Shown piece after piece: positions 1 through 64,000 of a stretch of 64,000 bases of DNA (positions within the stretch are counted from its first letter, which is position 1; every line of letters begins with the position of its first letter). The stretch covers positions 1,067-65,066 of the forward strand of contig JACOUE010000006.1 in assembly GCA_016178045.1 (NCBI GenBank), written 5' to 3'. This DNA is from Chloroflexota bacterium (GTDB taxonomy: Bacteria > Chloroflexota > Dehalococcoidia > SM23-28-2 > JACOUE01). The notes under the pieces were generated by a model. That model saw only the letters and a list, made by a program, of their open reading frames with translations, did not search any database and was not told where the DNA came from. The translations under genes and the position numbers were made by a program.

Positions 1-201
1 CTGCCCGCCCGCCATCGCGCTAACGTAAGCCTTCGGGTCGGCGGCGAAAGCCTCCTGGCAGGACGTGCCGCAGAAGTGGTACGTCTTCCCTTCGTGAGTC
101 GCTGTCGCCCCGTTCCCCGCCTCGACTTCCGTACCGCAGACCGGGTCCCTCTCCGCTGTCAGTCCCTTCAGAGCGTCGAAGCTGAAACTGGCACCGAACA
201 T
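1..201 (-). CDS. YHS/TRASH-type metal-binding domain protein, 5' part only (continues past left edge)
   Basis: Not in the ORF track because it has no stop in the window. Reverse complement from the ATG at about 199-201 reads MFGASFSFDALKGLTAERDPVCGTEVEAGNGATATHEGKTYHFCGTSCQEAFAADPKAYVSAMAGGQ. This is the DPVCG...YxFC..xC...F..P YHS pattern. GGAGGGG SD just upstream. Confidence 0.6.
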   Translation of the reverse strand, partial: MFGASFSFDALKGLTAERDPVCGTEVEAGNGATATHEGKTYHFCGTSCQEAFAADPKAYVSAMAGGQ

Positions 202-315
202 CTGCCCCTCCAATGCTGAATGGCGACTTCAACCTAGCAGCCGCCGCCGAGGCCTGTCAGTCGGGCAGAACAAGGCGTCTGCTGTAGGGTTTTGCCCCAC
301 GCCGAAAGGCAGGTG

Positions 316-771
316 CTAGCTTCCGGCCGGGCGCTCCGCCCAGCCCTCGCTGAGCGGCACCAGGTAGCGCATGCTGAGCTTCCGCGAGCGAAACCGCCAG
401 CGGCCGTCCGCCTTCTCGTAGACGTCCTCGTAGCGGCCGGAGCCGATCATGCTCCTGCCCCCTATGGTCGCCCGCAGGTCTAGGTGGCAGACGCCGGTGG
501 CCCGCTCGCCCTTCAGCTCGATGATGTGGTCGTGGACGAAGGGCTGGAACTCATCCGGCCCGAGCATCCGGTTGTACGCCTTGCGGAGCGCCTCGCGCCC
601 GCGCAGGGGCCGGCCGTCCCCGAGGTCCATCTCCCCGTCTGCCGTGAACAGCGCCACGATGGCGTCCATCTCCTTCGTCCAGACGCAGTGGGCGTAGCGG
701 GAGACGAGCTCCCGGATCGCCTCGCGGTCGGCTATCTCCTGGACGAGGGCGTCGATGCGTTCTTCGGACAT
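316..771 (-). CDS. SnoaL/NTF2-like fold protein
   Basis: Track ORF 316..906 trimmed by 45 residues to the internal ATG (MSEERIDALVQEIADREAIRELVSRYAHCVW...). The upstream part is Pro/Ser/Arg-rich and overlaps the neighbouring gene. Size and DGRWRF-type C-terminus fit SnoaL_4/NTF2-like proteins. Confidence 0.6.
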   Translation of the reverse strand: MSEERIDALVQEIADREAIRELVSRYAHCVWTKEMDAIVALFTADGEMDLGDGRPLRGREALRKAYNRMLGPDEFQPFVHDHIIELKGERATGVCHLDLRATIGGRSMIGSGRYEDVYEKADGRWRFRSRKLSMRYLVPLSEGWAERPAGS

Positions 772-787
772 GGCTTGAGCGGCAGGC

Positions 788-1213
788 TCAGGGGACCACG
801 GTCCCTTCGGCCGGCAGCTGGACGGTGAGCTTGACTGCGGTGGTGGGCCCGTCCTCGGTGGAAAAGGTGACGTCCGCGTCCACGCACCGCCGGCCGTCGG
901 CCTCACGAACGGCGGCGACCGTCCCCACGGCGACCAGTGTGCGGCCGACGTAGTTAGTGCCGCGCATGGCTACCTCGAGCCGGCGCAGGAAGGCGTCGTA
1001 GCCGAACCACTCGCCGGCGGCGCGACCGGCGAACGCTTGGAGGAACATGGTGTTGAAGAAGATCCCCGCGGCCCCGTTGGCGCGGGCGAACTGCTCATCG
1101 TGGTGGGCCGGGTAGTAGTCCCTCGTCCCGGCCACGGCCTGCGCCGCGCGCCTGATGGTCAGGTCAAGCCTTATCGGCGGCAGGGAGTCGCCCGCCTGCC
1201 ACTGCCGCGCCAT
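788..1213 (-). CDS. MaoC-like (R)-specific enoyl-CoA hydratase, hotdog-fold subunit
   Basis: 141 aa. YYPAHHDEQFA...GIFFNTMF matches the MaoC dehydratase hydratase-2 motif region. Start shares one base with the stop of the upstream hotdog gene. Confidence 0.7.
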   Translation of the reverse strand: MARQWQAGDSLPPIRLDLTIRRAAQAVAGTRDYYPAHHDEQFARANGAAGIFFNTMFLQAFAGRAAGEWFGYDAFLRRLEVAMRGTNYVGRTLVAVGTVAAVREADGRRCVDADVTFSTEDGPTTAVKLTVQLPAEGTVVP

Positions 1214-1719
1214 CAGTCGCCTCCCGGCGGGTGCGGGCGGTACATGAATAGGGTGAAGGTGTGCGTCCCTACCGCCTGGCCGGACTGGTTGCGGAACGTA
1301 TGCAAAGTCGAGACGAAGTGCCCGGTGCCCAGACGCGTCGTCTTCTCCTCGCCGATTTCGCTGATCTGGACGGTGACGGTCAGCGTGTCGCCGTAGCGGA
1401 GCGGCTCGAGGTACACCTGCACGGCGTTCACGGCGATGGTGGCGGTGCAGCCTTCGAGCCGGAGCTGGGCCAGCGGGTCCTCCCGCTCGACTTCGGGCCA
1501 GACGGGCTCCATGGCCCAGGTGAAGAGCATGGCCGGCGGCGCGAACTTTCCCTGGAGCCAGGTGCCGCGGGCGCAGCCGTCATCGAAGTAGATGGCGTTG
1601 GCGTCCTCCACCATCTCGCACCAGAAGCGGGCCATCACCTCGTTGACCGGGTAGGGGGCGGGCCTGGGCGCGCTCTCCTTGCCGATCAGGGCGCGCTCCT
1701 TCTCCGTGATGGCTGGCAT
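1213..1719 (-). CDS. Hotdog-fold hydratase partner subunit (N-terminal MaoC-like/FAS1-DH-like type)
   Basis: 168 aa, coupled to the MaoC subunit downstream. This arrangement resembles heteromeric ChsH1/ChsH2- or HadAB-type hydratases. Confidence 0.6.
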   Translation of the reverse strand: MPAITEKERALIGKESAPRPAPYPVNEVMARFWCEMVEDANAIYFDDGCARGTWLQGKFAPPAMLFTWAMEPVWPEVEREDPLAQLRLEGCTATIAVNAVQVYLEPLRYGDTLTVTVQISEIGEEKTTRLGTGHFVSTLHTFRNQSGQAVGTHTFTLFMYRPHPPGGD

Positions 1720-1893
1720 TGGTCCCTCCTTCAGGGCGACCGCTACCTGCGATTATACGGGCGACACTGGTTAGAGTCGCGTCTACAGTGGACAGGAGTC
1801 CTCTGCTTGCTTTCACGAATCCCAGGCTACATAATCGCTTCTACCGCGCGGCCAGCGCGGGCAACGGCAGACACCCGACCTTCAGAGGAGTTC

Positions 1894-3060
1894 ATGGACT
1901 TCGAATATCCAGCCGAGGTAAAGGCCTTCCGCAAGGAGTTCGGCCGCTATCTGGACTCGGTGGTGACGCCGGCCCTGATCGAGGAGATCGCCGCCCGCGG
2001 CGCCGACTCCCCCGGCCCGCTGACCAAGGCGTTCTGGCGGGAGCTGGGCGAGGACGGCTACTTCGGCCTGGGCTGGCCGGAGGAGTACGGGGGCGGCGGA
2101 AAGTCCCTATTCTATCTGCACGCCTTCAACTACGAGATGGCCTACCGCGGCCTGCCCGTGCCCGTGGTCACCCTCAACACCGTCGCGCCCACGCTCATGC
2201 GCATGGGCAGCGAGGAGCAGAAGAAGCAGCTCTTGCCCAAGATCCTGCGGGCCGAGATCGAGTTCGCCATCGGCTACACGGAGCCGCAGGCGGGCACCGA
2301 CCTCGCCTCCCTGGACACGCGCGCCGTCCGAGACGGCGACCAGTACGTCATCAACGGCCAGAAGATCTTCATGACCGGCGCCCATCACGCCGACTACGTC
2401 TGGCTGGCCGTCCGCACTGACCCCGAGGCGCCGAAGCACAAGGGCATCTCCATCCTCATCGTGCCGCTGGACTTGCCGGGCATAGAGGTGAGGCCGCTCC
2501 CCATAATGTTCGGCGGCCGCACCAACTTCGTCTTCTTCGATGACGTTCGCGTGCCGGTCACCGCCCTCGTCGGCGAGGAAAACCGCGGCTGGTACTACAT
2601 CACCACCCAGCTGGACTTCGAGCGGCTGGCCATCAGCCCCGTCGCTTACATCGAGCGCGTATTCAACTGGCTGTGCGACTTGCTGCGTACGGAACGTGTG
2701 GGCGCCAAGGTGGGGTGGACGGGCGCGACGCTGGCCGCAATGGCGGCCGACCTCAACGCCCTCAAGGTGCTCGACTTGAAGACGGCGTCGCTGGTCGCCG
2801 GCGGCGAGGTGCCGGTGTACGAAGCGTCCATGCTGAAGGTGCTGTCCAACGAGTTCCGCTCCAAGTTCCTCGCCGACGTGGTCCAGATGCTGGGCCCGGC
2901 CGGCCTCGTCCGGCGCGGCTTCCCTGGGGCGCTCCTCGACTTCGCCTCCGACACTATCGAGCGGCAGGTGCGGGAGTCGCCCGTCTACCTCTTCGGGGGC
3001 GGCAGCAACGACATCCAGCGCGACCTCATCGCCACCCACGGTCTGGGCTTACCGAGGTAG
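1894..3060 (+). CDS. Acyl-CoA dehydrogenase
   Basis: Track ORF 1261..3060 trimmed by 211 residues to MDFEYPAEVKAFRKEF..., with AGAGGAG SD upstream. Has ACAD hallmarks (GYTEPQAGTDLAS, INGQKIFMTGA). Confidence 0.85.
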   Translation: MDFEYPAEVKAFRKEFGRYLDSVVTPALIEEIAARGADSPGPLTKAFWRELGEDGYFGLGWPEEYGGGGKSLFYLHAFNYEMAYRGLPVPVVTLNTVAPTLMRMGSEEQKKQLLPKILRAEIEFAIGYTEPQAGTDLASLDTRAVRDGDQYVINGQKIFMTGAHHADYVWLAVRTDPEAPKHKGISILIVPLDLPGIEVRPLPIMFGGRTNFVFFDDVRVPVTALVGEENRGWYYITTQLDFERLAISPVAYIERVFNWLCDLLRTERVGAKVGWTGATLAAMAADLNALKVLDLKTASLVAGGEVPVYEASMLKVLSNEFRSKFLADVVQMLGPAGLVRRGFPGALLDFASDTIERQVRESPVYLFGGGSNDIQRDLIATHGLGLPR

Positions 3061-3063
3061 GGC

Positions 3064-4167
3064 ATGCGCTTCGGGGATTCGGAGACGGAGAAGCTCCTGC
3101 GCAGCACCGCCCGCTCCTACCTGGCCGAGCGCTTCCCCTGGGAACGGCTGTACGCCCTGGAGCGCGGGGACGCGCCGCTGACCGGCGACGAGATGAAGGG
3201 GTTCGCCGAGCGGGGATTGTTCGGCCTGCTGGCGCCTGAGTCGAAAGGGGGCGGCGGCCTCTCCCTCCTGGAGGCGGCGGCCGTTATCGAGGAGATCGGC
3301 TACGCCGCCGTGCCCGCAACTGTGACCGTCAGCAACGTCGCCGCCTGCATCCTGGGGCACGCTTCGCCCGACGTGGCCGGGGAGCACCTGGCCGCCCTCG
3401 CCTCCGGCCGGCGCCTCTACACCGTCAGCGAGGCGGTGCGCAGGCGCGGCCGGCAGAACGACGCGCGAGCTGCGGCGTCGGGCGGTGGGATCAGGGGCGT
3501 GCTCCCGCTCGTCCCCTTCGCCTCGGTGGCGGACTTCGTCCTGGCGCCCCTCGCCGTCGAGGGCGAGGCGGCGTTTGCGGTGCTGCCGCTCGAGCGCGCC
3601 CGCCTGGAGCCCGTGCGCCTCCTCGACCGCTCCGGCTACGCCGACGCGCATTTCGAGGGCGTGGCCCTGGAACGGGCGGCCCTCCTCGCCACGGGCCGCG
3701 CCGCCGAGGACCTCCAGGAGCGGTGCGACGCGCTCATGACGGCGCTGTCACTGGTGGAGCTGGCGGGGATGATGCAGCGGGTCACGGAGATGACCGCCGA
3801 GTACATAACCGGCCGCGTGCAGTTCGGGCAGCCCATCGCCAAGTTCCAGGCGGCCCGTCACCGCGCGGCGGAGCTCCTCACTCAGGCCGAGACGACGCGC
3901 TGGACGGCCTACCACGCCCTCTGGGCCTTCCAGCAGGACCCGGCCCACACAGAGGAGATATGGCTGGCGAAGCACTGGGCCGTCCGGGCGGCGGAGCGCG
4001 TGTTCCAGGTCAGCCACCTGCTGCACGGGGGCGTCGGCGTGGGCACGGAGTACCCGCTGCACCTGTACACCCAGGGCATCGCCGGGCTGGCGGCGCGCGC
4101 GGGCACGATGGACGAAATGGTGGAGCGCACCCTGGAGTCGCTTCGCATAGGGGCAGGTGCCGGGTAG
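3064..4167 (+). CDS. Acyl-CoA dehydrogenase family protein, probable second subunit of a heteromeric ACAD
   Basis: 367 aa, begins 3 nt after the preceding ACAD stop. ACAD C-terminal helical domain is recognisable (GRVQFGQPIAKFQA). The adjacent ACAD pair recalls the alpha2beta2 FadE/ChsE type. Confidence 0.75.
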   Translation: MRFGDSETEKLLRSTARSYLAERFPWERLYALERGDAPLTGDEMKGFAERGLFGLLAPESKGGGGLSLLEAAAVIEEIGYAAVPATVTVSNVAACILGHASPDVAGEHLAALASGRRLYTVSEAVRRRGRQNDARAAASGGGIRGVLPLVPFASVADFVLAPLAVEGEAAFAVLPLERARLEPVRLLDRSGYADAHFEGVALERAALLATGRAAEDLQERCDALMTALSLVELAGMMQRVTEMTAEYITGRVQFGQPIAKFQAARHRAAELLTQAETTRWTAYHALWAFQQDPAHTEEIWLAKHWAVRAAERVFQVSHLLHGGVGVGTEYPLHLYTQGIAGLAARAGTMDEMVERTLESLRIGAGAG

Positions 4168-4173
4168 CTGAGG

Positions 4174-5337
4174 ATGACGATCCGGAACAAGGCGGCCATC
4201 GTCGGCATCGGGCAGACGGAGTTCTCGAAGGACTCCGGCCGCAGCACGTTGCGGATGGCGCTGGAGGTGGTCCTGGAGGCGCTGGGCGACGCCGGGCTGA
4301 AGCCGCAGGACGTGGACGGCGTCGTCAAGATGGGCGCCAACGACGACATCTTTGAGATCGACCTCCTGCGCTCCTTGGACCTGCCGAACCTGCGCTTCTT
4401 CAACGAGGTCCCCCACGGGGGCGGCGCCGCCTGCGGCACCATCGCCATGGCGGTGGCCGCCGTGGCCGCCGGTATGGCCGACGTCGTCGTCACCTTCCGC
4501 TCCCTGAATGAGCGGTCGGAGCGGCGGTTCGGGCAGTCGAGCGCCGGCGGGGCCGTCGGGGGCTGGATGCAGTACAACCTGCCGCACGGCCTGGTGACGC
4601 CGGCCCAGTGGATCGCCATCTTCGCCCAGCGTTACCTGTACGAGTACGGCTGGACGACTGAGGAGCTCGGCCGGGTGGCGGTGCTGTGCCGCAAGCATGC
4701 CGCCACCAACCCCCACGCCATGATGTACGGCCGCCCCATCACCCTGGAGGAGCACCAGAGCTCGCGCTGGATAGCGGAGCCGCTCCGCCTGCTGGACTGC
4801 ACGCTGGACACCGACGGCGCCTGCGCCGCCGTGGTCGTGTCGGCGGACAAGGCCAAACGGCTGAAGGGCAAATCGGCCTACATCGCGGCCGCCGCCCAGG
4901 GTACGGGCCGCCGCGCCGAGATGATGACCAGCTATCAGCGGGCGAGCCTCTGCCGGCTGGAGGAGGCGGAGGCGACCGCGAAGGAGCTGTACCGTATCGC
5001 CGAGTTGGGGCCGACCGATATCGACGTAGCCGAGCTGTACGACCACTTCACGCCGATGGTGCTGATGGCGCTCGAGGCGTACGGCTTCGCGCCGCCCGGG
5101 AAGGCCCCCGAGCTGCTGGGCGAGGGCCGGCTGGAGCTTGACGGCGACACGCCGCTGAACACGCACGGGGGCCACCTAGGCGAGGGATACCTCCACGGGT
5201 TCGGCCACATCGTCGAAGGCGTGCGGCAGATACGGGGTACAGCTGTCAACCAGGTGCGGGAGGTGCGCACCTGCCTGGTCACCAGCGGCACCGCCGTCCC
5301 CACCAGCGGCGTCATCCTCTCGAAGGAGCCATACTGA
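4174..5337 (+). CDS. Thiolase-like SCP-x/lipid-transfer-protein (Ltp) family enzyme
   Basis: 387 aa. MTIRNKAAIVGIGQTEFSKDSGRS... is the N-terminus typical of nonspecific lipid-transfer thiolases. Followed by a DUF35 gene with an ATGA overlap. Confidence 0.8.
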   Translation: MTIRNKAAIVGIGQTEFSKDSGRSTLRMALEVVLEALGDAGLKPQDVDGVVKMGANDDIFEIDLLRSLDLPNLRFFNEVPHGGGAACGTIAMAVAAVAAGMADVVVTFRSLNERSERRFGQSSAGGAVGGWMQYNLPHGLVTPAQWIAIFAQRYLYEYGWTTEELGRVAVLCRKHAATNPHAMMYGRPITLEEHQSSRWIAEPLRLLDCTLDTDGACAAVVVSADKAKRLKGKSAYIAAAAQGTGRRAEMMTSYQRASLCRLEEAEATAKELYRIAELGPTDIDVAELYDHFTPMVLMALEAYGFAPPGKAPELLGEGRLELDGDTPLNTHGGHLGEGYLHGFGHIVEGVRQIRGTAVNQVREVRTCLVTSGTAVPTSGVILSKEPY

Positions 5338-5753
5338 TGGGCGACGTCGCCCGCCCCTACCCGCGGCCCGACCGCGACACCACGCCCTTCTGGGAGGCGC
5401 AGAACCGCCACGAGCTGGTCTTCCAGAGATGCAAGCAATGTGAGGCCGTCCGCTATCCGGTGGGCCCGCTGTGCCCCCGCTGCCGCTCCTTCGACTTCGA
5501 TTGGGTCGTATCCGGCGGCCGCGGCACCGTGCACAGCTACACTGTCGTCCACCACCAGGCCCATCCCGCCTTCCCGGTGCCGTACACCGTGGTGCTGGCG
5601 GAGATGGATGAAGGGCCGAGGGTCATCGCCCAGCTGCGAACCCCGCCGGACGGCCGCTGCGAGATCGGCATGCCGGTGCGCGTGGAGTGGGAGGACCATC
5701 CTCACCAGTCGCTGCCGGTGTTCGTCCCGGACGAGGACCGCGGTTCAACGTAG
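5337..5753 (+). CDS. DUF35 Zn-ribbon/OB-fold protein (thiolase-associated)
   Basis: 138 aa. Four-Cys ribbon CKQC...CPRC, then an OB-fold segment (GTVHSYTVVHH). Translationally coupled to the Ltp gene. Confidence 0.8.
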   Translation: MGDVARPYPRPDRDTTPFWEAQNRHELVFQRCKQCEAVRYPVGPLCPRCRSFDFDWVVSGGRGTVHSYTVVHHQAHPAFPVPYTVVLAEMDEGPRVIAQLRTPPDGRCEIGMPVRVEWEDHPHQSLPVFVPDEDRGST

Positions 5754-5772
5754 AAGACCGCAGAAGCGTGAT

Positions 5773-7746
5773 CTAGGCCGGCCGCCCCGGGTAGGAGGGG
5801 TCGTTGCGGTCCAGCCAGGCGTTGGCCAGCCAGTGGGCGTTGCCGAAGTACGGGAAGAAGGCCATGTTCTTCAGGTAAGGCCACATGACGGACCCCGCGA
5901 TGATGCTGGCGTAGTCCAGGCGGGCGTGGATGGCCGGGCGCTTGTCGATGTCCGGTATGCGGCTGCCGCCGCCGTCCGGGTCCATGCCCAGGAGGTAGCG
6001 CTGGATGCGGAACCCGATCTGCCGCCGCCGCTTCTCGTCGAACTCCTGACGCTGCGCGTCGAGCAGCGCGTCGAGCTCCCCGTCGAACACCTCTTGGCGG
6101 CGCTGCGGATCCTTGAACGAGTTCTTCGAGCCGCGGCTGTGGAAGTACGGGTAGACCCAGTCGTCGAGGTCGATCCAGCCGTTGTCAAACCCCCAGATGA
6201 AGGGCATCTGGTCGCAGCCACGGAGGACGCCCTCGGCGATCTGGCCGGGGCCGCGCACCAGGAACTCGACCCGGCCGCCCAGCACCTGCGCCAGGCCGTT
6301 CACGTAGCTGGGGGCAAAGGACGGGATGTAGGCCGGCTGGTCGAGAAATATGATCTGGAGCGGTGGGCTGCCCGCCGCCTGGTACAGCTGCCGGGCCTCC
6401 GCCAGGTCCTCGTCCCGCTCTGGGCCCTGGCGGTAGCCCGGTAGGGCCATTAGCTCCTGGCGGGGCAGCACCCACTTCGCGCTGGCGATCCCCACGGGGC
6501 CCTGCATCAGCCCGCTGCCGGCCCAGACGGTGTCGATGATCTGCTGGCGGTCGGTGGCGAGGTGGACGGCGCGGCGCACCCGCCAGTCGTTGTAGGGCGG
6601 ACAGTAGGTCTTGAAGCGCGTGTTAAGGAAGGCGACGAAAGGCCAGCGGACGACTTGGAGCTCGGGCATATCGTCCTTCACGGTGGAGAGCCAGGCGGGA
6701 TTTGTGACCCAGTTGCCGATGTCGATCTGGCGCCGGCGGAACAACGATTCGATGGTGCCCTCGTCCACCGCGAAGACGGACGTGTAGCCGTCCAGGTAGG
6801 GTCGCTTCAGGCTCTCGTCGTCCCAGCCGAACCAGGCGGGATTGCGGGTGACCCTGAACTCCACCAGCGCCTTCAGGTCGTCCCACATGAACGGCCCGCT
6901 GCCGATCATCTTCTCCTGCGAGTCCATCGTGTCGGTGGCGGGATCGACGAGCTCGCGGGGGACGATGAAGCCGTTGGTATCGGCCATGTAGTGCTTGAAG
7001 GGCGCGGTGGGCCGCTTGGTGGTGACGATGAGGGTGAACTCGTCCGGCGTCTGGACCTTGTCGATGGTGTCGTACTGGCTGGCCCGGTAGTAGAGGGCGC
7101 GCCGGGGGGAGTCTTCGTTCACCTGGCGCTGGAAGTTGAACTTGACGTCCTCCGCCGTGAGCTGCCTGCCGGCCACGTTCAGGACCTCCGGCCGCTTCTC
7201 CTTGTCGGCGATGGTCTGGAGGCGGCGGCGGACCCCTGGCCCATCGTGGAAGAAGACGTTGCGACGGAGGGTGATGCGGTAGGTCAGGCCTTCGGGGTCG
7301 AGGGGCCCCTCGAACTCGGCCGTGAGGTCGTTGGCGATGGTCTGCTCCTCGTGGCTGACGTACTTTAGTATCTTGCTGAAGACCGCGGAGTGCCCGCCGT
7401 AAACGGGGCCGAACTGGGTCTGATGGGGGTCCAGCGTGTCGAAGATCAGGGCGTCGAAGCCGCTGAAGCGCAGGGTGCCGCCCCGCGACTCCGCCGGCGG
7501 CACCTCCCCGAGGCCGTCGGCGCCGAGCCGGCGGGCGTCGTAGGGAAAGATATCGCCGCCCCAGGGGTGCGCGGTGGGCGAGGACGTGCCCGGCCCCGGC
7601 GATTGCGGCGAGGCGCTCGGCGTCCCGTTCTTACCGCAGGCCAGGGCGGCTACGATGCCCAGCCCGCCGGCGCCGGCACCGGCCAGCAGACGGCGGCGGT
7701 TTATCCGTTTCTGCCAGAAGCGGGCCCAGTAGCTGCTGTCTGCCAT
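5773..7746 (-). CDS. ABC-transporter substrate-binding lipoprotein, family 5 (peptide/nickel-type), Tat signal
   Basis: 657 aa. N-terminus RRRLLAGAGAGGLGIVAALACG combines a twin-arginine signal with a lipobox Cys. The body resembles SBP_bac_5. No permease or ATPase genes are adjacent. Confidence 0.75.
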   Translation of the reverse strand: MADSSYWARFWQKRINRRRLLAGAGAGGLGIVAALACGKNGTPSASPQSPGPGTSSPTAHPWGGDIFPYDARRLGADGLGEVPPAESRGGTLRFSGFDALIFDTLDPHQTQFGPVYGGHSAVFSKILKYVSHEEQTIANDLTAEFEGPLDPEGLTYRITLRRNVFFHDGPGVRRRLQTIADKEKRPEVLNVAGRQLTAEDVKFNFQRQVNEDSPRRALYYRASQYDTIDKVQTPDEFTLIVTTKRPTAPFKHYMADTNGFIVPRELVDPATDTMDSQEKMIGSGPFMWDDLKALVEFRVTRNPAWFGWDDESLKRPYLDGYTSVFAVDEGTIESLFRRRQIDIGNWVTNPAWLSTVKDDMPELQVVRWPFVAFLNTRFKTYCPPYNDWRVRRAVHLATDRQQIIDTVWAGSGLMQGPVGIASAKWVLPRQELMALPGYRQGPERDEDLAEARQLYQAAGSPPLQIIFLDQPAYIPSFAPSYVNGLAQVLGGRVEFLVRGPGQIAEGVLRGCDQMPFIWGFDNGWIDLDDWVYPYFHSRGSKNSFKDPQRRQEVFDGELDALLDAQRQEFDEKRRRQIGFRIQRYLLGMDPDGGGSRIPDIDKRPAIHARLDYASIIAGSVMWPYLKNMAFFPYFGNAHWLANAWLDRNDPSYPGRPA

Positions 7747-7754
7747 CGCGGGGG

Positions 7755-8663
7755 CTACTGGAAGGGCATCGCGAAGCCGTCCCGGAGGGGCTCGCGCTCA
7801 GCGAAGAACGGCCCCAGGGCGTCCGCCAGGCCGTCAGCGGTCCAGGCGCCCTCGGCGTCGAAGCGCCTGACGACCTTCGGCGCGTCTAGCACCTGGACCG
7901 TCCCGCCGTAGACGAGGAACACCTGCCCGGAGACGCGCTCCGCCGCCGGCGAGGCAAGAAAGCCGACCAGCGGCGCCACGTTCTCTGGCGCGTAGGGATC
8001 GAACCCCGCCTCCGGCTTGGCGAACATCGCGCCGAGCGTGGTCTCCGTCATGCGGGTGCGGGCCCGGGGGCAGATGGCGTTGGCGGTCACTCCGTACCGC
8101 GCGCAGGACTGGGCCGACGACAGCGTAAGGCCGATGATGCCCCCCTTTGCGGCGGCGTAGTTCGGCTGCCCCGGCGACCCGACCAGGAACGCCTCGGAAG
8201 CGGTGTTGATGATGCGGCCGTAGACGGGCCCGCCTTCCGCCTTCGACTTGTCGCGCCAGTAGGCGGCGGCCCAGCGGGACATGCAGAAGTGGCCCTTGAG
8301 GTGGACGCGGACGACGGCGTCCCACTCCTCCTCGGCCATGTTGAAGAGCATGCGGTCGCGCAGGAAGCCGGCGTTGTTCACCAAGATGTGCAGGTCGCCG
8401 AAGGTCTCCACGGCCTGCTTGACGATGCGCTCGGCGTCTTCCCAGCTGGCCACGTCGCCGTAGTGGGCCACCGCCTTGCCGCCCGCCGCGGCGATCTCGT
8501 CGACGACCTGCTGGGCGGGCTGCGGGTCGGAGCCCGTGCCGTCGGCCGCGACGCCGAGGTCGTTGACCACGACGCAGGCGCCCAGCTTCGCCAGCTGGAG
8601 CGCCTCGGCCCGGCCGAGGCCGCGCCCGGCGCCGGTGACAACGGCTACCTTTCCCTCTAGCAT
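7755..8663 (-). CDS. Short-chain dehydrogenase/reductase, hydroxyacyl-CoA dehydrogenase-like
   Basis: Start moved 6 codons in, to the ATG (MLEGKVAVVTGAGRGLG) that directly follows AGAAGGAGGAGGG. Has TGxxxGxG, NNAG and YAAAK motifs. Confidence 0.8.
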   Translation of the reverse strand: MLEGKVAVVTGAGRGLGRAEALQLAKLGACVVVNDLGVAADGTGSDPQPAQQVVDEIAAAGGKAVAHYGDVASWEDAERIVKQAVETFGDLHILVNNAGFLRDRMLFNMAEEEWDAVVRVHLKGHFCMSRWAAAYWRDKSKAEGGPVYGRIINTASEAFLVGSPGQPNYAAAKGGIIGLTLSSAQSCARYGVTANAICPRARTRMTETTLGAMFAKPEAGFDPYAPENVAPLVGFLASPAAERVSGQVFLVYGGTVQVLDAPKVVRRFDAEGAWTADGLADALGPFFAEREPLRDGFAMPFQ

Positions 8664-8702
8664 CCCTCCTCCTTCTGGCACGCAGGAAAGGGTCGTTGGG
8701 CG

Positions 8703-9971
<1,269 letters not shown>

Positions 9972-10022
9972 CTAGAGCCCTCCCGCGCCCGACGCCGGAC
10001 GACAGCGCATACGAAGGGGAAC

Positions 10023-10478
10023 ATGACCGAGGCGATCAACGCGGAGACCCTCTCCGCCACCCACATCCTGGAGTACCCCTACACGCGCAGCGTGGGGCCG
10101 GTCATCGGCCGGTTCCTGGCGGGTCTGCGCGACCGCCGCATCGAGGGCGTACGGACCGCGGGCGGCCGGGTGCTCGTACCGCCCGTGGAGTACGACCCCA
10201 GGACCGGCGAGCCGCTCTCGGAGTTCGTAGAGGTCGGCCAGGCGGGAGTCGTCAGCACCTGGGCCTGGGTCGCCGCCCCCCGCCGTAACCACCCGCTCGA
10301 CCGGCCCTTCGCCTGGGCCCTCATCCGCCTCGACGGCGCCGATACCGCCCTCCTGCACACCGTCGACGCCGGGGACGAGTCGAAGATGGCGACGGGAATG
10401 CGTGTCCGCGTCCGCTGGCGGGAGAGCACCGCGGGCGAGATCCACGACATCGCCTGCTTCGAACCGGAGGCCTCTTGA
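10023..10478 (+). CDS. DUF35-like OB-fold protein lacking the Zn-ribbon cysteines
   Basis: Track ORF trimmed by 23 residues to MTEAINAETL, with GAAGGGGA upstream. OB-fold part (GVVSTWAWV...MRVRVRW) resembles DUF35. The ribbon position reads GVRTAGGRVLVPPVEYDPRTG with no Cys. Confidence 0.6.
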   Translation: MTEAINAETLSATHILEYPYTRSVGPVIGRFLAGLRDRRIEGVRTAGGRVLVPPVEYDPRTGEPLSEFVEVGQAGVVSTWAWVAAPRRNHPLDRPFAWALIRLDGADTALLHTVDAGDESKMATGMRVRVRWRESTAGEIHDIACFEPEAS

Positions 10479-10963
10479 GCGAGCCCGTCACCAGCATTCG
10501 GAGGCCCGTAAGGCTGGAGTACGACTTTACGGCCGGCCGGGCCATGTCGCGCTTCCTCCTGGGCCTGGCGGAAGGCCGCATCCTAGGCCAGGGCTGCCCT
10601 GAGTGCGCCAGAGTCTACCTGCCGCCGCGCGGCACCTGCCCCACCTGCGGCGTGCCCGCGGAGGAAGAGGTGGAGGTATCCCCCAGGGGCACCGTCACCA
10701 CTTTCTGCGTGGTCAACATCCCCTCGCAGGTACTGGTCGTACCCGTGCCCTACGTCTGTGCCAACATCCTCCTGGACGGGGCGGACGTCCCCATTTTCCA
10801 CCTCATCCAGGAGTGCCCCATCGAAGAGGTGCGGATGGGCCTGCGGGTCGAGGCGGTGTGGGTGCCGGCCGGCGAGCTCAAGGCCACCTTCGAGAGCATC
10901 CGCCACTTCCGCCCCAGCGATGAGCCCGACGCCGCTTACGACTCCTACAGGGAGCACCTCTGA
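10475..10963 (+). CDS. DUF35 Zn-ribbon/OB-fold protein
   Basis: 162 aa. CPEC...CPTC ribbon followed by an OB fold. 4-nt overlaps with both neighbours. Confidence 0.75.
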   Translation: MSEPVTSIRRPVRLEYDFTAGRAMSRFLLGLAEGRILGQGCPECARVYLPPRGTCPTCGVPAEEEVEVSPRGTVTTFCVVNIPSQVLVVPVPYVCANILLDGADVPIFHLIQECPIEEVRMGLRVEAVWVPAGELKATFESIRHFRPSDEPDAAYDSYREHL

Positions 10964-12018
10964 TGCGAGAGGTGGCGATCGTCTCGTTCGCCCAGGCGCC
11001 CAGCGTCCGCCGCGAGACCGAGCGGAACGAAGTGGAGATGCTGACGCCGGTGATCGCGGAGGCGATTGAGCGTTCCGCCATCTCGCGCAAGGAGATCGGC
11101 TTTACCATATCCGGCAGCTCCGACTACCTGGCCGGCCAGCCGTTCTCCTTCGTGACGGCCCTGGACGCCGTCGGGGCCTGGCCCCCCATCCGCGAGTCCC
11201 ATGTGGAGATGGACGGCGCCTGGGCCCTGTATGAGGCGTGGGTGCGCCTCCAGATCGGCGACGTGGACTCGGCGCTGGTGTACGCCTTCGGGAAGTCGTC
11301 CCCCGGCGACCTGGGCGAGGTACTCGCCCTTCAGCTGGACCCCTACTACCTGGCGCCCCTCTGGCCCGACCCTGTCAGCCTGGCTGCCCTCCAGGCGCGG
11401 GCCCTGCTGGAATCGACCGGCTACACGGAGCGGGACATGGCGGAGGTGGCGGCGCGCAGCCGCCGCGACGCACAAAGCAACCCGAATGCCCAGGTGGCCA
11501 GCGACTTCAGCGTCGACGACCTGCTGGCCGAGCCGTACCTGGTGTCCCCCCTGCGCAAGCACGACTGCCCGCCCGTCTCCGACAGCGCCGCCGCCGTGGT
11601 GCTGGCCGCCGGCGACCTGGCCCGCCGCGTCTGCGAGCGACCGGCCTGGGTCCGCGGCATCGACCACCGTATAGACCCTCACTACCCCGGCGTGCGTAAC
11701 CTTGCCGAAAGCCCCTCCGCGGCCCTGGCTGCCCGGGAGGCCGGCGTCGGGGACGCGCCCGTCGACGTGGCCGAGGTCCACGCCCCCTTTAGCCACCAGG
11801 AGCTCATCCTCCGCGACGCCCTCGGCCTGGACGGCCGTACGGCCATCAACCCCTCCGGCGGCGCGCTGGCCGCCAACCCGGTGATGGCCGCGGGCCTCAT
11901 CCGCATCGGGGAGGCGGCCCGCCGGATTATGGAGGGCAACGCCCGCCGGGCGGTGGCCCACGCCACCTCCGGCCCCTGCCTCCAGCAGAACCTGGTGTGC
12001 GTCCTGGAGGGCGACTGA
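10963..12018 (+). CDS. Thiolase-like (SCP-x/Ltp-type) protein
   Basis: 351 aa. MREVAIVSFAQAPSVRRE... and the C-terminal NPSGGALAANP motif are typical of Ltp-type thiolase-like proteins. Confidence 0.7.
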   Translation: MREVAIVSFAQAPSVRRETERNEVEMLTPVIAEAIERSAISRKEIGFTISGSSDYLAGQPFSFVTALDAVGAWPPIRESHVEMDGAWALYEAWVRLQIGDVDSALVYAFGKSSPGDLGEVLALQLDPYYLAPLWPDPVSLAALQARALLESTGYTERDMAEVAARSRRDAQSNPNAQVASDFSVDDLLAEPYLVSPLRKHDCPPVSDSAAAVVLAAGDLARRVCERPAWVRGIDHRIDPHYPGVRNLAESPSAALAAREAGVGDAPVDVAEVHAPFSHQELILRDALGLDGRTAINPSGGALAANPVMAAGLIRIGEAARRIMEGNARRAVAHATSGPCLQQNLVCVLEGD

Positions 12019-13175
12019 TGGCGGAGCGCTGCGCCGTGATCGGGGTGGGCCAGACGAAGCACGCGGCGAAGCGCGGCGACGTCTCCATGCCCGGCCTCGT
12101 CCGCGAGGCGGCCGCGCGGGCCCTGGAGGACGCCGGGCTGACCTGGCGCGGCATCGACGCTGTCGTGATCGGCAAGGCGCCGGACATGTTCGAGGGCGTG
12201 ATGATGCCCGAGCTTTTCCTGGCCGACGCCCTGGGGGCGGTGGGCAAGCCCATCATGCGGGTCCACACGGCGGGGAGCGTCGGCGGCTCCACGGCCCTCG
12301 TCGCGGCGTACCTGGTGCAGGCCGGCGTCCACGAGCGCGTCCTCACCGTCGCCTTCGAGAAGCAGTCGGAGAGCAACGCCATGTGGGCGCTGACCATAAG
12401 CGTCCCCTTCCAGCCGCCGGTTGTGGCTGGCGCGGGCGGCTACTTCGCCCCCCACATCCGCGCCTACATCCGGCGCTCGGAGGCGCCGGCTCACGTCGGC
12501 ATGCTGGTGGCGGTCAAGGACCGGCTGAACGCCCTGCGCAACCCATACGCCCACCTGCGCCTGCCCGACATCTCGCTGGAACAGGTGGCCGCCTCGCCGA
12601 TGCTGTGGGACCCCATCCGCTACCTGGAAGCGTGCCCGTCGTCCGACGGCGCCTGCGCCATGGTCCTCACGAACGGGGACGGCGCGAAGCGGTCGCCCGG
12701 GGCGCCGGCCTGGGTGTGGGGTACTGCCATGCGCAGCGAGCCGGTGATAGCCTATGGGCGCGACCAGGTGAACCCCCGCGCCGGCCGCGAGTGCGCGGCC
12801 GACCTCTACGGGCAGGCGGGCATCACCAACCCCCGGCGGGAGATCGACGTGGCCGCGCTCTACGTCCCCTTCAGCTGGTACGCGCCGATGTGGCTGGAGA
12901 ACCTGGGCTTCGCCGAGGAGGGCCGGGGGTGGAAGCTGGTGGAGGACGGGGTGACCGCCATCGACGGTGACCTGCCGGTGAACCCCTCCGGCGGAGTGCT
13001 GTCCTCCAACCCCATCGGCGCCTCCGGTATGCTCCGCTTCGCCGAGGCGGCGCTCCAGGTGCAGGGCCGGGCGGGCGAGCACCAGGTCGACGGCGCCCGC
13101 GTCGCCCTTGGTCACGCCTACGGCGGCGGCTCCCAGTTTTTCGCTATGTGGATCGTCGGTAGCGAGAAGCCGTGA
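12018..13175 (+). CDS. Thiolase-like (SCP-x/Ltp-type) protein
   Basis: Start moved 7 codons to MAERCAVIGVGQTKH, giving an ATGA-type overlap with the previous stop. Has NPSGGVLSSNPIGASG near the C-terminus. Confidence 0.75.
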   Translation: MAERCAVIGVGQTKHAAKRGDVSMPGLVREAAARALEDAGLTWRGIDAVVIGKAPDMFEGVMMPELFLADALGAVGKPIMRVHTAGSVGGSTALVAAYLVQAGVHERVLTVAFEKQSESNAMWALTISVPFQPPVVAGAGGYFAPHIRAYIRRSEAPAHVGMLVAVKDRLNALRNPYAHLRLPDISLEQVAASPMLWDPIRYLEACPSSDGACAMVLTNGDGAKRSPGAPAWVWGTAMRSEPVIAYGRDQVNPRAGRECAADLYGQAGITNPRREIDVAALYVPFSWYAPMWLENLGFAEEGRGWKLVEDGVTAIDGDLPVNPSGGVLSSNPIGASGMLRFAEAALQVQGRAGEHQVDGARVALGHAYGGGSQFFAMWIVGSEKP

Positions 13176-13186
13176 AGGAGGGACGT

Positions 13187-14800
13187 ATGGAGTTCAACCT
13201 TGCGGACCTGTTCGAAGGCGTGGCCGACGCCGTCCCCGACCGGGAGGCCCTCATCTGCGGCGAGCGTCGGCTCACCTACGCCCGGCTGGACGAACGGGCC
13301 ACCCGGCTCGCGCACTACCTCGCGCTCCGCGGCGTGGGCCCCGGCGACCACATCGGCCTGTACCTGTACAACTGCGCCGAGTACATCGAAGGCTCCCTCG
13401 CCGCCTACAAGCTGAGGGCCGTGCCGGTCAACATTAACTATCGCTACGTGGAGGAGGAGCTGCGCTACCTCTTCGACAACGCCGACCTAGTCGCCCTCAT
13501 CCACCACCGCGGGTTCTCCCCGCGCATCGCCGCAGTCGCCCCAGACGTCCCCTCCCTCCGCACCTTCGTCGTCGTCGATGACGACAGCGGCGCCGACTGC
13601 TCACCCCTCGGCTCCATGGAGTACGAAGAGGCGCTGGCCTCCGGCTCCCCGGAGCGGGACTTCGGGCCGCGGTCGCCCGACGACCTGTACATCCTCTACA
13701 CCGGCGGCACCACCGGCATGCCCAAGGGGGTGATGTGGCGGCAGGAGGACCTCTTCTTCTCCGCCCTGCTGGGCGGCAACCCCTACGGCCCGCAGCCGGA
13801 GCGCCCGGAGGATGTGGTGGAGAACGCCCGCCGCAGCGGCCCCGTCACCATGCTGCCGGCCGCCCCCCTGATGCACGGCGCCGCCCAGTGGGCCGCTTTC
13901 ATCGGCCTGTACAGCGGCGGCAAGATCGTCCTCGCCCCGGGCCGCCGCTTCGACGCCCACCGCATCTGGAGGCTGGTGCAGGACGAGAAGGTGAACTCCG
14001 TCGCCATCGTCGGCGACGCCATGGCCCGCCCCCTGGCAGAGGCCCTGGCGGAGCCGGGCGCCTCCTACGACACGTCGTCGCTGCGAGTCATCGGCTCCGG
14101 CGGGGCGATGTTCACGGAGGCGGTGAAGGAGCAGCTCAGGGCCAGGCTGCCCGCCGTCGTCCTCTTGGACAACTTCGGCGGCTCCGAGGGAGGCCACCAG
14201 GGCACCGGCGTCGGCTTCGGCGCGGCCGGCCCCCGCTTTCGCGCCAACGATGTCACGGCTGTCCTGGACGATGACCTCAAGCCGCTCGAGCCCGGCTCCG
14301 GCAGGGTGGGCTGGCTGGCCCGGCGCGGTCGCATCCCCCTGGGTTACTACAAGGACGAAGCGAAGACCGCCGCTACCTTCGTGGAGGTGGACGGCGTCCG
14401 CTGGGCCCTCCCCGGCGACATGGCGATGGTAGAGGCCGACGGCACCATCACGCTCCTGGGCCGCGGCTCGCAGTGCATCAACAGCGGCGGCGAGAAGATA
14501 TTCCCCGAGGAGGTGGAGGCGGCCCTGAAGTCGCACCCGGCCGTGTTCGACGCCGTCGTGGTCGGCGTGCCGGACACGCGCTGGGGAGAGCGCGTGGCGG
14601 CGGTGGTTCAGCCCCGGTCTGGGCACATGGCCACTCTGCAGGAGCTGGACGCTCACTGCCGCACCAAGGTTGCCGGATACAAGGTGCCGCGGGAGTTGCA
14701 CGTCGTGGCCGAGCTGGTGCGGCAGCCCAGTGGCAAGCCGGACTACCGCTGGGCCAGGTCGGTGGCGGCCGGCTCCGTCGGCAACGGGGGAGGCGAGTAG
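13187..14800 (+). CDS. AMP-dependent acyl-CoA synthetase/ligase
   Basis: Start moved to the ATG after AAGGAGGG ([13 protein letters not shown]). Has the AMP-binding motif [12 protein letters not shown] and the C-terminal KVPRE...GKPDYR. Confidence 0.85.
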
Positions 14801-15612
14801 TGGCGGCGAAGGAAGCCCTCCTGGTCGAGCGGGACGGTCACATCGTGACTCTGACGATGAACCGGCCGGAGGTCAAGAACGCCCTGAACCCGGAGATGCT
14901 CTGCCGCCTGGCCGACGCCTGGGACGCCGTCGACGGCGACGACGAGGTCCGCGTGGCGATCCTGACCGGCGCAGCCGACGCCTTCTGCGCCGGCGCCGAC
15001 CTCGACCAGCTGGTTGGGCGCTCGCTCAAGGGCCTGCCGCCGGAGGACGACTTCGAGAAGCGCTGCCGCGACGACCCGGCCGTCATCTTCAAGGGGCTGC
15101 TCCGCAACTACCGCCTGGCGAAGCCACTCGTCGCCGCCGTCGAGGGCCCGTGCATCGCCGGCGGCACGGAGATCCTCCAGGCCGCCGACATCAGGGTGGC
15201 CGGCGAGGGCGCTACCTTCGGGATCTCTGAGGTGCGCTGGGGCCTCTTCCCCATGGGCGGCTCTACCGTGCGGCTCCGGCGGCAGATACCTTACACCATG
15301 GCGATGGAGATACTGCTGACGGGCGACCACATCAGCGCCGCCGAAGCGCAGCGCATCGGCCTGATAGGGCGGGTGGTGCCGAACGGCGGGGCGCTTGCGG
15401 AGGCCCGCCGCATCGCCGAGCGCATCGCCGCCAACGGCCCCCTGGCCGTGCGGAAGGTGAAGCAGGCCGTACAGGAGACGGAGGGCCTGCCCGAGAAGGA
15501 GGCGCTCGAGGTCGAGTTCAGGATCGGGTCGCAAGTCTTCGCCAGTGAGGACGCCCGCGAGGGGCCGCGCGCCTTCAAGGAGAAGCGGGCGCCTCAGTTC
15601 AAGGGACGGTAG
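14800..15612 (+). CDS. Enoyl-CoA hydratase/isomerase (crotonase)
   Basis: GTG at residue 110 of track ORF 14473..15612, overlapping the ligase stop (TAGTG). [29 protein letters not shown] and FCAGADL are crotonase signatures. Confidence 0.85.
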
Positions 15613-15624
15613 AGGGAGGCACAG

Positions 15625-16821
15625 GTGGGACTGGACTTCACGCTCGCGGAAGAGCACGGGATGGTAAGGAACGCCGTTAGGGGTATGCTGGAGAAGTACG
15701 CGCCGCGGCAGCAAGAGCTCAGGGACATGGCCCGCAAAGAGAGGAAGTTCCCGGAGGAGCTGTGGCAGGACTACGCGAAGGTGGGCCTGACAGGCTGCCT
15801 GGTGCCGGAGGAGTACGGCGGCAACAACATGGGCCTGCTGGCCCTCACCCTCGGATTCGAGGAGATAACCGCCGGTGGCTTCTCCCCGGGACTGCTGCTG
15901 GTGACGGCGATGGACTCGGCCTGCATCCTCAAGAACGGCTCGGAGGAGCAGAAGCGGCGCTTTCTCCCCAAGGTGGCCGACGGCTCCTGGAAGCTGTGCT
16001 TCGCCGTCACCGAGCCGGACGCGGGCACCAACACCTTCCGCATGAAGACGGCGGCCCGCCGCAACGGCGATGTCTACCTCATAAGCGGCCAGAAGATGTT
16101 CATCACCGGCGTGGACGTGGCCGACTATATGCTGCTGGTCGCGCGCACCACTACGCTGGAGGAGGCGCAGCAGCAGGGCAAGCCGAAGTCGTACGGGCTG
16201 TCGCTGTTCCTGGTGGATACGAAGTCCAAGGGCATCGAGAAGCAGCCCATCCCCGTCCTGGCCTCGGAGGGGCTGACCCAGTTCCAGCTTTTCCTGGACA
16301 ACGTGGAGGTCCCCGCCGAGAACCTGGTGGGCGAGGAGAACAACGGCACCTTCGCCATGTTCAACTCCCTGAACCCGGAGCGGATCCTTACCGCGGGAAT
16401 ATGCCTGGGGATGGTCCAGTCCGCGTTGAAGAAAGCGGTGGACTACGCGCGGGAGCGCAAGGTGTTCAAGGAGACGCCCATCGGGGCGTACCAGGCCATC
16501 GCCCACCCCCTGGCCGAGGTAAAGATACAGGAGGAGGCCGTCCGCCTTATCACCTACAAGGCGGCCTGGGCCTTTGACCAGGGGCTTAACCCGGCGGAGG
16601 TGGGCACCTACGCCAACATGGCGAAGTTCCTGGCCGCCGACCTCGCGATAAAGGCCGTCGATCACGCCATCGAGACCCACGGCGGCCTGGGCTTCGCCGA
16701 GGAGACGGGCCTGCTCTACCAGTGGATCGGGGCGCGTCTGCTGAAGACGGCGCCCGTCAGCCGCGAGATGATCCTCAACTACGTGGCGGAATGGAACCTG
16801 GGTCTACCGCGGTCATACTGA
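15625..16821 (+). CDS. Acyl-CoA dehydrogenase
   Basis: 398 aa with GAGGGAGG SD. Has CFAVTEPDAGTNT and ISGQKMFITG motifs. Confidence 0.85.
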   Translation: MGLDFTLAEEHGMVRNAVRGMLEKYAPRQQELRDMARKERKFPEELWQDYAKVGLTGCLVPEEYGGNNMGLLALTLGFEEITAGGFSPGLLLVTAMDSACILKNGSEEQKRRFLPKVADGSWKLCFAVTEPDAGTNTFRMKTAARRNGDVYLISGQKMFITGVDVADYMLLVARTTTLEEAQQQGKPKSYGLSLFLVDTKSKGIEKQPIPVLASEGLTQFQLFLDNVEVPAENLVGEENNGTFAMFNSLNPERILTAGICLGMVQSALKKAVDYARERKVFKETPIGAYQAIAHPLAEVKIQEEAVRLITYKAAWAFDQGLNPAEVGTYANMAKFLAADLAIKAVDHAIETHGGLGFAEETGLLYQWIGARLLKTAPVSREMILNYVAEWNLGLPRSY

Positions 16822-16841
16822 GGAAGAAGGAGGGATTAAGG

Positions 16842-17483
16842 GTGGCTAGGCAAGCCCGGGCCCAGATCGATGAGCTTCGCCCCACCCGCGACGTCATCCT
16901 TGACGCCGCCGAGCGCCTCTTCGCCGAGCGAGGGTACGCCGGTGTCTCCATGCGGGACATCACCGCCGAGACGGGGCTGAAGAACCAGGCCAGCCTTTAC
17001 CACCACTTCCGCAACAAAAGGGCGCTCTACCAGGCCGTCCTCGCCCGTGGGGTATCGCAGATCACAACGCTGATGCCGGAGCCCGCGCGCTCGATGGAGA
17101 TCGATAACAACATCGACCGTCTGCTGGACTATTTGGGGCAGCACCCGCACTTGGCCCGCCTCATCCAGCGGGCCGCCCTCGACGACAGCCGCTACCTGGG
17201 GAGTACGGTGCGGAAGGTGCTCAACCCCATCTACGCCCAGGGACGGCAGGCCCTCTCCGGCGCCGACGCGGTGTGGGAGCGGGACGAGATTCCCCACCTT
17301 GCCGCCGGCCTCTATCATCTTATCTTCAGCTACTTCGCCAACGCGGAGCTGCTGGCCGTGTTCATCGACGACCCCCTGGGGCCCGCGGCGGTAGAGCGCC
17401 AGCGCCGGTTCCTCAAGGCGGCGGTGGCGCTGCTCCTCGGCGTGCAGGCCTCGGCGCCGGCAAGACAGGCAGAGCGCGTATAG
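16842..17483 (+). CDS. TetR/AcrR family transcriptional regulator
   Basis: GTG at residue 41 of track ORF 16722..17483, after AGGAAGAAGGAGGGA. HTH region ILDAAERLFAERGYAGVSMRDITAETGLKNQASLYHHF. Confidence 0.8.
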   Translation: MARQARAQIDELRPTRDVILDAAERLFAERGYAGVSMRDITAETGLKNQASLYHHFRNKRALYQAVLARGVSQITTLMPEPARSMEIDNNIDRLLDYLGQHPHLARLIQRAALDDSRYLGSTVRKVLNPIYAQGRQALSGADAVWERDEIPHLAAGLYHLIFSYFANAELLAVFIDDPLGPAAVERQRRFLKAAVALLLGVQASAPARQAERV

Positions 17484-17499
17484 CAAGGAGGATGCGCAA

Positions 17500-18765
17500 A
17501 TGACGGCTCGATCGGGCGCGGGCGCGGCCATCACTCTGGCCGATGTCGACCTGTTCAACCCCGACACGTACGTCGAGGGCGTTCCTCACCACATGTTCAA
17601 GCTCCTGCGGGCAGAAGCGCCCGTCTTCTGGCAGCGACAGCCCGACGGCTCGGGGTTCTGGGCCCTGACGAAGTACGACGACGTGGTTACCGTATCCCTG
17701 GACCCGGCGACGTTCTCCTCCGGGAAGCGGGGCTCCCTCCTGCACGACCCGCCCGAGGAGGCCCTCCCCGTCATGCGATCGCTCCTGATCAACCAGGACC
17801 CGCCCGTCCACACCAAGTACCGCCGGCTGGTCGGCAAGGCGTTCACCCCCAAGGTGATCCGGCAGATGGAAGCCCATATCCGCAAGGTCACCAGCGAGAT
17901 CATCGACCGCGTGGCCCCCCTGGGCGAGTGCGACTTCGTGACGGACGTGGCGGCGGAGCTCCCCCTCCAGGTCATCGTCGAGCTGATGGGGGTGCCGCTG
18001 GAGGACCGGCAGATGGTCTTCAACTGGAGCAACCGGATGATCGGGGCGGAGGACCCGGAGTACGCCGGCTCCATCGCCATGGAGGACGCCCGGCAGGCCT
18101 CCCTGGAGCTGTACATGTACGCCAACCGACTGGCCGTTGAGCGAAAGAACAACCCCCGCGGCGACATCGTCAGTTCCCTGCTGCAGGCCGATGTCGACGG
18201 TGAGGCGCTGGCGGAGCCGGAGTTCGACGCCTTCTTCCTGCTGCTGGCCGTGGCCGGCAACGAGACGACCCGCAACACTATCTCAGGTGGTATGCTCGCC
18301 CTGATCGAGCACCGCGACCAGGCGGAGCGGCTCCGGCGCGACCGGTCGCTCATGCCCACCGCCGTCGACGAAATGCTGCGCTGGGTCTCGCCGGTGATGC
18401 AGTTCCGGCGCACCGCCACTCGCGACACGGAGATCCGCGGCCAGAAGGTCCGCGAAGAGGACAGGGTGGTCATCTACTACGCCTCCGCCAACCGCGACGA
18501 GGAGGTCTTCCCGGACGCGGACGTGTTCGACGTCAGCCGCGCACCCAACGACCACGTCGCCTTCGGGCCGGGCGGGCCCCACTTCTGCCTGGGGGCGAAC
18601 CTGGCCCGCCTCGAGATCCGCGTGATTTTCGAGGAACTCCTGCACCGCCTGCCTGACATCGGGCTGGCGGGGCCTATCGAGCGGTTGCGCTCCAATTTCA
18701 TCAGCGGGATCAAGCACATGCCCGTGCGCTTCGCGCCGCCGAAGGAGCCCCACCGTGGGCGGTAG
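17500..18765 (+). CDS. Cytochrome P450 monooxygenase
   Basis: 421 aa with AAGGAGG SD. Has the heme-binding loop FGPGGPHFCLGANLA, the ExxR motif (EMLRW) and the I-helix AGNETT. Confidence 0.9.
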   Translation: MTARSGAGAAITLADVDLFNPDTYVEGVPHHMFKLLRAEAPVFWQRQPDGSGFWALTKYDDVVTVSLDPATFSSGKRGSLLHDPPEEALPVMRSLLINQDPPVHTKYRRLVGKAFTPKVIRQMEAHIRKVTSEIIDRVAPLGECDFVTDVAAELPLQVIVELMGVPLEDRQMVFNWSNRMIGAEDPEYAGSIAMEDARQASLELYMYANRLAVERKNNPRGDIVSSLLQADVDGEALAEPEFDAFFLLLAVAGNETTRNTISGGMLALIEHRDQAERLRRDRSLMPTAVDEMLRWVSPVMQFRRTATRDTEIRGQKVREEDRVVIYYASANRDEEVFPDADVFDVSRAPNDHVAFGPGGPHFCLGANLARLEIRVIFEELLHRLPDIGLAGPIERLRSNFISGIKHMPVRFAPPKEPHRGR

Positions 18766-18804
18766 GATGGTCGGCTCTATGAGTCTAGAAGGGTAGGGGC
18801 GCAA

Positions 18805-19737
18805 ATGCGTACCCGGATCTGCGAGACGCTGGGACTAGAGTTCCCCATCTTCGCCTTCAGCCATTGCCGCGACGTGGTGGCCGCGGTCAGCCGGGCGGGA
18901 GGCATGGGCGTCCTGGGGGCGCTCGCGTACACCCCAGCGCAGCTCGAGGTCGAGCTGCGCTGGATCGACGAGCACGTCGACGGCAAGCCTTACGGGGTGG
19001 ACGTCGTCATGCCGGCGTCGTACACAGCGAACGCGCTCGGCCCGCCGCCCAAGGACGTGATCGAGAAGGCGCATGCCAAGGGAGTGCCCGTGGCGGCCCT
19101 GGTCGGCACGGCCGACCAGGCGCGGGCCCAGGCGGAGGCCGGCGTGGACATCATCGTCGCCCAGGGGAGCGAGGCCGGTGGCCACACCGGCGAGATCAGT
19201 ACCCTGGTGCTGGTACCCGAAGTTGTGGAGGCGGTGCGGCCCGCCCCCGTCCTGGCCGCGGGCGGAATTGGTAGCGGTCGCCAGATGGCTGCAGCCCTGG
19301 CACTTGGGGCGGACGGCGTGTGGACGGGCTCCATCTGGCTAACCGTCAAGGAGAGCGACACCAACCCCGTCGTCGTCAATAAGCTCTTGAAGGCGTCCTC
19401 ACGCGACACGGTGCGTTCCCGTGCCCTGACCGGCAAGCCGGCCCGTCAGCTGCGGACGTCCTGGACCCAGGCGTGGGATTCGTCCGACTCGCCCGGGGCA
19501 TTGCCGATGCCGCTCCAGTTCCTGCTGACCGCCGAGGCGGTGCACCGGATCCATAGGTACGCCCACGTGGAGGACTCGCAGGCGAAGGAGCTGGTCGGTT
19601 CGCCGGTGGGGCAGATCGTGGGGAGGATGAACGCGGTCCGCCCCTCCCGCGAGGTGATATACGACATGGTGCAGGAGTTTGTCGACACGGTGAACCGCCT
19701 CACGGAGCTGCTCCGAGTAGCGGACGAAACCACCTGA
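18805..19737 (+). CDS. Nitronate monooxygenase/2-nitropropane dioxygenase-like FMN oxidoreductase (possibly shortened)
   Basis: 310 aa. Has FAFSHCRDVVAAVSRAGGMGVLGA and AQGSEAGGHTG motifs. The segment between GVDVVMP and NALGPPP looks unusually short (see findings). Confidence 0.7.
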   Translation: MRTRICETLGLEFPIFAFSHCRDVVAAVSRAGGMGVLGALAYTPAQLEVELRWIDEHVDGKPYGVDVVMPASYTANALGPPPKDVIEKAHAKGVPVAALVGTADQARAQAEAGVDIIVAQGSEAGGHTGEISTLVLVPEVVEAVRPAPVLAAGGIGSGRQMAAALALGADGVWTGSIWLTVKESDTNPVVVNKLLKASSRDTVRSRALTGKPARQLRTSWTQAWDSSDSPGALPMPLQFLLTAEAVHRIHRYAHVEDSQAKELVGSPVGQIVGRMNAVRPSREVIYDMVQEFVDTVNRLTELLRVADETT

Positions 19738-19765
19738 AGACACCCGCCGGATAGCCCTGCCGACT

Positions 19766-20449
19766 CTACTCGTCGGTAAGGGGCACCAGGCGCTTGGCCA
19801 GCGCGTACCGGACAAGCTCCGTCCGGCGCTCCAAGTTTAGCTTTCCCATGATGTGGCTGATGTGGGCCTTGACCGTCCCCTCCGAGAGGAACAGGTCGCG
19901 GGCGATCTCCTTGTTGGAGCGGCCCTGCGCCACGAGGCCCAGCACTTCGGTCTCCCGCTCCGATAGCTGGTCCATGCTGTCGGTGAGGCTGTAGCTGGCC
20001 CACTGGGTGAGTCGGGTGAGGATTCGCTTGATGACGTCCGTCTCGCAGACAAAGGCGCCGGTGGTGATGAGGCGCAGAGCCTGGACGATGCGGTCGATCG
20101 CCCCGTCCTTGAGAAGGAAGCCGACGGTGTTGAGCCGCATGAGGAGGGGAATGGATTCGAACGATATCGTCAGGGCCTCCTGGGGGCTGCCCAGGAAAAG
20201 CACTCGCAGCTCCGGGAGCCACTCCTTGAGACGGGAGTAGATCTCGTCGCCGGCGCCCCCGTTAAGGGACTGCACGTCTATGACCAGGACGTCGGCCCGC
20301 CGATAGCCCTCGCTCTGAGCCATCTCCAGGAGTGAGCCGGAGGCACCGGTAACCTCCATGCCCGGCGCAGTGGAAACGGTGTTGGCCAGCCCTACGCGCA
20401 GAGGCTCGAACGGAGCGACTATGTAGACCTTCGTCCTTGCATTAGCCAT
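19766..20449 (-). CDS. LuxR/NarL-family response regulator with an atypical receiver domain
   Basis: Start moved to MANARTKVYIV, after GAGGTGAGG. C-terminal HTH is LSERETEVLGLVAQGRSNKEIARDLFLSEGTVKAHISHIMGKL. The receiver has AP where the N-terminal acidic pair is expected. Confidence 0.8.
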   Translation of the reverse strand: MANARTKVYIVAPFEPLRVGLANTVSTAPGMEVTGASGSLLEMAQSEGYRRADVLVIDVQSLNGGAGDEIYSRLKEWLPELRVLFLGSPQEALTISFESIPLLMRLNTVGFLLKDGAIDRIVQALRLITTGAFVCETDVIKRILTRLTQWASYSLTDSMDQLSERETEVLGLVAQGRSNKEIARDLFLSEGTVKAHISHIMGKLNLERRTELVRYALAKRLVPLTDE

Positions 20450-20471
20450 TTTCCTCACCTCGATAGGCATA

Positions 20472-20499
20472 ATTTTACACCCTTCACAAAATTAGGCAA
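20472..20499 (-). promoter_or_regulatory. Candidate promoter for the response-regulator gene (TTGCCT-16-TAAAAT)
   Basis: Minus strand reads cgcTTGCCTaattttgtgaagggtgTAAAATtatgcc. The -10 element abuts the first ATG of the track ORF, which argues for the downstream ATG as the true start. Confidence 0.35.
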
Positions 20500-20525
20500 G
20501 CGCGCCCCGTTATCGCCTTCCGGGG

Positions 20526-21151
20526 CTATTTTCCCGCGCTCAGCCTCGAGGGCGCTGCCCGGCGGTCGCGGGCCCAAATCAGGCCGAGGCCCAGGGCCAG
20601 GAGCATGGCGCCCAGTGCCGCCAGAGCGATGTAGTTGCGGATCGGCACGCCCATGGCGTCGACGGCGAGCTGGAGGAGGCCATCGACGAAGGGGTCGGCC
20701 TCCTCCTGGGCGGTGCGAAAGCCGAAGCGCGCCGCCACCGCCCCTGCCAGCGAAGGCAGAGAGCCCACGAGGACGACCGCCCCGAGGACGACGAAGCGGT
20801 TGAAGGAGCGGACGGCGCTCATCACCAGCGCGGCCAGCCCCGCCGAGATAATCCCCAGCACGATCGTGGCTATGACCAGCCTGCTATGCACGTCGTCCCT
20901 TATCAGGCCCAGCCCCCGGTCCACCAGTCCCTGGGTGGAGATCGTCTCGATGTGCCGGCGTGCCGCGGGGTCGCTGGCGCCCGCCGCAGCAGCCGCTCGC
21001 CGGTGCCCCGGGCGGTAAGCTGCGCGGCGTTCAGGGTGAGGAAAAAAGCGGTCAGGCTCAGGGCCAGGAGGACGCCCAGGAGCCACTGCGAGGCCAGCCT
21101 GAGGAGGCCAGAGCGCTCCGGCGGGGCCTCCCGCTGCTCGCCGCCGGTCAT
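20526..21151 (-). pseudogene. Multi-pass membrane protein split across two frames (frameshift, or two short overlapping genes)
   Basis: MTGGEQREAPPERSGLLRLASQWLLGVLLALSLTAFFLTLNAAQL... (tail of track ORF 20903..21724, ATGA-coupled to the RDD gene) turns into an R/P/S/W-rich tail. A natural-looking continuation (ASDPAARRHIETISTQGLVDRGL... plus three TM helices) lies in the frame of ORF 20526..21086. Confidence 0.35.
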
Positions 21152-21651
21152 GGCAACTCGATGACGACGGTATCCGCCAGTAAGTCGTGCAAGGCCTGCC
21201 GCCGGCGGTTCACCGTGGCGACGAGGAAGCCCAGGAAGACCGGCAGCGTTGAAACGACGTAACCGACGAAGCGCACCACGGCGTGGCCCGGGCCCAGAGG
21301 GCCGCCGTCGCTGCGTATCACCTTTATCTTCACCGCCATCTTCCCCACCGTCTGGCCCCGCAATGCCCAGAGGCCGATGTAGTAGAGCGGGACGAACGCG
21401 AACCAGCTCAGGACGATGAGGATCGCCGCGTTGACCGTCGCGTCGGAGGCGTCTTTTTCGCCGAAGCCGGTGCGGAGGAGGATGAGCAGCCCGGCCGCGG
21501 CCGCAAACAGCATGAGGAAGGAGGCGACGATGATGATATCGAGGATGAAGGCGACGAGACGGAGTTCGAGGCTGGCCAAGCGAGGGCTCCGGTGAGCGCC
21601 TGTCTCGCTGGGCCTGGGTGCGGCCACGGCCCCTCCTCGCGCTCGGTCCAT
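21148..21651 (-). CDS. RDD family membrane protein
   Basis: 167 aa. Three hydrophobic helices and the C-terminal RRRQALHDLLADTVVI pattern typical of RDD domains. Confidence 0.75.
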   Translation of the reverse strand: MDRARGGAVAAPRPSETGAHRSPRLASLELRLVAFILDIIIVASFLMLFAAAAGLLILLRTGFGEKDASDATVNAAILIVLSWFAFVPLYYIGLWALRGQTVGKMAVKIKVIRSDGGPLGPGHAVVRFVGYVVSTLPVFLGFLVATVNRRRQALHDLLADTVVIELP

Positions 21652-21717
21652 CAGTTAGCGGGATTATAGCACGGCAGGCGCCGCCGAAAAATCCCGGGAA
21701 TTTCCCGTCCGCAGGGG

Positions 21718-21746
21718 TTGACAAGATGTTACGGGATTGTTATTAT
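21718..21746 (+). promoter_or_regulatory. Near-consensus sigma-70-type promoter (TTGACA-17-TATTAT) for the glycan operon
   Basis: gggTTGACAagatgttacgggattgtTATTATcacg. It sits in the only large non-coding gap of the window, about 390 nt upstream of the first glycan gene. Confidence 0.5.
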
Positions 21747-22040
21747 CACGCGTTCGCTGGAACGCAAATCGATCCCGGCGCCCAAGCCCCTGAGGCCCCC
21801 CGCCTCAGCCCCAGGGACAGCCGCTCTCGATTTTCCCCCCAAGGTCGCGTTTCTCTCCGGCCCTCTTCGTTCCGTCGCCCAGCCTGCCCTTTGCCAGGAG
21901 CAGAGAGGAAAGTTCGGCCGATGCCAGCGCGACCACGTACTCACGGATTCGCAAGCGCCTGCGGGATCGACGTTGGGCGGGTCGGCGTCCCGATCAAGCT
22001 TCGCCATCTAATCCTCGACGTTGTCGCACCCTCCCCCGGC

Positions 22041-22104
22041 GGCGGGCGTGGCGGTTACCGCTCTTCAGAGATGGGGCACCAAATGCGATACCGCCACGTC
22101 CGCC
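22041..22104 (+). promoter_or_regulatory. 15-bp GC-rich helix in the operon leader (structured 5' UTR element)
   Basis: GGCGGGCGTGGCGGT ...34 nt... ACCGCCACGTCCGCC pairs over all 15 positions, with one G-U. It lies about 40 nt before the hddC-like ATG and is followed by a CUUCCUC tract. Smaller hairpins occur upstream (GCGTTCgctgGAACGC, CTGAGGCcccccGCCTCAG). Confidence 0.4.
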
Positions 22105-22142
22105 TTCCTCATCAGCAGCGGGCCCCGGGAAGACCGTAGTCG

Positions 22143-22856
22143 ATGCAGGCCGTCATCTTGGCAGGGGGCAGGGGCACGCGCCTGAGACCGCTCACGGAGC
22201 GGCTGCCCAAGTGCCTGGTGCCGATCGCCGGCCGCCCGTTCCTGGAGTACCAGATCGATCTCCTGCGGGCCTGTGGAATACGCGACATCGTCCTCTGCGT
22301 GGGCCACCTGGGCGGCCAGGTGGTCGACCGCCTGGGCAACGGCGCGCGCTTCGGCGTGCGCCTCGATTATTCGTGGGACGGCGACCGTCTCCTGGGGACG
22401 GCGGGGGCGCTCAAGAACGCCGCTGCCCTCCTGGAGCCGGAGTTCTTCGTGACCTACGGCGACTCCTACCTGGCGCTCGACTACCGCGCTGTGCTGGATT
22501 ACTTCCGGCGGTCCGACAGGCTGGGCCTGATGGTGGTCTGCCGCGAGGGCGGCGGGCGGCTGCCCGGCAACGTGGCGGTCCGCGGCGGCTTGGTCTCCTC
22601 CTACGACAAGGAGACCCCGGCCCCGGGAATGACCCACGTCAACTTCGGCGTCACCCTCCTTCGCAGGCGGGCGCTGGCCCTGATCCCTCACGGCGCTCCT
22701 TACACGGAGGACCAGTTCTACAGCGACCTCATCGGCCGCGGCCAGCTCTTGGCCTACGAGACCGAGCGCTCCTTCTACGAGGTCGGCTCCTGGCAGGGGC
22801 TGGCCCAGTTCGAGAGGCTGATAAGCGTCAGCCCCCTGCTGCAGGCGGGAGCCTAA
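22143..22856 (+). CDS. hddC: Sugar-1-phosphate nucleotidyltransferase, D-glycero-alpha-D-manno-heptose-1-phosphate guanylyltransferase-like
   Basis: MQAVILAGGRGTRLRPLTERLPKCLVPIAGRPFLEY is the G-x-G-T-R-L NTP-transferase signature. About 237 aa, like HddC. Co-operonic with hddA, gmhA and gmhB homologues. Confidence 0.7.
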   Translation: MQAVILAGGRGTRLRPLTERLPKCLVPIAGRPFLEYQIDLLRACGIRDIVLCVGHLGGQVVDRLGNGARFGVRLDYSWDGDRLLGTAGALKNAAALLEPEFFVTYGDSYLALDYRAVLDYFRRSDRLGLMVVCREGGGRLPGNVAVRGGLVSSYDKETPAPGMTHVNFGVTLLRRRALALIPHGAPYTEDQFYSDLIGRGQLLAYETERSFYEVGSWQGLAQFERLISVSPLLQAGA

Positions 22857-22858
22857 CT

Positions 22859-23845
22859 GTGATCGTCAGCAGGACGCCGTTCCGCATCTCGTTCGGCGGC
22901 GGCGGCACCGACCTCCCCGCCTACTACAGCCGCTACGGCGGCTTCATCATCAGCGCCGCCCTCAATCGCTACGTCTACATCGCCCTCAACCGCCGCTTCG
23001 AGGACAGCATCCGGGTCAGCTACTCCCAGACCGAGATCGTCGAGGGCCCCGACCAGGTCCAACACCCCATCGTCCGGGAGGCCCTCCGCTTCCTGGACCT
23101 GGACGACGCCCTGGAGATAGTCTCCATCGCCGACCTGCCGGCCAACACCGGGCTGGGCAGCTCGTGCAGCTTCACCGTCGGCCTGCTCAACGCCCTCCAT
23201 GCCCTGAAGCGGGAGCACGTGTCGCTGGAGGAGCTGGCCGAGGAGGCGTGCCACCTGGAGATCGAGCGCCTGGGCGAGCCCATCGGCAAGCAGGACCAGT
23301 ACATCGCGGCGCTGGGCGGTATCACCTGCCTGGAGATCGACCGCGAGGGAGGAGTGCGGGCGGCGCCCGCCTCCGTCCCCAAGGAGGTGCTGGACGAACT
23401 GGAGGAGCGGCTCCTCCTCTTCTACACGGGACTCAAGCGCCGTGCCTCGGACGTGCTGGAGCCGCAGAGCCGCGCTGCCCGTGAAGATGAGCCGAAAGTC
23501 GTATCCGCCCTGCACGCCATCAAGGACATCGGCCACGAGGTCCAGGATTCGCTGGAGCGGGGCGAGCTGGACCGCTTCGGCAAGCTCATGGACCTCCACT
23601 GGCAGACGAAGAAGAACCTGTCCGACCGGGTGACCACCGACGAAGTCAACCGCTGGTACGACCTGGCCATGGCCGGTGGGGCCCTGGGCGGCAAGCTGAT
23701 GGGGGCCGGCGGTGGCGGCTTCTTCATGTTCTACTGCCCGAACGGCTCGAAGAACGAGGTGCGTAGAGCCCTCGCCGCCGAGGGCCTGAAGGAAGTCCGC
23801 TTCGGCATCGACTTCGAAGGGTCGAAGGTGCTGATCAACCTGTAG
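22859..23845 (+). CDS. hddA: GHMP sugar kinase, D-glycero-D-manno-heptose-7-phosphate kinase-like
   Basis: GTG at residue 217 of track ORF 22211..23845, 2 nt after the previous stop. Has RTPFRISFGGGGTDLPAYY, PANTGLGSSCSF (GHMP motif II) and GAGGGGFFMFY. Confidence 0.75.
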   Translation: MIVSRTPFRISFGGGGTDLPAYYSRYGGFIISAALNRYVYIALNRRFEDSIRVSYSQTEIVEGPDQVQHPIVREALRFLDLDDALEIVSIADLPANTGLGSSCSFTVGLLNALHALKREHVSLEELAEEACHLEIERLGEPIGKQDQYIAALGGITCLEIDREGGVRAAPASVPKEVLDELEERLLLFYTGLKRRASDVLEPQSRAAREDEPKVVSALHAIKDIGHEVQDSLERGELDRFGKLMDLHWQTKKNLSDRVTTDEVNRWYDLAMAGGALGGKLMGAGGGGFFMFYCPNGSKNEVRRALAAEGLKEVRFGIDFEGSKVLINL

Positions 23846-23848
23846 GTC

Positions 23849-24475
23849 GTGATGGTCGCCAGGGTCGAGACGCTTATCGACAGCTACTTGCAGACCCTCG
23901 CCGGGGTCGCCCTGGGCCTGCCGCGGGACGTGCTGGAGCGGGCGGCGGACCTGCTGTACGAGTGCTGGCGCCGGGAAGGGACGGTGTTCGTCATCGGCAA
24001 CGGCGGCTCCGCCTCCACCGCCACTCACCTGGCGTGCGACCTGGCGAAGGGGACGATAGTGCCCGGCCGCCGACGCCTGCGGGCGCTGTCGCTGGCGGAC
24101 AACGTTCCCCTCGTCAGCGCCTGGACCAACGACGGCGGCTTCGGGGGCCTGTTCGCCGAGCAACTGGAGCCGTGGATCAGCGCAGACGACGCGCTGGTGG
24201 TCCTTTCCGTCCACGGCGGCGCCGGCCACGCGGATGCCGGGCCGTGGTCCCAGAACCTGCTGCGGGCGGCGGCCCTCGCCCGGCAGCGCGGCGCCAGGGT
24301 GATCGGCCTCTCGGGCTTCGAGGGCGGACCCCTGGCCGGGCTCGCCGACGTGGCGGTCGTCGTGCCCGTGGAGGCCGAGCCGCTCGGCACTCCCATTGTA
24401 GAGTCGCTGCACGCGGCGATATGCCATCTCCTGTGCCTGGCCCTGCGCCAGCGCATCGCCGAGGCGGACGAGTAG
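23849..24475 (+). CDS. gmhA: SIS-domain phosphoheptose isomerase
   Basis: 208 aa. VFVIGNGGSASTATHLACDL and VLSVHGG...NLLRAAALARQRGARVIGLSG are typical GmhA/SIS motifs. Confidence 0.8.
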   Translation: MMVARVETLIDSYLQTLAGVALGLPRDVLERAADLLYECWRREGTVFVIGNGGSASTATHLACDLAKGTIVPGRRRLRALSLADNVPLVSAWTNDGGFGGLFAEQLEPWISADDALVVLSVHGGAGHADAGPWSQNLLRAAALARQRGARVIGLSGFEGGPLAGLADVAVVVPVEAEPLGTPIVESLHAAICHLLCLALRQRIAEADE

Positions 24476-24488
24476 GAAGGGAGGAGAG

Positions 24489-25184
24489 ATGGAACTGTTC
24501 CTGGACACGGCCGACCGGAACGAGATCCGCCGCTGGCTGGCGTACGGCCTGGTCGACGGCGTGACCACCAACCCCAGCATCATGCTCCGCGACGGCGCCC
24601 TGGACGCGGAACGGACGGCCCGAGAGATCGCCGCCCTCATCGCGCCCCGGCCGCTCAGCGTGGAGGTGACCACCAATGACCCCGACGAGATGGTCCGTCA
24701 AGCCCGCGTCATGGCCGCCTGGGCGGAGAACATTGTGGTCAAGATCCCCGTAATCAACGAGTACGGCGAGCCGTGCTACCGGGCCGTGCGGGCGCTGGAC
24801 GGGGAAGGCATCCGCGTGAACATGACGGCCTGCCTTTCCTTCGGCCAGGCCGCCCTTGCCGCTAAGGCCGCCGCCACCTACGTCAGCATTTTTGCGGGCC
24901 GTGTCGCCGACGAGGGCCACGACGCCCCCGCCCTGGTCCGGGAGGTGGTCGAGTGGCTCCGGCTCTGGGGCTATCCCGCCAAGCTCATCGTGGGGAGCGT
25001 TCGCGGCCCGATTGACATAAAGGAGGCGGCCCTGGCCGGCGCCCACGTCATAACCGTGCCCCCGCCGGTCCTGGACAGATTCGTGGAGCACCGCTATAGC
25101 CGCGAGACGGTGCGCGGGTTCAATGAGGACGCCCGCACGGCGCTGGCCCGCATGGAGCAGCTGAAGAAGGAGGTGGCGGCATGA
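24489..25184 (+). CDS. Short (type 3B) transaldolase / fructose-6-phosphate aldolase family
   Basis: 231 aa with GGGAGGAG SD. Has MELFLDTADRNEIRRW...DGVTTNPSI and the Schiff-base context VVKIPV. Confidence 0.85.
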   Translation: MELFLDTADRNEIRRWLAYGLVDGVTTNPSIMLRDGALDAERTAREIAALIAPRPLSVEVTTNDPDEMVRQARVMAAWAENIVVKIPVINEYGEPCYRAVRALDGEGIRVNMTACLSFGQAALAAKAAATYVSIFAGRVADEGHDAPALVREVVEWLRLWGYPAKLIVGSVRGPIDIKEAALAGAHVITVPPPVLDRFVEHRYSRETVRGFNEDARTALARMEQLKKEVAA

Positions 25185-25735
25185 GCTTGCTCGTGGCCCT
25201 CGACCGGGACGGCACGGTCATCGAGGAGCGGCCGTACCTGTCCGACCCGAGGCAGGTGGCGCTGCTGCCCCGTGCCGCCGAGGGGCTGCTGGCCCTGCGC
25301 GAGCAGGGGTTCAGGGTGGCCCTCGTTACCAACCAGTCGGGAGTGGGCAGGGGCTACTTTGACCTGCCCACCCTCGACCGTATCCACCGCCGGCTCTTCG
25401 ACCTGCTGGCCGGGGCCGGCGCCGCCGTGGACGGCGTCTACTTCTGCCCTCACGCGCCCGACGAGGGGTGCCGCTGCCGCAAGCCGGAGACCGGCCTGCT
25501 GGAGCGGGCCGCCTCCGACTTCGCCGCCGCGGACTGCTTCGTGGTGGGCGACAAGGAGTGCGACATCGGGATGGGGCTGCGCTCGGGAGCGACGACGGTG
25601 CTGGTGCGCACCGGCTACGGCCGCCAGACGGAGAAGGCGCGGAGGGTACGGCCGCACTACGTGGTCGACGACCTTCTGGCGGCGGCGGCGGTAATCAATC
25701 GCGCCGCTCTGTACCGGAAAGCGAGGGTAGCGTGA
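25181..25735 (+). CDS. gmhB: D-glycero-D-manno-heptose-1,7-bisphosphate phosphatase (HAD-IIIA)
   Basis: 184 aa. Has the DRDGT nucleophile motif, VTNQSGVGRGYF and the Zn-loop CPHAPDEGCRCRKP. ATGA overlap with the transaldolase gene. Confidence 0.8.
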   Translation: MSLLVALDRDGTVIEERPYLSDPRQVALLPRAAEGLLALREQGFRVALVTNQSGVGRGYFDLPTLDRIHRRLFDLLAGAGAAVDGVYFCPHAPDEGCRCRKPETGLLERAASDFAAADCFVVGDKECDIGMGLRSGATTVLVRTGYGRQTEKARRVRPHYVVDDLLAAAAVINRAALYRKARVA

Positions 25736-26403
25736 ACGCACTGGTCGGCTGGGAGGCAGAGGTCAGGCGCGCCCTCCGGGACGGCGCCGAAGTGAAGCTG
25801 CGCACGGCGGACGCCTGCGCGGCGGCGATTGCCAGGGCGGCAGAGGCCATTGCCGCCTGCCTTAGCATGGGTGGCAAGCTGCTGACCTGCGGGAACGGCG
25901 GCTCGGCTGCCGACGCCCAGCACATCGCCGCCGAGCTGGTGGGCCGTCTGAGCCCCAAGTCGTTGCGGCCGGCCCTTGCCGCCGTGGCCCTGACCACTGA
26001 TACGTCGGTGCTCACCGCCCTCGGCAACGATTTCGGGTTCGAGGTAGCGTTCCAGCGGCAGGTGGAGGCGCTGGGCCACCCCGGCGACGCCCTCCTCGCT
26101 ATCAGTACCAGCGGCCGCTCGGAGAACGTCCTGCGGGCGGTCTCGGCCGCCCGCGGCAAAGGCCTGGTCACCATCGCCCTGAGCGGGGGCGACGGCGGCG
26201 CCCTGACCGGGGCCGCCGACATCGCCGTCGTCGTCCCCAGCGATGACGCTCAGCGGGTGCAGGAGGCCCACATCGCTATCGGCCATATCGTCTGCTCCCT
26301 GGTGGAGCGCATCCTCTTCGACGAGGGAAAGGACCGGACATGGGATCTGGCGCGGGAAGCTGTCCCCGGGGCCGGCGTCATGGGCCGCTCCCCCGGACGG
26401 TGA
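25732..26403 (+). CDS. gmhA: Second SIS-domain phosphoheptose isomerase paralogue
   Basis: GTG at residue 89 of track ORF 25468..26403 (GTGA overlap). Has LLTCGNGGSAADAQHIAAEL and AISTSGRSENVLRAVSAARGKGLVTIALSG. Confidence 0.75.
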   Translation: MNALVGWEAEVRRALRDGAEVKLRTADACAAAIARAAEAIAACLSMGGKLLTCGNGGSAADAQHIAAELVGRLSPKSLRPALAAVALTTDTSVLTALGNDFGFEVAFQRQVEALGHPGDALLAISTSGRSENVLRAVSAARGKGLVTIALSGGDGGALTGAADIAVVVPSDDAQRVQEAHIAIGHIVCSLVERILFDEGKDRTWDLAREAVPGAGVMGRSPGR

Positions 26404-26404
26404 C

Positions 26405-28351
26405 GTGCAGAGTGGACGTCGGGCGCGCCGGGGCCGGACGAGCCGAGTCCGCCTGCTCGTCGCGGGTCTCGTCGCTGTGGCCATTGTCGCCTACGTGGCC
26501 ATTACCGGCACCCGTTTCCTGCTGGCCTACGGGGAGCTGAAGGAAGCGAAGGAGCTGATGCTTTCGGCCGAATCGACGCTGCGAAAGGACGGTCCGGACG
26601 CCTCGCCCGACACCCTGGACGGGGCGCAGGTCCGCCTCCTGGCCGCGCGGGCGAAGCTTGACTCCGCCCGCCGTCTGCTGGACGGCGACCCGCTGCTGCG
26701 GGCCGCCGAGCGGCTTCCCGCGCTGGGGCCGCAGTTGTCGGCCGTGCGGTCGTTCATCGACATCGGCCGCGAAGGGGCGGACGTCGGCCTGGCCGGTATC
26801 GAAGCGCTCCGAAGCTACGATGCGGTCCGGGCAGACAAGAGACCGCCTCTGGGCGAGCGGGTTGTGGCGTTCCTGGAAGCCGTCCGGCCGGAGATGGCCT
26901 CGGCGGAGGCAAGCCTGGCGCTGATACAGGAGGAACGCTTGGCGATGGAGGGGGACTGGCTGCTCCCTCCCCTCGCCGGGCTGCTCGAAGAGGTGGACGG
27001 GCGCCTCCCGCGGCTCCAGCGGTCGCTGGAGAGGTACCGCGACGGGCAACGGGCGGCGCCCGGACTCCTCGGCTTCCGGGGGGGCCGCCGCTACCTGGTG
27101 CTGGGCCTGGACAACACGGAGCTCATGCCCGGCGGCGGGCTCATCGGCTCCTACGGCGTGATCACCCTCCAGAGGGGCCGCCTGCGCGACCGCACCTTCG
27201 GCGAGGTTGAGGACGTGATCGACCGCTGGCAGGAGCGGAGCGGCGGCGAGTACATCGAGCCGCCGGGCCCCCTCAAGCGGTACCTGCTGCGCGACTGGAC
27301 CTGGAACTTCGGCATTGCCGACTGGTCGCCCGACTTCCCGACCTCCGCCCGGCAGGCGCTCTTCTTCTACGAGCGCTCGGGGGCGGAGCCCGTCGATGGC
27401 GTCATCGCCCTCGACTTCGCCACCCTGGAAGGACTCCTCGAAGTGCTGGGCCCGGTGCGCATCGAGCGGTACGGCGTGACCGTGGACGCCGAGAACGTGA
27501 CGGAGGAGGTCCTGGCCCGCATCGGCCGGCCGCTGCGTCCCGGGCAGGGCGACCACGCCTTCGCCCGCGCCGTCGCCCGCCGCGTGATCGACGAGGCGAT
27601 GGACGCCGACGGGCAGGAGTGGCAGCCGCTGCTGCGGAGGCTGGAGCGTCTGGCCGAGGAGAAGCACCTCTTCGTCTACTCCGGCGACGCGGGCATCGAA
27701 CGGTCCCTGGGCCGGCTGGGCTGGGCGGGCGAGGTGAGGGAGGAGCCGGGCGACTACCTGATGGTGGTGAACGCCAGCGTCCACAGCACCAAGCTCAACC
27801 TGGCCCTGCGCGAGAGGTTCGATGTGCGGGTGCGGCTGGACGCCGCGGGCAACGCCCATCACGGTGTCACCCTCCGCTACGAGAATCGCCTCGACGAGTG
27901 GGCCGCCGGCCGCGATCCCCAGTTCGTCTCCGACCTGATGCTTTCCGGTTTCTACGGCGGATACGTGCGCGTGCTCACGCCGAAAGAATCACGCTTACGG
28001 GAAGTGCGGCTGAACGGAGAGGCCGCCGGGGTGGAGGAGGTGACGCAGGAGGCGGGCAGGCTCTCCTTCGGGCGCTACGTGCCGCTTCCCAGGGACGCCC
28101 GAGCCAGCCTCGAGTTCGCCTACCTGAGCCCCGGCGTCGTCGAGGCTTTGGGGGGCGTCCGCACGTACCGGCTGCTCCTCCAGAAGCAGCCGGGGACGGG
28201 GGCGATCCCCCTGAGGCTGACCGTCGAGCTGCCAGCGGGAGCTTCGGTGACGAGCGTCACGCTCGGCGGTCGTGAGCTGCCGCCCGGCCGGCTGAGGATA
28301 GAGACGGACCTTTCGAGGGACAGGGAGCTGGTCGTGGAGTACGAGCCTTAG
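26405..28351 (+). CDS. DUF4012-like membrane-anchored extracytoplasmic protein
   Basis: GTG at residue 55 of track ORF 26243..28351. Arg-rich N-terminus, one TM helix (LLVAGLVAVAIVAYVAI), then a roughly 600-aa domain containing YLVLGLDNTELMPGGGLIGSYGVI, which I recognise as the DUF4012 core. Confidence 0.6.
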   Translation: MQSGRRARRGRTSRVRLLVAGLVAVAIVAYVAITGTRFLLAYGELKEAKELMLSAESTLRKDGPDASPDTLDGAQVRLLAARAKLDSARRLLDGDPLLRAAERLPALGPQLSAVRSFIDIGREGADVGLAGIEALRSYDAVRADKRPPLGERVVAFLEAVRPEMASAEASLALIQEERLAMEGDWLLPPLAGLLEEVDGRLPRLQRSLERYRDGQRAAPGLLGFRGGRRYLVLGLDNTELMPGGGLIGSYGVITLQRGRLRDRTFGEVEDVIDRWQERSGGEYIEPPGPLKRYLLRDWTWNFGIADWSPDFPTSARQALFFYERSGAEPVDGVIALDFATLEGLLEVLGPVRIERYGVTVDAENVTEEVLARIGRPLRPGQGDHAFARAVARRVIDEAMDADGQEWQPLLRRLERLAEEKHLFVYSGDAGIERSLGRLGWAGEVREEPGDYLMVVNASVHSTKLNLALRERFDVRVRLDAAGNAHHGVTLRYENRLDEWAAGRDPQFVSDLMLSGFYGGYVRVLTPKESRLREVRLNGEAAGVEEVTQEAGRLSFGRYVPLPRDARASLEFAYLSPGVVEALGGVRTYRLLLQKQPGTGAIPLRLTVELPAGASVTSVTLGGRELPPGRLRIETDLSRDRELVVEYEP

Positions 28352-28361
28352 GAGGTCGAGC

Positions 28362-29164
28362 ATGTCGTTCTGGCGAGGAAAGCGAGTAGTGGTCACCGGC
28401 GGGGCCGGCTTCATCGGCTCCCACGTGGTCGAGGCGCTCCGCCGCAAGGACTGCGCCGACGTCTTCGTGGTGCGCAGCCGCGACTACGACCTCACCCGCG
28501 AGGAGAACGTCGTCCGCCTGCTCGACGAGACGGAGCCCGACATCGTCTTCCACCTGGCGGGACTGGTGGGCGGGATAACGGCGAACAAGGAGCGTCCCGC
28601 CGAGTTCTTCTACCAGAACCTGACCATGGGAACCTTCATGCTCCGCAGTCGCTCGCCTACTACGAGCAGTACGGCTTCGTCTCCAGCATCTGCGTGCTGG
28701 CCAACGTCTACGGGCCGAACCACACCTTCGACCTCCACTACTCGCCGGTGGTGCCGGCCCTCATCCGCAAGAGCGTTGAGGCGGTGGAGAACAACAGCGA
28801 CACCATCACCGTCTGGGGCAGCGGCCGCCCGACCCGTGACTTCATCTACGTGGGCGATGTCGCCCGCGGCCTCCTCCTGGCGGCGGAGAAGTACGAACGT
28901 CCGGCCCTGGTCAACATCTCCTCCGGCAAGGAGATAACCATCCGCGAGCTGGCGGAGCTGCTGGCCGAGCTGACCGGCTTCCACGGCCGCATCGTCTGGG
29001 ACTCCGGCCACCCCGACGGAGCTCTCCGTCACTGCCTCGACCCCAGCAAGGCGAAGCGGGAGCTCGGCTTCGAGGTCGAAGTGGGCCTGCGCGAAGGGCT
29101 GGAGCGCACCATCGCTTGGTACAAGGCCAACCGCGAGCAGGCCCGGGTAAGGATCACGGTGTGA
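28362..29164 (+). pseudogene. GDP-L-fucose-synthase-like epimerase/reductase with an internal deletion of about 50 codons plus a frameshift
   Basis: N-part (track ORF 28362..28937) is good through ...FFYQNLTMGTFMLRS, then degenerates. C-part (frame of ORF 28694..29164) resumes at ..SLAYYEQYGFVSSICVLANVYGPN. The intact paralogue at 36631 shows that [14 protein letters not shown]...YGVAKRVLA (catalytic Ser and YxxxK) is missing. Confidence 0.7.
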
Positions 29165-29166
29165 GC

Positions 29167-30387
29167 ATGAAGAAGTGTCGCATCTGCGAGGGCCGTAACC
29201 TCCACAAGTTCCTCTCGCTGGGGAGGCAGCCCCACTGCAACCGCTTCCTGCGTGAGCAGGACCTCGCCCTGGACGAGCCTGCCTACCCGCTGGACCTCTA
29301 CTTCTGCGATGACTGCGCCCTGGTGCAGCTGGGGTACGTCGTTCCGCCGGAGAAGATGTTCCGCGACTACCCCTACGTCTCCGGGACGACGGCCACCCTT
29401 CCCGCGCACTTTCAGCGCCTGGCCCAGGAGATCGTCGCCCGCTTCGACGTGCCGCGCGGCTCGCTGGTAGCCGACATCGGCAGCAACGACGGCACGTTCC
29501 TGCGTGGCTTTCAGCAGCTGGGGATGCGCGTCCTGGGGTTCGACCCGGCCGTGAACATCGCCGCGCTGGCCAACGAGGCGGGGATCGAGACGGTGCCGGA
29601 GTTCTTCGATCGCGACGTATCCGCCAGGGCGGCGGCGGAAAAGGGGAAGGCGAAGGTGATCACCGCCGCCGGCGTCTTCTACCACGTGCCCGACCTCCCC
29701 GACTTCGTCGAGGGGGTGAGGGCGCTGCTGGCGGACGACGGGATCTTCGTGGTGCAGGCGATCTACCTGCTGGACATGATCGAGAAGACGTCCTTCGACA
29801 ACGTTTACCACGAGCACCTCTGCTACTACTCCCTCAAGCCCCTCACCGTCCTGTTCAACCGCTTCAACATGGAGGTGTTCGAGGTGGAGCGCGCCCCCAT
29901 CCACGGCGGCTCCATCATCGTCTACGTCCGCCAGGGGATCAGCCGGGGCCGGAAGGAGTCGGTAGAGGCCCTGCTGGCGGAGGAGGCGCGTCGCGGCCTG
30001 TACTCGCTGGAGACGTATCAGGAGTTCGCCTGCCGGGTGGCGGGCGTCAGGGAGAAGCTCGTCTCTCTCCTCCGCGACCTGCGGGCGCAGGGGAAGGGGA
30101 TCGCCGCTTACGGGGCGCCGGCCAAGGGGAACACCATGCTCAACTACTGCCGCATCGGGCCGGACGTCCTGAGGTACGCCGCCGAGAAGAACCCCCTCAA
30201 GCAAGGGCTGTACACGCCGGGCATGCACATCCCGGTCATTGCCGAGGAGAAGGCGCGGGAGGACCCGCCGGACTACTACCTGGTCCTCCCCTGGAACTTC
30301 CTCGACGAGTTCCTGGAGAAGGAGCGCGAGTTCCGGGAGAGGGGCGGCCGCTTCATCGTTCCCATTCCCGAGCCGCACATCGTCTGA
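29167..30387 (+). CDS. SAM-dependent NDP-sugar C-methyltransferase (TylCIII-like)
   Basis: Trimmed by 17 residues to MKKCRICEGRNLHKFLSLGRQPHCNRFL (N-terminal Zn-ribbon-like Cys cluster CRIC...CDDC). Has DIGSNDGTFL (SAM motif I) and the C-terminal C-methyltransferase domain (YAAEKNPLKQGLYTPG). Confidence 0.75.
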   Translation: MKKCRICEGRNLHKFLSLGRQPHCNRFLREQDLALDEPAYPLDLYFCDDCALVQLGYVVPPEKMFRDYPYVSGTTATLPAHFQRLAQEIVARFDVPRGSLVADIGSNDGTFLRGFQQLGMRVLGFDPAVNIAALANEAGIETVPEFFDRDVSARAAAEKGKAKVITAAGVFYHVPDLPDFVEGVRALLADDGIFVVQAIYLLDMIEKTSFDNVYHEHLCYYSLKPLTVLFNRFNMEVFEVERAPIHGGSIIVYVRQGISRGRKESVEALLAEEARRGLYSLETYQEFACRVAGVREKLVSLLRDLRAQGKGIAAYGAPAKGNTMLNYCRIGPDVLRYAAEKNPLKQGLYTPGMHIPVIAEEKAREDPPDYYLVLPWNFLDEFLEKEREFRERGGRFIVPIPEPHIV

Positions 30388-30406
30388 GAAGGAGGTCGCG
30401 CAGAGC

Positions 30407-31345
30407 ATGCGGATACTGGTCACGGGTGGCGCCGGCTACGTGGGCTGCGTTCTCGTGCCGCTGCTACTGGCGGCGGGACACCGGGTTGTCGTTCTGGACA
30501 GCCTGCGCAAGGGCGGCCTCGGGCTCCTCCCCTGGGCCGGCCACCCCCGCCTTGAGACCGTGGTCGGCGACGTCCGTGACGCTGAGGCCGTGCGGGGCGC
30601 GCTCAAGGACGCCGACGCGATCATGCACCTGGCCGCCATCGTGGGCTATCCGGCCTGCCAGAAGGACCCCTGGCTGGCCCGGACGACCAACTTGGACGGC
30701 ACCGAGAACCTCATCCGCCAGCGGTCACCGCAGCAGCCCATCATCTACCCCTCCAGCCTGAGCAACTACGGCACGGTGGTCGACCAGGTGTGCACGGAGG
30801 AGATGGAGCCGAAGCCCATCACCCTCTACGGCGTCACCAAGCAGGAGGCGGAGAAGCGCCTGCTCGAGGCCGGGAACGCCGTCGTCTTCCGGCCGGCCAC
30901 CGTGTTCGGCCTCTCGCCGCAGATGCGTCTCGACCTCCTCTTCAACGAGTTCGTCTACAAGGCGCTGCGCGACCGTCACCTCGTGGTGTACCAGCCGAAC
31001 TTCGTGCGGGCGTTCATCCACGTCCGCGACTTCGCCCGCGCTTTCCTCTTCGCCCTCGACCACCTGGAGGAGATGCGGGGGCAGGTCTACAACCTCGGCG
31101 CCGACTCCCTGAACCTGACGAAGGGCGAGCTGGCGAAGCGCATCCGCCGCCGCCTCGACTTCGTCCTGCGCATCTCAAACAACGGCGAAGACCCCGACAA
31201 GCGCAACTACCGGGTGGACTTCTCCAAGCTGACGCGACTGGGCTTTTCAGTGGAGACCGGCATCGACGAAGGGATCGACGAGCTGGTGCGGGGGCTGCCG
31301 CTTATAGAAGTCGACAACCCCTTCAGTAACGTCGCCTACACCTAG
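30407..31345 (+). CDS. NAD-dependent sugar-nucleotide epimerase/dehydratase (extended SDR)
   Basis: Trimmed to MRILVTGGAGYVGCVL, after GAAGGAGG. Has the YGVTK (YxxxK) motif. Confidence 0.75.
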   Translation: MRILVTGGAGYVGCVLVPLLLAAGHRVVVLDSLRKGGLGLLPWAGHPRLETVVGDVRDAEAVRGALKDADAIMHLAAIVGYPACQKDPWLARTTNLDGTENLIRQRSPQQPIIYPSSLSNYGTVVDQVCTEEMEPKPITLYGVTKQEAEKRLLEAGNAVVFRPATVFGLSPQMRLDLLFNEFVYKALRDRHLVVYQPNFVRAFIHVRDFARAFLFALDHLEEMRGQVYNLGADSLNLTKGELAKRIRRRLDFVLRISNNGEDPDKRNYRVDFSKLTRLGFSVETGIDEGIDELVRGLPLIEVDNPFSNVAYT

Positions 31346-31354
31346 GAGCAGCCT

Positions 31355-32371
31355 GTGGGGTTCTTCGAAGGCAGGAAGGTTCTCGTCACCGGCGCCGCCG
31401 GCTTCATCGGCACGAACCTGGTGGAGCGGCTGGTGCGGGACGGCGCCGTCGTACGGGCCGCCGACAGCTTCGAGCGGACGGGCCGGACCCATGTGGCGTC
31501 CCTCGTGGACGCGGCGGAGGTATTGGAGGGCGACCTCCGGGACCGTGACAGCTGCCTGGAGGCCTGCCGCGGCGCCGAGGTCGTTTTCCACTTGGCCGCC
31601 CGCGCCGGCAGCTCCGATTACTACCGCCGCCACCCGGCGACCGTGCTGAACGAGAACCTGGTCATCGACGCCCAGGTGCTGGAGGCGGCCCGCCGCCGCG
31701 GCGTGGAGCGCTACTTCTACACGAGCAGCGTCTTCGTCTACCCGCGCCAGTACCAGATGGGACCCGAGCCGCGGCCGCTCCGGGAGGAGGACGCCCTGCC
31801 CGCTTCCCCGCCCCTCTCCTACGGCTGGGCGAAGCTGATGGGCGAGAAGGCCTTGGAGTACGCCGTCGGCGAGGACCACTCGTTCCGGGCCGCCGTTTTT
31901 CGCCTGATAGGTGCTTACGGCCCCCACCAGGACCTCGACGACGAACGCGGTTCGGTAATACCGGTCCTCATCCGCAGGGCCATTGAGTATCCCGCCCAAC
32001 CTTTCGCCATCCGGGGCGCCGGCCAGGAGCTGCGGTCTTTTTGCTACATCAGCGACGTCATCGACGCCATGCTCCTCGCTGTCGAGAAGCTGGACGGCGT
32101 GCGCCTGCTGGGCCCACTCAACGTCGGGAGCGAGGAGAGCGTCCCCATTATCAACGTCGTCGAGGAGATAGTGCGAATGTCGGGGAAGAGCATACCCATC
32201 GTCCAGCTGCCCGCGGCCGGCCCGGTCTGGAGCCAGGCCGTCGACTGCTCCCGGGCCAGGGAGGCCCTGGACGGCTGGACACCGAAGGTGCCGCTGGCGG
32301 AAGGCGTCCGCCGCACCTTCGCCTACGTCGAGGCCGTCCTCGAGCGCCGGCAGGTGGCCGATGTCCGATAA
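31355..32371 (+). CDS. NAD-dependent sugar-nucleotide epimerase/dehydratase (extended SDR)
   Basis: 338 aa. Has VLVTGAAGFIGTNLV, YTSS and YGWAK (YxxxK) motifs. Confidence 0.75.
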   Translation: MGFFEGRKVLVTGAAGFIGTNLVERLVRDGAVVRAADSFERTGRTHVASLVDAAEVLEGDLRDRDSCLEACRGAEVVFHLAARAGSSDYYRRHPATVLNENLVIDAQVLEAARRRGVERYFYTSSVFVYPRQYQMGPEPRPLREEDALPASPPLSYGWAKLMGEKALEYAVGEDHSFRAAVFRLIGAYGPHQDLDDERGSVIPVLIRRAIEYPAQPFAIRGAGQELRSFCYISDVIDAMLLAVEKLDGVRLLGPLNVGSEESVPIINVVEEIVRMSGKSIPIVQLPAAGPVWSQAVDCSRAREALDGWTPKVPLAEGVRRTFAYVEAVLERRQVADVR

Positions 32372-33407
32372 CGGCGGCAAGTTCGTACGGGCGCGGGCCC
32401 CCCTGCGCATCAGCTTTGTGGGCGGGGGCACCGACCTCCCCGCCTACTACACGCGGTTCGGAGGGGCGGTGCTCGCCGGCACGGTCAACCGCTACACCTA
32501 CGTGACCCTGGCCCCCCGCGAGGACGACTACGTCAGCATCTCGTCGCTGGACTTCGACGTCACCGTCAAGTACCACGTCGACGAGGAGCCCATCTACAAC
32601 GACGCGCTGAAGCTGGCCCAGGCGGCGGTAAGGCGCCTCGTCCCCCGTCATAGCAACTCCCACGGCTTCGACCTGTACATCCAGAGCGACGCCCCCGCCG
32701 GCAGCGGCCTGGGCGGCTCCACGGCGCTGGTGCTCGCCATCCTCGGGGCGATCATGAAGTTCAAGGGCATCGTGCTCGACAACCAGACGCTGGCCGAGCT
32801 CGCCTACACCATCGAGCGCTTCGACCTGGGCATCAGCGGCGGCAAGCAGGACCAGTACCAGGTCACTTTCGGCGGCTTCAACCTCATCGAGTTCAACCGG
32901 GAGGCCGTGTCGGTGAACCCGCTGGCCGTGTCGAGGGTCATCCTCAACGACCTCGAGCACCACCTGCTGATCTGCTACACCGGCAAGACCCACACCTCGG
33001 CCCAGATCACCGACAAGCTCGACGACTACGTCCGCAGCGAGCGGCCCGCGACCATCGAGGGCCTGCGCCTGCTGCGCGGGCTGGTGTACGACCTGAAGGA
33101 CGCCCTCCTGGAGGGCAGGCTGCTGGACGCGGCCTACATGCTGGACTGCGCCTGGCAGCTGAAGCTGAAGCTGAATCCCCCGGAAGTGACCGACCCCTTC
33201 ATCAACGACCTGTACGAGGAGGCGAGGAAGAGCGGCGCCCTGGGCGGCAAGCTGCTCGGCGCCGGGGGCGGCGGCTTCCTGCTTCTCTTCTGCGAGTCGA
33301 GCAAGAAACGCGCGGTGCGGGAGAGACTGGAGGCCATGGGCTGCCAGTTCGCCCCCTTCTCTTTCGTCGAAGAGGGGCTCGGCGCCTGGTGGAGTAACCA
33401 GCTGTGA
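32361..33407 (+). CDS. Second GHMP sugar kinase (HddA paralogue)
   Basis: 348 aa. Has RAPLRISFVGGGTDLPAYY, PAGSGLGGSTAL and GAGGGGFLLLF. Clearly paralogous to the kinase at 22859. Confidence 0.75.
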   Translation: MSDNGGKFVRARAPLRISFVGGGTDLPAYYTRFGGAVLAGTVNRYTYVTLAPREDDYVSISSLDFDVTVKYHVDEEPIYNDALKLAQAAVRRLVPRHSNSHGFDLYIQSDAPAGSGLGGSTALVLAILGAIMKFKGIVLDNQTLAELAYTIERFDLGISGGKQDQYQVTFGGFNLIEFNREAVSVNPLAVSRVILNDLEHHLLICYTGKTHTSAQITDKLDDYVRSERPATIEGLRLLRGLVYDLKDALLEGRLLDAAYMLDCAWQLKLKLNPPEVTDPFINDLYEEARKSGALGGKLLGAGGGGFLLLFCESSKKRAVRERLEAMGCQFAPFSFVEEGLGAWWSNQL

Positions 33408-34582
33408 ACGACGCGACCGGCAGAGCCGGAGGAAGAGAGGCCGCCGTGAAAGTCACCGAACGTCCCTACCACGAGCGCATTCGCGCCAAGGAGACGATCC
33501 CCTACTACGAGGCCTGGCTGGGCGACGAGGAGCTCGCCCACCTGCGGGACGTCATCGAGAACCGCTGGGTGTCGGAGGGGCCGAAGACGGCGGAGTTCGA
33601 GAGGCGCATCGCGGAGGTGTGGGGCGTAAGGCACGCCGTCGCCGTCGCCAACTGCACCGCCGGCCTGATCATGAGCCTGAAGGCCCTCGGCATCGGCGAG
33701 GGGGACGAGGTGATCGCCCCTGCCTTCACCTTCATCGCCACCATCAACGCCATCCGCCTGGCCGGGGCTACTCCCGTCCTCGTCGACGTGGACGCCCGCA
33801 CCTTCAACATCGACCCGGGGCAGGTCGAGGCGGCGATAACCCCGCGGACGCGCGCGATCGTTCCCGTCCACCTGTTCGGCCAGCCGGCGGACATGGAGCG
33901 GGTGATTGCCATCGCCGGAGCGCACGGCCTCCCGGTGGTGGAGGACGCAGCGCAGGGGGTGGGCGTGCGCTTCCTGAACCGCTGCGTCGGCTCCTTCGGC
34001 GACTGCGGCTGCCTCTCGTTCTTCGCCGACAAGTCGATCACCACCGGCGAGGGAGGCGTCGTCCTCACCGACTCCGACGAGCTGGCTACCGAGATCCAGT
34101 ACTGGAAGAACGACGGCCGCCTGGAGCGCGGCGTCTACGTCCACTACCGCATCGGCTACAACTTCCGCGTCACCGACCTCCAGATGGCGGTGGGATTGGG
34201 CCAGCTCGACAAGCTGGACGCCATCGTCGAGCGCAAGCGCGCCAACGAGGCGCTCTATAAGCGCTACCTCGCCGGCCTGGAGCAGGTCGAGTTCCCGTAC
34301 GACGACCCGCGCGCCGTGCGCGTGCCTCATCGGGTCAACATCCTGGTGGACGACCCGCAGGGGCTGGTCGATGCCCTGGCCGCCGAGGGGATCGGCTGCC
34401 GGCGCTTCTTCCATCCCGTCCACCTCCAGCCCTGCTACGAGGGCGACTTCGCCGGCCCCTTCCCCAACGCCGAGCGCGCCTACCAGCGCGGCGTCTCGCT
34501 CCCTTCGTCCCCCCTGCTGACGGGGGAGCAGGTGGCCCACGTGTGCGAGAAGATTCGGGGTTATTACCGGAGGGCACGGTGA
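33404..34582 (+). CDS. DegT/DnrJ/EryC1/StrS-family PLP-dependent sugar aminotransferase
   Basis: 392 aa. Has VANCTAGL, PAFTFIATINA and the PLP-lysine context LSFFADKSITTGEGG. Confidence 0.85.
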   Translation: MNDATGRAGGREAAVKVTERPYHERIRAKETIPYYEAWLGDEELAHLRDVIENRWVSEGPKTAEFERRIAEVWGVRHAVAVANCTAGLIMSLKALGIGEGDEVIAPAFTFIATINAIRLAGATPVLVDVDARTFNIDPGQVEAAITPRTRAIVPVHLFGQPADMERVIAIAGAHGLPVVEDAAQGVGVRFLNRCVGSFGDCGCLSFFADKSITTGEGGVVLTDSDELATEIQYWKNDGRLERGVYVHYRIGYNFRVTDLQMAVGLGQLDKLDAIVERKRANEALYKRYLAGLEQVEFPYDDPRAVRVPHRVNILVDDPQGLVDALAAEGIGCRRFFHPVHLQPCYEGDFAGPFPNAERAYQRGVSLPSSPLLTGEQVAHVCEKIRGYYRRAR

Positions 34583-35832
34583 GCAGCGTCGCCGTCCGGA
34601 CCGGGTCGCAACCCTTACGGGAACCAGCGGTGCCCCGAAAGGCCGCCGAGAAGCTCGTCTACTTCGAGCCGCTGGGCTACGTCGACCGCTCCCAGTGGGA
34701 GATGTTCGACTTCCCGCCCGAGGGGTACCGCTTCGTCCTGCCCGAGCCGGCCCTGCGCGACCGGCTGGTGGTCAACGACCTGGTGCTGAGCCGACTCTAC
34801 CCGTGGCTGGACCGGGCGTTCCGCCTGCTGCGGGTGCCGCACCTTTTGCTGAAGAGCTACGTCGACAGCCTGACGCGGAAGCCGCCGGCGGGGGCGGCGC
34901 TCACCTACGCCTACAACCACCTAGTCTTCCGCCGCGAACCTTGGGTCTGCCAGCTCGAGTTCCCAACCAACCTGGTCGGGCGGGACGTCCGCATCCTGCG
35001 GCGCTGGAGGCGGCTGGTCGAGAGGGCGTTCGGCTCGCCCTGGTGCCGCAAGGTCATCGTCTGGGGCGAGGAGGGCCGGCGGGCGCTGGAGCAGAGCCTG
35101 GACTGCCGTCGCTTTGGCGAAAAGATCGAGACGGTGCCGCTGACCGTGCGGCCCCGCGACCCGGCCGGGCCGCGCCGCCGCGACGGGACCGTGCGGCTGC
35201 TCTTCGTCGGCTCCGGCAACCGCTCCGGCGAGTTCGACCTGAAGGGCGGCAAGGAGGCCATCGAGGCCTACGCCCGCCTCTGCCCCAGGTACGACAAGGT
35301 CTCGCTGGTCATCCGCTCCGACATGCCGCCGGCATGGATGCGGCGCTGCCGCGAGCTGCCCAACGTGAGGGTCATCGACCGGCAGCTTCCGTGGCCGGAG
35401 CTGGAGAAGGAGTACCGGAGCGCCGACATCTTCCTCCAAGCGGCGCTCTTCCCCGGCTACCACGTCGCGCCGCTGGACGCGATGAGCTTCGGCCTGCCGG
35501 TGGTCGCCACGGACTACGGCGACTGCCGGGAGAAGGTGAAGGACGGGGTGACGGGCTTCCTCGTGCCGAAGTCCTCCCGCATCCCCGACTTGGGCGAGGG
35601 CGGCCTCCCCGCCCGCCACACCGGCCTCCGCGGCGTGGTGGAAACGGGGTATCGAAACGTGGACGAGGAGATCGTGCGCGGGCTGGTGGAGAAGACGAGC
35701 GCCCTCATCGAAGACGCGGACCTGCGGCGGCGGATGGGAGAGGCCGGCCGCCGTGAGGTCGACGAGGGTCCGCTATCTATCGCCGCCCGCAACCAGAGGC
35801 TGAAGAGGATCTTCGATGAGGCCACTGCCTAG
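34579..35832 (+). CDS. GT-B glycosyltransferase (GT4-like C-domain), member 1 of three paralogues
   Basis: GTG 12 codons into track ORF 34543, overlapping the aminotransferase stop. C-domain reads LLFVGSGN...FDLKGGKE...DAMSFGLPVVATDYGDCREKVKDGVTGFLV. The N-domain motif FEPLGYV...PPEGYRF is shared with the GTs at 39392 and 42890. Confidence 0.7.
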   Translation: MSSVAVRTGSQPLREPAVPRKAAEKLVYFEPLGYVDRSQWEMFDFPPEGYRFVLPEPALRDRLVVNDLVLSRLYPWLDRAFRLLRVPHLLLKSYVDSLTRKPPAGAALTYAYNHLVFRREPWVCQLEFPTNLVGRDVRILRRWRRLVERAFGSPWCRKVIVWGEEGRRALEQSLDCRRFGEKIETVPLTVRPRDPAGPRRRDGTVRLLFVGSGNRSGEFDLKGGKEAIEAYARLCPRYDKVSLVIRSDMPPAWMRRCRELPNVRVIDRQLPWPELEKEYRSADIFLQAALFPGYHVAPLDAMSFGLPVVATDYGDCREKVKDGVTGFLVPKSSRIPDLGEGGLPARHTGLRGVVETGYRNVDEEIVRGLVEKTSALIEDADLRRRMGEAGRREVDEGPLSIAARNQRLKRIFDEATA

Positions 35833-36634
35833 CCCTCCGGTCAGCGGTGGCGTTGGCTGGGCCCTCCGCGAGGAGTTCTGGGAGGGGTTCCGCGGCCAGC
35901 TCGGGTTCGTGCTACGGGGCCGTCACCGCCAGGCCGTGGCCATGATGAAGCGCCACCACGCCGGCGGCGGCCGGCTGCTGGACGTGGGGTGCGGGGGCGG
36001 CGGCGTCGCCGCCCTGCTGCGCGAGGCCTGCGGCTTCGGCGAGGTGTTCGGCGCGGACATATCGGAGGAGAGCGTGGCCAGGGCGAGGTCGCTGGGGGTC
36101 AGCGCCGTCCAGCTCGACCTCGACGCTCAGGACCTGCCCTTTGAGGGCGGCTTCTTCGACGCCGCCTTCTGCGGCGAGGTCCTGGAGCACGTCGTGAACG
36201 CCGATCACCTGCTCGAGGAACTCTACCGTTCGCTGCGTCCGGGAGGGGTCGCCGTCCTTACGACGGCCAACCTGGCGGCGTGGCACAACCGGATCGGGCT
36301 GGGGCTGTTCGGCTGGCAGCCGTTCTACGCCGGCGTTAGCTACCGTTACACGGTGGGCCACCCCCGGCTGGGCGGGCAGGTCGTCGGCCAGGGCAGCGGC
36401 CGCATGCGCCCCTGCACGCTCTCGGCCCTGAGGGAACTGCTGGCCCTGTGCGGCTTTGAGCCCGTCGAGGTGCGTGGCTGGGGCTACTTCCGCGACGGCG
36501 ACGGCGGACACCCGCTGCTTCGGGCCGCCGCCCTCGTCGACAGGGTGTGCAGCAGGATCCCTTCATTGGCGGGGAATCTCATTGTGGCGGTGAAGAAGCC
36601 GGCGCCCGGTGCTGTGGTCAGGAGGATGGGATGA
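35816..36634 (+). CDS. Class I SAM-dependent methyltransferase (Methyltransf_11-like)
   Basis: 272 aa. Has LLDVGCGGGG (motif I), FDAAFCGEVLEHV and LRPGGVAVLTTANL. Confidence 0.75.
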   Translation: MRPLPSPPVSGGVGWALREEFWEGFRGQLGFVLRGRHRQAVAMMKRHHAGGGRLLDVGCGGGGVAALLREACGFGEVFGADISEESVARARSLGVSAVQLDLDAQDLPFEGGFFDAAFCGEVLEHVVNADHLLEELYRSLRPGGVAVLTTANLAAWHNRIGLGLFGWQPFYAGVSYRYTVGHPRLGGQVVGQGSGRMRPCTLSALRELLALCGFEPVEVRGWGYFRDGDGGHPLLRAAALVDRVCSRIPSLAGNLIVAVKKPAPGAVVRRMG

Positions 36635-37602
36635 GTGATCTGGTGGGAAAGCGCGTTGCGGTCACTGGAGGCGCCGGCTTTCTCGGGAATCACGTGGTGG
36701 AGCGACTGCGGGGGCGCGGGTGCCGGGACGTATTCGTGCCGCGCAGCGCCGAATACGACCTCCGCGATGGCAACGCCGTCGCCCGCGTGTACGAAAAGGC
36801 GAGGCCGCAGGTGGTTCTGCACCTGGCGGCCAGAGTGGGTGGCATCGGCTACAACAAGGAGCGCCCGGCGGAGACTCTGGTCGACAACCTGCTGATGGGC
36901 CTGCAGGTGATGGAGCAGGGACGGCGCTTCGGGGTGGAGAAGCTGGTGGCCGTCAGCTCCGTCTGCGCCTACCCGAAGTATGCCCCCCTCCCCTTCCAGG
37001 AGGGCGACCTGTGGGAGGGCTACCCGGAGGAGACCAACGGCCCCTACGGCGTCGCCAAGCGGGTGCTGGCGCTCCAGGCCCGGGTCTACCGCCAGCAGTA
37101 CGGATTCAACGCCGTCGCTCTCCTGCTGTCGAACCTCTACGGCCCCGGCGACAACTTCGACCCGTCTTCTTCGCACGTCATCCCGGCCCTCATCCGGCGC
37201 TGCCTGGAAGCGGCGGACGAGGGCCGGGAGAGCGTCGAGGTGTGGGGGAGCGGCAGCGCCTCCCGCGAGTTCCTCTACGTCGGGGACGCCGCCGAGGCCG
37301 TCGTCCTGGCCGCCGAGAGCTACGAGGGGCGGGAGCCCATCAATATCGGCAGCGGCGAGGAGGTCACCGTCCGTCAGCTGGCGGAGACCATCGCCCGGTT
37401 TACCGGTTTCCGGGGCCGCATCGAGTGGGACGCCTCGAAGCCCGACGGCCAGCCCCGCCGCAGCATCGACACGACCCGGGCGCAGTTTGAGCTGGGGTTC
37501 AAGACGAAGACGCCGCTGGAGGAGGGCCTGCGCAAGACGATCGAGTGGTACCTGGGGCAGCGGGAGACGGTAGCGGCACAGGTGGAAGGGAGAAGCGGGT
37601 GA
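36631..37602 (+). CDS. GDP-L-fucose synthase-like NDP-4-keto-6-deoxysugar 3,5-epimerase/4-reductase (intact paralogue)
   Basis: Trimmed by 28 residues to [19 protein letters not shown] (ATGA overlap). Has SSVCAYP, YGVAK and the [10 protein letters not shown] motifs typical of the Fcl/ColC family. Confidence 0.8.
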   Translation: [323 protein letters not shown]

Positions 37603-38643
37603 CTACCGAAGCTATCGATACGCGGCGGGCCCTGCGCGAGGCCCTTCAGCGCCACTTCGTCGAGCAGGCGCAGGTTCCCTTCGTCCCCGGGCAGACGCGC
37701 ATCCCCCTGATGGTGCCGCCTTACGGCTGGGAGGAGGCTCGTGGACGTGGAGCTGGAGACGTTCAACATATCGCCCGACGAGATCGAGAAGGCGATGACG
37801 CCGCGGACACGGGCGATCGTGCTGGCCCACCTGCTGGGCAACCCCTGCGAGATGGGGCGCATCATGGCCATCGCCCGTCGGCACGACCTGCTGGTCATCG
37901 AGGACGCCTGTGAGGCCCACGGCGCCGAGTACAGGGGCCGGAAGGCGGGCGGCTTCGGCGATATGTCGACCTTCAGCTTCTTCTTCGGTCACCACATCAG
38001 CACTATCGAGGGCGGTATGCTCCTCACGGACGACGACGAGTGTGCCGAGCTGGCCCGCACCCTGCGCGCCCACGGCTGGGTCCGCGATCGCTCCGACCGG
38101 GACGCTATCGCCCGCGGGCACCCGCAGATCGACCCGCGCTACCTGTTCGTCAACCTGGGCTACAACTTCCGTCCCACTGAAGTGCAGGGCGCCTTCGGCG
38201 TCCACCAGCTGAAGCGGCTCGAGGGGTACGTAGAAGCCAGGCGCGAGAACGCCCGCTACTGGAGCGGGCAGCTGGCCGGGCTTTCACCTCACCTCACCTG
38301 CCACAGCGAGAGGGAAGGGACGAGGCACGTCTGGTTCGGGTACCCAATGCTGGTCAAGCCCTCGGCCCCTTTCACCCGCGCCCAGGTCATGGCCCACCTG
38401 GAGGAGATGGGCGTCGAGACGAGGCCGGTGCTGGCGGGGAACATCGAGGAGGAGACGGTGATGCGGCTGGTGCCTTACCGGAAGGTAGGCGGCCTGGCCA
38501 ACGCCCGCTTCATCCACCGCAACGCCTTCTACATCGGCAACCACCAGGGCATCGGCTCTGAAGAAAGAGAAGCGGTGGCGGATTATATCCGGGACTTCGT
38601 GGTCAGCCGTGACGGGATGGTCGCCGGGAAGGCGAGCCGATAG
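37599..38643 (+). pseudogene. ColD/RfbH-type PMP-dependent NDP-4-keto-6-deoxysugar 3-dehydratase with an internal deletion of about 85 codons plus a frameshift
   Basis: GTG-initiated N-part VTTEAIDT...VPFVPGQTRIPLMVPPYGWEEA (tail of ORF 37545..37913) jumps frame directly into VDVELETFNISPDEIEKAM... (ORF 37741..38643). The segment holding the small-domain/PLP-phosphate pocket (xSGSxAN...GDEVI...) is absent. The active site reads FSFFFGHHISTIEGG, with His in place of the aminotransferase Lys, as in ColD/E1. Confidence 0.7.
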
Positions 38644-39395
38644 TGGTCAGGGCCGAGAACTCTGCCGACAGTGAGGTCAAGGGCCGATACTACGCGGAGC
38701 GCTATAACTACGGCTGCCCTCGCGAGGAGCGCATCCTGCGCTCCATCAGGCTCTTTCGCTCGCTGCGGGGCGAAAGGCTGCTGGACGTGGGCTGTGGCGA
38801 CGGAGCGGTCACCGTGGCGCTCAAGGAGGCGATGAACGCCCGACAGGCCTTCGGGGTGGAAATAGCTCCGGAGGGCGCCGCGGCTGCCAGGGCCAGGGGG
38901 GTCGAGGCGCTCCAGCTAGACATCGACGGACACGACCTCCCCTTCGAGGACGATTTCTTCGACGCTGCCTACTGCGGCGAGATCATCGAGCACCTGTTCG
39001 ACACGGATCATCTGCTGGCTGAGGTCAGGCGGGTCCTGAAGCCGGGAGGCGTCTGCGTTCTGACCACGCCCAACCTGGCGGGCTGGGCCAACCGCACTGC
39101 CCTGCTCCTGGGTTTCCAGCCGTACCCGATGGCGGTCAGCCCGAGGCACGAAGCGGCCGGCAAGCTGCTGGCGTCGGACCAGGAGGGACAGTGGGGCCAC
39201 GTCCGAGTCTTTACTCTCCGCGCCCTCAGAGAGTTGATCACGCAGGCTTCGCTGCCGATCGAATCTGTGCAAGGGTGCCCGGTGACCATCAACACCCGCC
39301 ACTGGCTCGTGCCCCTTATCAGGGCCGTGGACGGGGTGCTCGCCAGGTGGCCGTCCCTGGCGAACCGGGTGATGGTGGTCATGAGGAAAGGGTGA
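38643..39395 (+). CDS. Class I SAM-dependent methyltransferase (paralogue of 35816)
   Basis: 250 aa. Has LLDVGCGDGAV, FDAAYCGEIIEHL and LKPGGVCVLTTPNL, colinear with the MT at 35816. Confidence 0.75.
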   Translation: MVRAENSADSEVKGRYYAERYNYGCPREERILRSIRLFRSLRGERLLDVGCGDGAVTVALKEAMNARQAFGVEIAPEGAAAARARGVEALQLDIDGHDLPFEDDFFDAAYCGEIIEHLFDTDHLLAEVRRVLKPGGVCVLTTPNLAGWANRTALLLGFQPYPMAVSPRHEAAGKLLASDQEGQWGHVRVFTLRALRELITQASLPIESVQGCPVTINTRHWLVPLIRAVDGVLARWPSLANRVMVVMRKG

Positions 39396-40603
39396 GGGAA
39401 ATCGCTGGGGTGAGAACTGTCCTGGCACAGCCCCTATGGAAGCCCTTGGTCTCGGCCTGGGACCTGGTGGCCCATCCACCGCCGGGATACCGGTTTGTGG
39501 TGCGCGACGGCGGCCTGGAGGCCGCGGCGCGCTGGGCGGCTCGCTTCACGACGCCTTACCGCTTCTTCTACCTGACCCGCCCCTTTCTTCCCCTGAACCT
39601 TGCCAAGGCCCTGTGGAACAGTCGTGCCCCTGTCCCGCCGGAGACCGACCTCATCTACGCCATGCAGTGCCTATGGTTCGGGAGAGAGCCGTGGGTGCTG
39701 GAGATGCAATCGGAGGGCCCGCATACGCTGGTTGGAAGCCTCGGCCTGTTCCGCCGGTTTCGGGAGAGGGTTCGCAGTGCCTTGCGGTCCCCCTACTGCC
39801 GCGGGATCGTCTACGGCTTGGAAGCGGGGAAACGGGCCCTGCTCCAGCTTTTGGATGGGGATGAGTTGGTTGAGGCGAAGGTGCGAGTCATACCCTGGGC
39901 GGTCCCCCTGAAACCAGCCGCCTCTCGACCGCGCGACGGCAAGGTTCGGCTCCTTTTCGTCAGCTCCGGCAACGTCCATGACCTGTCTAACTTCGACCTG
40001 AAGGGCGGCAAGGAAGTCGTGGGGGCCTTCCGGCATTTGCGCCAGCGCTATGCCAACCTGGAGCTGATCGTCCGCTGCCCGCTGACGCCCGCCTGGCGTT
40101 GGCGACTGGAGGCGATGGACGGCGTCTACCTCTACGAGAAGCCCTTGCTGGAGGCGGAGTTCGAGCAGCTCTGGCGGACCGCGGACATCTTCGTCCAGCC
40201 CACCCACATCACGCCGTCGACCGCCTACTTGGACGCGCTGAGCTACGGCCTGCCCGTGGTCACTAGCGACGTTTGGGGCAACTGCGAGTTGGTAGAAGAC
40301 GGCAAGACGGGCTTTCTGGTGCGCAAGTCGAGGGCGGCAGGTTACACCGACGGCTGGGTGGTGCGCTACCACAGCCCCGAGCACAAGCGGGACTGGCACA
40401 CGCTGGACGAGGAGGTAGTGGAGGGGCTCGTAGAGCGACTTGCTCTCCTGATCGAAGACGAGGGGCTGCGGAGCCGGATGAGCGCAGCTGCTCGGACAGA
40501 GATCGCTGAGGGCCAGCACTCCTTCAAGATGCGCAACGCGGCTCTCAAGCAGTTCCTCGATTCCGCCCTCGAGTTTGTTCCGAGCCCGGAGGGCGGTTCT
40601 TGA
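39392..40603 (+). CDS. GT-B glycosyltransferase, member 2 of three paralogues
   Basis: GTG at residue 68 of track ORF 39191..40603 (GTGA overlap). Has LLFVSSGN...FDLKGGKE...DALSYGLPVVTSDVWGNCELVEDGKTGFLV. Confidence 0.7.
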   Translation: MREIAGVRTVLAQPLWKPLVSAWDLVAHPPPGYRFVVRDGGLEAAARWAARFTTPYRFFYLTRPFLPLNLAKALWNSRAPVPPETDLIYAMQCLWFGREPWVLEMQSEGPHTLVGSLGLFRRFRERVRSALRSPYCRGIVYGLEAGKRALLQLLDGDELVEAKVRVIPWAVPLKPAASRPRDGKVRLLFVSSGNVHDLSNFDLKGGKEVVGAFRHLRQRYANLELIVRCPLTPAWRWRLEAMDGVYLYEKPLLEAEFEQLWRTADIFVQPTHITPSTAYLDALSYGLPVVTSDVWGNCELVEDGKTGFLVRKSRAAGYTDGWVVRYHSPEHKRDWHTLDEEVVEGLVERLALLIEDEGLRSRMSAAARTEIAEGQHSFKMRNAALKQFLDSALEFVPSPEGGS

Positions 40604-41982
40604 AGGCGGAGTTAGGAGCTAGGGAGGCTGCCGCCGGGCTGCTCCCCGTGGTTGTGCCGGGCCCGCCCCATCTGGCCGCCCCGTTAGCGCGCATCGCGAA
40701 GAATTTCGTCTCGCTGGCGGCGGCCAGCGGGGTGGTGGCGGTGGGAGCGTTTATCCTCAACGTCCTGGTGGCCCGCAGCTTCGGCTTGGCGGAGTTCGGC
40801 CAGTACCGGTTCGCCCTTGCCTTCGTCGCCCTCTTCCACACGCTGTACCACCTGGGGGTTGGCTTCCTGATCATCCGGGACGTAGCCCGAGACAAGTCAC
40901 TTGCCGCAAGGGCGTTGGGGGCCGGCATCGCTATGAGTCTGGTGCTGGGCCTCCTCGCCCTGGTCTTGATCGCCCTGGTAGTGGCCTTTATCAGCTATTC
41001 GCCGTCTACCAAGATGCTGATCCTCCTTTTGGCTATCGCTCAACTCCCGTACACCCTCACGCTCCTTGGCCAGGCCATCTTTCGCGCCTTCGAGAGGATG
41101 GAGCTTGAGATGGTGGTCTCGGCTCTGGGGACGGCGGCGACGCTCCTTCTCCTGTTGGTCGTCCTCCGCTCCGGGGGCGGGGTGGCCTCGCTGGGACTAG
41201 TGCATCTGGCCGCCAGTCTGGTGACCCTGGTCGTGGCGCTTGTGCTGGTGAGGATATTTTTCACCAAGGTGAAGGCGGTGTGGGATCTGCGATATTTTCG
41301 CTACCTGGGTTTCACGTCAATCCCCTTCGCCCTCAACGGCATCGTGCTGCCCGTCTACTTCAGGATCGACGTGATCCTGGTCGCGGCCCTGCGAGACGAG
41401 GCCGCCGTTGGCCTGTACAGCGCGGCGGTCACCCTGGCGGCGCCCCTCAGCTTTATCGCCGACAACGCGGCGAACGCCATCTTCCCGCCCCTGGCCTCCG
41501 CCTTTGTCTCGTCGAAGCGGTCCTACCATATGCTGCTCACGACGGTCTGGAAATGGTCGTTACCCCTCCTCGTGTGTTTGGGCATCGTGATGACCCTCCT
41601 GGCGAGGACCGTCCTGCTCCGGGTGTTCGGCTCCACCTACATCGAGGCTGCCACTGCTTTCCAGGTCCTGGTCTGGGCCAGCATCATTTCTTACTTCAAC
41701 GGCCTCTTCTTCCGCGCCCTGGAGGCCAGCAACCGGCAGGTCTACGTCACGGTCATCCTGGGCGTTGGGGCGGTGGCGAACCTCCTTCTGGGGCTGTGGC
41801 TTATCTCTGCCTTTGGCATCGTCGGCGCGGCGATAGCGTTTCTGGTGACCCAGGCCATAATCCTGCTGGTCACGCGCGCCGCTGGCACAGCCTTCAACGC
41901 CACGCTGCGGGTGGTAAGGGGCCCGCGGGGGGGAGATCGCAACGTGGCTGAGGAGCTACCAGCTATATCGATGGGGAAGTAG
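40600..41982 (+). CDS. wzx: Wzx-type oligosaccharide flippase (MOP superfamily polysaccharide biosynthesis protein)
   Basis: 460 aa and highly hydrophobic, with about 12-14 predicted helices. The N-terminus IAKNFVSLAAASGVVAVGAFILNVLVARSFG resembles Polysacc_synt proteins. Confidence 0.7.
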   Translation: MKAELGAREAAAGLLPVVVPGPPHLAAPLARIAKNFVSLAAASGVVAVGAFILNVLVARSFGLAEFGQYRFALAFVALFHTLYHLGVGFLIIRDVARDKSLAARALGAGIAMSLVLGLLALVLIALVVAFISYSPSTKMLILLLAIAQLPYTLTLLGQAIFRAFERMELEMVVSALGTAATLLLLLVVLRSGGGVASLGLVHLAASLVTLVVALVLVRIFFTKVKAVWDLRYFRYLGFTSIPFALNGIVLPVYFRIDVILVAALRDEAAVGLYSAAVTLAAPLSFIADNAANAIFPPLASAFVSSKRSYHMLLTTVWKWSLPLLVCLGIVMTLLARTVLLRVFGSTYIEAATAFQVLVWASIISYFNGLFFRALEASNRQVYVTVILGVGAVANLLLGLWLISAFGIVGAAIAFLVTQAIILLVTRAAGTAFNATLRVVRGPRGGDRNVAEELPAISMGK

Positions 41983-41984
41983 GG

Positions 41985-42893
41985 ATGGACGTCCGCCTCC
42001 TGCTCTGGCGAGCATACCGGCCCGCGTCCGGCCTGTTAGCGGACATGGTGAGCAGCACGGGCCTGACGAAGCTGCCAATCGTCTGGCCGGCGCTGAAAGC
42101 CATCGGAGCGATGGAATACGCTGTCCGTCGCTTCGTTTTCGCTTCGCCGGAAGAACGCCTCGCTACGGTTCAGGGCCACAGGATGTACCTGGGAGCGTAC
42201 GCCGATGCAGGATTCTTGTACGACACGTACGAGCCGGGCACCACGAAGCTATTCCAGCGCCTGGTTGGGCCCGGAATGACGGTGATGGACGTGGGCGCAC
42301 ACTGGGGCTACTTCACCCTGCTCGCCGCCCGAGGCGTAGGGGAGGGTGGTAGGGTGTACGCCTTTGAGCCGCATCCCGATAACTGGGCTCTGCTAGTGAA
42401 GAACGTCCAGACCAACGGGTATAGCAACGTCGTTGCCGTTCAGAAGGCGGTAGCCGACCGAGCAGGGCAGGTGCCCCTCTTCCTCGGCAAGAGCGATGCT
42501 GGCTGTAACAGCTTGTATCGCAACCCCTTAACGCGCGAGGAGAGCATACCGGTCGAGGTCACGACTCTAGATGCCTTCCTGGAGAGGGAGGGAGGACCCC
42601 GCGTCGACCTGATCAAGATAGATATCGAAGGAGGAGAGCCCGCCGCGCTGGAAGGAGCGAGAGGGCTCGTCCAGCGATCGGGAAACCTGGGGCTCATCGT
42701 CGAATTTCATCCACGGCTCTTGGGGACGGCCGGGACAACCCCTGAAGAGTTTGTAGACCGCCTCTTAGGCTGGGGTCTAAGGGTTCAAGTGATCGATGGC
42801 GAAGGGGGGCTCACGCCTCTGCACCTCCCCACCCTTCTCCGCGAACTGAAAGGGTTCGGCTACGTCAATCTGTTCTGCGAGGCGATTTCTTGA
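41985..42893 (+). CDS. FkbM-family methyltransferase
   Basis: 302 aa. Has MDVGAHWGYFTLLAA...RVYAFEPHPDNWALLVKNV and IKIDIEGGEPAALEG. Confidence 0.8.
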   Translation: MDVRLLLWRAYRPASGLLADMVSSTGLTKLPIVWPALKAIGAMEYAVRRFVFASPEERLATVQGHRMYLGAYADAGFLYDTYEPGTTKLFQRLVGPGMTVMDVGAHWGYFTLLAARGVGEGGRVYAFEPHPDNWALLVKNVQTNGYSNVVAVQKAVADRAGQVPLFLGKSDAGCNSLYRNPLTREESIPVEVTTLDAFLEREGGPRVDLIKIDIEGGEPAALEGARGLVQRSGNLGLIVEFHPRLLGTAGTTPEEFVDRLLGWGLRVQVIDGEGGLTPLHLPTLLRELKGFGYVNLFCEAIS

Positions 42894-44167
42894 GGATGAG
42901 GCGCGTTGATAGTCGCCCTCGGGTGGACACGAAGTCACGCCCGGGTCTGACGGGGGGGAAGGATCGGACGGCGGGCGAGAAAAAAATCGTTTTCTTTGAG
43001 CCCCACTGGTTTGTCCAGATGGACGACCTGACCTACTTCATCCACAACCCTCCCGACGGCTACGAGTACCGGATCAAGGCGACGGGCTACTACAAGTGGT
43101 TTGACCGGAACCCCGCCCTGCAGAGACTCAAGCACCATCTGCTGTCCCGCGCTGTGCCCATCAACCTGGTGAAGTCCTTCCTGGAGAGGGGCCAGCGTCC
43201 TCCGCCCGGGATGGCCCTCACCCACGCCGTAAATCACCTCATCCTGCGCGACGAGCCGTGGGTGGTGGAGGTGGAGCACCCGGCTCTGCTCCTGGACGAT
43301 CGCCTGGAGTGGCTCAACCGTCGCTTCTACCGCCGCCTGCTGGAGCGGCGGCTGGCCTCTCCCTGCTGCCGGAAGATCATCACCTACACCAGGGCAGCTC
43401 AGCAGAGCATATTGAACAACCTGGACTGTGCGAGATTCAAGGAGAAGCTGGAGTGGATCCCCCTGGCGGCGCCGGCGGCCAGTGGGGCTACAAGAGCTCC
43501 CCAGCGAGACGGGAAAGTGCGGCTCCTTTTCGTCGGGTCCATCAACTACCCGACCGTCTTCTACTCGAAGGGCGGGCTGGAGGCGCTGCGAACGTTTGCG
43601 GTGCTCCGCGAGCGCTATCCTCAGCTGGAGCTGTACTTCCGGAGCGCCCTTCCCGCCGCGGTGAAGGGGGACTTCCGAGCGCTACCGGGACTGCATCTTA
43701 TCGAAACCCCACTTCCCCGCGAGGACCTGGAAGCGCTCTACGCCTCCTGCGACATCTTCCTCTATCCCGCTCACATGACCCCACGCCTGGCGATACTGGA
43801 GGCGATGTCCTATCGGCTGCCGGTGGTGACGATCGATGCTCACGCCAACGCCGAGTTCGTGGCGGACGGGGTCTCCGGTTTCGTGGTGAAGCGCTCGGAG
43901 CAGCTCACGTACCTCTGGGACGCCTCGATAATTCGGGGGAGACCGATCCTTAGGAGCAGTGCTCCCTTCGGCGGCGACCTCTCGCGGACGGACGGGCGGG
44001 TCATTGACGACTTAGCGGAGAAGGTGGGCCTCCTCATCGAAGATGAGGCGCTGCGTAAAAGGATGGGCGCCGCCGGCAGAGAGGAGGTAGAGCGGGGGAC
44101 TCATTCCATGGCCCACCGCAACCAGCGGCTGAAGGAAGTGCTTGATGACGCGTTGTTCCCAAAGTGA
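42890..44167 (+). CDS. GT-B glycosyltransferase, member 3 of three paralogues
   Basis: 425 aa. Has FFEPHWFV...PPDGYEY, LLFVGSINYPTVFYSKGG and EAMSYRLPVVTIDAHANAEFVADGVSGFVV. Confidence 0.7.
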   Translation: MRMRRVDSRPRVDTKSRPGLTGGKDRTAGEKKIVFFEPHWFVQMDDLTYFIHNPPDGYEYRIKATGYYKWFDRNPALQRLKHHLLSRAVPINLVKSFLERGQRPPPGMALTHAVNHLILRDEPWVVEVEHPALLLDDRLEWLNRRFYRRLLERRLASPCCRKIITYTRAAQQSILNNLDCARFKEKLEWIPLAAPAASGATRAPQRDGKVRLLFVGSINYPTVFYSKGGLEALRTFAVLRERYPQLELYFRSALPAAVKGDFRALPGLHLIETPLPREDLEALYASCDIFLYPAHMTPRLAILEAMSYRLPVVTIDAHANAEFVADGVSGFVVKRSEQLTYLWDASIIRGRPILRSSAPFGGDLSRTDGRVIDDLAEKVGLLIEDEALRKRMGAAGREEVERGTHSMAHRNQRLKEVLDDALFPK

Positions 44168-44915
44168 GGCCTCAGTCGCCCCTTCGGTCAGGGGAGTAGC
44201 GCTAGCGGGAAGGGGTGCCAGCGATCTGGCGCGCTATACCGACTATGAGCGGTACGTCGACCTGAGGAAGGTGGAGTTCATCGCCGGCGCTGTCGCGGAG
44301 TTCGCGGGCGCGGAGGGGCTGGGGTTGGATGTGGGCTGCGGTCGCGGCAGCGTTAGCCACCCCCTTGCCGCCCTCGGCTACGGTGTCATCGGCGTGGATA
44401 TCGAGCTGCGCGTAGACGGGACGGTCAAGGACGGACGCCTCGCCTTCGTCCTGAGCGACGCTCAGTCGCTGCCGTTCGCGGCCGAGACGTACGGCTTCGT
44501 CGTCTGCTCGGAGGTGCTGGAGCACCTTCCGCATCCGGAGAGGGCGCTGGAGGAGGCGTTCCGGGTGCTGAAGGGAAGCGGCTGCCTCATCGTCACCGTG
44601 CCCAACGGCTACGGCCCGTACGAGCTCCTGTTCCACCACCTGCGAGACGCAGTGGCCCGCTTCGTGCGGCGTCTCCGGAGCTCTGGGGAAGTGGGCGGAC
44701 ACGTCCAGGCGTTCACCCTCGCCGGGATCGGGCGGCTCGTTGATTCGAACGGCTTCGTGGTGGTGAGGGCGGCCAACGCCGACTTTCTGTCGTGGCTGCC
44801 ACTGCTGCGGCGGTGGCGCTGGCTGGGTCGGCTCGACTGCTGGATGGCGGAGCGGCTGCCGTCGGCCCTGGCGGGCGGCTACTTCCTCCTGTGTCGAAAG
44901 AGGGACGGGCGATGA
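44142..44915 (+). CDS. Class I SAM-dependent methyltransferase
   Basis: 257 aa. Has GLDVGCGRGS, FVVCSEVLEHLPHP and LKGSGCLIVTVPN. The start is uncertain because the ORF overlaps the preceding GT by 26 nt. Confidence 0.7.
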   Translation: MMTRCSQSEASVAPSVRGVALAGRGASDLARYTDYERYVDLRKVEFIAGAVAEFAGAEGLGLDVGCGRGSVSHPLAALGYGVIGVDIELRVDGTVKDGRLAFVLSDAQSLPFAAETYGFVVCSEVLEHLPHPERALEEAFRVLKGSGCLIVTVPNGYGPYELLFHHLRDAVARFVRRLRSSGEVGGHVQAFTLAGIGRLVDSNGFVVVRAANADFLSWLPLLRRWRWLGRLDCWMAERLPSALAGGYFLLCRKRDGR

Positions 44916-45793
44916 TCCGCAGGGCCGTATGGCGTTCTCTCCTCGCCGCCGAGGCGGGCCTGGAGGCGAGCAAGATCGCCGGCGTATCCCTGGGCGGCGT
45001 GACAGTCCGGGAGAGGCTGTTTCGGATGGTGCGCGGCCTGGTGTCTCCCCCGGCCAGGGTGAAGGTTTTTGGTGACCAACAGCTGTACCTGCCCAAGCGA
45101 GCCGCCTGGGAACCGTCATACCTGAAGGGAGTGTATGAACCGGGCACTACGGCTCTCTTCCAGCAGATTGTGAAACCGGGGATGACGGTTGTGGATGCCG
45201 GCGCTCACGTGGGCTATTTCACTCTGCTGGCGGCCAGCCTCGTCGGTAGAGCGGGCCGCGTCTTTGCCTTCGAGCCGGAGCCCGGGAACTTCGCCCTCCT
45301 GGCCCGCAACGTGGAGGCGAACGGCTACCGTAACGTTGTGTGCTGTCAGCAGGCCCTGTCCGACAGGCCCGGACGGGGCGAGCTTTTCCTCGGGAGGTAC
45401 AGCATAACTCACAGCCTCGCGGGCCACTCTGCCGGCGACGGCGGCCGGAGCGTCCCGGTCGAGACTACCACTCTCGATGATTTCCTTTCGAGGCGGGGGT
45501 GGCCTAGTGTGGAGGTCGTCAAGATGGACGTCGAGGGCTGGGAACCGTTCGCCCTTGCCGGCGCGACGCGGCTCCTGGAGCGATGCCCCGGCCTGAAGCT
45601 GGTGGTTGAGTTCACCCCCAGCCTCATATTGAAGGCGGGCGTCGACCCCGCGGCCTTCCTCCAGGGCCTTCGGGACCTGGGCTTCGAAATTAGGGCGATA
45701 GACGACGAGCGTGGGCTGATGCCGCTGGAGATGTCGCCGCCGCAGCGGCGTCACGGCTCCAACCTCTTGTGTGAGCGGGCGGTCAGGGCATGA
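44912..45793 (+). CDS. FkbM-family methyltransferase (paralogue of 41985)
   Basis: Trimmed by 40 residues to MIRRAVWRSLL (ATGA overlap). Has VDAGAHVGYFTLLAA...RVFAFEPEPGNFALLARNV and VKMDVEGWEPFAL. Confidence 0.8.
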   Translation: MIRRAVWRSLLAAEAGLEASKIAGVSLGGVTVRERLFRMVRGLVSPPARVKVFGDQQLYLPKRAAWEPSYLKGVYEPGTTALFQQIVKPGMTVVDAGAHVGYFTLLAASLVGRAGRVFAFEPEPGNFALLARNVEANGYRNVVCCQQALSDRPGRGELFLGRYSITHSLAGHSAGDGGRSVPVETTTLDDFLSRRGWPSVEVVKMDVEGWEPFALAGATRLLERCPGLKLVVEFTPSLILKAGVDPAAFLQGLRDLGFEIRAIDDERGLMPLEMSPPQRRHGSNLLCERAVRA

Positions 45794-47034
45794 GGGTCTG
45801 TATCATCGACAGGGCGGCCGGTTTTGAGCAGATCCCGATGCGGTTGGGCCCGCTCAGGCGTCTGGGTCACCAGGTAGACTTTATCTACAGCCCCTGGCCG
45901 CAGGCGCACATCAGGCCTTACGGTCGCCATTTCCGGGTCCTGGCCGCTCTCAACCGTTGGCAGCTTGGCCACGTCCTCAACAAGGTGCTGTTTTCGCTTG
46001 TGGCCCTGGGCAAGCTTCTATGGCGCCACTGGCGCCGCAGCTACAACGTAGTCCATATTGAGGAGCCGCTGGCAGCATTCCTCGCGCTGCTGCTGCCGGG
46101 GTCGCTGAGGCCCGTGGTCGTCTTCTCGACGATGGGTCCCATGCCCACCGAGCCCCAGCTTTCCTCCGTGTCTCCCAGGGAGAGACAGCGCCTGCTGTTC
46201 CGTACCCTCGCCCTGCCGTCCTACATCAACGTTCCCGCCAGGGCGATGCTTGCCTTCAACCTCAGGCGTGCCTCGCGCGCGGTTGTGAACAGCGAGGCGC
46301 TGAAGGCGGCGCTGGTGGCGATGTTCGGGGTGGACCCGCTGAGGGTGGACGTGGTGCACGCCGGGGCCGACACGGAGACCTTCCGGCCGGAGGCTGACGG
46401 CTGCGTGGTGAGGGAGCAGCACGGCGTAGAGCGCGGCGCTCCTCTCATTCTGGCGATGGGCCCGGTGCAGCCCCGTAAGGGCCAGCTCAAACTGCTGCAG
46501 GCGTTGCCCCTCGTCCTGCGCCGTCACCCGACCACCAGAGTGATGCTAGTCGGGAACGTCCTTTCTTCGTCCTATGAGCAGGCCCTTAGGCGGTCCGTAG
46601 CGAGCCGCGGTCTTGAGCGCCACGTCATCTTCGCCGGGATGGTGCCGCGCGAAGAACTCCCCCAGTACTACGCGGCCGCCGGCGCCGTGGTCATGCTCTC
46701 CAGCGCGGAGGGCGGTGTAGCCGAGGTTCTGCTGGAGGCCATGAGCTGCGGCAGGCCCTGCCTGGCCTCCGACATCCCCAACAACCGGGCAGCCGCTCCC
46801 GAGGGAGACGAAATGCTGTTCGTTGATCCCGACGACCCTGAGGCAGTCGCCTCAGCCATCAGCGGGCTCCTGGCGGACCCTGTGAGGAGCGCCGAGCTGG
46901 GCGGCAACGCGCGCCGGACTATCCTCAAGTACTTCCACTGGGATGTCCTGGCCCGTGATCTGGTGGCAGTCTACGAGAGAGCCCTAGCAGCCGGTGGAGG
47001 CGGTAAGCGTGAATATTCTCGCCTTGTCCCCTAG
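45790..47034 (+). CDS. GT4-family glycosyltransferase
   Basis: 414 aa. Has ILAMGPVQPRKGQ, FAGMVPREELPQYY and EGGVAEVLLEAMSCGRPCLASD (EX7E region). Confidence 0.8.
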   Translation: MRVCIIDRAAGFEQIPMRLGPLRRLGHQVDFIYSPWPQAHIRPYGRHFRVLAALNRWQLGHVLNKVLFSLVALGKLLWRHWRRSYNVVHIEEPLAAFLALLLPGSLRPVVVFSTMGPMPTEPQLSSVSPRERQRLLFRTLALPSYINVPARAMLAFNLRRASRAVVNSEALKAALVAMFGVDPLRVDVVHAGADTETFRPEADGCVVREQHGVERGAPLILAMGPVQPRKGQLKLLQALPLVLRRHPTTRVMLVGNVLSSSYEQALRRSVASRGLERHVIFAGMVPREELPQYYAAAGAVVMLSSAEGGVAEVLLEAMSCGRPCLASDIPNNRAAAPEGDEMLFVDPDDPEAVASAISGLLADPVRSAELGGNARRTILKYFHWDVLARDLVAVYERALAAGGGGKREYSRLVP

Positions 47035-48247
47035 CCTGCCGTCTCCGTTCGAGGGTGGAGTACTTCAACTCTTCCATTTCCTCCGGCTCCTGAAGAAGGA
47101 GCACGGCCACCACATAGACCTCATCTCCCTACTCCAGCAGCCCGCACCCCTCGGCCCCTCGCCGGAAGAGCTGTGGTTCTGCGACACGGTGCAGACGATC
47201 AAGGTCCCCCGCAGCGGCAGCGCCGCGAAGTGGCTGTACGGTCTGCGGGCGCTGGTATCGCCGCGGCATCTTTTCGGCGGGAGCCACACGTTCTTGAACC
47301 CGGGCTACTCTCCCGTGATGCAGCGCACGGTAGAGCAAACGGTCGCCTCCAATCACCTTGACGTCATCCTCGTTCACAACCTGTATACGGCCTTCTACGC
47401 CTGGGATGCGGGACTGCCGGTGGTTTCGCACATCGACTGTCCATTCCCTGAACTGTTCCGGAGATGGATGCAAAGTACGAGCTGGCTGAAGCTGCCGGTC
47501 AAGCTGCTGGCCCTCGTCATGTACTGGGCCAACCTGCGAGAGGCCCGCAGAGTCTACGACAAGGGATTCTACGCCCTGGTCACGGCGGGGTCCCAGGACC
47601 TGCCCATCTGGCGGCGCTACGTTCCGGACATGAACATCGCGGTGATACCAAACGGCGTCGACACGGAGTACTTCGCCCCCGGAGGAGCCGAAAGCCGCGA
47701 GCCGGCTCTGGTCTTCACCGGTACGATGAGCTCCACCGCCAATGTCAGCGCGGTGCTCGCCTTCTACCGCCGGGTCTTCCCGCGTATCCGGGCCCAGATA
47801 TCCGGCGTCAGGTTCAACGTCGTGGGGCAAGGCCCGCCAGAAGAAATCAGGGAGCTCGGGCGAGACCCGGCAGTGCTGGTCACGGGTTCCGTCCCCGACG
47901 TGAGGCCCTATCTGCAAGAGGGATGGGTGGCCGTCGTCCCCACGACGGTAGGCATGGGGTGCTCCAACAAGATCCTGGAGGCGATGGCGATGGGGAAGGC
48001 CGTTGTGACGACCCAGGCCCAGGGCGCGGGGCTGTCGATCGCACGCGGCCGCGAGGCCGCGATCGCCGAGAACGATGAGGAGTTCGCGGAACAGGTGGTC
48101 GCGCTGCTGCGGGACAGCGCTCGACGCGCAACGATGGGCCGGGCGGCAAGAGCACTCGTCGAAAAGCACTATACGTGGGTCGCGGCCACCCAGCGGCTCA
48201 ACGCCCTGCTGGAGGAGGCGGTAAGGGTTAATGGAACTGGCCAATAA
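47009..48247 (+). CDS. GT4-family glycosyltransferase
   Basis: GTG 5 codons into track ORF 46994 (VNILALSPSLP). The C-domain reads GMGCSNKILEAMAMGKAVVTT. Confidence 0.75.
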   Translation: MNILALSPSLPSPFEGGVLQLFHFLRLLKKEHGHHIDLISLLQQPAPLGPSPEELWFCDTVQTIKVPRSGSAAKWLYGLRALVSPRHLFGGSHTFLNPGYSPVMQRTVEQTVASNHLDVILVHNLYTAFYAWDAGLPVVSHIDCPFPELFRRWMQSTSWLKLPVKLLALVMYWANLREARRVYDKGFYALVTAGSQDLPIWRRYVPDMNIAVIPNGVDTEYFAPGGAESREPALVFTGTMSSTANVSAVLAFYRRVFPRIRAQISGVRFNVVGQGPPEEIRELGRDPAVLVTGSVPDVRPYLQEGWVAVVPTTVGMGCSNKILEAMAMGKAVVTTQAQGAGLSIARGREAAIAENDEEFAEQVVALLRDSARRATMGRAARALVEKHYTWVAATQRLNALLEEAVRVNGTGQ

Positions 48248-50456
48248 CGTCTGGGCGCGATCCGGTGGGCGGATACTGACCGCGGCCCCGGCGATAGGTG
48301 CGGGCGCTGCCGCCCTGCCCATGGTGGTGATGACGGATGTGCCTGGCCTCAGGGAGGTAGTCGCCTTCATTGCGCTCTTCCTGATCCCCGGGGCACTGAT
48401 CTTGTACCTGCTGCGTCTCCGTGACCTCGATCCATGGGAGTTGCTCGCTTACGCGTGTGGACTCAGCCTTGTCGTTGTGATGGCGCTGGGGCTGGCCTTG
48501 AACGGGCTCCGCGGCCTGGGCGTGGAGCGACCCCTGTCCTCGATGCCGGTGGCCGTAGCGGTAGGCGCGGCCACGGCTTGCCTGGCCGCTGTTGCCGCGC
48601 TGTGGCAGCGGGAGCTCCCCTCCGTGGGGGTACGCCCGGGCGAGCTTCTGAAGCCGTACACTACGTTGTGCCTGTTGCCGCCGGCTGTCGTAATTCTGGG
48701 GACCCAGCTGGCCAATGCCCGGCAGGATAATACCTTCCTGCTGGCCGCCATCGCCCTGCTGGCGCTGTTTCCTCTGGCGGCTTTTCTGCCCCGCCTCTTG
48801 CCGGAAAAGGCGTACCCCCTGGCGGTGGTGGCCATTTCCGTCTCGCTCCTTCTCCACCGGTCGCTCATCTCCCCCCGTCTGACAGGATTCGACATCCACG
48901 CGGAGTACTTCTTCGGAAGCCTGGTCTTGAAAGACGGATACTGGGACCAGTCGATCCCCAACGTCTACAACTCGATGCTCAGCCTCACCATCGTTCCGCC
49001 CATGTTCTCGGCCGTAGCCGATGTGGACCTCCTGTGGGTGTACAAGGCCGTGTATCCGCTGCTCTTCTCGCTCATGCCGCTCTCCCTCTTCCTGCTCTGG
49101 CGGAGGGCGGTGGGATCGCGGGCGGCGTTCCTGGCCGCCTGCTTCCTGATGTTCACGCAGCCCTTCTACCAGCTGATGCCGGGGATGGCCCGGATGGAGA
49201 TGGGGCTGCTGTTCGTCGCCCTTGTGCTGCTCACCCTGTCGGCGGGCTCGGGCCCGCAGGCCGTCGCCCTGCGGATCATCTTTGCCGGCGGGATGATCGT
49301 GTCCCACTACTCGGTGGCGTACTTCCTGATCCCCGCACTGGCCGCCGCCCCGGGCCTGAGCTGGCTCTACCGGCTGGCCCGCACACGCAGCTCCGGCCAG
49401 AACGCCGCTGCCCTAACCCCTGCCTTCCTCTCGCTGTTCCTCGCCTTTACGTTCTTCTGGTACGTCTACGTCTCCGCTGAGTCCGCGCCGTTCGACGACG
49501 CCGTGCGTACGCTGTCGGACCTCGGCCGCAAGCTCGGCCGCGACTTCTTCAGCCCCCAGGCCTCGCAGGGCCTCTACCTGGCGACGCAGTCGTTGACGCC
49601 CCTGCGAGACGTCGCCCGGTACCTGCACTTCGGGTTCCAGGGGCTTACGGTTATCGGCGTGGTCTGGGCCCTCCTCCGGTGGCGGCGGGGCCCCTTCCCC
49701 CCAGAGCTGACGGCGCTGGCCGTGCCCGCCCTGGCGGTGAACGCGGCGACCGTCGTCGTCCCCTACTTCGCCGCCGGCACCTTCGGCATGGAGCGGCTGC
49801 TGATGGGCACTCTCATATTCCTGGCGCCCTTCGCCGTGATGGGCGGCCTGGCCCTGTTCAGCGGCCTGGCCGTCCTGGGCCGGCTGGCGCTCGCCCTCGT
49901 CGGGATGCGGAACGTGCGCCTCCAGCCCGTCGCAGGCGTGGTTGCTGCGCTCCTCCTGGCGGCCGGGCTGGGCGCGTACCTGCTCTTCAATTCGGGCTTC
50001 GTCTACCAGGTCGCGGGCGAGCGGCCGAACGCGGTACCCCTTTCCCGCGGATGGATGGCGGCCAGCGCCAACGCCGACGAAAAGCTGTCCTTCTTCGCGA
50101 TCTACCCGCCGCTGGAGGACTTCGCCGCCGGGGAGTGGCTGGGCGGGCAGCGGGCGCCGGGAATCCCCGTTTACGCCGACCTCGACGGTTGGGCCTACGT
50201 CCTCAGGGAGTGGATACCACAGCGGGAGATGTCGTCGCTGGACCCCGACCGTCTGCCGCAGAAGTCGGGTTACGTCTTCCTTCGCTACCTCAACACTAAA
50301 CACGGCATCATGGCGCCGCCGCCTTATGAGGGCTGGGAGGGCGTCGAGGGACACGGCTGGTGGCTTCTCCGCGACATGACGCCTTGGACGGAGGAAGCGA
50401 ACCTCATCTACGCCAACGGTACGGCTAAAGTGTACCTCTCGCGGCCGGGCGAGTGA
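48231..50456 (+). CDS. Large polytopic membrane protein with a C-terminal soluble domain (DUF2206-like/GT-C-like); candidate glycan polymerase or transferase
   Basis: 741 aa. About 14 or more hydrophobic segments fill the first 600 aa, followed by a roughly 130-aa hydrophilic tail. The first predicted external loop carries the acidic motif RDLDPWE. Confidence 0.55.
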   Translation: MELANNVWARSGGRILTAAPAIGAGAAALPMVVMTDVPGLREVVAFIALFLIPGALILYLLRLRDLDPWELLAYACGLSLVVVMALGLALNGLRGLGVERPLSSMPVAVAVGAATACLAAVAALWQRELPSVGVRPGELLKPYTTLCLLPPAVVILGTQLANARQDNTFLLAAIALLALFPLAAFLPRLLPEKAYPLAVVAISVSLLLHRSLISPRLTGFDIHAEYFFGSLVLKDGYWDQSIPNVYNSMLSLTIVPPMFSAVADVDLLWVYKAVYPLLFSLMPLSLFLLWRRAVGSRAAFLAACFLMFTQPFYQLMPGMARMEMGLLFVALVLLTLSAGSGPQAVALRIIFAGGMIVSHYSVAYFLIPALAAAPGLSWLYRLARTRSSGQNAAALTPAFLSLFLAFTFFWYVYVSAESAPFDDAVRTLSDLGRKLGRDFFSPQASQGLYLATQSLTPLRDVARYLHFGFQGLTVIGVVWALLRWRRGPFPPELTALAVPALAVNAATVVVPYFAAGTFGMERLLMGTLIFLAPFAVMGGLALFSGLAVLGRLALALVGMRNVRLQPVAGVVAALLLAAGLGAYLLFNSGFVYQVAGERPNAVPLSRGWMAASANADEKLSFFAIYPPLEDFAAGEWLGGQRAPGIPVYADLDGWAYVLREWIPQREMSSLDPDRLPQKSGYVFLRYLNTKHGIMAPPPYEGWEGVEGHGWWLLRDMTPWTEEANLIYANGTAKVYLSRPGE

Positions 50457-51289
50457 TGCAGGTGTTCGAGGCGCTCCACGGCTCTTCCTGTCCGGTGGCC
50501 ATCGTCACCGGGGCGTCCAGCGGCATCGGCCGGGAGACGGCGCTCCTGCTGGGCCGGCGGGGATACTGCGTCGGGCTGCTGGCGCGGCGGCTGGAGCGGC
50601 TGGAGCAGGTGGCCGAGGAGGTCATTGCCGCCGGCGGCGCCGCCGCTCCCCTCCCGACCGACGTGGCCAGCCGCGTCCAGGTCAACCGGGCGGTGGAGGC
50701 TATCGTCAGGCGCTGGGGGCGCGTCGACCTGCTGGTGAACAACGCCGGGTTCGGCGTCTACGGCCTGGTGTCGGAATGCGAGCCGGCCGACTTCGAGCGG
50801 CAGGTGCAGGTCAACTACCTGGGCGCCGTCTACTGCACCCTGGCGGCGCTACCCACCATGCTCCAGCAGGAGTCGGGCTGCATCATCAACGTCTCGTCGA
50901 TATCCGGGAAGGTGCCGTCGCCGCTCTCGGCCGGGTACTGCGCCAGCAAGTCGGCTCTGGGGGCGTTCTCGGCTGCTCTGCGGATGGAGCTGCGGGGCCG
51001 CGGCGTCTCCGTGGTGACCGTGTGTCCCGGCTACAGCGAGGGGGAGTTCGACGAGGCGATGGTCAAGCGCCGGCCCCTGGAGCGGCGCAACCTGCTGCGA
51101 CCGGTCGCGGCGGCTTCCGTGGCGCGCACGATCGTCCGGGCGGCCGAGCGGCCGCGGCGGGAGCTGGTCACGCCGTCCGCCCTCAGGCTCCTGGCCCTCG
51201 GCTATCACGTTATGCCGGGGCTCATCGACTGGTGGCAGTCGAAGTTCCGCAACGGCCCCGGCGAGGCGCGGGGAGACAGCGATGGCTGA
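50453..51289 (+). CDS. Short-chain dehydrogenase/reductase
   Basis: 278 aa. Has VTGASSGIGRE, NNAG, a catalytic Ser and YCASK (YxxxK), all intact. Confidence 0.8.
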   Translation: MMQVFEALHGSSCPVAIVTGASSGIGRETALLLGRRGYCVGLLARRLERLEQVAEEVIAAGGAAAPLPTDVASRVQVNRAVEAIVRRWGRVDLLVNNAGFGVYGLVSECEPADFERQVQVNYLGAVYCTLAALPTMLQQESGCIINVSSISGKVPSPLSAGYCASKSALGAFSAALRMELRGRGVSVVTVCPGYSEGEFDEAMVKRRPLERRNLLRPVAAASVARTIVRAAERPRRELVTPSALRLLALGYHVMPGLIDWWQSKFRNGPGEARGDSDG

Positions 51290-52475
51290 GGGGCTGCTCG
51301 TAGTCGTCCCCAACTTCGAGTTCGCGCCCGGGAAGTGGATGGGGCCCAACTTCCTGCTGTCGGTCCTCCGGAGTCCCTCTTTTCGTGATTTGGGCGTCGA
51401 GGTGCACGTGGTCTCCCGCGGCGACAGGGACGGCTACTGCGATCAGGGGCGCCTCAAGCTCCACAAGGTCGCCTCAGCGTCACGTTCGGCGGAGCCGTTC
51501 GACCGGTACGGGAATTGGTGGAGCGGGCAGGGGCGGAAGCCTATGCTCCCCGAGGCGTGTGCCCGCCTCCGCGATGCCGCGAGGGTGGCGGGGCGGGTGT
51601 GGGGCCTCCTCCCCCGCGTGAGGTCCGTCCTCTGGTGGACGGAGCCGCACCCGCCGTTCGGGAACCTGGTGCGGGCCGCCGCCGGGCGCCGGGGGATAAG
51701 GAGCGTGTTCACCCTCGCCAACTACCAGCCCTCCTTCCCGATGCACGATGCGCTGCTGCGGGGCGCCCTCGGCGGCTTCGACCGGGTCGTCGCGCCCTGC
51801 CGCGCCCTGGAACAGCGCCTGGCCGCCATCGGCGTGCTACCCGGGAAGCTGACTACCGTCCCCCTGGGCGTGGACCTGGAGCGGTGGCAGCCCGTCTGCC
51901 CGGAGGAGAAGACCCGGCTGAGGAGGTCGTACGGGGTAAGCGAGGACGCGGTGGTGGTGCTGTGGTTCGGCCCCATCATCCCGCCGGCCCGACCCGAAGA
52001 CGTGCACTTCCTCCTGGAGGCCCTCCCCCGCGTCCGGCGACAGGTGCCACGGGCGAGCTTCGTGTTCGCCTTCAAGTACGGCGTGCCCCATGACCTCGTC
52101 CAGCGCCAGCCCTGGGTAAGGGCCTTCGACCGCTACGGGGACGTGGGCGACCTGTACCGCCTGGCGGACGTTGCGGCGGTGCCCTTCACCGCCGGGGGCC
52201 CCTGGATAACGACGCCCCTGTCCATGCTGGAGGCGATGGCCTGCGCCCTGCCGGTCGTGACCCTGCGAAGACCCTGCCTTGAGGAGGTGGTGGGCGACGG
52301 CGAAGGCGGCCTGCTGGTGGACCGGCGGGACGACTTCGCGGAGGCGGTGGGCGACCTCTGCTCCGACAGAGCCCGCCTGGAGGAGCTGTCGGGTTCGGCG
52401 CGGCGGCGGGCCGAGCGGGAGTTCGACGTCGCCGACGCGGCGCGCCGCTACGCCCGGCTGCTGCTGGAGGGCTGA
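51282..52475 (+). CDS. GT-B glycosyltransferase
   Basis: 397 aa. The C-domain reads PLSMLEAMACALPVVTLRRPCLEEVVGDGEGGLLV. Confidence 0.7.
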   Translation: MAEGLLVVVPNFEFAPGKWMGPNFLLSVLRSPSFRDLGVEVHVVSRGDRDGYCDQGRLKLHKVASASRSAEPFDRYGNWWSGQGRKPMLPEACARLRDAARVAGRVWGLLPRVRSVLWWTEPHPPFGNLVRAAAGRRGIRSVFTLANYQPSFPMHDALLRGALGGFDRVVAPCRALEQRLAAIGVLPGKLTTVPLGVDLERWQPVCPEEKTRLRRSYGVSEDAVVVLWFGPIIPPARPEDVHFLLEALPRVRRQVPRASFVFAFKYGVPHDLVQRQPWVRAFDRYGDVGDLYRLADVAAVPFTAGGPWITTPLSMLEAMACALPVVTLRRPCLEEVVGDGEGGLLVDRRDDFAEAVGDLCSDRARLEELSGSARRRAEREFDVADAARRYARLLLEG

Positions 52476-52477
52476 GG

Positions 52478-53548
52478 GTGGCAGGGGATTCGCTGAAGCG
52501 CTACGTGCTCGTGCCGGGGCTCCTGGAGGTGGTGAGCAACGCGGGCAGCATCCCCGGCTTCCTCACACCGCTGTACTCGTCACCGGCTGAGGATCCGGCC
52601 GAAGTCAGCCTCACCTTCAAGGTCGCGCCGCAAGCGACGGAGCCGACAGCCGGCGGAGTCGCGTTCGGGTTCATCCGCGGCGAGCCAGATGGCGACGACG
52701 TCGCGTACGACTCGCGGCTGCTGGGGCCGTGGGGCGCCCGCCTTCGCCTGCGGGGCCTGCAAAACGGGCCCGAGCTGTCGGTAAGCGGGGCGTACGCGGC
52801 GCTGGCGCGGGTCCGGGTCGGAAACCTGCTGCCGCCGGGAGAGCACCTGAGCGACGTGGCCCAAGTCAAGCTCCTCCAGGGCGGGCGGACGCTGGTGCAC
52901 GCGGCGTCCGCGGCCATCGACGGCAAGGGCGTGCTGTTGGCGGGCCCGGGCGGCAGCGGCAAGACGGCGACCGTCATGGGCCTGGTCGATCGGGGCGCGG
53001 CCTTTCTGGCGGAGGACGTTTCCATCACCGACGGCGAGCGCCTCTGGGGCCTTCCCCGGACGAGGAGCTGCCTCTGGGACGCGGACCCGCGCGGACTGCC
53101 GAGAGCGAAGCAGGGGCAGCGGCTGGCGGCGCGGCTTTTCCGCGGCGCGCTCGCCCTGTCTCCGGCTGCGGGCCTCATCCTGCCGCCGCCCTCGGCCGGG
53201 TCCCTGCCGCGGGACCGCGTGGAAACGCAGGCGCCTCTCCGCTTCGTCTTCGTCCTGGGCCGGGGGCCCGGCAAGTTCGAGCCGCTACCGGCCCGAGAGG
53301 CGCTCCGCAGGCTGCTGCTGATCAACCGGTACGAGTTCTCCTGGTACGAGAACCCGCTGCTGGTGGGCTACGCCGCCCTCAACCGCTGGCTGGACCTCGG
53401 CGGGTTGATGAGGCAGGAGGAGAAAGTGCTGGCCGAAGCGACCCGAAACGCCGAATGCTTCCTCTGCCAGGCGCCCGAGCCGGCCGAAATGGTCGAGCCG
53501 ATACTGAGCGTCGTGAAGGACGAGAGGGCATGGCCCGCCGCCCGCTGA
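52478..53548 (+). CDS. HPr-kinase-C-terminal-like P-loop protein
   Basis: 356 aa. GVLLAGPGGSGKTATVMGLVDRGAAFLAEDVSI parallels the HprK pattern GVLIxGxSGxGKSxxALxLIxRGHxLVADD. The N-terminal roughly 150 aa are unassigned. Confidence 0.5.
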   Translation: MAGDSLKRYVLVPGLLEVVSNAGSIPGFLTPLYSSPAEDPAEVSLTFKVAPQATEPTAGGVAFGFIRGEPDGDDVAYDSRLLGPWGARLRLRGLQNGPELSVSGAYAALARVRVGNLLPPGEHLSDVAQVKLLQGGRTLVHAASAAIDGKGVLLAGPGGSGKTATVMGLVDRGAAFLAEDVSITDGERLWGLPRTRSCLWDADPRGLPRAKQGQRLAARLFRGALALSPAAGLILPPPSAGSLPRDRVETQAPLRFVFVLGRGPGKFEPLPAREALRRLLLINRYEFSWYENPLLVGYAALNRWLDLGGLMRQEEKVLAEATRNAECFLCQAPEPAEMVEPILSVVKDERAWPAAR

Positions 53549-54252
53549 CCGTCGCTTTCCTGGGCATCCACGGCTCCGGCAAGACCACCCAGGCCCGCCT
53601 CCTGTGCGGGGCCCTCCGGGAGCGGGGGATCACGGCGCGATACGTGCACCACCTGGCGGCAGGGAGCCGGGTCGGGCGCTGGACGGAACGGCACGTTGCG
53701 CGGCCGATCCTGGCCGCTTCCTCCCGCCTGCTCGGCGGGCGGCCCGGAGACAGGCCACGCCCCGCCGCGCCTGCCGGGCGCGCCCTGCGGCGGGCGCTGG
53801 CGACGCTGACGGCAGCGCGCGGCGTCGTCCGCTTCCAACACGTCGACGCTGGGGCGGCGGTCGTCGCCTTCGACCGGCACGCGTACGACAGCATGGCGCG
53901 GGCGCGCTGGCTGTACGGCGTGCCGGCCCTCGGCGAGCGGTGGCTGCTGCGCCGGACGCCGATGCCGGGTCTGATCGTTTTCCTGGACGCGGAGCCGCAG
54001 GACGCGTGCCGGAGGCACAAGGGACAGGAGTGGTCTGCCTCCCAGCTGGAGCGGCAGGCGGCCGCCTACCGCGAGTTTATGCGACTGCTCCGGACCGAGA
54101 ATCGGGGCGTGCCGGTGTACACCGTGCCCGCTCATCTACCCGTCGAGCAGGTCCACGCGGAGGTCCTCGCGGCCGTGATGCGTCTCCTGGGCCCGGCGGG
54201 CCGGAGCCGGCCAGCGGCGGCGACCCCTACGCCCGGCGGAACCGCTCGCTGA
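53530..54252 (+). CDS. Thymidylate-kinase-like P-loop nucleotide/nucleoside kinase family protein
   Basis: ATG at residue 268 of track ORF 52729..54252. MARRPLTVAFLGIHGSGKTTQARLL resembles the dTMP-kinase P-loop (GxDGxGKTT). Has a later FDRH and an LIVFLD stretch. It is the last gene of the plus-strand operon. Confidence 0.5.
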   Translation: MARRPLTVAFLGIHGSGKTTQARLLCGALRERGITARYVHHLAAGSRVGRWTERHVARPILAASSRLLGGRPGDRPRPAAPAGRALRRALATLTAARGVVRFQHVDAGAAVVAFDRHAYDSMARARWLYGVPALGERWLLRRTPMPGLIVFLDAEPQDACRRHKGQEWSASQLERQAAAYREFMRLLRTENRGVPVYTVPAHLPVEQVHAEVLAAVMRLLGPAGRSRPAAATPTPGGTAR

Positions 54253-54919
54253 CGATGACCAGCCAGTCAATCAAGCCCTGGCGCAGGTCGTGCGTCTTGC
54301 TGGCGCCGTTGATGCGGCCGCCGTCGTGGTGGGGGACCTCCAGCACCTTCAGATCCGCCTTCTTGACCTTGACCGCCAGCTCCTGCTCCATGGCGAAGCC
54401 GTCGTAGCGCAGGTTGAGGCGCTGAAAGGCGCTCTTCCAGAAGGCGTTGTAGCCGGAGCAGACATCCGTGTAGCGGGTCCCGAAGAGCAGGTTGCAGGTG
54501 GAGGCTAGCACTTTGTTGCCGAACCATCTCCGCCGGGACATGGCCGGCGGCCGGCCGTCCGTCAGGCGGCTGCCCCGGACGAAGTCGTAGCCCGCCAACA
54601 GCGGCCCGATGAAGCGGGGGAGGTCGGCGGGATGGGTCTCGCCGTCGGCGTCCAGCGTCACAATGATGTCGCCCCTCGCCTCCTCCACGCCGCGGCGGAG
54701 GGCGATCCCCTTGCCCCGGCCCGGCTGGCGCACGATACGGATGCCGGGCCGCAGCGCCCGCGCCACTTCCACGGTGCGGTCGCCGGAGTGGCCATCCACT
54801 AAGATCACTTCGTCGACGTAGTCGGGGATCTGGGGGAGGACGTGGGGCAGGTTCCGCTCCTCGTCGAGGGCGCAGATGAGCACGCTGGTCTTCGGCCGGG
54901 AGGGCGTCGGTCCGGGCAC
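54227..54919 (-). CDS. GT2 glycosyltransferase, polyprenyl-phosphate sugar synthase-like (DPM1/GtrB-like)
   Basis: 230 aa. Has SVLICALDEERNLPHVL, LVDGHSGDRT and VTLDADGE (DxD). Its 3' end overlaps the convergent plus-strand operon by 26 nt. Confidence 0.75.
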   Translation of the reverse strand: MPGPTPSRPKTSVLICALDEERNLPHVLPQIPDYVDEVILVDGHSGDRTVEVARALRPGIRIVRQPGRGKGIALRRGVEEARGDIIVTLDADGETHPADLPRFIGPLLAGYDFVRGSRLTDGRPPAMSRRRWFGNKVLASTCNLLFGTRYTDVCSGYNAFWKSAFQRLNLRYDGFAMEQELAVKVKKADLKVLEVPHHDGGRINGASKTHDLRQGLIDWLVIVSERFRRA

Positions 54920-54928
54920 GGCCTGGGG

Positions 54929-55879
54929 CTACTTCTTTTCGCCGAGGAGGCGGCGGGTGGCGATGCGCACGGCTTCGGCGGAGGAGTGCTTCGGCTCCCA
55001 GCCCAGGCGCCTCAGCTTGCTCATGTCGAACCGGATTTCCGGTACGTCGCCCGGCCAGCCCCGCTCGCCGCCGGTGTAGCGGATGCGGACGTCCTTCCGG
55101 CCCGTCTCCTGGACGATGATGCGGGCCACCTCGGCTACCCGCAGGGGCGACTCGCTGGCCATGTTAAACACCTGGCACTGGCTGTGGTTGGCGTTCCGGT
55201 AGGCGTAGAGGACGCCCTCCAGCCACTCCTCGATCAGGAGGTAGCTCTTCACCTGCTTGCCGTCGCCCAGCACCTCAAGCTCCGTCGGGTCGCGCTGCAG
55301 CTTGTCCAGCAGGTCGCGGATGACGCCGCGGCCCATCCGCGCCCCGACGATCTGGCCGCAGCGGAAGATCCAGGCGTGGATGTCGAACAGGTGGCAGTAG
55401 GCGCTGACGAGGGCCTCGCAGGCGAGCTTGGCCGCCCCGTAGAGGGAGATGGGCAGGTTGGGGCCGGCCGACTCGGGGATGGGCTGGCTGCCGAGCTCGC
55501 CGTAGATAGTGCCGCTGGAGGTGAACACGATCTTCTTCACGCCGTTCGCCCTCATCGCCTCCAGGACGTTGTAGGTGGCGACGGTGCAGTTCTCCAGGTC
55601 CAGGCGGGTGTCGTCCGTGCCGCTGCGCACGTCGGCGCTGGCGCCCAGGTGGAAGACGAGGCTGTGGCCCCGCATCGCCTCGGCCAGGGCCTGCGGGTCG
55701 AGGAGGTCGCCCTGGACGAAGGTGAAGCGGGGGTCGTCCAGACAGTGCTGGATCGACGCCCGCCGGCCCCAGCGGAGGTTGTCGAAGCCGGTGACGGTGC
55801 ACCCCTCGCGCAGGAGTCCCTCGACTAGGTGGCTGCCTATGAATCCGGCGGCACCGGTGACAAAGCAGCGTTCTTCCAC
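54929..55879 (-). CDS. NAD-dependent sugar-nucleotide epimerase (UDP-glucose 4-epimerase-like extended SDR)
   Basis: 316 aa with GGGAGG SD. Has FVTGAAGFIGSHLV, FTSSGTIYG and YGAAK. Confidence 0.85.
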   Translation of the reverse strand: MEERCFVTGAAGFIGSHLVEGLLREGCTVTGFDNLRWGRRASIQHCLDDPRFTFVQGDLLDPQALAEAMRGHSLVFHLGASADVRSGTDDTRLDLENCTVATYNVLEAMRANGVKKIVFTSSGTIYGELGSQPIPESAGPNLPISLYGAAKLACEALVSAYCHLFDIHAWIFRCGQIVGARMGRGVIRDLLDKLQRDPTELEVLGDGKQVKSYLLIEEWLEGVLYAYRNANHSQCQVFNMASESPLRVAEVARIIVQETGRKDVRIRYTGGERGWPGDVPEIRFDMSKLRRLGWEPKHSSAEAVRIATRRLLGEKK

Positions 55880-55881
55880 TG

Positions 55882-56874
55882 CTAACCTCCCTTCCTGGTG
55901 ACGACAGACAGAGCTCTATGGAACAGACTGGACAAGGCCTCGCTGGAATAGCCAAGGGCGACGAACGATAAGGCCAGTGCTAACGTCCACAGGGTGCGGA
56001 GGGCACGGCCGGGGCGTCCGGCAAAGCCGGCCAAGGTTCTGGGGAGCAGTCCTCTCAGGATGCGCGTTAGCAGTCGCCGTTCTACCGAAAGGAAGTCGTC
56101 CTTCAGACCGTATTCCTTGGCCAGCCTCCCCAGCCTGCTCCGGGTATAGCCCGTCCAGTAGGAAGTCTTGCTGATCCACTTCGCCGAGAGGCGCTTGGCG
56201 GGGACGCGGTGCAGAACCCTGACGCTGGGGTCGTATACGATGCGTCTGCCCGTGGCCTTTCGCACTCGCAGGGAGAGCTCTACCTCCTCCCCGTGGAGCC
56301 GGTTGCCGTGGATGCTCCCGATGTCTTCAGAGAAACCGTCGGCCGCCGTCAGCGCCTCCCGCCTGAACGCCATGTTCATCCCCCAGGCGTTGCGGACGTC
56401 GCGGAGGCCGTCCGCCTCCAGCCAGCCGGTGCAGCCGACGATCCACAGTAGCTCCGCGGGAAACCAGCTGCCCCCGCCGTCGAGCCATAGGGGAAGGGCG
56501 GGACCCGTGACCCCTACAACGCTCGGGTCTGAGAAACGGCTGAGCAGACGGCTGGCCCAGTCGCGTGTGGCGACGGCATCGTCGTCGATGAACGCTATCA
56601 CTTCGCCGCGGGCGCGGCGGCGGCCCAGGTCCCGGGCGGCGGAGATGCCGGGCGGGCCCTGGTGGAAGAGGGTGCGCACGTTGCGGAGGCCGCGAGCGGT
56701 TCCGTACGCGGCGACAGAACGGCACAGCTCGGCCTCCTTCTCGCCTACGAAGACGACTTCGAAGTCGCGGAAGGTCTGCGCCTGGAGACTCTCGAGCAGG
56801 TCGAGCAGGTCGTGCAGCCGCTCCAGGCTGTAGCTCGTGACCACGATCGACAGATGGGCGCTCCGGTACCCCAC
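55882..56874 (-). CDS. GT2 family glycosyltransferase with C-terminal membrane segment(s)
   Basis: 330 aa. Has LSIVVTSYS, IAFIDDDA (DxD) and the GMNMAFRR motif, with a hydrophobic C-terminus. Confidence 0.75.
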   Translation of the reverse strand: MGYRSAHLSIVVTSYSLERLHDLLDLLESLQAQTFRDFEVVFVGEKEAELCRSVAAYGTARGLRNVRTLFHQGPPGISAARDLGRRRARGEVIAFIDDDAVATRDWASRLLSRFSDPSVVGVTGPALPLWLDGGGSWFPAELLWIVGCTGWLEADGLRDVRNAWGMNMAFRREALTAADGFSEDIGSIHGNRLHGEEVELSLRVRKATGRRIVYDPSVRVLHRVPAKRLSAKWISKTSYWTGYTRSRLGRLAKEYGLKDDFLSVERRLLTRILRGLLPRTLAGFAGRPGRALRTLWTLALALSFVALGYSSEALSSLFHRALSVVTRKGG

Positions 56875-56877
56875 TCC

Positions 56878-57888
56878 CTACTCTCCCTTCAGCCGCACCA
56901 GCCGCTCCTGCCGGCTCGAGCGATAGGCGGCCTCCACCAGCTCGTGGACGGCCAGGGCGTCCTGGCCGTTCCCCTGGGGCTCGCGCTCCTCGCGGATCGC
57001 CCCCAGGAACTCCTTCCACTCTTCCTGCCAAGAGGGGTCCTCGCCCCGGAACTCGATTACCTCTTCCCCCACCGGCCCGAGGAACTCGCGCCGGCCCAGC
57101 GCCGCCCGCTCCGTGCCGTACGTCCCGCCGAGGCCCTCCACCTGGACGTAGCCCTCGCCGCCGAACAGCTCGAAGGAGAAGACGTTCTTCCACTGCGTCC
57201 AGCTGACGTGGACGGACGCTACCTGGGCGGCCGTCGTCCGCAGGAGGACAAAGGCGTTGTCCTCCAGCGGCTGTATGGGCCAGTAGGCGGTCGAGACGAA
57301 GGCGAAGACCTGGGCGAAGTCCCCCAGGAACCAGCGGCAGAGGTCCAGCACGTGGAAGCCCTGGTCCATCAGCTCGCCGCCGCCGCTGCGGGCGGGGTCG
57401 GCCCGCCACTCCTTCTCGTAGCCGGGCCGGCCGGCGATGCCGTAGCGGCAGCGGAGGAACATCGGCGTCCCGATCCGCCCCTTGTCGAGCCAGCGCCGGG
57501 CCTGGACGACGGCGGGATGATGCCGTAGGTTGCAGACGCACTTGAGGACGCGGCCCGCCCGGACCGCCGCCTGCACGATGCGGCGGGCCTCGGCCGGGTT
57601 GCGGCCCAGAGGCTTCTCGCAGAGGACGTGCTTGCCGTGCTCCAGCGCCGACGCGGCGATCGCGGAGTGCAGGGCGGGCGGCGTGCACACGGCGACCACA
57701 TCGATACCCGGCTGGCGGACCGCCTCTTCCCACCACGCCGTGGGCTCCGCTCCCAGAGGCCCGGCCAGGGCGTTGGCGGCGCTGGCGTCTTCGTCGCACA
57801 CGGCGACGACCCGGCAGCCGTCCAGGCGGCTGACCGTCGCGGCGTGGCGCCGTCCCTGGAGCCCCGCGCCGATGATCGCAACGTTCAT
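56878..57888 (-). CDS. Gfo/Idh/MocA-family NAD(P)-dependent sugar(-nucleotide) oxidoreductase
   Basis: 336 aa. Has MNVAIIGAGLQGRRH and the EKPL motif (HVLCEKPLG). Confidence 0.85.
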   Translation of the reverse strand: MNVAIIGAGLQGRRHAATVSRLDGCRVVAVCDEDASAANALAGPLGAEPTAWWEEAVRQPGIDVVAVCTPPALHSAIAASALEHGKHVLCEKPLGRNPAEARRIVQAAVRAGRVLKCVCNLRHHPAVVQARRWLDKGRIGTPMFLRCRYGIAGRPGYEKEWRADPARSGGGELMDQGFHVLDLCRWFLGDFAQVFAFVSTAYWPIQPLEDNAFVLLRTTAAQVASVHVSWTQWKNVFSFELFGGEGYVQVEGLGGTYGTERAALGRREFLGPVGEEVIEFRGEDPSWQEEWKEFLGAIREEREPQGNGQDALAVHELVEAAYRSSRQERLVRLKGE

Positions 57889-57892
57889 CGCG

Positions 57893-58539
57893 CTACGTCA
57901 GCCGCCGCAGGGTGTAGAGCTCGCCGGCCATGATATCGGGGATCCTGGTGTGCATGCTCTGCCAGTCGTCCCAGCTGGCGCTGATGAGGCGGCCGGTGAG
58001 GCCGTCTGACTCGGGGGAAGCCAGGAACACGGCCAGGGCGGCCGCCTTCTCCGGCGAGCCGCCCATCGCCTTGATCCGCCGCGCCTCCGCCAGGTCCTTG
58101 GCGCCGGCGGCTTCCCCGGCCGCAAGGACCTGCTCGGTCAGGCGAGTGTAGGTAGCGCCCGGGGCGATAGCGTTAACCTGGATATTGTGCTCCTTGAGTT
58201 CGTCGGCCAGGGTCTCCGTGAGACGCACCACCGCGGCCTTGGACGCGGCGTAGGCGCTGAAGTAGGGCCCGCGTTGTTGACCAACACGTCGAACCGTCCG
58301 AACGTGTCCTCCGCTGTCGCCACCAGCGCCTTTACCTCCGCGGGCTCGGAGACGTCGGCGGCGAAAGCCAGGGTGCGCCGGCCGAGATCGCTGGCCTCCG
58401 CCGCCGTTGCTTCTACCTCGGCCTCCGTGCGCGAGGCCAGCACCAGGTCCGCCCCCTCGCGGGCGAAGGCGAGGGCAATCGCTTTGCCGATGCCCCGGCC
58501 GCCGCCGGTGATGAGGGCGACCCGCCCTTCGAGCTTCAC
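57893..58539 (-). pseudogene. Classical SDR with an internal deletion of about 55 codons plus a frameshift
   Basis: N-part (ORF 58138..58539) is good through ...GRFDVLVNNAG, then nonsense. Reading the DNA, the frame of ORF 57893..58231 begins immediately afterwards with YFSAYAASKAAVVRLTETLADEL. NNAG is therefore joined almost directly to YxxxK, and the whole beta4-alpha5-Ser region is missing. Confidence 0.7.
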
Positions 58540-59741
58540 CGCGGCCCCTCGATGCCCGCAGACCGGCCGACGCCGACGTAGGCGAACCCCGCCTGGACTG
58601 CCCGCGCCTGGTCCAGCAGGTTCTGGCAGTCGAAGATCACGGGCCGCCTCATGGCGGTCCTGAGCGAGGCGAGGTCCAGGGCCTCGAACTCAGGCCAGCC
58701 TGTCGCCAGGACGAGGACGTCACTTCCCGAGGCGGCGGCGTAGGGGTCGGCGCACAGATTGAGGCCGCGGCGGCGTATTTCGCCGCGCTCGGCTTTCGGG
58801 TCGTAGGCCTTCACGCGGGCGCCGTCGCGCAGGAGGTCGTCAATGATCGCCAGGGCGGGGGAGCGCCGCAGGGTGCTGGTGCCCGCCTTGTAGGTCAGGC
58901 CGAGGAACCCGACGGTCACGCCCTTAAACGAGGGGTACATCTTCTTCAGCTGCTCCACGACGCGGTGGCTTCGCGCATCGTTGGCCGCCAGGACTCCCTC
59001 GACAAGGTCGGTGCGGCAGCCGGCGCGCTCGCCCAGGTGGCGGAGCGTCTTCAGCTCGCGGGCCAGTGTGCCCCCGGCGAACCCCAGCCCGGGTCGCAGC
59101 GGCGCCTCGGGCCCGATGCGTGAGTCGAGGCGGAGGGCGGCGGCCACGCCGTCGGCGTCGGCGCCCAGCTCCTCGCACAGGGTGGCGATCTCATTGATGA
59201 AGCTGATGCAGGTCGCCACGTAGGCGTTGAGGGCGTGCTTCGCCATCTCGGCGCTCCGCAGGTCCATCTTCACCACGGGGGCACCCAGCGGAGCGAAGAG
59301 GCGTTCGGCCCGGTCCTGCGCGGGGGCGTCGTCGGCGCCGATGATGACCATGTCCGGCTGCAGGAAACGGCGGACGGCATCGCCCAGCTTCAGGTTCTCC
59401 GGGACGCAGGCGATGGGCGGCTCCAGGGCCGGGTTCAGGCGCCGGAGGATCCCCTCGATGCGCTCGCAGGTGCCCAGGGGCACCTGGCTGCTGACGATGA
59501 CCTGAGCGCTCGGCGGCAAAAGCGGCGCAGCCGCCGCGGCGCTCGCCTCGATCTCCGACAGGTCCACCTCGTCGTCCTCGTCGACCGGGGTGTCGAGGGC
59601 GAAGATGACGTACCCAGCCCCAGTGAGGGCACGGCGCAGGTCGGTCGTATAGGTCAGGCGCCCGGCGGCGACATTGGTGGAGATGAGCTCCTGGAGGTCC
59701 GGCTCGAACAGGGGAGGGAGCCCCTTGTTCAGCCGCCGCAC
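58536..59741 (-). pseudogene. UDP-glucose/GDP-mannose 6-dehydrogenase family gene lacking its N-terminal Rossmann GxGxxG segment
   Basis: The 401-aa ORF begins at VRRLNKGLPPLFEPDLQELI, which corresponds to about residue 40 of this family. The beta1-GxGYVG-alphaA part is absent. A truncated LysM sequence in another frame lies directly upstream. The rest looks intact (GFAGGTLARE, LGLTYKAGTS). Confidence 0.55.
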
Positions 59742-60351
59742 CCTGTTGCCGCTGCGATATCAGCGTGAGGTTGTCGCCGGGCGAGACGACGTGGAAGAGC
59801 GGCCGCGCCTGCTCGACCCCCTGCGGGCCGGCCTCGGTTCGCTTTTCCGCTCTCTGCGGCTCTTGTTCGGCTCCCGCCGCCTTGCTTGGGCCCGTACCGT
59901 CCACCCAGAGGCGGAGGGCCCGGTAGGGCGAGGCGTTGCCTTGGCGGTAGAGGAGGAACTGGACCGGCTGCCGTCTGCCCGCTTCGCGCAGGGTGAGGCC
60001 CACCGGCGACTCCCACCGCTCGCCCGACGCCAGCGCCAGCGGGCCGATCTCGGCCCGGCGCTCGCCGTTCACCAGCAGGGAGACGTGGTACACGGTCTCC
60101 TCTCCCTCGCGGTTCGTGAGCCCCACCGTGACGAACGCCTCTTCGCCCACGCGGAGGGCGGCAGGGTAGCCCGCCGCCGTGCCTTCGGGGCCGAGGAGGT
60201 AGAACTCGGTGAACCGCTCGGCCGTGCGGCCGCGCTCGGTGAGGAGGAGGAACACAACGACGGCGGTTCCCGCCGCCAGGGCCAGGAGGGGGATCGCACT
60301 GGCCAGTCCCATAACGGTGAGCTTCGGTAGTGAAAGGTGAACGCGTCGCAA
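59742..60351 (-). pseudogene. DUF1616-like membrane-anchored protein ending in a truncated LysM domain
   Basis: This is the first 200 or so residues of track ORF 59191..60351. It has a TM helix, then FTEFYLLGPEGTAAGYPAALRVGEEAFVTVGLTNREGEETVYHV (DUF1616-like), a linker, then FHVVSPGDNLTLISQR, the first half of a LysM. The ORF then runs out of frame through the dehydrogenase gene. Confidence 0.5.
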
Positions 60352-60492
60352 CTCCGGGAACTCTTCCTGCTGGAGACAAGGATCGGCGGCCTGGAGGCCG
60401 CCGACTGCGCCGGTTGTCGAGGGGAGGAGCCCTGACGGCGCTATCCTCGATTTTACGGCCGGGACGACTCCGGCTTACTGAGCGAACAGGAT

Positions 60493-60521
60493 AATCTACG
60501 TCAGCCCCTGGCCCCCGTCAA
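60493..60521 (-). promoter_or_regulatory. Candidate promoter for the minus-strand glycan operon (TTGACG-17-TAGATT)
   Basis: Minus strand reads cgcTTGACGggggccaggggctgacgTAGATTatcc, about 140 nt upstream of the DUF1616-like start. The leader contains an 8-bp GC hairpin, CGGCGGCCtccaGGCCGCCG. Confidence 0.35.
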
Positions 60522-60570
60522 GCGAATTGGGGCGCCTTCACGCTAACTTCACGCCCTGCACGGGCGCGTC

Positions 60571-61662
60571 TCAACGCACGAGGGCGGCGCGCAGGAGGTG
60601 GAACGACGCCCGCGGCCGGCGCAGCGATATGAGGAGGAGGAGCCCTACGGCTGGCAGGGCCCGCGCCAGCCGCAGGAGTGAGTGCGAAGGATAATCGATG
60701 TCGCCGTAGCGGTTGACGATGGCCTGGAGGCTCTTGCTGCTGAGCGCGGCCACGACCCGGTCGACATCGCCATCGCTGAGGGAGAGGCCGAAACGGCGTA
60801 TGCTCAGGCTCCGGGTCAGCTCCCCGCCGATCTCCCTCTTCCACGCCCTCTCGTAGCGAGAGAGGAATGCCGCCGACACGTCGTCCGGCTCCAGGGCAGC
60901 GACGGCGGTGGCGGCGCAGTGTCGTGCGGCTACAAGGCTGGTGTAAATGCCGCCGCCGGAGAACGGCTTCACCTGCCCGGCCGCGTCTCCTACCAGCATC
61001 ACGTTGTCGGCGAAGGAGCGGGGCGCAAAGGCGGTGGGGATGCTCCCTCCGTACAGACGCGACGGCCTCACGCTGTCGAACAGGTGGGGGAATTCCGCCA
61101 CCAGCCGGCGGTAGCAGGCGATGGGGCGGTGGCTGCCGTGGCAGCCGATGCCGATCCGCACGGTGTCGCCGCCGATGGGGATGATCCAGCCGAACCAGCC
61201 CGGGGCGAGGCCCTGCCCCACGAACACGTGGACGAAGTCTTCCCTCGGCACGCGCAGCGTCCCCTCGATCCCCAGGGCGTGCACCCGGTCGCGGGGCCAG
61301 GGCAGGCCCAGGGAGCGCGCCACCCGCGAGTAGGCGCCGTCGGCGCCGACGACCAGTCGGGTCGTCAGGGTGAATTCACGGCCGTCGGTCTGGCAGCGCA
61401 GGGCGAGGCCGCCGTCGCGTCTCTCGGCGGCGACGAAGCGGGCACGCACCGCCTCTGCCCCGGCGGCGTAGGCCTGCTCGGCCAGCAGCTCGTCCCAGCG
61501 GACGCGGTCGATGGCCACAGCGCGGACGCGGTCGCCCCCCAGAGCCAGCTCGATGCCGCCGGCGGTGTGGATGTAGGCGCCGGTGACGCGGTGGATGTCA
61601 CGGCCGTCGGCGCGAGCGGCAACGGCCGCCCGATCGGCAAGGGCATCGTGAACTACCCACCG
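60571..61662 (-). pseudogene. Geranylgeranyl-reductase-family flavoprotein lacking the N-terminal FAD-binding (GxGxxG) region
   Basis: Track ORF 60571..61518 starts at VAIDRVRWDELLAEQA. The same frame stays homologous-looking for 48 more codons (RWVVHDALADRAAV...GGIELALGGDRVRA) up to an in-frame TAG, with no start codon. Only about 33 nt separate it from the upstream gene stop. Downstream motifs are intact (LVVGADGAYSRVAR, MLVGDAAGQVKPFSGGGI). Confidence 0.55.
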
Positions 61663-61697
61663 CTACGTCGCAGCTTAACCTTTGCGGCACAACCCCC

Positions 61698-62507
61698 TCA
61701 GGTCAGCGTCGGCACGAAGGGCACCACCAGGAACAGCATGATGTTGGTGACGCCGTGCGATAGGCTGACCCCTATTATAGACCCCGTCCTCTTTACCGCC
61801 CATCCGTAAATGAGGGCGATGGCGAAGACGAACGCCACGTCAATCCCGGACCGGTAGCCGATGTGGAGGATGGCGAACACGGCACTTACGTAGAGGACGC
61901 CGGCCCAGCCCAGGGCGGCGGTCGCCGTCTGCTGGAGGACGCCGCGGAACAGCAGTTCCTCCAGGAAGCCGGTGGCGGCGAGGAGGATCAGCGCCGGCAG
62001 GACGAACTGGCGCAGGGCCAGGCCGTCGATGAGGGGATCGGGGCGCAGGATGTGGTACTCGGCGATGCCCAGGCCGCACCCGAGAAGGACGACCGGCAGG
62101 TGCCAGCCCGACCAGCGCAGCCGCAGGGCGACGTCGGCGGGCCGCAGGTCCAGCGACGCCATCACTACGACGGTCGCTGTGAACACGGGCACGCCGGCCA
62201 TCAGGTACCAGTACGCCTGATCGAAGCGGGCCAGGGGCAGCGAGAGGCTGAGGATGCGGATGAGGGGAACCAGGGTCAAAGAAAACAACAGCCGGTTCAG
62301 GGGCTCGGTCAGAGGTGCCCCGGCTGCGCCCCGGCCGGCCGCGACGAAGAGGGCGGACAGGAGGAGGCCGTGGAGGGCCAGCCCCAGGACCGCGTTGACG
62401 TAAGTGGTGGCGATCTCGGCGGCGGCGAAGAGGGCCAGGGTGGCCAGTGCCACAGCGGCGGGGAGCCGGTTCGCCCTCGCTGGCCGTACCGCCTCGGCGA
62501 CGGCCAC
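61698..62507 (-). CDS. CPBP-family (CAAX/Abi-type) intramembrane glutamic endopeptidase
   Basis: Has motifs FLEELLFRG (EExxxR), FAILH and SLSHGVTN. The start is proposed at a GTG preceded by GGGAGG, 41 codons into track ORF 61698..62630, which removes the overlap with the upstream gene. The start remains uncertain. Confidence 0.7.
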   Translation of the reverse strand: MAVAEAVRPARANRLPAAVALATLALFAAAEIATTYVNAVLGLALHGLLLSALFVAAGRGAAGAPLTEPLNRLLFSLTLVPLIRILSLSLPLARFDQAYWYLMAGVPVFTATVVVMASLDLRPADVALRLRWSGWHLPVVLLGCGLGIAEYHILRPDPLIDGLALRQFVLPALILLAATGFLEELLFRGVLQQTATAALGWAGVLYVSAVFAILHIGYRSGIDVAFVFAIALIYGWAVKRTGSIIGVSLSHGVTNIMLFLVVPFVPTLT

Positions 62508-62539
62508 CTCGCCTCCCGCCGCAACAGCCGCGCCCGCGA

Positions 62540-63097
62540 TCAGGACCTCGCTCGACGCCGGGCCATGACCAGCAGGGCGCCGCCGCCGGTCAGGGCGGCG
62601 CCGCCCGCCGCCAGCAGGGCGATGAGCCACACGGCGGGCCCGCCGCCTCCCGCTGCGGGCTCAGAGCCCGTCGATGGGACGCCCTCCTCGCCCTCGCCCA
62701 CCTCAATGGTGAGGCGGGACGTCTTCTCGCCGGAGATCGTTTCGACGATGATGCTGCCGGGCGTCGTGCCGGTGTTCAGGTCAGCGGTGGCTATGCCATC
62801 CTCGTCGGTCGTCTTGGTGATCTTGAGGCTCCCTACCGAGGCGTCGTCCCCCGGCTGCGACACGATCCGGAACGTGACCTCCGCTCCTTCCACCGGGTTC
62901 CCGTCGTTGTCGAGTACGGTAACGGAAAGGGTGACGAGGGAGCCGGTGGCGGCGGTCGTGGCGGACGAGGTGAGGCTCAGGCTGCCCACGGGCGGCGGAT
63001 AGGTTTCCGAGGCGACCGGGGCCGCCGCCAGGGCCAGCGTGGCCACGAGCAGCGTCAGCAAGGCGACCAGGGCCGGGCATCTGAGAGATCTGTGCAT
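62540..63097 (-). CDS. Secreted Big_1 (bacterial Ig-like) domain protein with a C-terminal VPSTG-TM-RRRARS anchoring/sorting signal
   Basis: Start moved 12 codons to MHRSLRCPALVALLTLLVATLALAAAPVA (signal peptide), after GGGAGG. Ig-like core is LVTLSVTVLDNDGNPVEGAEVTFRIV...DEDGIATADL. The C-terminus reads GVPSTGSEPAAGGGGPAVWLIALLAAGGAALTGGGALLVMARRRARS. Confidence 0.7.
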   Translation of the reverse strand: MHRSLRCPALVALLTLLVATLALAAAPVASETYPPPVGSLSLTSSATTAATGSLVTLSVTVLDNDGNPVEGAEVTFRIVSQPGDDASVGSLKITKTTDEDGIATADLNTGTTPGSIIVETISGEKTSRLTIEVGEGEEGVPSTGSEPAAGGGGPAVWLIALLAAGGAALTGGGALLVMARRRARS

Positions 63098-63341
63098 GTG
63101 CTGCCTCCCTTTCTTGTCGCCTCCCTCAGACAAAAGATCGGCGACCTCAGCCGCCGGTTGCTACCGCAGGTCCGAGGCGGGAGGAGCGCTGCCCGTGCCC
63201 GTCAGGCCTCGCGTCTGCGGCCTGGACGACAGTTCTTCGTTGACAGGCTAGCCTAGTCCAAGGCCTAAGGCGTGTCAAGGCGCGTTTCGCCGTCTTTACG
63301 CCTGTTTCACGGTATTCACGCCTTTTTCCGCCCCTGCGCCG

Positions 63342-63371
63342 TTGACACCCCCTCTGGCGCCCTGCTATGTT
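63342..63371 (+). promoter_or_regulatory. Candidate promoter (TTGACA-18-TATGTT) for the small membrane protein gene
   Basis: gccgTTGACAccccctctggcgccctgcTATGTTgtgg, about 45 nt upstream of an AGGAGGG SD and the ATG at 63416. Confidence 0.35.
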
Positions 63372-63415
63372 GTGGTGGTTTCCAGAGCGGGGAGGATGGG
63401 TAGAAGGAGGGACGG

Positions 63416-63655
63416 ATGGTATCGACGGTCACGAGCACCACGGTCACCACGGTAACCCTGCTGGGAATCACCGGCCTCCTTGGCATGGCCGCGGTGATAA
63501 TGCTCATCGCTTACTTGGCGGCCAAAGAGCTGCTGAACGCCTCTCCGAGCCCGACGATGCAAACAGCGGCGCGAAGCCTGAACGTGGCGGTCATACCGCT
63601 GATGGTGGTCTTCGCCACCATCGTGGCGACGCGCGTCATGGATGTCCTCGGCTGA
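63416..63655 (+). CDS. Small (79 aa) two-helix membrane protein, function unknown
   Basis: MVSTVTSTTVTTVTLLGITGLLGMAAVIMLIAYLAAKE...VAVIPLMVVFATIVATRVMDVLG. Has a strong SD (GAAGGAGGG), its own promoter-like element and a strong terminator. Confidence 0.55.
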   Translation: MVSTVTSTTVTTVTLLGITGLLGMAAVIMLIAYLAAKELLNASPSPTMQTAARSLNVAVIPLMVVFATIVATRVMDVLG

Positions 63656-63671
63656 AGCCGCACCCTCAGCA

Positions 63672-63709
63672 GGCAGCGCCCCGACCACCGTCGGGGCGCT
63701 GCCTTTATT
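63672..63709. terminator. Bidirectional intrinsic terminator hairpin
   Basis: GGCAGCGCCCCGAC-cacc-GTCGGGGCGCTGCC is a 14-bp perfect stem followed by TTTATT. It sits between the convergent small membrane gene and the LysM gene, and overlaps the LysM stop codon. Confidence 0.7.
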
Positions 63710-63995
63710 CGGGGAGGCGGAGCACCTGCCCGGGAACGATGACGTTGGGGTCGGGCCCGATGGTCCCGCGGTTGGCCTCGTGGAGGGCCTGCCACGTGAG
63801 GCCGAACCGCTCCGCGATGGCCGAAAGGGTGTCGCCGGCCCGGACGGTGTAGACGCGCCCCGCCGGCTTCGCCGGACGCAGGGCGAGGGCACGCTCGATC
63901 GCCCCCACCCGCTTCTCCAGGGACTTGACCCGGGACAGGAGGTTTTCGTACGTCGGCACCTTCGGTCCTCCCCTAGGAAGGCGGACCGCGGCCAC
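63705..63995 (-). CDS. LysM domain protein (N-terminus may lie beyond the right edge)
   Basis: 96 aa in the window. A coiled segment (YENLLSRVKSLEKRVGAIERAL) is followed by a complete LysM, YTVRAGDTLSAIAERFGLTWQALHEANRG...VPGQVLRLP. Confidence 0.7.
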   Translation of the reverse strand: MAAVRLPRGGPKVPTYENLLSRVKSLEKRVGAIERALALRPAKPAGRVYTVRAGDTLSAIAERFGLTWQALHEANRGTIGPDPNVIVPGQVLRLPE

Positions 63996-64000
63996 CGCCT

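Follow-up and report, generated by a model that had tools for sequence, protein, structure and literature searches.

We analysed a window of 64 kb from a Chloroflexota metagenome-assembled genome (MAG), probably of the class Dehalococcoidia, lying on a contig of 65.8 kb. GC3-based gene calling placed 31 ORFs (g1 to g31) between positions 22143 and 54252, all on the plus strand (Table 1). Twenty of the 30 junctions were overlaps, 12 of them by 4 nt (ATGA/GTGA/TTGA); the widest gap measured 19 nt and non-coding sequence made up 63 of the 32,110 nt. No credible minus-strand gene was seen inside this interval, the only high-GC3 antisense ORF (37374-37898) being without a Pfam match. Such a co-directional, mostly overlapping run of 31 genes is far beyond chance, and its order was found again in independent contigs. 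The tightly coupled single-strand operon proposed in a preliminary description of this DNA was thus borne out, as was the estimate of roughly 30 genes, except that internal, frameshifting deletions make g8 and g17 pseudogenes. Apparent larger gaps at 28937-29116 and 37602-37741 are their out-of-frame remnants and not intergenic.

Table 1. Features of the glycan locus, in window coordinates (E, E-value; MT, methyltransferase; GT, glycosyltransferase)
Feature	Position	Strand	Assignment	Matches and remarks
Promoter	21718-21746	+	Sigma-70-type	TTGACA, 17-nt spacer, TATTAT, extended -10 TG
Leader	22040-22103	+	Long stem-loop in 5′ leader	Conserved; ~40 nt upstream of g1 start codon
g1	22143-22856	+	Sugar-1-phosphate nucleotidyltransferase, HddC/ManC/MurU-like	PF00483, E 1.5e-20
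g2	22859-23845	+	GHMP kinase, HddA-like (heptose-7-phosphate kinase)	PF00288, PF08544; NF049969 HddA, E 9.5e-49
g3	23849-24475	+	Divergent SIS-domain isomerase, GmhA-like	PF13580; gmhA TIGR00441, 81 bits, under cut-off
g4	24489-25184	+	Transaldolase/fructose-6-phosphate aldolase family	PF00923, E 1.7e-46; TIGR00875, 170 bits
g5	25181-25735	+	HAD-IIIA phosphatase, GmhB-like	NF006506 GmhB, E 8.6e-45
g6	25732-26403	+	Sedoheptulose-7-phosphate isomerase, GmhA-like, canonical copy	NF010546, E 5.6e-63; TIGR00441, 192 bits (cut-off 209)
g7	26405-28351	+	DUF4012 protein	PF13196
g8	28362-29164	+	Pseudogene, GDP-fucose-synthase-like SDR	157-nt internal deletion, frameshift
g9	29167-30387	+	NDP-sugar 3-C-MT, TylC3/TcaB9 family	PF08421, PF08484; PDB 4rv9, E 3e-112; TcaB9, E 1e-90
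g10	30407-31345	+	Extended-SDR NDP-sugar epimerase, dehydratase or reductase	PF01370, E 2e-34
g11	31355-32371	+	Extended-SDR NDP-sugar epimerase, dehydratase or reductase	PF01370, E 7e-46
g12	32361-33407	+	Second HddA-like GHMP kinase	NF049969, E 2.2e-66
g13	33404-34582	+	PLP-dependent sugar aminotransferase, DegT/LegC/PseC-like	PF01041, E 3.6e-117; TIGR04181, 283 bits
g14	34579-35832	+	GT4	PF13692/PF00534
g15	35816-36634	+	Class-I MT	PF08241
g16	36631-37602	+	GDP-L-fucose-synthase-like epimerase/reductase	NF047922, 295 bits, E 6e-88; under cut-off of 500 bits
g17	37599-38643	+	Pseudogene, ColD/RfbH-like PLP-dependent C3-dehydratase	266-nt internal deletion, frameshift
g18	38643-39395	+	Class-I MT	Pfam
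g19	39392-40603	+	GT4	Pfam; 76-77% identity in L001 and L002
g20	40600-41982	+	Wzx-type flippase, MOP family	PF01943, E 1.1e-28; ~12 hydrophobic segments
g21	41985-42893	+	FkbM MT	Variable block
g22	42890-44167	+	GT4	Variable block
g23	44145-44915	+	Class-I MT	Variable block
g24	44912-45793	+	FkbM MT	Variable block
g25	45790-47034	+	GT4	Pfam
g26	about 46994-48247	+	GT4	Pfam; overlaps g27
g27	48231-50456	+	DUF2206, 741-aa polytopic protein	PF09971
g28	50453-51289	+	Classical SDR, adh_short	Conserved core
g29	51282-52475	+	GT4	Conserved core
g30	52478-53548	+	HPr-kinase-like P-loop protein	Weak PF07475 match
g31	53530-54252	+	Thymidylate-kinase-like P-loop protein	Weak PF02223 match
m1	54227-54919	-	Soluble GT2, dolichyl/polyprenyl-phosphate sugar synthase homologue	AglJ/DPM1/ArnC/GtrB class
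m2	54929-55879	-	GalE/4,6-dehydratase-like SDR	
m3	55882-56874	-	AglG-like GT2	NF041394 AglG, 189 bits, E 1e-55 (cut-off 440)
m4	56878-57888	-	GFO/IDH/MocA oxidoreductase	
SDR remnant	57896-58539	-	Pseudogene, adh_short SDR	175-nt internal deletion, frameshift
m5	58536-59741	-	UDP-glucose-6-dehydrogenase (UGDH) homologue	PF03721, PF00984, PF03720

The promoter at 21718 fits 11 of 12 consensus positions, is the sole promoter-like site in 21000-40999 and has both hexamers kept in the related contigs L006 and L008. The leader stem-loop that follows it occurs in the window, L006, L008 and L009; RNAalifold predicted 19 pairs, four of them with compensatory double changes. It matched no Rfam family, and no U-run follows the stem. 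With one strong promoter and no excess of terminator-like sites found, the region fits one long transcript, in keeping with the single transcription unit proposed earlier. Judged from sequence, all 31 ORFs most likely lie on a single translationally coupled message driven from 21718.

By Pfam, the counts in the earlier parts list were right: a heptose module, six GT4 (GT-B) glycosyltransferases, six methyltransferases (one C-methyltransferase, three Methyltransf_11-like, two FkbM), Wzx, DUF4012, the polytopic g27, an SDR of the adh_short type and two kinase-like P-loop proteins. All NCBIfam matches to named heptose or Agl enzymes fell under the curated cut-offs of the families, including those of g1 to MurU (110 bits), Man-1-P guanylyltransferase (100 bits) and HddC (67 bits). 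The divergent isomerase g3 shares 63-70% identity with its counterparts in L006 and L008-L010 and belongs to the conserved head region, and the two HddA-like kinases, g2 and g12, are 33% identical. The DUF4012 protein g7 has one N-terminal TM helix (residues 15-33), followed in its AF2 model (pLDDT 90.6) by a long helical bundle and then alpha/beta and beta-sandwich ectodomains, for which Foldseek returned partial beta-sandwich matches only; more than 557 relatives occur in species genomes of Chloroflexota and Patescibacteria. Among the tailoring enzymes, g10 and g11 reached no NCBIfam equivalog. Several genes are paralogues (g21/g24, 46% identity; g14, g19 and g22, mutually 38-40%). The block g21-g24 (41985-45793) has the lowest GC of the window (0.63-0.66) and is missing from L001, in which, as in L002, g28 and g29 are kept at 61-71% identity. 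Walker A motifs are visible in g30 and g31, whose PDB sequence matches were all weak; in L001 and L002, the orthologues of g30 come with a precomputed Pfam label, PF27840 (ScmC).

Synteny over the full length was found on the ENA scaffold_618 (L006 plus L001) and in part on L002, at 45-83% amino-acid identity. In both L006 and L008 the head (heptose genes and DUF4012) adjoins the same RDD gene, and its gene order recurs in L009. While the head is conserved, the body differs among relatives, which have Wzx, ABC-transporter or WbaP/Wzz versions. The locus represents one allele within a variable family of surface-glycan loci in Dehalococcoidia-like Chloroflexota. Every relative found was an uncultured MAG or metagenome contig, and none of the syntenic loci has an assigned glycan structure. 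The view that the combination matches no characterised locus consequently held, but the architecture is unusual rather than unique, being shared by these relatives.

The preliminary description ended the system at 54252. This boundary has to be moved: a convergent module of five to six genes (54227-59741) also belongs to it, and its association with the operon is conserved in L001 and L002. In L017, heptose/DUF4012 genes share their orientation with homologues of m1, m2, m4 and the adh_short SDR. The 3′ end of m1 overlaps g31 by 26 nt. Homologues of the m1 protein include Dol-P-Man synthase, ArnC and GtrB; the best NCBIfam match of m1 was AglJ, at 139 bits where the cut-off is 325, its best PDB match the Pyrococcus Dol-P-Man synthase 5mlz (E 8e-15), and its identity is 72-75% in L001 and L002 and 56% in L017.

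Four genes of the locus are damaged. The g8 ORF is in frame only for profile positions 1-118 of 240; its halves correspond to residues 1-94 and 134-316 of the L001 GMER in different frames, and its deletion was located by alignment with the L006 orthologue, which is intact at 317 aa. Compared with the intact L001 orthologue (450 aa), g17 lacks residues 47-134, and the SDR pseudogene consists of two fragments (profile positions 1-88 and 152-229; deletion mapped against the L002 orthologue). In m5, the N-terminal ~42 residues bearing the NAD-binding motif are missing, the profile match begins at position 34, and comparison with 446- and 448-aa orthologues places a stop codon directly upstream. 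Four frameshifting or truncating deletions in one MAG, each with an intact orthologue elsewhere, could mean that this copy is partly non-functional or that the assembly is imperfect, and hence that the parts list describes no working pathway. We regard a decaying copy, or a set of assembly artefacts, as improbable. The remaining 32 genes (29 plus-strand, three convergent) are full-length, most with strong GC3 codon bias, and the translational-coupling junctions are intact. Moreover, for all but one of the four damaged genes the locus retains an intact paralogue (g16 and g11 for g8, g13 for g17, g28 for the SDR), which indicates that redundant or serotype-specific steps were lost rather than that the locus is in general decay.

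The earlier assignment of g27 as GT-C-like was strengthened by its AF2 model (pLDDT 83, pTM 0.88). The top Foldseek matches were AftA, AglB, STT3, PglB, ArnT, PMT and DPY19, and with AftD and ALG9 added, all matches with E below 0.2 were GT-C enzymes, at modest TM-scores (0.3-0.48). The model thus confidently supports a GT-C glycosyltransferase fold. GT-C enzymes typically have a catalytic acidic residue in the first external loop; this residue was not located in g27, where the conserved residues include D221, E225, K272, R321, H359 and R522 and the two acidic ones sit further in. We surveyed the neighbourhoods of DUF2206 in 80 metagenomic loci and L003-L005. A g25- or g26-type GT4 lies immediately upstream in 33 of the 55 metagenomic loci with room to see, and a Wzx-type polytopic protein is a neighbour in 23 of the 48 loci of at least 7 kb. 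Eighteen polytopic neighbours were otherwise unidentified; 15 proved to be PF01943/PF13440 flippases, and none belonged to Wzy_C or the MraY/WecA family. Bac_transf and Wzz were each found at 0/80 loci, and no Wzy, WecA or WbaP homologue stood beside DUF2206 at any of the 80, as judged by Pfam and phmmer on short contigs. This unstudied family appears to take the place of the usual polymerase or ligase, making g27 a candidate post-flip transferase or polymerase.

Within the window, the lack of such enzymes noted earlier was upheld. With tblastn, no homologue of a WbaP-type initiating transferase (Bac_transf) or of Wzz was found anywhere in the 64 kb, and Pfam searches of the called genes and larger ORFs turned up neither an ABC exporter nor any protein of the WbaP, WecA or Wzy types. 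An initiator could simply lie outside the contig, whose length leaves room for unlinked genes: more distantly related loci that combine DUF4012, heptose genes, Wzx and methyltransferases have a WbaP-type transferase and Wzz in cis, and type-B relatives have Bac_transf and Wzz adjoining the DUF4012 and heptose genes. The pathway could then be an ordinary Wzx/Wzy (or ligase) one, its initiating phosphoglycosyl transferase and polymerase encoded elsewhere, with DUF2206 as a mere decorating GT-C that attaches one sugar to the finished glycan on the outer face, its donor being a polyprenyl-phosphate sugar produced by m1. The same decorating logic underlies ArnC/ArnT, RgtE/RgtA-D, GtrB/GtrC and the archaeal AglD/AglR/AglS trio, and the set of UGDH, GalE-like SDR, GT2 and GT-C mirrors that of the Arn and Rgt pathways. 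The class of m1 also agrees with such a role, and the AglD/AglR/AglS system sets a precedent (PMC3871713). Nevertheless, we consider this account rather unlikely. Wzx and GT4 were regular neighbours of DUF2206, whereas initiators and Wzy were found beside it at none of the 80 loci; an AglJ-like GT2 was present in only 7 of the 18 loci of at least 15 kb, so that the GT2/GT-C pairing is not obligatory; and the tight GT4-DUF2206 coupling is easier to reconcile with a part in core assembly than with an accessory function.

A polyprenyl-phosphate initiator would not be needed at all if the product were a lipoglycan of the lipomannan/lipoarabinomannan type. A PimA/MshA-like GT4 would then start on a membrane glycerolipid, cytoplasmic GT4s would extend the chain, Wzx would flip it, and the GT-C would elongate it outside with m1-made polyprenyl-phosphate sugars. 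The best structural match of g27 is indeed the mycobacterial arabinosyltransferase AftA, m1 resembles Dol-P-Man/Ppm1-type synthases, and none of the DUF2206 loci surveyed has a phosphoglycosyl transferase in cis. The best matches of g25 and g29 are the MshA, N-acetylglucosaminyl-phosphatidylglycerol synthase and LTA glycolipid-anchor GT4 families, but these are weak and far under the family cut-offs. Polyprenyl-diphosphate-linked units are what Wzx flippases typically handle, the tailoring set for nucleotide sugars is reminiscent of O-antigen or S-layer glycan loci, and we know of no lipoglycans in Dehalococcoidia, making this explanation very improbable.

On balance, we therefore lean towards reading 22143-54252 as the main operon of a Wzx-dependent cell-surface glycan locus with a post-flip step by the DUF2206 GT-C enzyme. 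In this pathway, g4 would probably supply sedoheptulose-7-phosphate, the tailoring of nucleotide sugars to deoxy, amino and branched products would fall to three SDRs (g10, g11, g16), an aminotransferase (g13) and a 3-C-methyltransferase (g9), and the convergent module would contribute a uronic acid or related sugar. The six GT4s and the AglG-like GT2 may build the oligosaccharide on a membrane lipid carrier, to be methylated by five candidate O-methyltransferases whose genes are interspersed with those of their GT4 partners. Initiation would not depend on a cis-encoded WbaP- or WecA-type enzyme; from its homology, m1 is the most promising candidate encoded nearby, and it could either load polyprenyl phosphate at the start of the chain or provide g27 with a lipid-linked donor. 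After flipping by Wzx (g20), g27 would carry out the extracytoplasmic step, polymerisation or transfer to the final acceptor, with the membrane-anchored ectoprotein g7 probably acting beside it. The product is most likely a methylated, heptose-containing surface sugar chain. The heavily methylated, modified-heptose polymer envisaged earlier is plausible, although the sequence is compatible with a polymer, a protein-linked oligosaccharide or a lipoglycan. The locus represents a familiar pathway in an uncharacterised variant form. Its conserved head and variable body resemble the pattern of O-antigen-type loci, and the step assigned to g27 would be that of Wzy, WaaL or oligosaccharyltransferase in known pathways.

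At a window G+C content of ~69%, raw ORF lists were crowded with spurious frames, and genes were called by picking frames by third-position GC and choosing starts that adjoin the preceding stop codon. This gave 31 ORFs (g1–g31), all on the plus strand, with overlaps at 20 of the 30 junctions, 12 of them of the 4-nt ATGA/GTGA/TTGA type. The largest intergenic gap is 19 nt, and non-coding sequence amounts to 63 of 32,110 nt. Apparent gaps of 138–178 nt in a naive map were the out-of-frame portions of two pseudogenes, g8 and g17. No credible minus-strand gene was found within the operon; the single high-GC3 antisense ORF had no Pfam match. A preliminary description of a one-strand, tightly coupled array of about 30 genes thus stands as to layout and ORF number, with the correction that g8 and g17 are no longer intact. 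The only strong sigma-70-type promoter detected in 21000–40999 lies in the 488-nt 5′ leader, and terminator-like sites within the operon were no commoner than in shuffled sequence. From these sequence features, we can reasonably infer that the operon is read as a single transcript.

The leader also contains a conserved stem-loop of 19 bp with four compensatory pair changes among four related loci. No Rfam family matched it, and a U-tract is lacking; in the 32-kb transcript it may act in antitermination, processivity or stability. Rfam detected no known RNA in the window or leader, and the miRNA matches in the scan were discarded as chance hairpin matches. Furthermore, a motif, GCGGGATTATAGCAC, is near-invariant in the window and in the related loci L006 and L008 (1–2 positions differ in L006). 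It adjoins the start of a divergent RDD-family gene and could be the promoter of this gene or a shared operator.

Features of the glycan locus and its surroundings (coordinates in the window)
Feature	Position	Strand	Description
Lipid-degradation-like region	316-19737		See text
RDD-family gene	21148-21651	-	Divergent from the operon
5′ leader	21655-22142	+	488 nt
Motif	21658-21672		GCGGGATTATAGCAC
Promoter	21718-21746	+	Sigma-70-type: TTGACA, 17-nt spacer, TATTAT, extended -10 TG
Stem-loop	22040-22103		19 bp, in leader
Operon (g1-g31)	22143-54252	+	31 ORFs
g1, g2, g3, g5, g6	22143-26403	+	Heptose gene cluster
g1		+	Nucleotidyltransferase, heptose module
g2		+	HddA-like GHMP kinase
g3, g6		+	SIS isomerases; g6 near GmhA, g3 divergent
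g4		+	Transaldolase/FSA family
g5		+	GmhB-like phosphatase
g8 (pseudogene)	28362-29164	+	GDP-fucose-synthase-like; 157-nt internal deletion, frameshift
g10, g11, g16		+	Extended SDRs; g16 GDP-fucose-synthase-like (295 bits)
g12	32361-33407	+	HddA-like GHMP kinase
g13		+	DegT-type aminotransferase
g14, g19, g22, g25, g26, g29		+	Six GT4 enzymes
g15, g18, g23		+	Class I methyltransferases
g17 (pseudogene)	37599-38643	+	ColD/RfbH-like PLP-dependent C3-dehydratase; 266-nt deletion, frameshift
g21, g24		+	FkbM methyltransferases
g27		+	Polytopic DUF2206 protein, 741 aa
g28		+	adh_short SDR
g30, g31		+	P-loop proteins: HPr-kinase-like (g30), dTMP-kinase-like (g31)
m1	54227-54919	-	Soluble GT2; best named matches AglJ, dolichyl-phosphate hexose transferase
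m2		-	GalE/dehydratase-like SDR
m3	55882-56874	-	GT2; best match haloarchaeal AglG, E 1e-55
m4		-	GFO/IDH/MocA oxidoreductase
adh_short SDR (pseudogene)	57896-58539	-	175-nt deletion, frameshift
m5	58536-59741	-	UDP-glucose dehydrogenase (UGDH) homologue; first ~42 residues missing, including NAD-binding motif
216-aa ORF	59729-60379	-	See text
FAD protein and CAAX protease	60571-62660	-	Geranylgeranyl-reductase-like; Rce1-like

Gene families were assigned by Pfam, NCBIfam and PDB-sequence searches of the called genes, and the parts list drawn up beforehand matched these protein-by-protein results. All four enzyme families of the heptose pathway are clustered, with g1, g2, g3, g5 and g6 at the head of the operon and g12 further downstream. 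Every NCBIfam match to a named heptose enzyme fell below its curated cut-off: g6 scored 192 against 209 bits, g5 152 against 178 bits, the kinases g12 and g2 225 and 167 against 600 bits, and g1 67 against 300 bits for HddC, with the MurU and ManC models scoring above HddC. The pathway is therefore assigned by family, and GDP as the nucleotide, like the anomer of the heptose, we only infer.

Among the tailoring genes, g9 encodes a genuine NDP-sugar 3-C-methyltransferase (4rv9, E 3e-112; TcaB9, E 1e-90). Pfam and NCBIfam searches confirmed the expected six GT-B glycosyltransferases (GT4) and six methyltransferases (g9, g15, g18, g21, g23 and g24), and both sets include paralogues: g14, g19 and g22 are pairwise 38–40% identical, g15/g18 47% and g21/g24 46%. 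At the sequence level, this paralogy suggests duplicated modules that would add a sugar and then methylate it. The product of g20 is Wzx, a flippase of the MOP family (PF01943, E 1.1e-28; PF13440, E 8e-16) with ~12 hydrophobic segments. A literature search for ScmC returned unrelated acronyms only. The TcaB9-type C-methyltransferase raised the possibility of a secondary-metabolite cluster making a glycoside antibiotic, which we rejected because aglycone genes are absent and the locus encodes Wzx, a predicted GT-C enzyme, eight glycosyltransferases and a membrane ectoprotein. A mycobacterial-type cytoplasmic methylated polysaccharide was also rejected, given the flippase and the outward-facing enzymes.

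The glycan system extends beyond 54252 on the minus strand, in a convergent module comprising m1–m5. The sequence of m1 marks it as a catalytic-domain homologue of the characterised DPM1/ArnC/GtrB class of polyprenyl-phosphate sugar synthases, its best solved relative being the Pyrococcus dolichol-phosphate mannose synthase (5mlz, E 8e-15, residues 10–209), with ArnC (E 6e-7) and GtrB (E 1e-4) as further solved relatives. No transmembrane segment was found in m1; some GT2 members among these synthases are soluble. Against the AglJ model m1 reached 139 bits (cut-off 325) and against AglG m3 reached 189 bits (cut-off 440), homology being clear in both cases, and the best named match of m5 is AglM. 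The module is conserved together with the operon in L001 and L002 (62–78% identity). L017 carries counterparts of m1, m2, m4 and the adh_short SDR on one strand with its DUF4012 and heptose genes. The 3′ ends of g31 and m1 converge and overlap by 26 nt (54227–54252), with no terminator between the two operons; L001 keeps this convergent overlap (32 nt). Such an arrangement implies that transcription from the two sides collides or overlaps in antisense.

Four genes of the locus are damaged, namely g8, g17, the adh_short SDR of the convergent module and m5. All four have intact orthologues on related contigs, and three of them an intact paralogue within the locus; the deletions may reflect pseudogenisation, population variants or assembly errors. 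The 216-aa ORF beside m5 has no Pfam match and resembles weakly (34% over 85 aa) the C-terminal part of a DUF1616/LysM gene, which precedes UGDH in L001; it may have been cut by the same deletion that took the UGDH N-terminus. After the convergent module come genes for a geranylgeranyl-reductase-like FAD protein and an Rce1-like CAAX protease, and an Rce1-like protease also adjoins the DUF2206 gene in L119 (15528–16376). Their linkage to lipid-carrier saturation or acceptor processing would be speculative. In gene content, the left third of the window resembles a cluster for breaking down steroid or branched-lipid side chains, with a ChsH2-type OB-fold protein, a MaoC-like dehydratase, paired acyl-CoA dehydrogenases, SCP-x-type thiolases, an acyl-CoA ligase, a P450 and a nitronate-monooxygenase-like enzyme, a content unusual for a Dehalococcoidia-like MAG.

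Several parts of the standard glycan pathways are missing from the window. Pfam searches of its called genes and larger ORFs matched no initiator (Bac_transf, PF02397; WecA/MraY, PF00953), and tblastn of Dehalococcoidia Bac_transf against the window gave nothing at E up to 1e-3. The window likewise yielded no Wzy/WaaL (Wzy_C, O-antigen polymerase families), no Wzz or GNVR match, no Wzm/Wzt pair (ABC2_membrane plus ABC_tran) and no STT3 match by Pfam, and the locus no small GtrA- or ArnE/F-type flippase. The preliminary description, which had noted the absence of WbaP/WecA, Wzy, Wzz and an ABC exporter, is in agreement with these Pfam and tblastn searches over 64 kb. The sole polytopic protein other than Wzx is g27.

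DUF2206, the family of g27, received no mention in the literature searched. No solved structure was similar by sequence profile, and no NCBIfam model matched g27 or a haloarchaeal DUF2206. An AlphaFold (AF2) model of g27 built from 19 homologues (pLDDT 83, pTM 0.88) gave Foldseek matches at E < 0.2 exclusively to GT-C enzymes (probability 0.95–1.00, TM-scores mostly 0.3–0.48), including AftA, archaeal AglB, human and yeast STT3, PglB, ArnT, PMT, DPY19, AftD and ALG9. The likeness to AglB, PglB and STT3 is at the level of fold only (E 2e-4 to 1e-3), and AftA and ArnT match equally. As modelled, g27 thus has the polytopic fold of the GT-C superfamily, shared with OST, ArnT, PMT and Aft enzymes. 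Conserved polar residues include D221 and E225 (motif GFDIHAEYF) and the basic K272, R321, H359 and R522.

By exhaustive HMMER search (E up to 1e-3), DUF2206 comprises 6,030 clusters at 50% identity, from both bacteria and archaea; this search was needed, as a profile re-search through a word index added no members. The members sampled are unnamed metagenomic proteins. Surveying the neighbourhoods of 80 further metagenomic DUF2206 loci (~30% identity) and three others, we found a GT4 of the g25/g26 type directly upstream on the same strand in 33 of the 55 loci with room for one, usually overlapping. A second polytopic protein was present in 23 of the 48 loci of at least 7 kb. Pfam assigned 15 of the 18 polytopic neighbours missed by a simple search to the Wzx type and one to CAAX proteases, with two left without a match; none of the 18 was a Wzy/WaaL or WecA/MraY. 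None of the 80 loci had Bac_transf or Wzz, and 7 of the 18 loci of at least 15 kb had an AglJ/DPM1-like GT2. The survey thus makes DUF2206 a regular partner of Wzx and GT4 in loci without the usual polymerase, ligase and initiator. In haloarchaea, DUF2206 adjoins GT2, GT4 and a Wzx-like gene. The lead we draw from sequence and model is that DUF2206 may replace Wzy, WaaL or an oligosaccharyltransferase in a Wzx-dependent pathway.

The related locus L004 encodes a natural 1,130-aa fusion (P0020, 7970–11362) of an N-terminal GT2 domain and a DUF2206 domain, alongside other GT2 enzymes, a pyruvyl transferase and a Wzx-like gene. This fusion ties a cytoplasmic GT2 step physically to the putative GT-C enzyme. 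Its GT2 domain is not specifically m1-like or m3-like, so P0020 gives no preference to either proposed role of m1, chain initiation or synthesis of a lipid-linked donor.

The second protein of interest is g7, a DUF4012 protein, a family with passing mentions only in the literature. In a confident model (pLDDT 90.6), the protein has a single membrane helix at its N-terminus and a long helical bundle, together with an alpha/beta domain and, towards the C-terminus, beta-sandwiches. Partial Foldseek matches of the latter to the M1 aminopeptidase N-terminal domain, OST accessory subunits and lpg2210 were dropped as a clue to function (TM 0.13–0.19). DUF4012 accompanies Wzx-type, ABC-type and WbaP/Wzz-type alleles alike, which points to a general role outside the cytoplasm, for instance in attachment, length control or scaffolding. 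Wzz-tyrosine-kinase genes adjoin DUF4012 in 25 of 80 related loci. Many Chloroflexota genomes carry DUF4012 directly beside a Wzz/GNVR-tyrosine kinase (L007, L012–L016, L019–L021, L034 and L036), and in a subset of these loci a sortase and a protein-tyrosine phosphatase adjoin it as well, which hints that DUF4012 works with the machinery of chain-length control or cell-wall anchoring.

The nearest relatives are labelled Dehalococcoidia. The same architecture is present end to end on ENA scaffold_618 (L006 plus L001), in the following order: the divergent RDD gene and leader; the heptose module with DUF4012; an intact g8 orthologue, C-methyltransferase, SDRs, second kinase and aminotransferase; a GT4/methyltransferase block; GMD-like, GMER-like and intact ColD-like genes; GT4, Wzx, two GT4, DUF2206, SDR, GT4 and two P-loop genes; and the convergent module. 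The head, heptose genes and DUF4012 beside the RDD gene, is kept in L008; L009 has the same head gene order and L010 the same head genes rearranged, and the genes downstream differ in all three. In L090, the same HAD-phosphatase and DUF4012 genes lie at the edge of the contig, and the body that follows them contains a Wzm/Wzt ABC transporter; more distant Dehalococcoidia and Chloroflexia combine DUF4012/heptose genes with a WbaP-type transferase, Wzz-tyrosine kinase, phosphatase and sortase. Within the window, g20–g26, which vary between relatives, have the lowest G+C (0.63–0.66). Such a pattern, hypervariable between conserved flanks, is that of surface-glycan loci, for instance those for O-antigen and capsule, and the window locus is one allele, so far uncharacterised, of a family of such loci that is conserved in Chloroflexota. 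All relatives found are uncultured and none has an assigned glycan structure, in line with the preliminary description, which recognised no characterised counterpart.

Together, the genes are consistent with a pathway in which sedoheptulose-7-phosphate would be converted to NDP-heptose and nucleotide sugars would be tailored, including by 3-C-methylation and amination. On the cytoplasmic face, GT4 and GT2 enzymes would then assemble a lipid-borne glycan, accompanied by O-methylation, before Wzx flips the lipid-linked product and the DUF2206 GT-C enzyme works on it outside. Initiation is the weakest step, for which three options remain. A WbaP/WecA could be unlinked, as a housekeeping initiator encoded elsewhere in the genome, outside the contig; throughout the DUF2206 family, co-occurrence speaks against a phosphoglycosyl transferase encoded in cis. 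Alternatively, polyprenyl monophosphate may be charged by an AglJ-like enzyme, with a precedent in the Haloferax Agl pathway (PMC3871713), or a GT4 may start on a glycerolipid, by analogy to lipomannan synthesis. The locus would thus represent an uncharacterised Wzx-dependent glycan pathway, identified from uncultured genomes alone. A more far-reaching proposal is that DUF2206 is an unrecognised GT-C family acting after the flip as polymerase, ligase or oligosaccharyltransferase of distinct Wzx-dependent pathways without Wzy/WaaL or WbaP/WecA, whose glycan is started by an AglJ/DPM1-like GT2 or a GT4, an archaeal-style logic in Chloroflexota. We regard it as possible, if on balance rather doubtful.

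Chloroflexota, in particular Dehalococcoidia, are abundant in soils, sediments and aquifers, and to our knowledge their envelope glycans are essentially unknown. The locus family offers a genetic blueprint for a methylated surface glycan containing heptose and branched sugars. It flags DUF2206 (~6,000 clusters, predicted GT-C fold) and DUF4012 (hundreds of species) as likely extracytoplasmic machinery, so that two large families without assigned function gain a testable role; the glycan-cluster theme itself is familiar. Should DUF2206 indeed replace Wzy, WaaL or an oligosaccharyltransferase, it would be a new terminal enzyme class in Wzx-dependent assembly and would link bacterial and archaeal glycan pathways. 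If the missing genes lie elsewhere in the genome, this is one more uncharacterised serotype-type locus.

Like Wzx/Wzy O-antigen, capsule and EPS loci, the window has a long one-strand nucleotide-sugar cluster with many GT4 and Wzx, a conserved edge, a lower-GC variable centre and allelic replacement between relatives. Unlike them, it has no WbaP/WecA initiator, Wzy or Wzz in 64 kb; in their place are the GT-C-like DUF2206 and the DUF4012 ectoprotein. The S-layer glycan (slg) clusters of Gram-positive bacteria such as Aneurinibacillus and Geobacillus have monoderm-type hosts, a long one-strand layout, methyltransferases and a GDP-heptose pathway for an S-layer glycan. Their initiator WsaP (WbaP-type), their ABC transporter and their O-oligosaccharyltransferase of the Wzy_C type are all absent from the window locus. 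As in systems that pair a polyprenyl-phosphate sugar with GT-C decoration (ArnC/ArnT, RgtE/RgtA-D, GtrB/GtrC and mycobacterial Ppm1 or DPA with AftA/Emb), a soluble DPM1-like GT2 (m1) is conserved with a protein of predicted GT-C fold (g27), and UGDH and the GalE-like SDR could supply a uronic-acid donor. However, DUF2206 could not be matched by sequence to any solved GT-C enzyme and is coupled to GT4 and Wzx far more often than to GT2.

With the GmhA/HddA/GmhB/HddC heptose pathway the window shares homologues of all four enzymes, and with heptose-modification pathways SDR-type dehydratases, epimerases and reductases. The ColD-like PLP-dependent C3-dehydratase gene is also present, but dead in the window; its orthologue in L001 is intact and adjoins GMD-like and GMER-like genes. 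The window differs in its doubled isomerase and kinase, dedicated transaldolase and TcaB9-type 3-C-methyltransferase, in Wzx instead of KpsMT-type export and in its Chloroflexota host. For the tailoring of heptoses, the nearest precedents from biochemistry come from work on the C. jejuni capsule, among them a C3-dehydratase that depends on PLP (PMC10680097, PMC10440746). Compared with Haloferax volcanii Agl N-glycosylation (PMC3871713), the host is bacterial, the glycosyltransferases are mostly GT4, no STT3/AglB oligosaccharyltransferase is found in the window and scores are far below equivalog cut-offs. Nevertheless, m1, m3 and m5 best match AglJ, AglG and AglM, the window encodes a Wzx-like flippase (cf. 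AglR) and a methyltransferase (cf. AglP), and, as in Haloferax, glycan assembly could start on polyprenyl monophosphate through a GT2.

Follow-up and report, generated by a model that had tools for sequence, protein, structure and literature searches.

Why would a group of genes that resembles a heptose-activation pathway also encode a transaldolase and two isomerases? The pathway to GDP-D-glycero-alpha-D-manno-heptose, established for the S-layer glycan of Aneurinibacillus thermoaerophilus, uses GmhA, HddA, GmhB, and HddC, and related heptose routes are found in Burkholderia pseudomallei (WcbL/WcbN/WcbM), Campylobacter jejuni, and Yersinia pseudotuberculosis. The GDP-heptose pathway contains no transaldolase, unlike the six-gene cassette described here, which is found in a 64,000-nucleotide stretch of DNA (the window). 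A further difference is that the window has a single phosphatase and a single nucleotidyltransferase alongside two isomerases and two kinases. We propose, with a probability of roughly 0.5, that the cassette serves sugar activation at the head of a cell-surface glycan operon from a Dehalococcoidia-class member of the Chloroflexota, that the sugar is probably an octose, and that two isomerase–kinase pairs are involved. The six genes named in the sequence-only reading are all present as open reading frames on the plus strand at positions 22143–26403, and the families first assigned to them were recovered by ORF reading and Pfam/NCBIfam profile searches. They are listed below with the predicted promoter and the second kinase.

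21718..21746 (+): predicted sigma-70-type promoter, TTGACA-17-TATTAT, near-consensus (11/12 matches)
22143..22856 (+): NT, sugar-1-phosphate nucleotidyltransferase, 237 aa; Pfam NTP_transferase, 74 bits
22859 (GTG)..23845 (+): K1, HddA/WcbL/LmbP-like GHMP anomeric sugar kinase, 328 aa
23849..24475 (+): SIS-1, divergent GmhA-family ketose/aldose-phosphate isomerase, 208 aa
24489..25184 (+): TAL, short (TalC-type) transaldolase, 231 aa; Pfam TAL_FSA, 159 bits
25181..25735 (+): HAD, HAD-IIIA GmhB/LmbK-like sugar-bisphosphate phosphatase, 184 aa
25732 (GTG)..26403 (+): SIS-2, canonical GmhA (sedoheptulose-7-phosphate isomerase), 223 aa
32361..33407 (+): K2, second and more canonical HddA-like GHMP kinase; HddA model, 224.6 bits (166.6 for K1)

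None of the six cassette proteins reaches an NCBIfam equivalog cut-off. The intergenic joins are tight across the block (abutting or overlapping by 1–4 nt), and no terminator-like site was found within it. The promoter is the only such site between 21000 and 29500, where 0.3 would be expected by chance, and is separated from the first gene by a leader of ~395 nt. This single predicted promoter would head a glycan operon of ~31 kb with the six-gene block at its front. The gene order NT-kinase-SIS-TAL-HAD-SIS is repeated on related Dehalococcoidia contigs, and the arrangement is therefore not due to chance. When further copies were looked for, the window was found to hold two isomerases, two HddA-like kinases, one HAD, and one NT. 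K2 was absent from the sequence-only reading and belongs to the same picture.

TAL scores 170 bits against TIGR00875, under the cut-off of 246, and retains the transaldolase-type residues Asp6, Glu59, Lys85 (Schiff base), and Phe135. Assignment as a fructose-6-phosphate aldolase (FSA; 1L6W) was ruled out by the presence of Glu and Phe where FSA has Gln and Tyr. TAL shares its fold family and length with the housekeeping TalC enzymes from Thermotoga maritima (1VPX) and Thermus (1WX0), together with the Schiff-base Lys, the Asp, the Glu, and the Phe that sets transaldolases apart from FSA, and it is ~40–45% identical to housekeeping short transaldolases, among them those from Bacillus subtilis (3R8R) and Thermoplasma acidophilum (3S0C). 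Besides a transketolase, the genome that carries TAL has two further transaldolases: a canonical short enzyme (L002, in the pyrG/rho interval), to which TAL is 40% identical, and a long enzyme on another contig. Unlike housekeeping TalC, TAL was placed in a separate clade, and a branch (length 1.01, SH-aLRT support 99%) parts this subfamily from all canonical short transaldolases. The subfamily is marked by S[ILV]F.GR in place of SPF.GR, by TACLS in place of TLIFS, and by an insert of 3–4 residues after the Schiff-base Lys (following VKIP). Its members are also set apart from TalC by being encoded within cassettes for sugar nucleotides and by their fusions to enzymes of these cassettes. The two other transaldolases, the 40% identity, and the well-supported split bear out the earlier suggestion that TAL is dedicated and not a stray housekeeping copy. 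From its sequence, TAL would be a pathway enzyme with a role like that of LmbR from lincosamide biosynthesis.

The TAL subfamily is present in ~55 species genomes from the Chloroflexota, Acidobacteriota, Planctomycetota, Glassbacteria, one Bacillota MAG, and the CPR. In ~30 of these, K1, SIS-1, and HAD, in some cases together with NT, are located within 10 kb of TAL; homologues of K1, SIS-1, and HAD adjoin a subfamily TAL in the Chloroflexota, Acidobacteriota, Planctomycetota, CPR, and one Streptomyces. Fourteen genomes were tested, and 13 contain K1 and a SIS gene, even with TAL 17–75 kb away; in the one genome that has neither K1 nor SIS, TAL is split. A canonical TAL is additionally kept in 10 of the 14, and the cassette TAL is the sole TAL_FSA gene found in four (two CPR and two others), where it may have to cover the usual transaldolase reaction as well. 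Some Dehalococcoidales carry the subfamily TAL as a lone gene, far from kinase and isomerase. Natural fusions of the subfamily occur as TAL-HAD, HAD-TAL, TAL-HAD-SIS, and TAL-GHMP kinase, and a HAD-SIS fusion adjoins a TAL in Streptomyces. The TAL cassette is common in uncultured bacteria.

The two isomerases are ~37% identical to one another, and the motifs by which the sequence-only reading had told them apart, GNGGSASTATHLACDL and GNGGSAADAQHIAAEL, were quoted correctly. SIS-1 scores 81 bits against TIGR00441 (cut-off 209) and is ~30% identical to the solved GmhA structures. It retains His61 and His180 but differs from GmhA at Glu65 (Asp), at Gln172 (Glu), and in the phosphate loop, where it carries a 9-residue insertion (SVHGGAGHADAGPWSQN versus STSGNSAN). 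SIS-2 retains the canonical STSGRSEN loop and the Glu of AAEL. It scores 212 bits against NF010546 and 192 bits against TIGR00441, both slightly under the cut-offs, and 175–178 bits against C. jejuni 1TK9 and B. pseudomallei 2XBL, to which it is ~55–60% identical as counted by eye in the printed alignment. These active-site and loop differences support the view that the two isomerases are distinct in function and not redundant. The C-terminal tail noted earlier for SIS-2 does extend ~25 residues past the solved GmhA structures; the tails of its orthologues are shorter (~15 aa) and not conserved, and the tail therefore has no obvious meaning.

The loop from Ser119 to Ser124 of E. coli GmhA binds the phosphate of sedoheptulose-7-phosphate (S7P). 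A loop insertion of 6 or 9 residues is found in every TAL-linked SIS examined, whereas Asp-type SIS relatives from TAL-free loci in Jannaschia, Streptomyces, and Ktedonobacteraceae are without it, and so are those in the TAL-free second set of L045 and of L014. In a spot-check of loci picked solely on loop type and contig span, TAL was found nearby in both insertion-type loci and in neither of the two no-insertion loci. The loop–TAL correlation as a whole is a raw count, uncorrected for shared ancestry. Because the insertion-loop isomerases co-occur specifically with TAL, the product of TAL is probably a non-standard ketose phosphate and not S7P. By analogy with LmbR, this would probably be a longer ketose phosphate; the enlarged loop of SIS-1, for which an LmbN-like role is predicted, is compatible with a longer substrate.

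K1 scores 166.6 bits against the NCBIfam HddA model (cut-off 600) and ~150 bits against WcbL (4USK/4USM), 3K85, and C. jejuni HddA (4N3O). Its homologues (39–71% identity) adjoin TAL in 30 or more loci. K2 is 33% identical to K1, and the closest structures for both are WcbL and HddA, as would be found in the GDP-heptose pathway. The same resemblance holds for SIS-2 as a canonical GmhA and for HAD, which is GmhB-like (152.5 bits against NF006506, cut-off 178) and exceeds the cut-offs of TIGR01656 and TIGR01662. The best NCBIfam matches of NT are MurU (110 bits) and HddC (67 bits, cut-off 300), both far under the cut-offs, and HddC is also among its best solved relatives (71 bits for 5XHW/6JQ8 from Y. 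pseudotuberculosis; 86 bits for the best match, MurU 4Y7T). An HddC/LmbO-like role is predicted for NT, with GDP as the possible nucleotide. SIS-2 is found in the loci of the nearest relatives only (L006/L011 and L007), where it occurs together with K2. K2 is the proposed partner of SIS-2, and on sequence the two resemble a canonical heptose branch running in parallel.

The closest precedent for the cassette is the octose sub-pathway of the lincosamides, to which it is alike by enzyme class, size, and description. As described for Streptomyces lincolnensis (Lmb) and S. caelestis (Ccb) by Sasaki 2012 and Lin 2014, cited in PMC4351081, PMC5854111, and PMC12945683, LmbR uses fructose-6-phosphate (F6P) or S7P as the donor and ribose-5-phosphate as the acceptor to form octulose-8-phosphate, and LmbN/P/K/O (isomerase, GHMP kinase, HAD phosphatase, and guanylyltransferase) lead to GDP-octose. 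The celesticetin homologues CcbR/N/P/K/O are 222/202/323/185/232 aa; TAL/SIS-1/K1/HAD/NT are 231/208/328/184/237 aa. In both systems the genes for these five enzyme classes lie together; the transaldolase, TAL here and LmbR/CcbR there, is an additional, dedicated enzyme of the short TalC type, and the isomerase, SIS-1 or LmbN/CcbN, is a divergent relative of GmhA. The earlier remark that a transaldolase is not standard in heptose loci thus holds for the characterized heptose loci, but the five classes are those of a characterized octose sub-pathway. The cassette differs from the lincosamide system in its setting (a Wzx-type surface-glycan operon in the Chloroflexota, not an antibiotic cluster), in SIS-1 having no carrier-protein domain, in the extra canonical GmhA (SIS-2) and kinase (K2), and in the absence of LmbL-, LmbZ-, LmbM-, and LmbS-type tailoring enzymes save generic SDRs and DegT; a Pfam search of the glycan operon found no UDP-glucose-dehydrogenase-like (LmbL) or Gfo/Idh/MocA (LmbZ) homologues. 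The lincomycin-type enzyme logic for an eight-carbon sugar is probably placed here in a cell-surface glycan operon.

In the conserved core of the proposed scheme, TAL would move the C3 dihydroxyacetone unit from F6P or S7P to an aldose phosphate, most likely ribose-5-phosphate, to form D-glycero-D-altro-octulose-8-phosphate as LmbR does. SIS-1, with its enlarged phosphate loop, would isomerize this product to the aldose phosphate, K1 would phosphorylate C1, HAD would remove the terminal phosphate, and NT would form the NDP-sugar, possibly with GDP. In a second branch, added in this lineage, SIS-2 and K2 would convert S7P from the cellular pool to heptose-1,7-bisphosphate, which would then pass through the same HAD and NT. 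We infer the sharing of these two enzymes, as well as the acceptor substrate, chain length, step order, and nucleotide.

It is conceivable, though doubtful, that all six genes lead to GDP-D-glycero-alpha-D-manno-heptose or an epimer, with SIS-1 as a divergent S7P isomerase and TAL boosting S7P from F6P and erythrose-4-phosphate, the role that the sequence-only reading had given it. The nearest characterized relatives of K1, HAD, SIS-2, and NT are indeed WcbL/HddA, GmhB, GmhA, and HddC, the canonical catalytic and phosphate-binding residues of transaldolases are all kept in TAL, and standard chemistry may be catalyzed in the four genomes where it is the sole TAL found. However, S7P is an ordinary intermediate of the pentose phosphate pathway and a product of transketolase, and the transketolase and two other transaldolases of this genome already provide it; with TAL tracking the inserted-loop isomerases, its supply of S7P is unlikely. 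A cross-phylum paralogue subfamily, fusions to a phosphatase, isomerase, or kinase, and co-variation with the SIS phosphate-loop insertion would not be expected of a mere flux booster. Loci with uninserted isomerases manage without TAL, and the canonical GmhA and the HddA-like K2 of the same operon would leave no need for another S7P route. In such a heptose pathway, SIS-1 would perhaps yield a C2 configuration different from that of SIS-2.

We consider it rather improbable that TAL forms another non-standard ketose phosphate, or uses an unusual donor, and that the cassette activates that sugar. Examples would be a nonulose (from a hexose-6-phosphate acceptor), an octulose epimer (from arabinose-5-phosphate), or a deoxy or modified ketose. 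The co-evolution of TAL with the inserted-loop isomerase would fit, short transaldolase paralogues of new specificity are known (the sulfofructose transaldolase BmSF-TAL, 8BC3/8BC4), and the two insertion lengths (6 and 9 aa) could reflect different substrates. The sole characterized pathway with a transaldolase, isomerase, GHMP kinase, HAD, and NT nevertheless makes an octose from ribose-5-phosphate, which is the obvious abundant acceptor, and the core cassette has no conserved gene for the supply of an unusual one. That TAL is a housekeeping pentose phosphate enzyme present in the operon by chance, with the isomerases as simple duplicates, is very hard to credit: the family assignment is the one point in its favor, and it is contradicted by the other genomic transaldolases, the tree split, the synteny kept across phyla, the gene fusions, and the divergence of the two isomerases in identity, active site, and loop.

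In the proposed octose and heptose scheme, the NDP-sugars would be tailored and assembled by the products of the downstream genes, which are assigned from Pfam as follows.

26405..28351 (+): DUF4012 protein; Pfam DUF4012, 86 bits
28362..34582 (+): tailoring block, including K2
28362-29164 (+): disrupted Fcl-like SDR, 803 nt (not a multiple of 3), in two reading frames
29167-30387 (+): TylCIII-like C-methyltransferase
30407-31345 and 31355-32371 (+): two SDRs
33404-34582 (+): DegT aminotransferase
34543..53548 (+): remaining glycan operon
40600-41982 (+): Wzx-type flippase
48231-50456 (+): DUF2206 membrane protein

The region 34543-53548 also encodes GT4 glycosyltransferases, SAM and FkbM methyltransferases, a second DegT-family protein, an Fcl-like SDR, and a short-chain dehydrogenase. 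The SDRs, C-methyltransferase, and aminotransferases would modify the NDP-sugar, and the GT4 enzymes, Wzx, and DUF2206 protein would carry out glycan assembly and export. For the DUF4012 protein, the GTG at 26405 is a likelier start than the ATG at 26243. Orthologues of 643–645 aa are found in L006 and L007, and in the nearest relatives the gene is conserved beside the cassette.

Open reading frame analysis and family scans located all six genes, with the families assigned in the sequence-only reading, at 22143-26403 on the + strand. The genes are tightly packed, in a genome of 68-71% G+C, and no terminator-like site was found inside the block. A near-consensus promoter (TTGACA-17-TATTAT) is located at 21718-21746, and the operon continues downstream on the same strand to ~53.5 kb. 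None of the six cassette proteins reached an NCBIfam equivalog cut-off in the family scans.

Genes of the cassette and of the operon that follows it
22143-22856, + strand, 237 aa: NT, nucleotidyltransferase (NTP_transferase)
22859 (GTG)-23845, + strand, 328 aa: K1, GHMP kinase; best NCBIfam model HddA, 166.6 bits
23849-24475, + strand, 208 aa: SIS-1, divergent isomerase; weak GmhA match, 81 bits vs a cut-off of 209
24489-25184, + strand, 231 aa: TAL, short TAL_FSA transaldolase
25181-25735, + strand, 184 aa: HAD, HAD-IIIA GmhB-like phosphatase
25732 (GTG)-26403, + strand, 223 aa: SIS-2, near-canonical GmhA, 212 bits
downstream of the cassette, + strand: DUF4012 protein, then a disrupted Fcl-like SDR
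downstream of the cassette, + strand: TylCIII-like C-methyltransferase and further SDRs
32361-33407, + strand: K2, second HddA-like kinase; 224.6 bits with the HddA model
downstream of the cassette, + strand: two DegT-family proteins and 5-6 GT4 glycosyltransferases
downstream of the cassette, + strand: SAM and FkbM methyltransferases
downstream of the cassette, + strand: Wzx-type flippase and DUF2206 membrane protein

The locus is a surface-glycan operon and not a secondary-metabolite cluster. A leader of ~395 nt (21747-22142) separates the strong promoter from the first gene of this 31-kb operon. The long call for the DUF4012 gene (ATG 26243) shares 160 nt with SIS-2; judged by the lengths of its orthologues, the probable start is GTG 26405, two bases past the SIS-2 stop. 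The Fcl/GDP-fucose-synthase-like SDR that follows (28362-29164) falls in two reading frames, 28362-28937 and 28694-29164. Its span of 803 nt is not divisible by 3 and is ~50 aa short of the 317-aa orthologues in two loci of the nearest relatives (L006 and L007). Either the gene is a pseudogene or the assembly is in error here; an intact paralogue is found at 36631-37602.

The genome (2.03 Mb, 85 contigs, 90% complete) encodes a transketolase and three TAL_FSA proteins: one long, one short and canonical (its gene lying between pyrG and rho), and the TAL of the cassette. The counter-argument raised beforehand, that TAL might be the only housekeeping transaldolase, does not hold, since two other TAL genes are present. 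TAL is 40% identical to the short form of its own genome, from which it departs by the sequence S-I-F-A-G-R in place of the canonical S-P-F-V-G-R. The subfamily to which it belongs, recognized by a non-Pro S[ILV]F.GR motif, is further marked by 3-4 extra residues past the Schiff-base lysine (VKIPVINEYGEPC) and by TACLS instead of TLIFS. A maximum likelihood tree was constructed from 78 short transaldolases, among them 24 canonical SPF.GR sequences that included the housekeeping copy. A branch of length 1.01 (SH-aLRT 99%) separated all 24 canonical sequences from all of the non-Pro sequences, which places TAL and the housekeeping copy, the comparison proposed at the outset, on opposite sides of a well-supported split. 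TAL is a dedicated paralogue.

TAL retains Asp6, Glu59, Lys85, and Phe135, the residues typical of transaldolases; all four are constant throughout the alignments of the subfamily and match those of the T. maritima and Thermus transaldolases. Published work on TalB and FSA has established that fructose-6-phosphate aldolases differ from transaldolases by Gln for this Glu and Tyr for this Phe. An FSA-like aldolase that uses dihydroxyacetone as the donor was ruled out by the presence of Glu59 and Phe135 rather than Gln and Tyr.

The two isomerases had been described as diverged copies of GmhA. They do differ in the active-site residues and in the phosphate loop, but only SIS-2 is a canonical GmhA. 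SIS-2 scored 175-178 bits against the GmhA proteins of C. jejuni and B. pseudomallei, with ~55-60% identical residues as counted from the printed alignment. It carries the canonical AAEL glutamate, the STSGRSEN loop, and the complete GmhA set of His61, Glu65, Gln172, His180, and S-T-S-G-x-S. SIS-1 is ~30% identical to the solved GmhA structures and lacks the canonical residue and loop set. In the printed alignment (E. coli GmhA numbering) His61 and His180 are kept, Glu65 is replaced by Asp, and Gln172 by Glu; Ser119 and Ser124 are also kept, and the loop between them gains nine residues, SVHGGAGHADAGPWSQN. In the published structures of GmhA, residues 119-124 form the binding site for the 7-phosphate of sedoheptulose-7-P (S7P). 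The C-terminal tail of SIS-2, which had been noted among the differences between the two isomerases, was dismissed as a functional feature; the tails of its orthologues vary in both length and sequence.

An insertion in this loop was found in every SIS gene that adjoins a transaldolase of the subfamily (~30 non-redundant loci, plus fusion proteins), and it is of two types.

Loop insertions in TAL-linked SIS proteins
9-residue type: SVHGGxGxxxAGxWSQN
6-residue type: GVGGGAG...SVGGGxxxxxxSxN

The loop is short in the Asp-type SIS proteins from loci that lack TAL (Jannaschia plasmid p1 and two Streptomyces loci) and in the second isomerase sets of two further loci, L045 and L014, where it is not TAL-linked. 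Loop length is uniform within each SIS family, at 8 residues in one and 14 in the other (120 homologues per set). For a spot-check, two members of each family on long contigs were chosen with only the loop type known. TAL, GHMP kinase, HAD, and NT were all within ≤6 kb of the inserted-loop SIS in both cases, and TAL was found within 9 kb of the short-loop SIS in neither. The correlation between loop and TAL extends across phyla and into the fusions, as a raw co-occurrence, uncorrected for phylogeny. In L045 (a Chloroflexia MAG, 6931-15900) and L014, two isomerase-kinase sets lie side by side, one TAL-linked with the insertion and the other consisting of a short-loop Asp-type SIS with its own NT. 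This pairing parallels SIS-1/K1 and SIS-2/K2 of the window.

Metagenome bins from Chloroflexota and Dehalococcoidia contain many close homologues of TAL (63-74% identity). When 185,579 species genomes were scanned, ~55 loci with subfamily TAL were identified, all from uncultured organisms of the Dehalococcoidia and other Chloroflexota, Acidobacteriota (Terriglobia, Acidiferrales), Planctomycetota, Glassbacteria, a Bacillota MAG, and several CPR lineages. Among 200 genomes sampled evenly from the phylum, the only member of the subfamily was that of the window, the best other match being 46% identical; this sample, intended for a 2x2 co-occurrence test, therefore shows only that the cassette is patchy among species representatives and not typical of the lineage. 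When the proteins of the window were compared with the subfamily-TAL loci by tblastn, the recurring core was NT-K1-SIS1-HAD-TAL, or the order of the window itself, in Chloroflexota and CPR, and TAL-SDR-K1-HAD-SIS1 in Acidobacteriota. SIS-2 and K2 occur together and are restricted, among these loci, to the nearest relatives (L006/L011, L007, and L010).

In 14 genomes with subfamily TAL that were examined, a canonical TAL is also present in 10, and the subfamily protein is the sole TAL in the other 4. A K1 homologue stands beside an SIS gene in 13 of the 14, in 5 cases at 17-75 kb (or a contig) from TAL. In some Dehalococcoidales the subfamily TAL is a solitary gene. The lone genome without K1 and any SIS_2 protein (G014) has its TAL split in two frames (contig C12:22319-22989, locus L057), which may mean that the gene decayed once the pathway was lost, or that the sequence contains an error.

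The subfamily profile was run against 1.84 billion cluster representatives, and 1132 clusters matched at E ≤ 1e-30; the natural fusions below with P numbers were among the best 150 of the 1132.

Fusions of cassette enzymes
P0259, 410 aa: TAL-HAD
P0368, 430 aa: HAD-TAL
P0409, 620 aa: TAL-HAD-SIS, possibly a read-through gene call
P0304, 562 aa: TAL-GHMP kinase
L095:11633-12886, Streptomyces sp.: HAD-SIS

Because these fusions join the transaldolase to the phosphatase, the isomerase, and the kinase, they show, at the level of gene architecture, that the four probably act in one pathway. The Streptomyces locus L095 (Streptomyces sp. NPDC054784, JBSHAX010000022.1) surfaced through 20 actinomycete-looking TAL representatives, and its order is Gly_transf_sug, SDR, TAL, GHMP kinase, HAD::SIS, carbamoyltransferase, GT2, SDR ... 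NT. In another locus (L096) the cassette adjoins a gene for a TrwC relaxase and may therefore be mobile.

With NF049969 (HddA, cut-off 600) K1 and K2 gave 166.6 and 224.6 bits, respectively, and the solved structures nearest to the cassette kinase are WcbL and HddA. NT gave 67 bits with NF049965 (HddC, cut-off 300), less than with the MurU model, and 71 bits against the HddC structures 5XHW and 6JQ8, scores that do not give the nucleotide specificity.

The only characterized pathway with exactly a transaldolase, an isomerase, a kinase, a phosphatase, and a nucleotidyltransferase is the route to the lincosamide octose, and these five classes are encoded contiguously here at 22143-25735. LmbR is reported to transfer a C3 unit from fructose-6-P (F6P) or S7P to ribose-5-P to form D-glycero-D-altro-octulose-8-P, which is then isomerized by LmbN (PMC4351081, PMC5854111, PMC12945683). 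Our comparison with the lincomycin (Lmb) and celesticetin (Ccb) proteins was drawn from enzyme classes and protein lengths; the celesticetin proteins are of nearly the same sizes as those of the window (CcbR, 222 aa; TAL, 231 aa). A dedicated extra short (~220 aa) transaldolase, as in the lincosamide route, accompanies the two other TAL proteins of this genome. The full tailoring set of LmbM, LmbL, LmbZ, and LmbS (epimerase, UGDH-like, Gfo/Idh/MocA, and aminotransferase) is not found here: the operon does encode SDR epimerases and DegT aminotransferases, and neither a UGDH-like (LmbL) nor a Gfo/Idh/MocA (LmbZ) protein was found at 22143-53548.

In searches for the lincosamide genes themselves, tblastn against plasmids turned up housekeeping fsa genes and SIS genes lacking the insertion, and nothing else; LmbN was absent from the matches when Streptomyces SIS proteins were the queries, and the lmb cluster was not among the 20 actinomycete-looking TAL representatives. 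A "phosphoheptose isomerase" from S. hygroscopicus (P0147), considered as a possible HygP, was dropped, as its neighborhood is not a heptose cluster. Beyond the lincosamide work, literature searches yielded no heptose or octose locus of polysaccharide biosynthesis that includes a transaldolase. The initial impression that a transaldolase is not a standard feature of a heptose locus is right for characterized heptose loci, and no such cassette was found published for polysaccharide loci.

We propose, with a probability of about 0.5, that the operon combines a branch resembling LmbR/N/P/K/O, probably leading to an octose, with a canonical heptose branch in a surface-glycan setting. TAL, SIS-1, K1, HAD, and NT would act as the transaldolase, isomerase, kinase, phosphatase, and nucleotidyltransferase (R, N, P, K, and O) of the former. 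On this reading TAL would use ribose-5-P as its acceptor to yield octulose-8-P, and the end product may be GDP-octose; the loop insertion shared by the TAL-linked isomerases examined lends this indirect support. SIS-2 and K2 would constitute the second branch, from S7P to a heptose, gained in this lineage. HAD and NT are each single-copy in the window and would be used by both branches. TAL belongs to a diverged subfamily whose members also occur as fusions with enzymes of the cassette and vary together with the remodeled phosphate site of the next enzyme, and these properties are best explained if TAL makes a non-standard ketose phosphate, the chain length of which we infer.

The sequence-only reading held that a dedicated transaldolase feeds S7P to a heptose pathway. 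TAL is indeed dedicated, as a third transaldolase in a clade of its own, but the supply of S7P is an unlikely function for it. S7P is a product of transketolase in the ordinary pentose phosphate pathway, and this enzyme is encoded in the genome along with two ordinary transaldolases. The known route to GDP-D-glycero-alpha-D-manno-heptose needs four enzymes from pool S7P and no transaldolase, whereas a TAL is embedded and conserved in this cassette; the canonical GmhA of that route is matched by SIS-2 and not by SIS-1. A further reading, in which TAL makes another unusual ketose, we regard as less probable still.

On the octose-plus-heptose proposal, the cell-envelope glycans of Chloroflexota, Acidobacteriota, Planctomycetota, CPR/Patescibacteria, and some actinomycetes could contain straight-chain eight-carbon aldoses that have been overlooked, supplied by a route that begins with a transaldolase and resembles that of the lincosamides. 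This organism would then make an NDP-octose as well as an NDP-heptose, its two isomerase-kinase pairs sharing a single phosphatase and a single nucleotidyltransferase. We put this broader suggestion forward tentatively, at somewhat less than even odds. Were the product an octose or another NDP-sugar longer than C7, the surface glycans of several little-studied phyla would regularly contain a class of sugar that is otherwise known only from the lincosamide antibiotics, and databases would be consistently mislabeling these genes as "heptose pathway" or plain "transaldolase". The two signatures, the non-Pro S[ILV]F.GR motif of TAL and the 6-9-residue insertion in the isomerase loop, provide a cheap means of finding such loci in metagenomes, and the version of the cassette in a culturable Streptomyces (L095) would open the way to genetics and glycan chemistry.

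In two Ktedonobacteraceae loci (L099 and L100), a short-loop SIS and a GHMP kinase adjoin genes for ATP-sulfurylase, APS kinase, inositol-1-P synthase, and a phosphodiesterase/sulfatase-family protein, a conserved block whose product may be a heptose glycan that is sulfated or linked to inositol.
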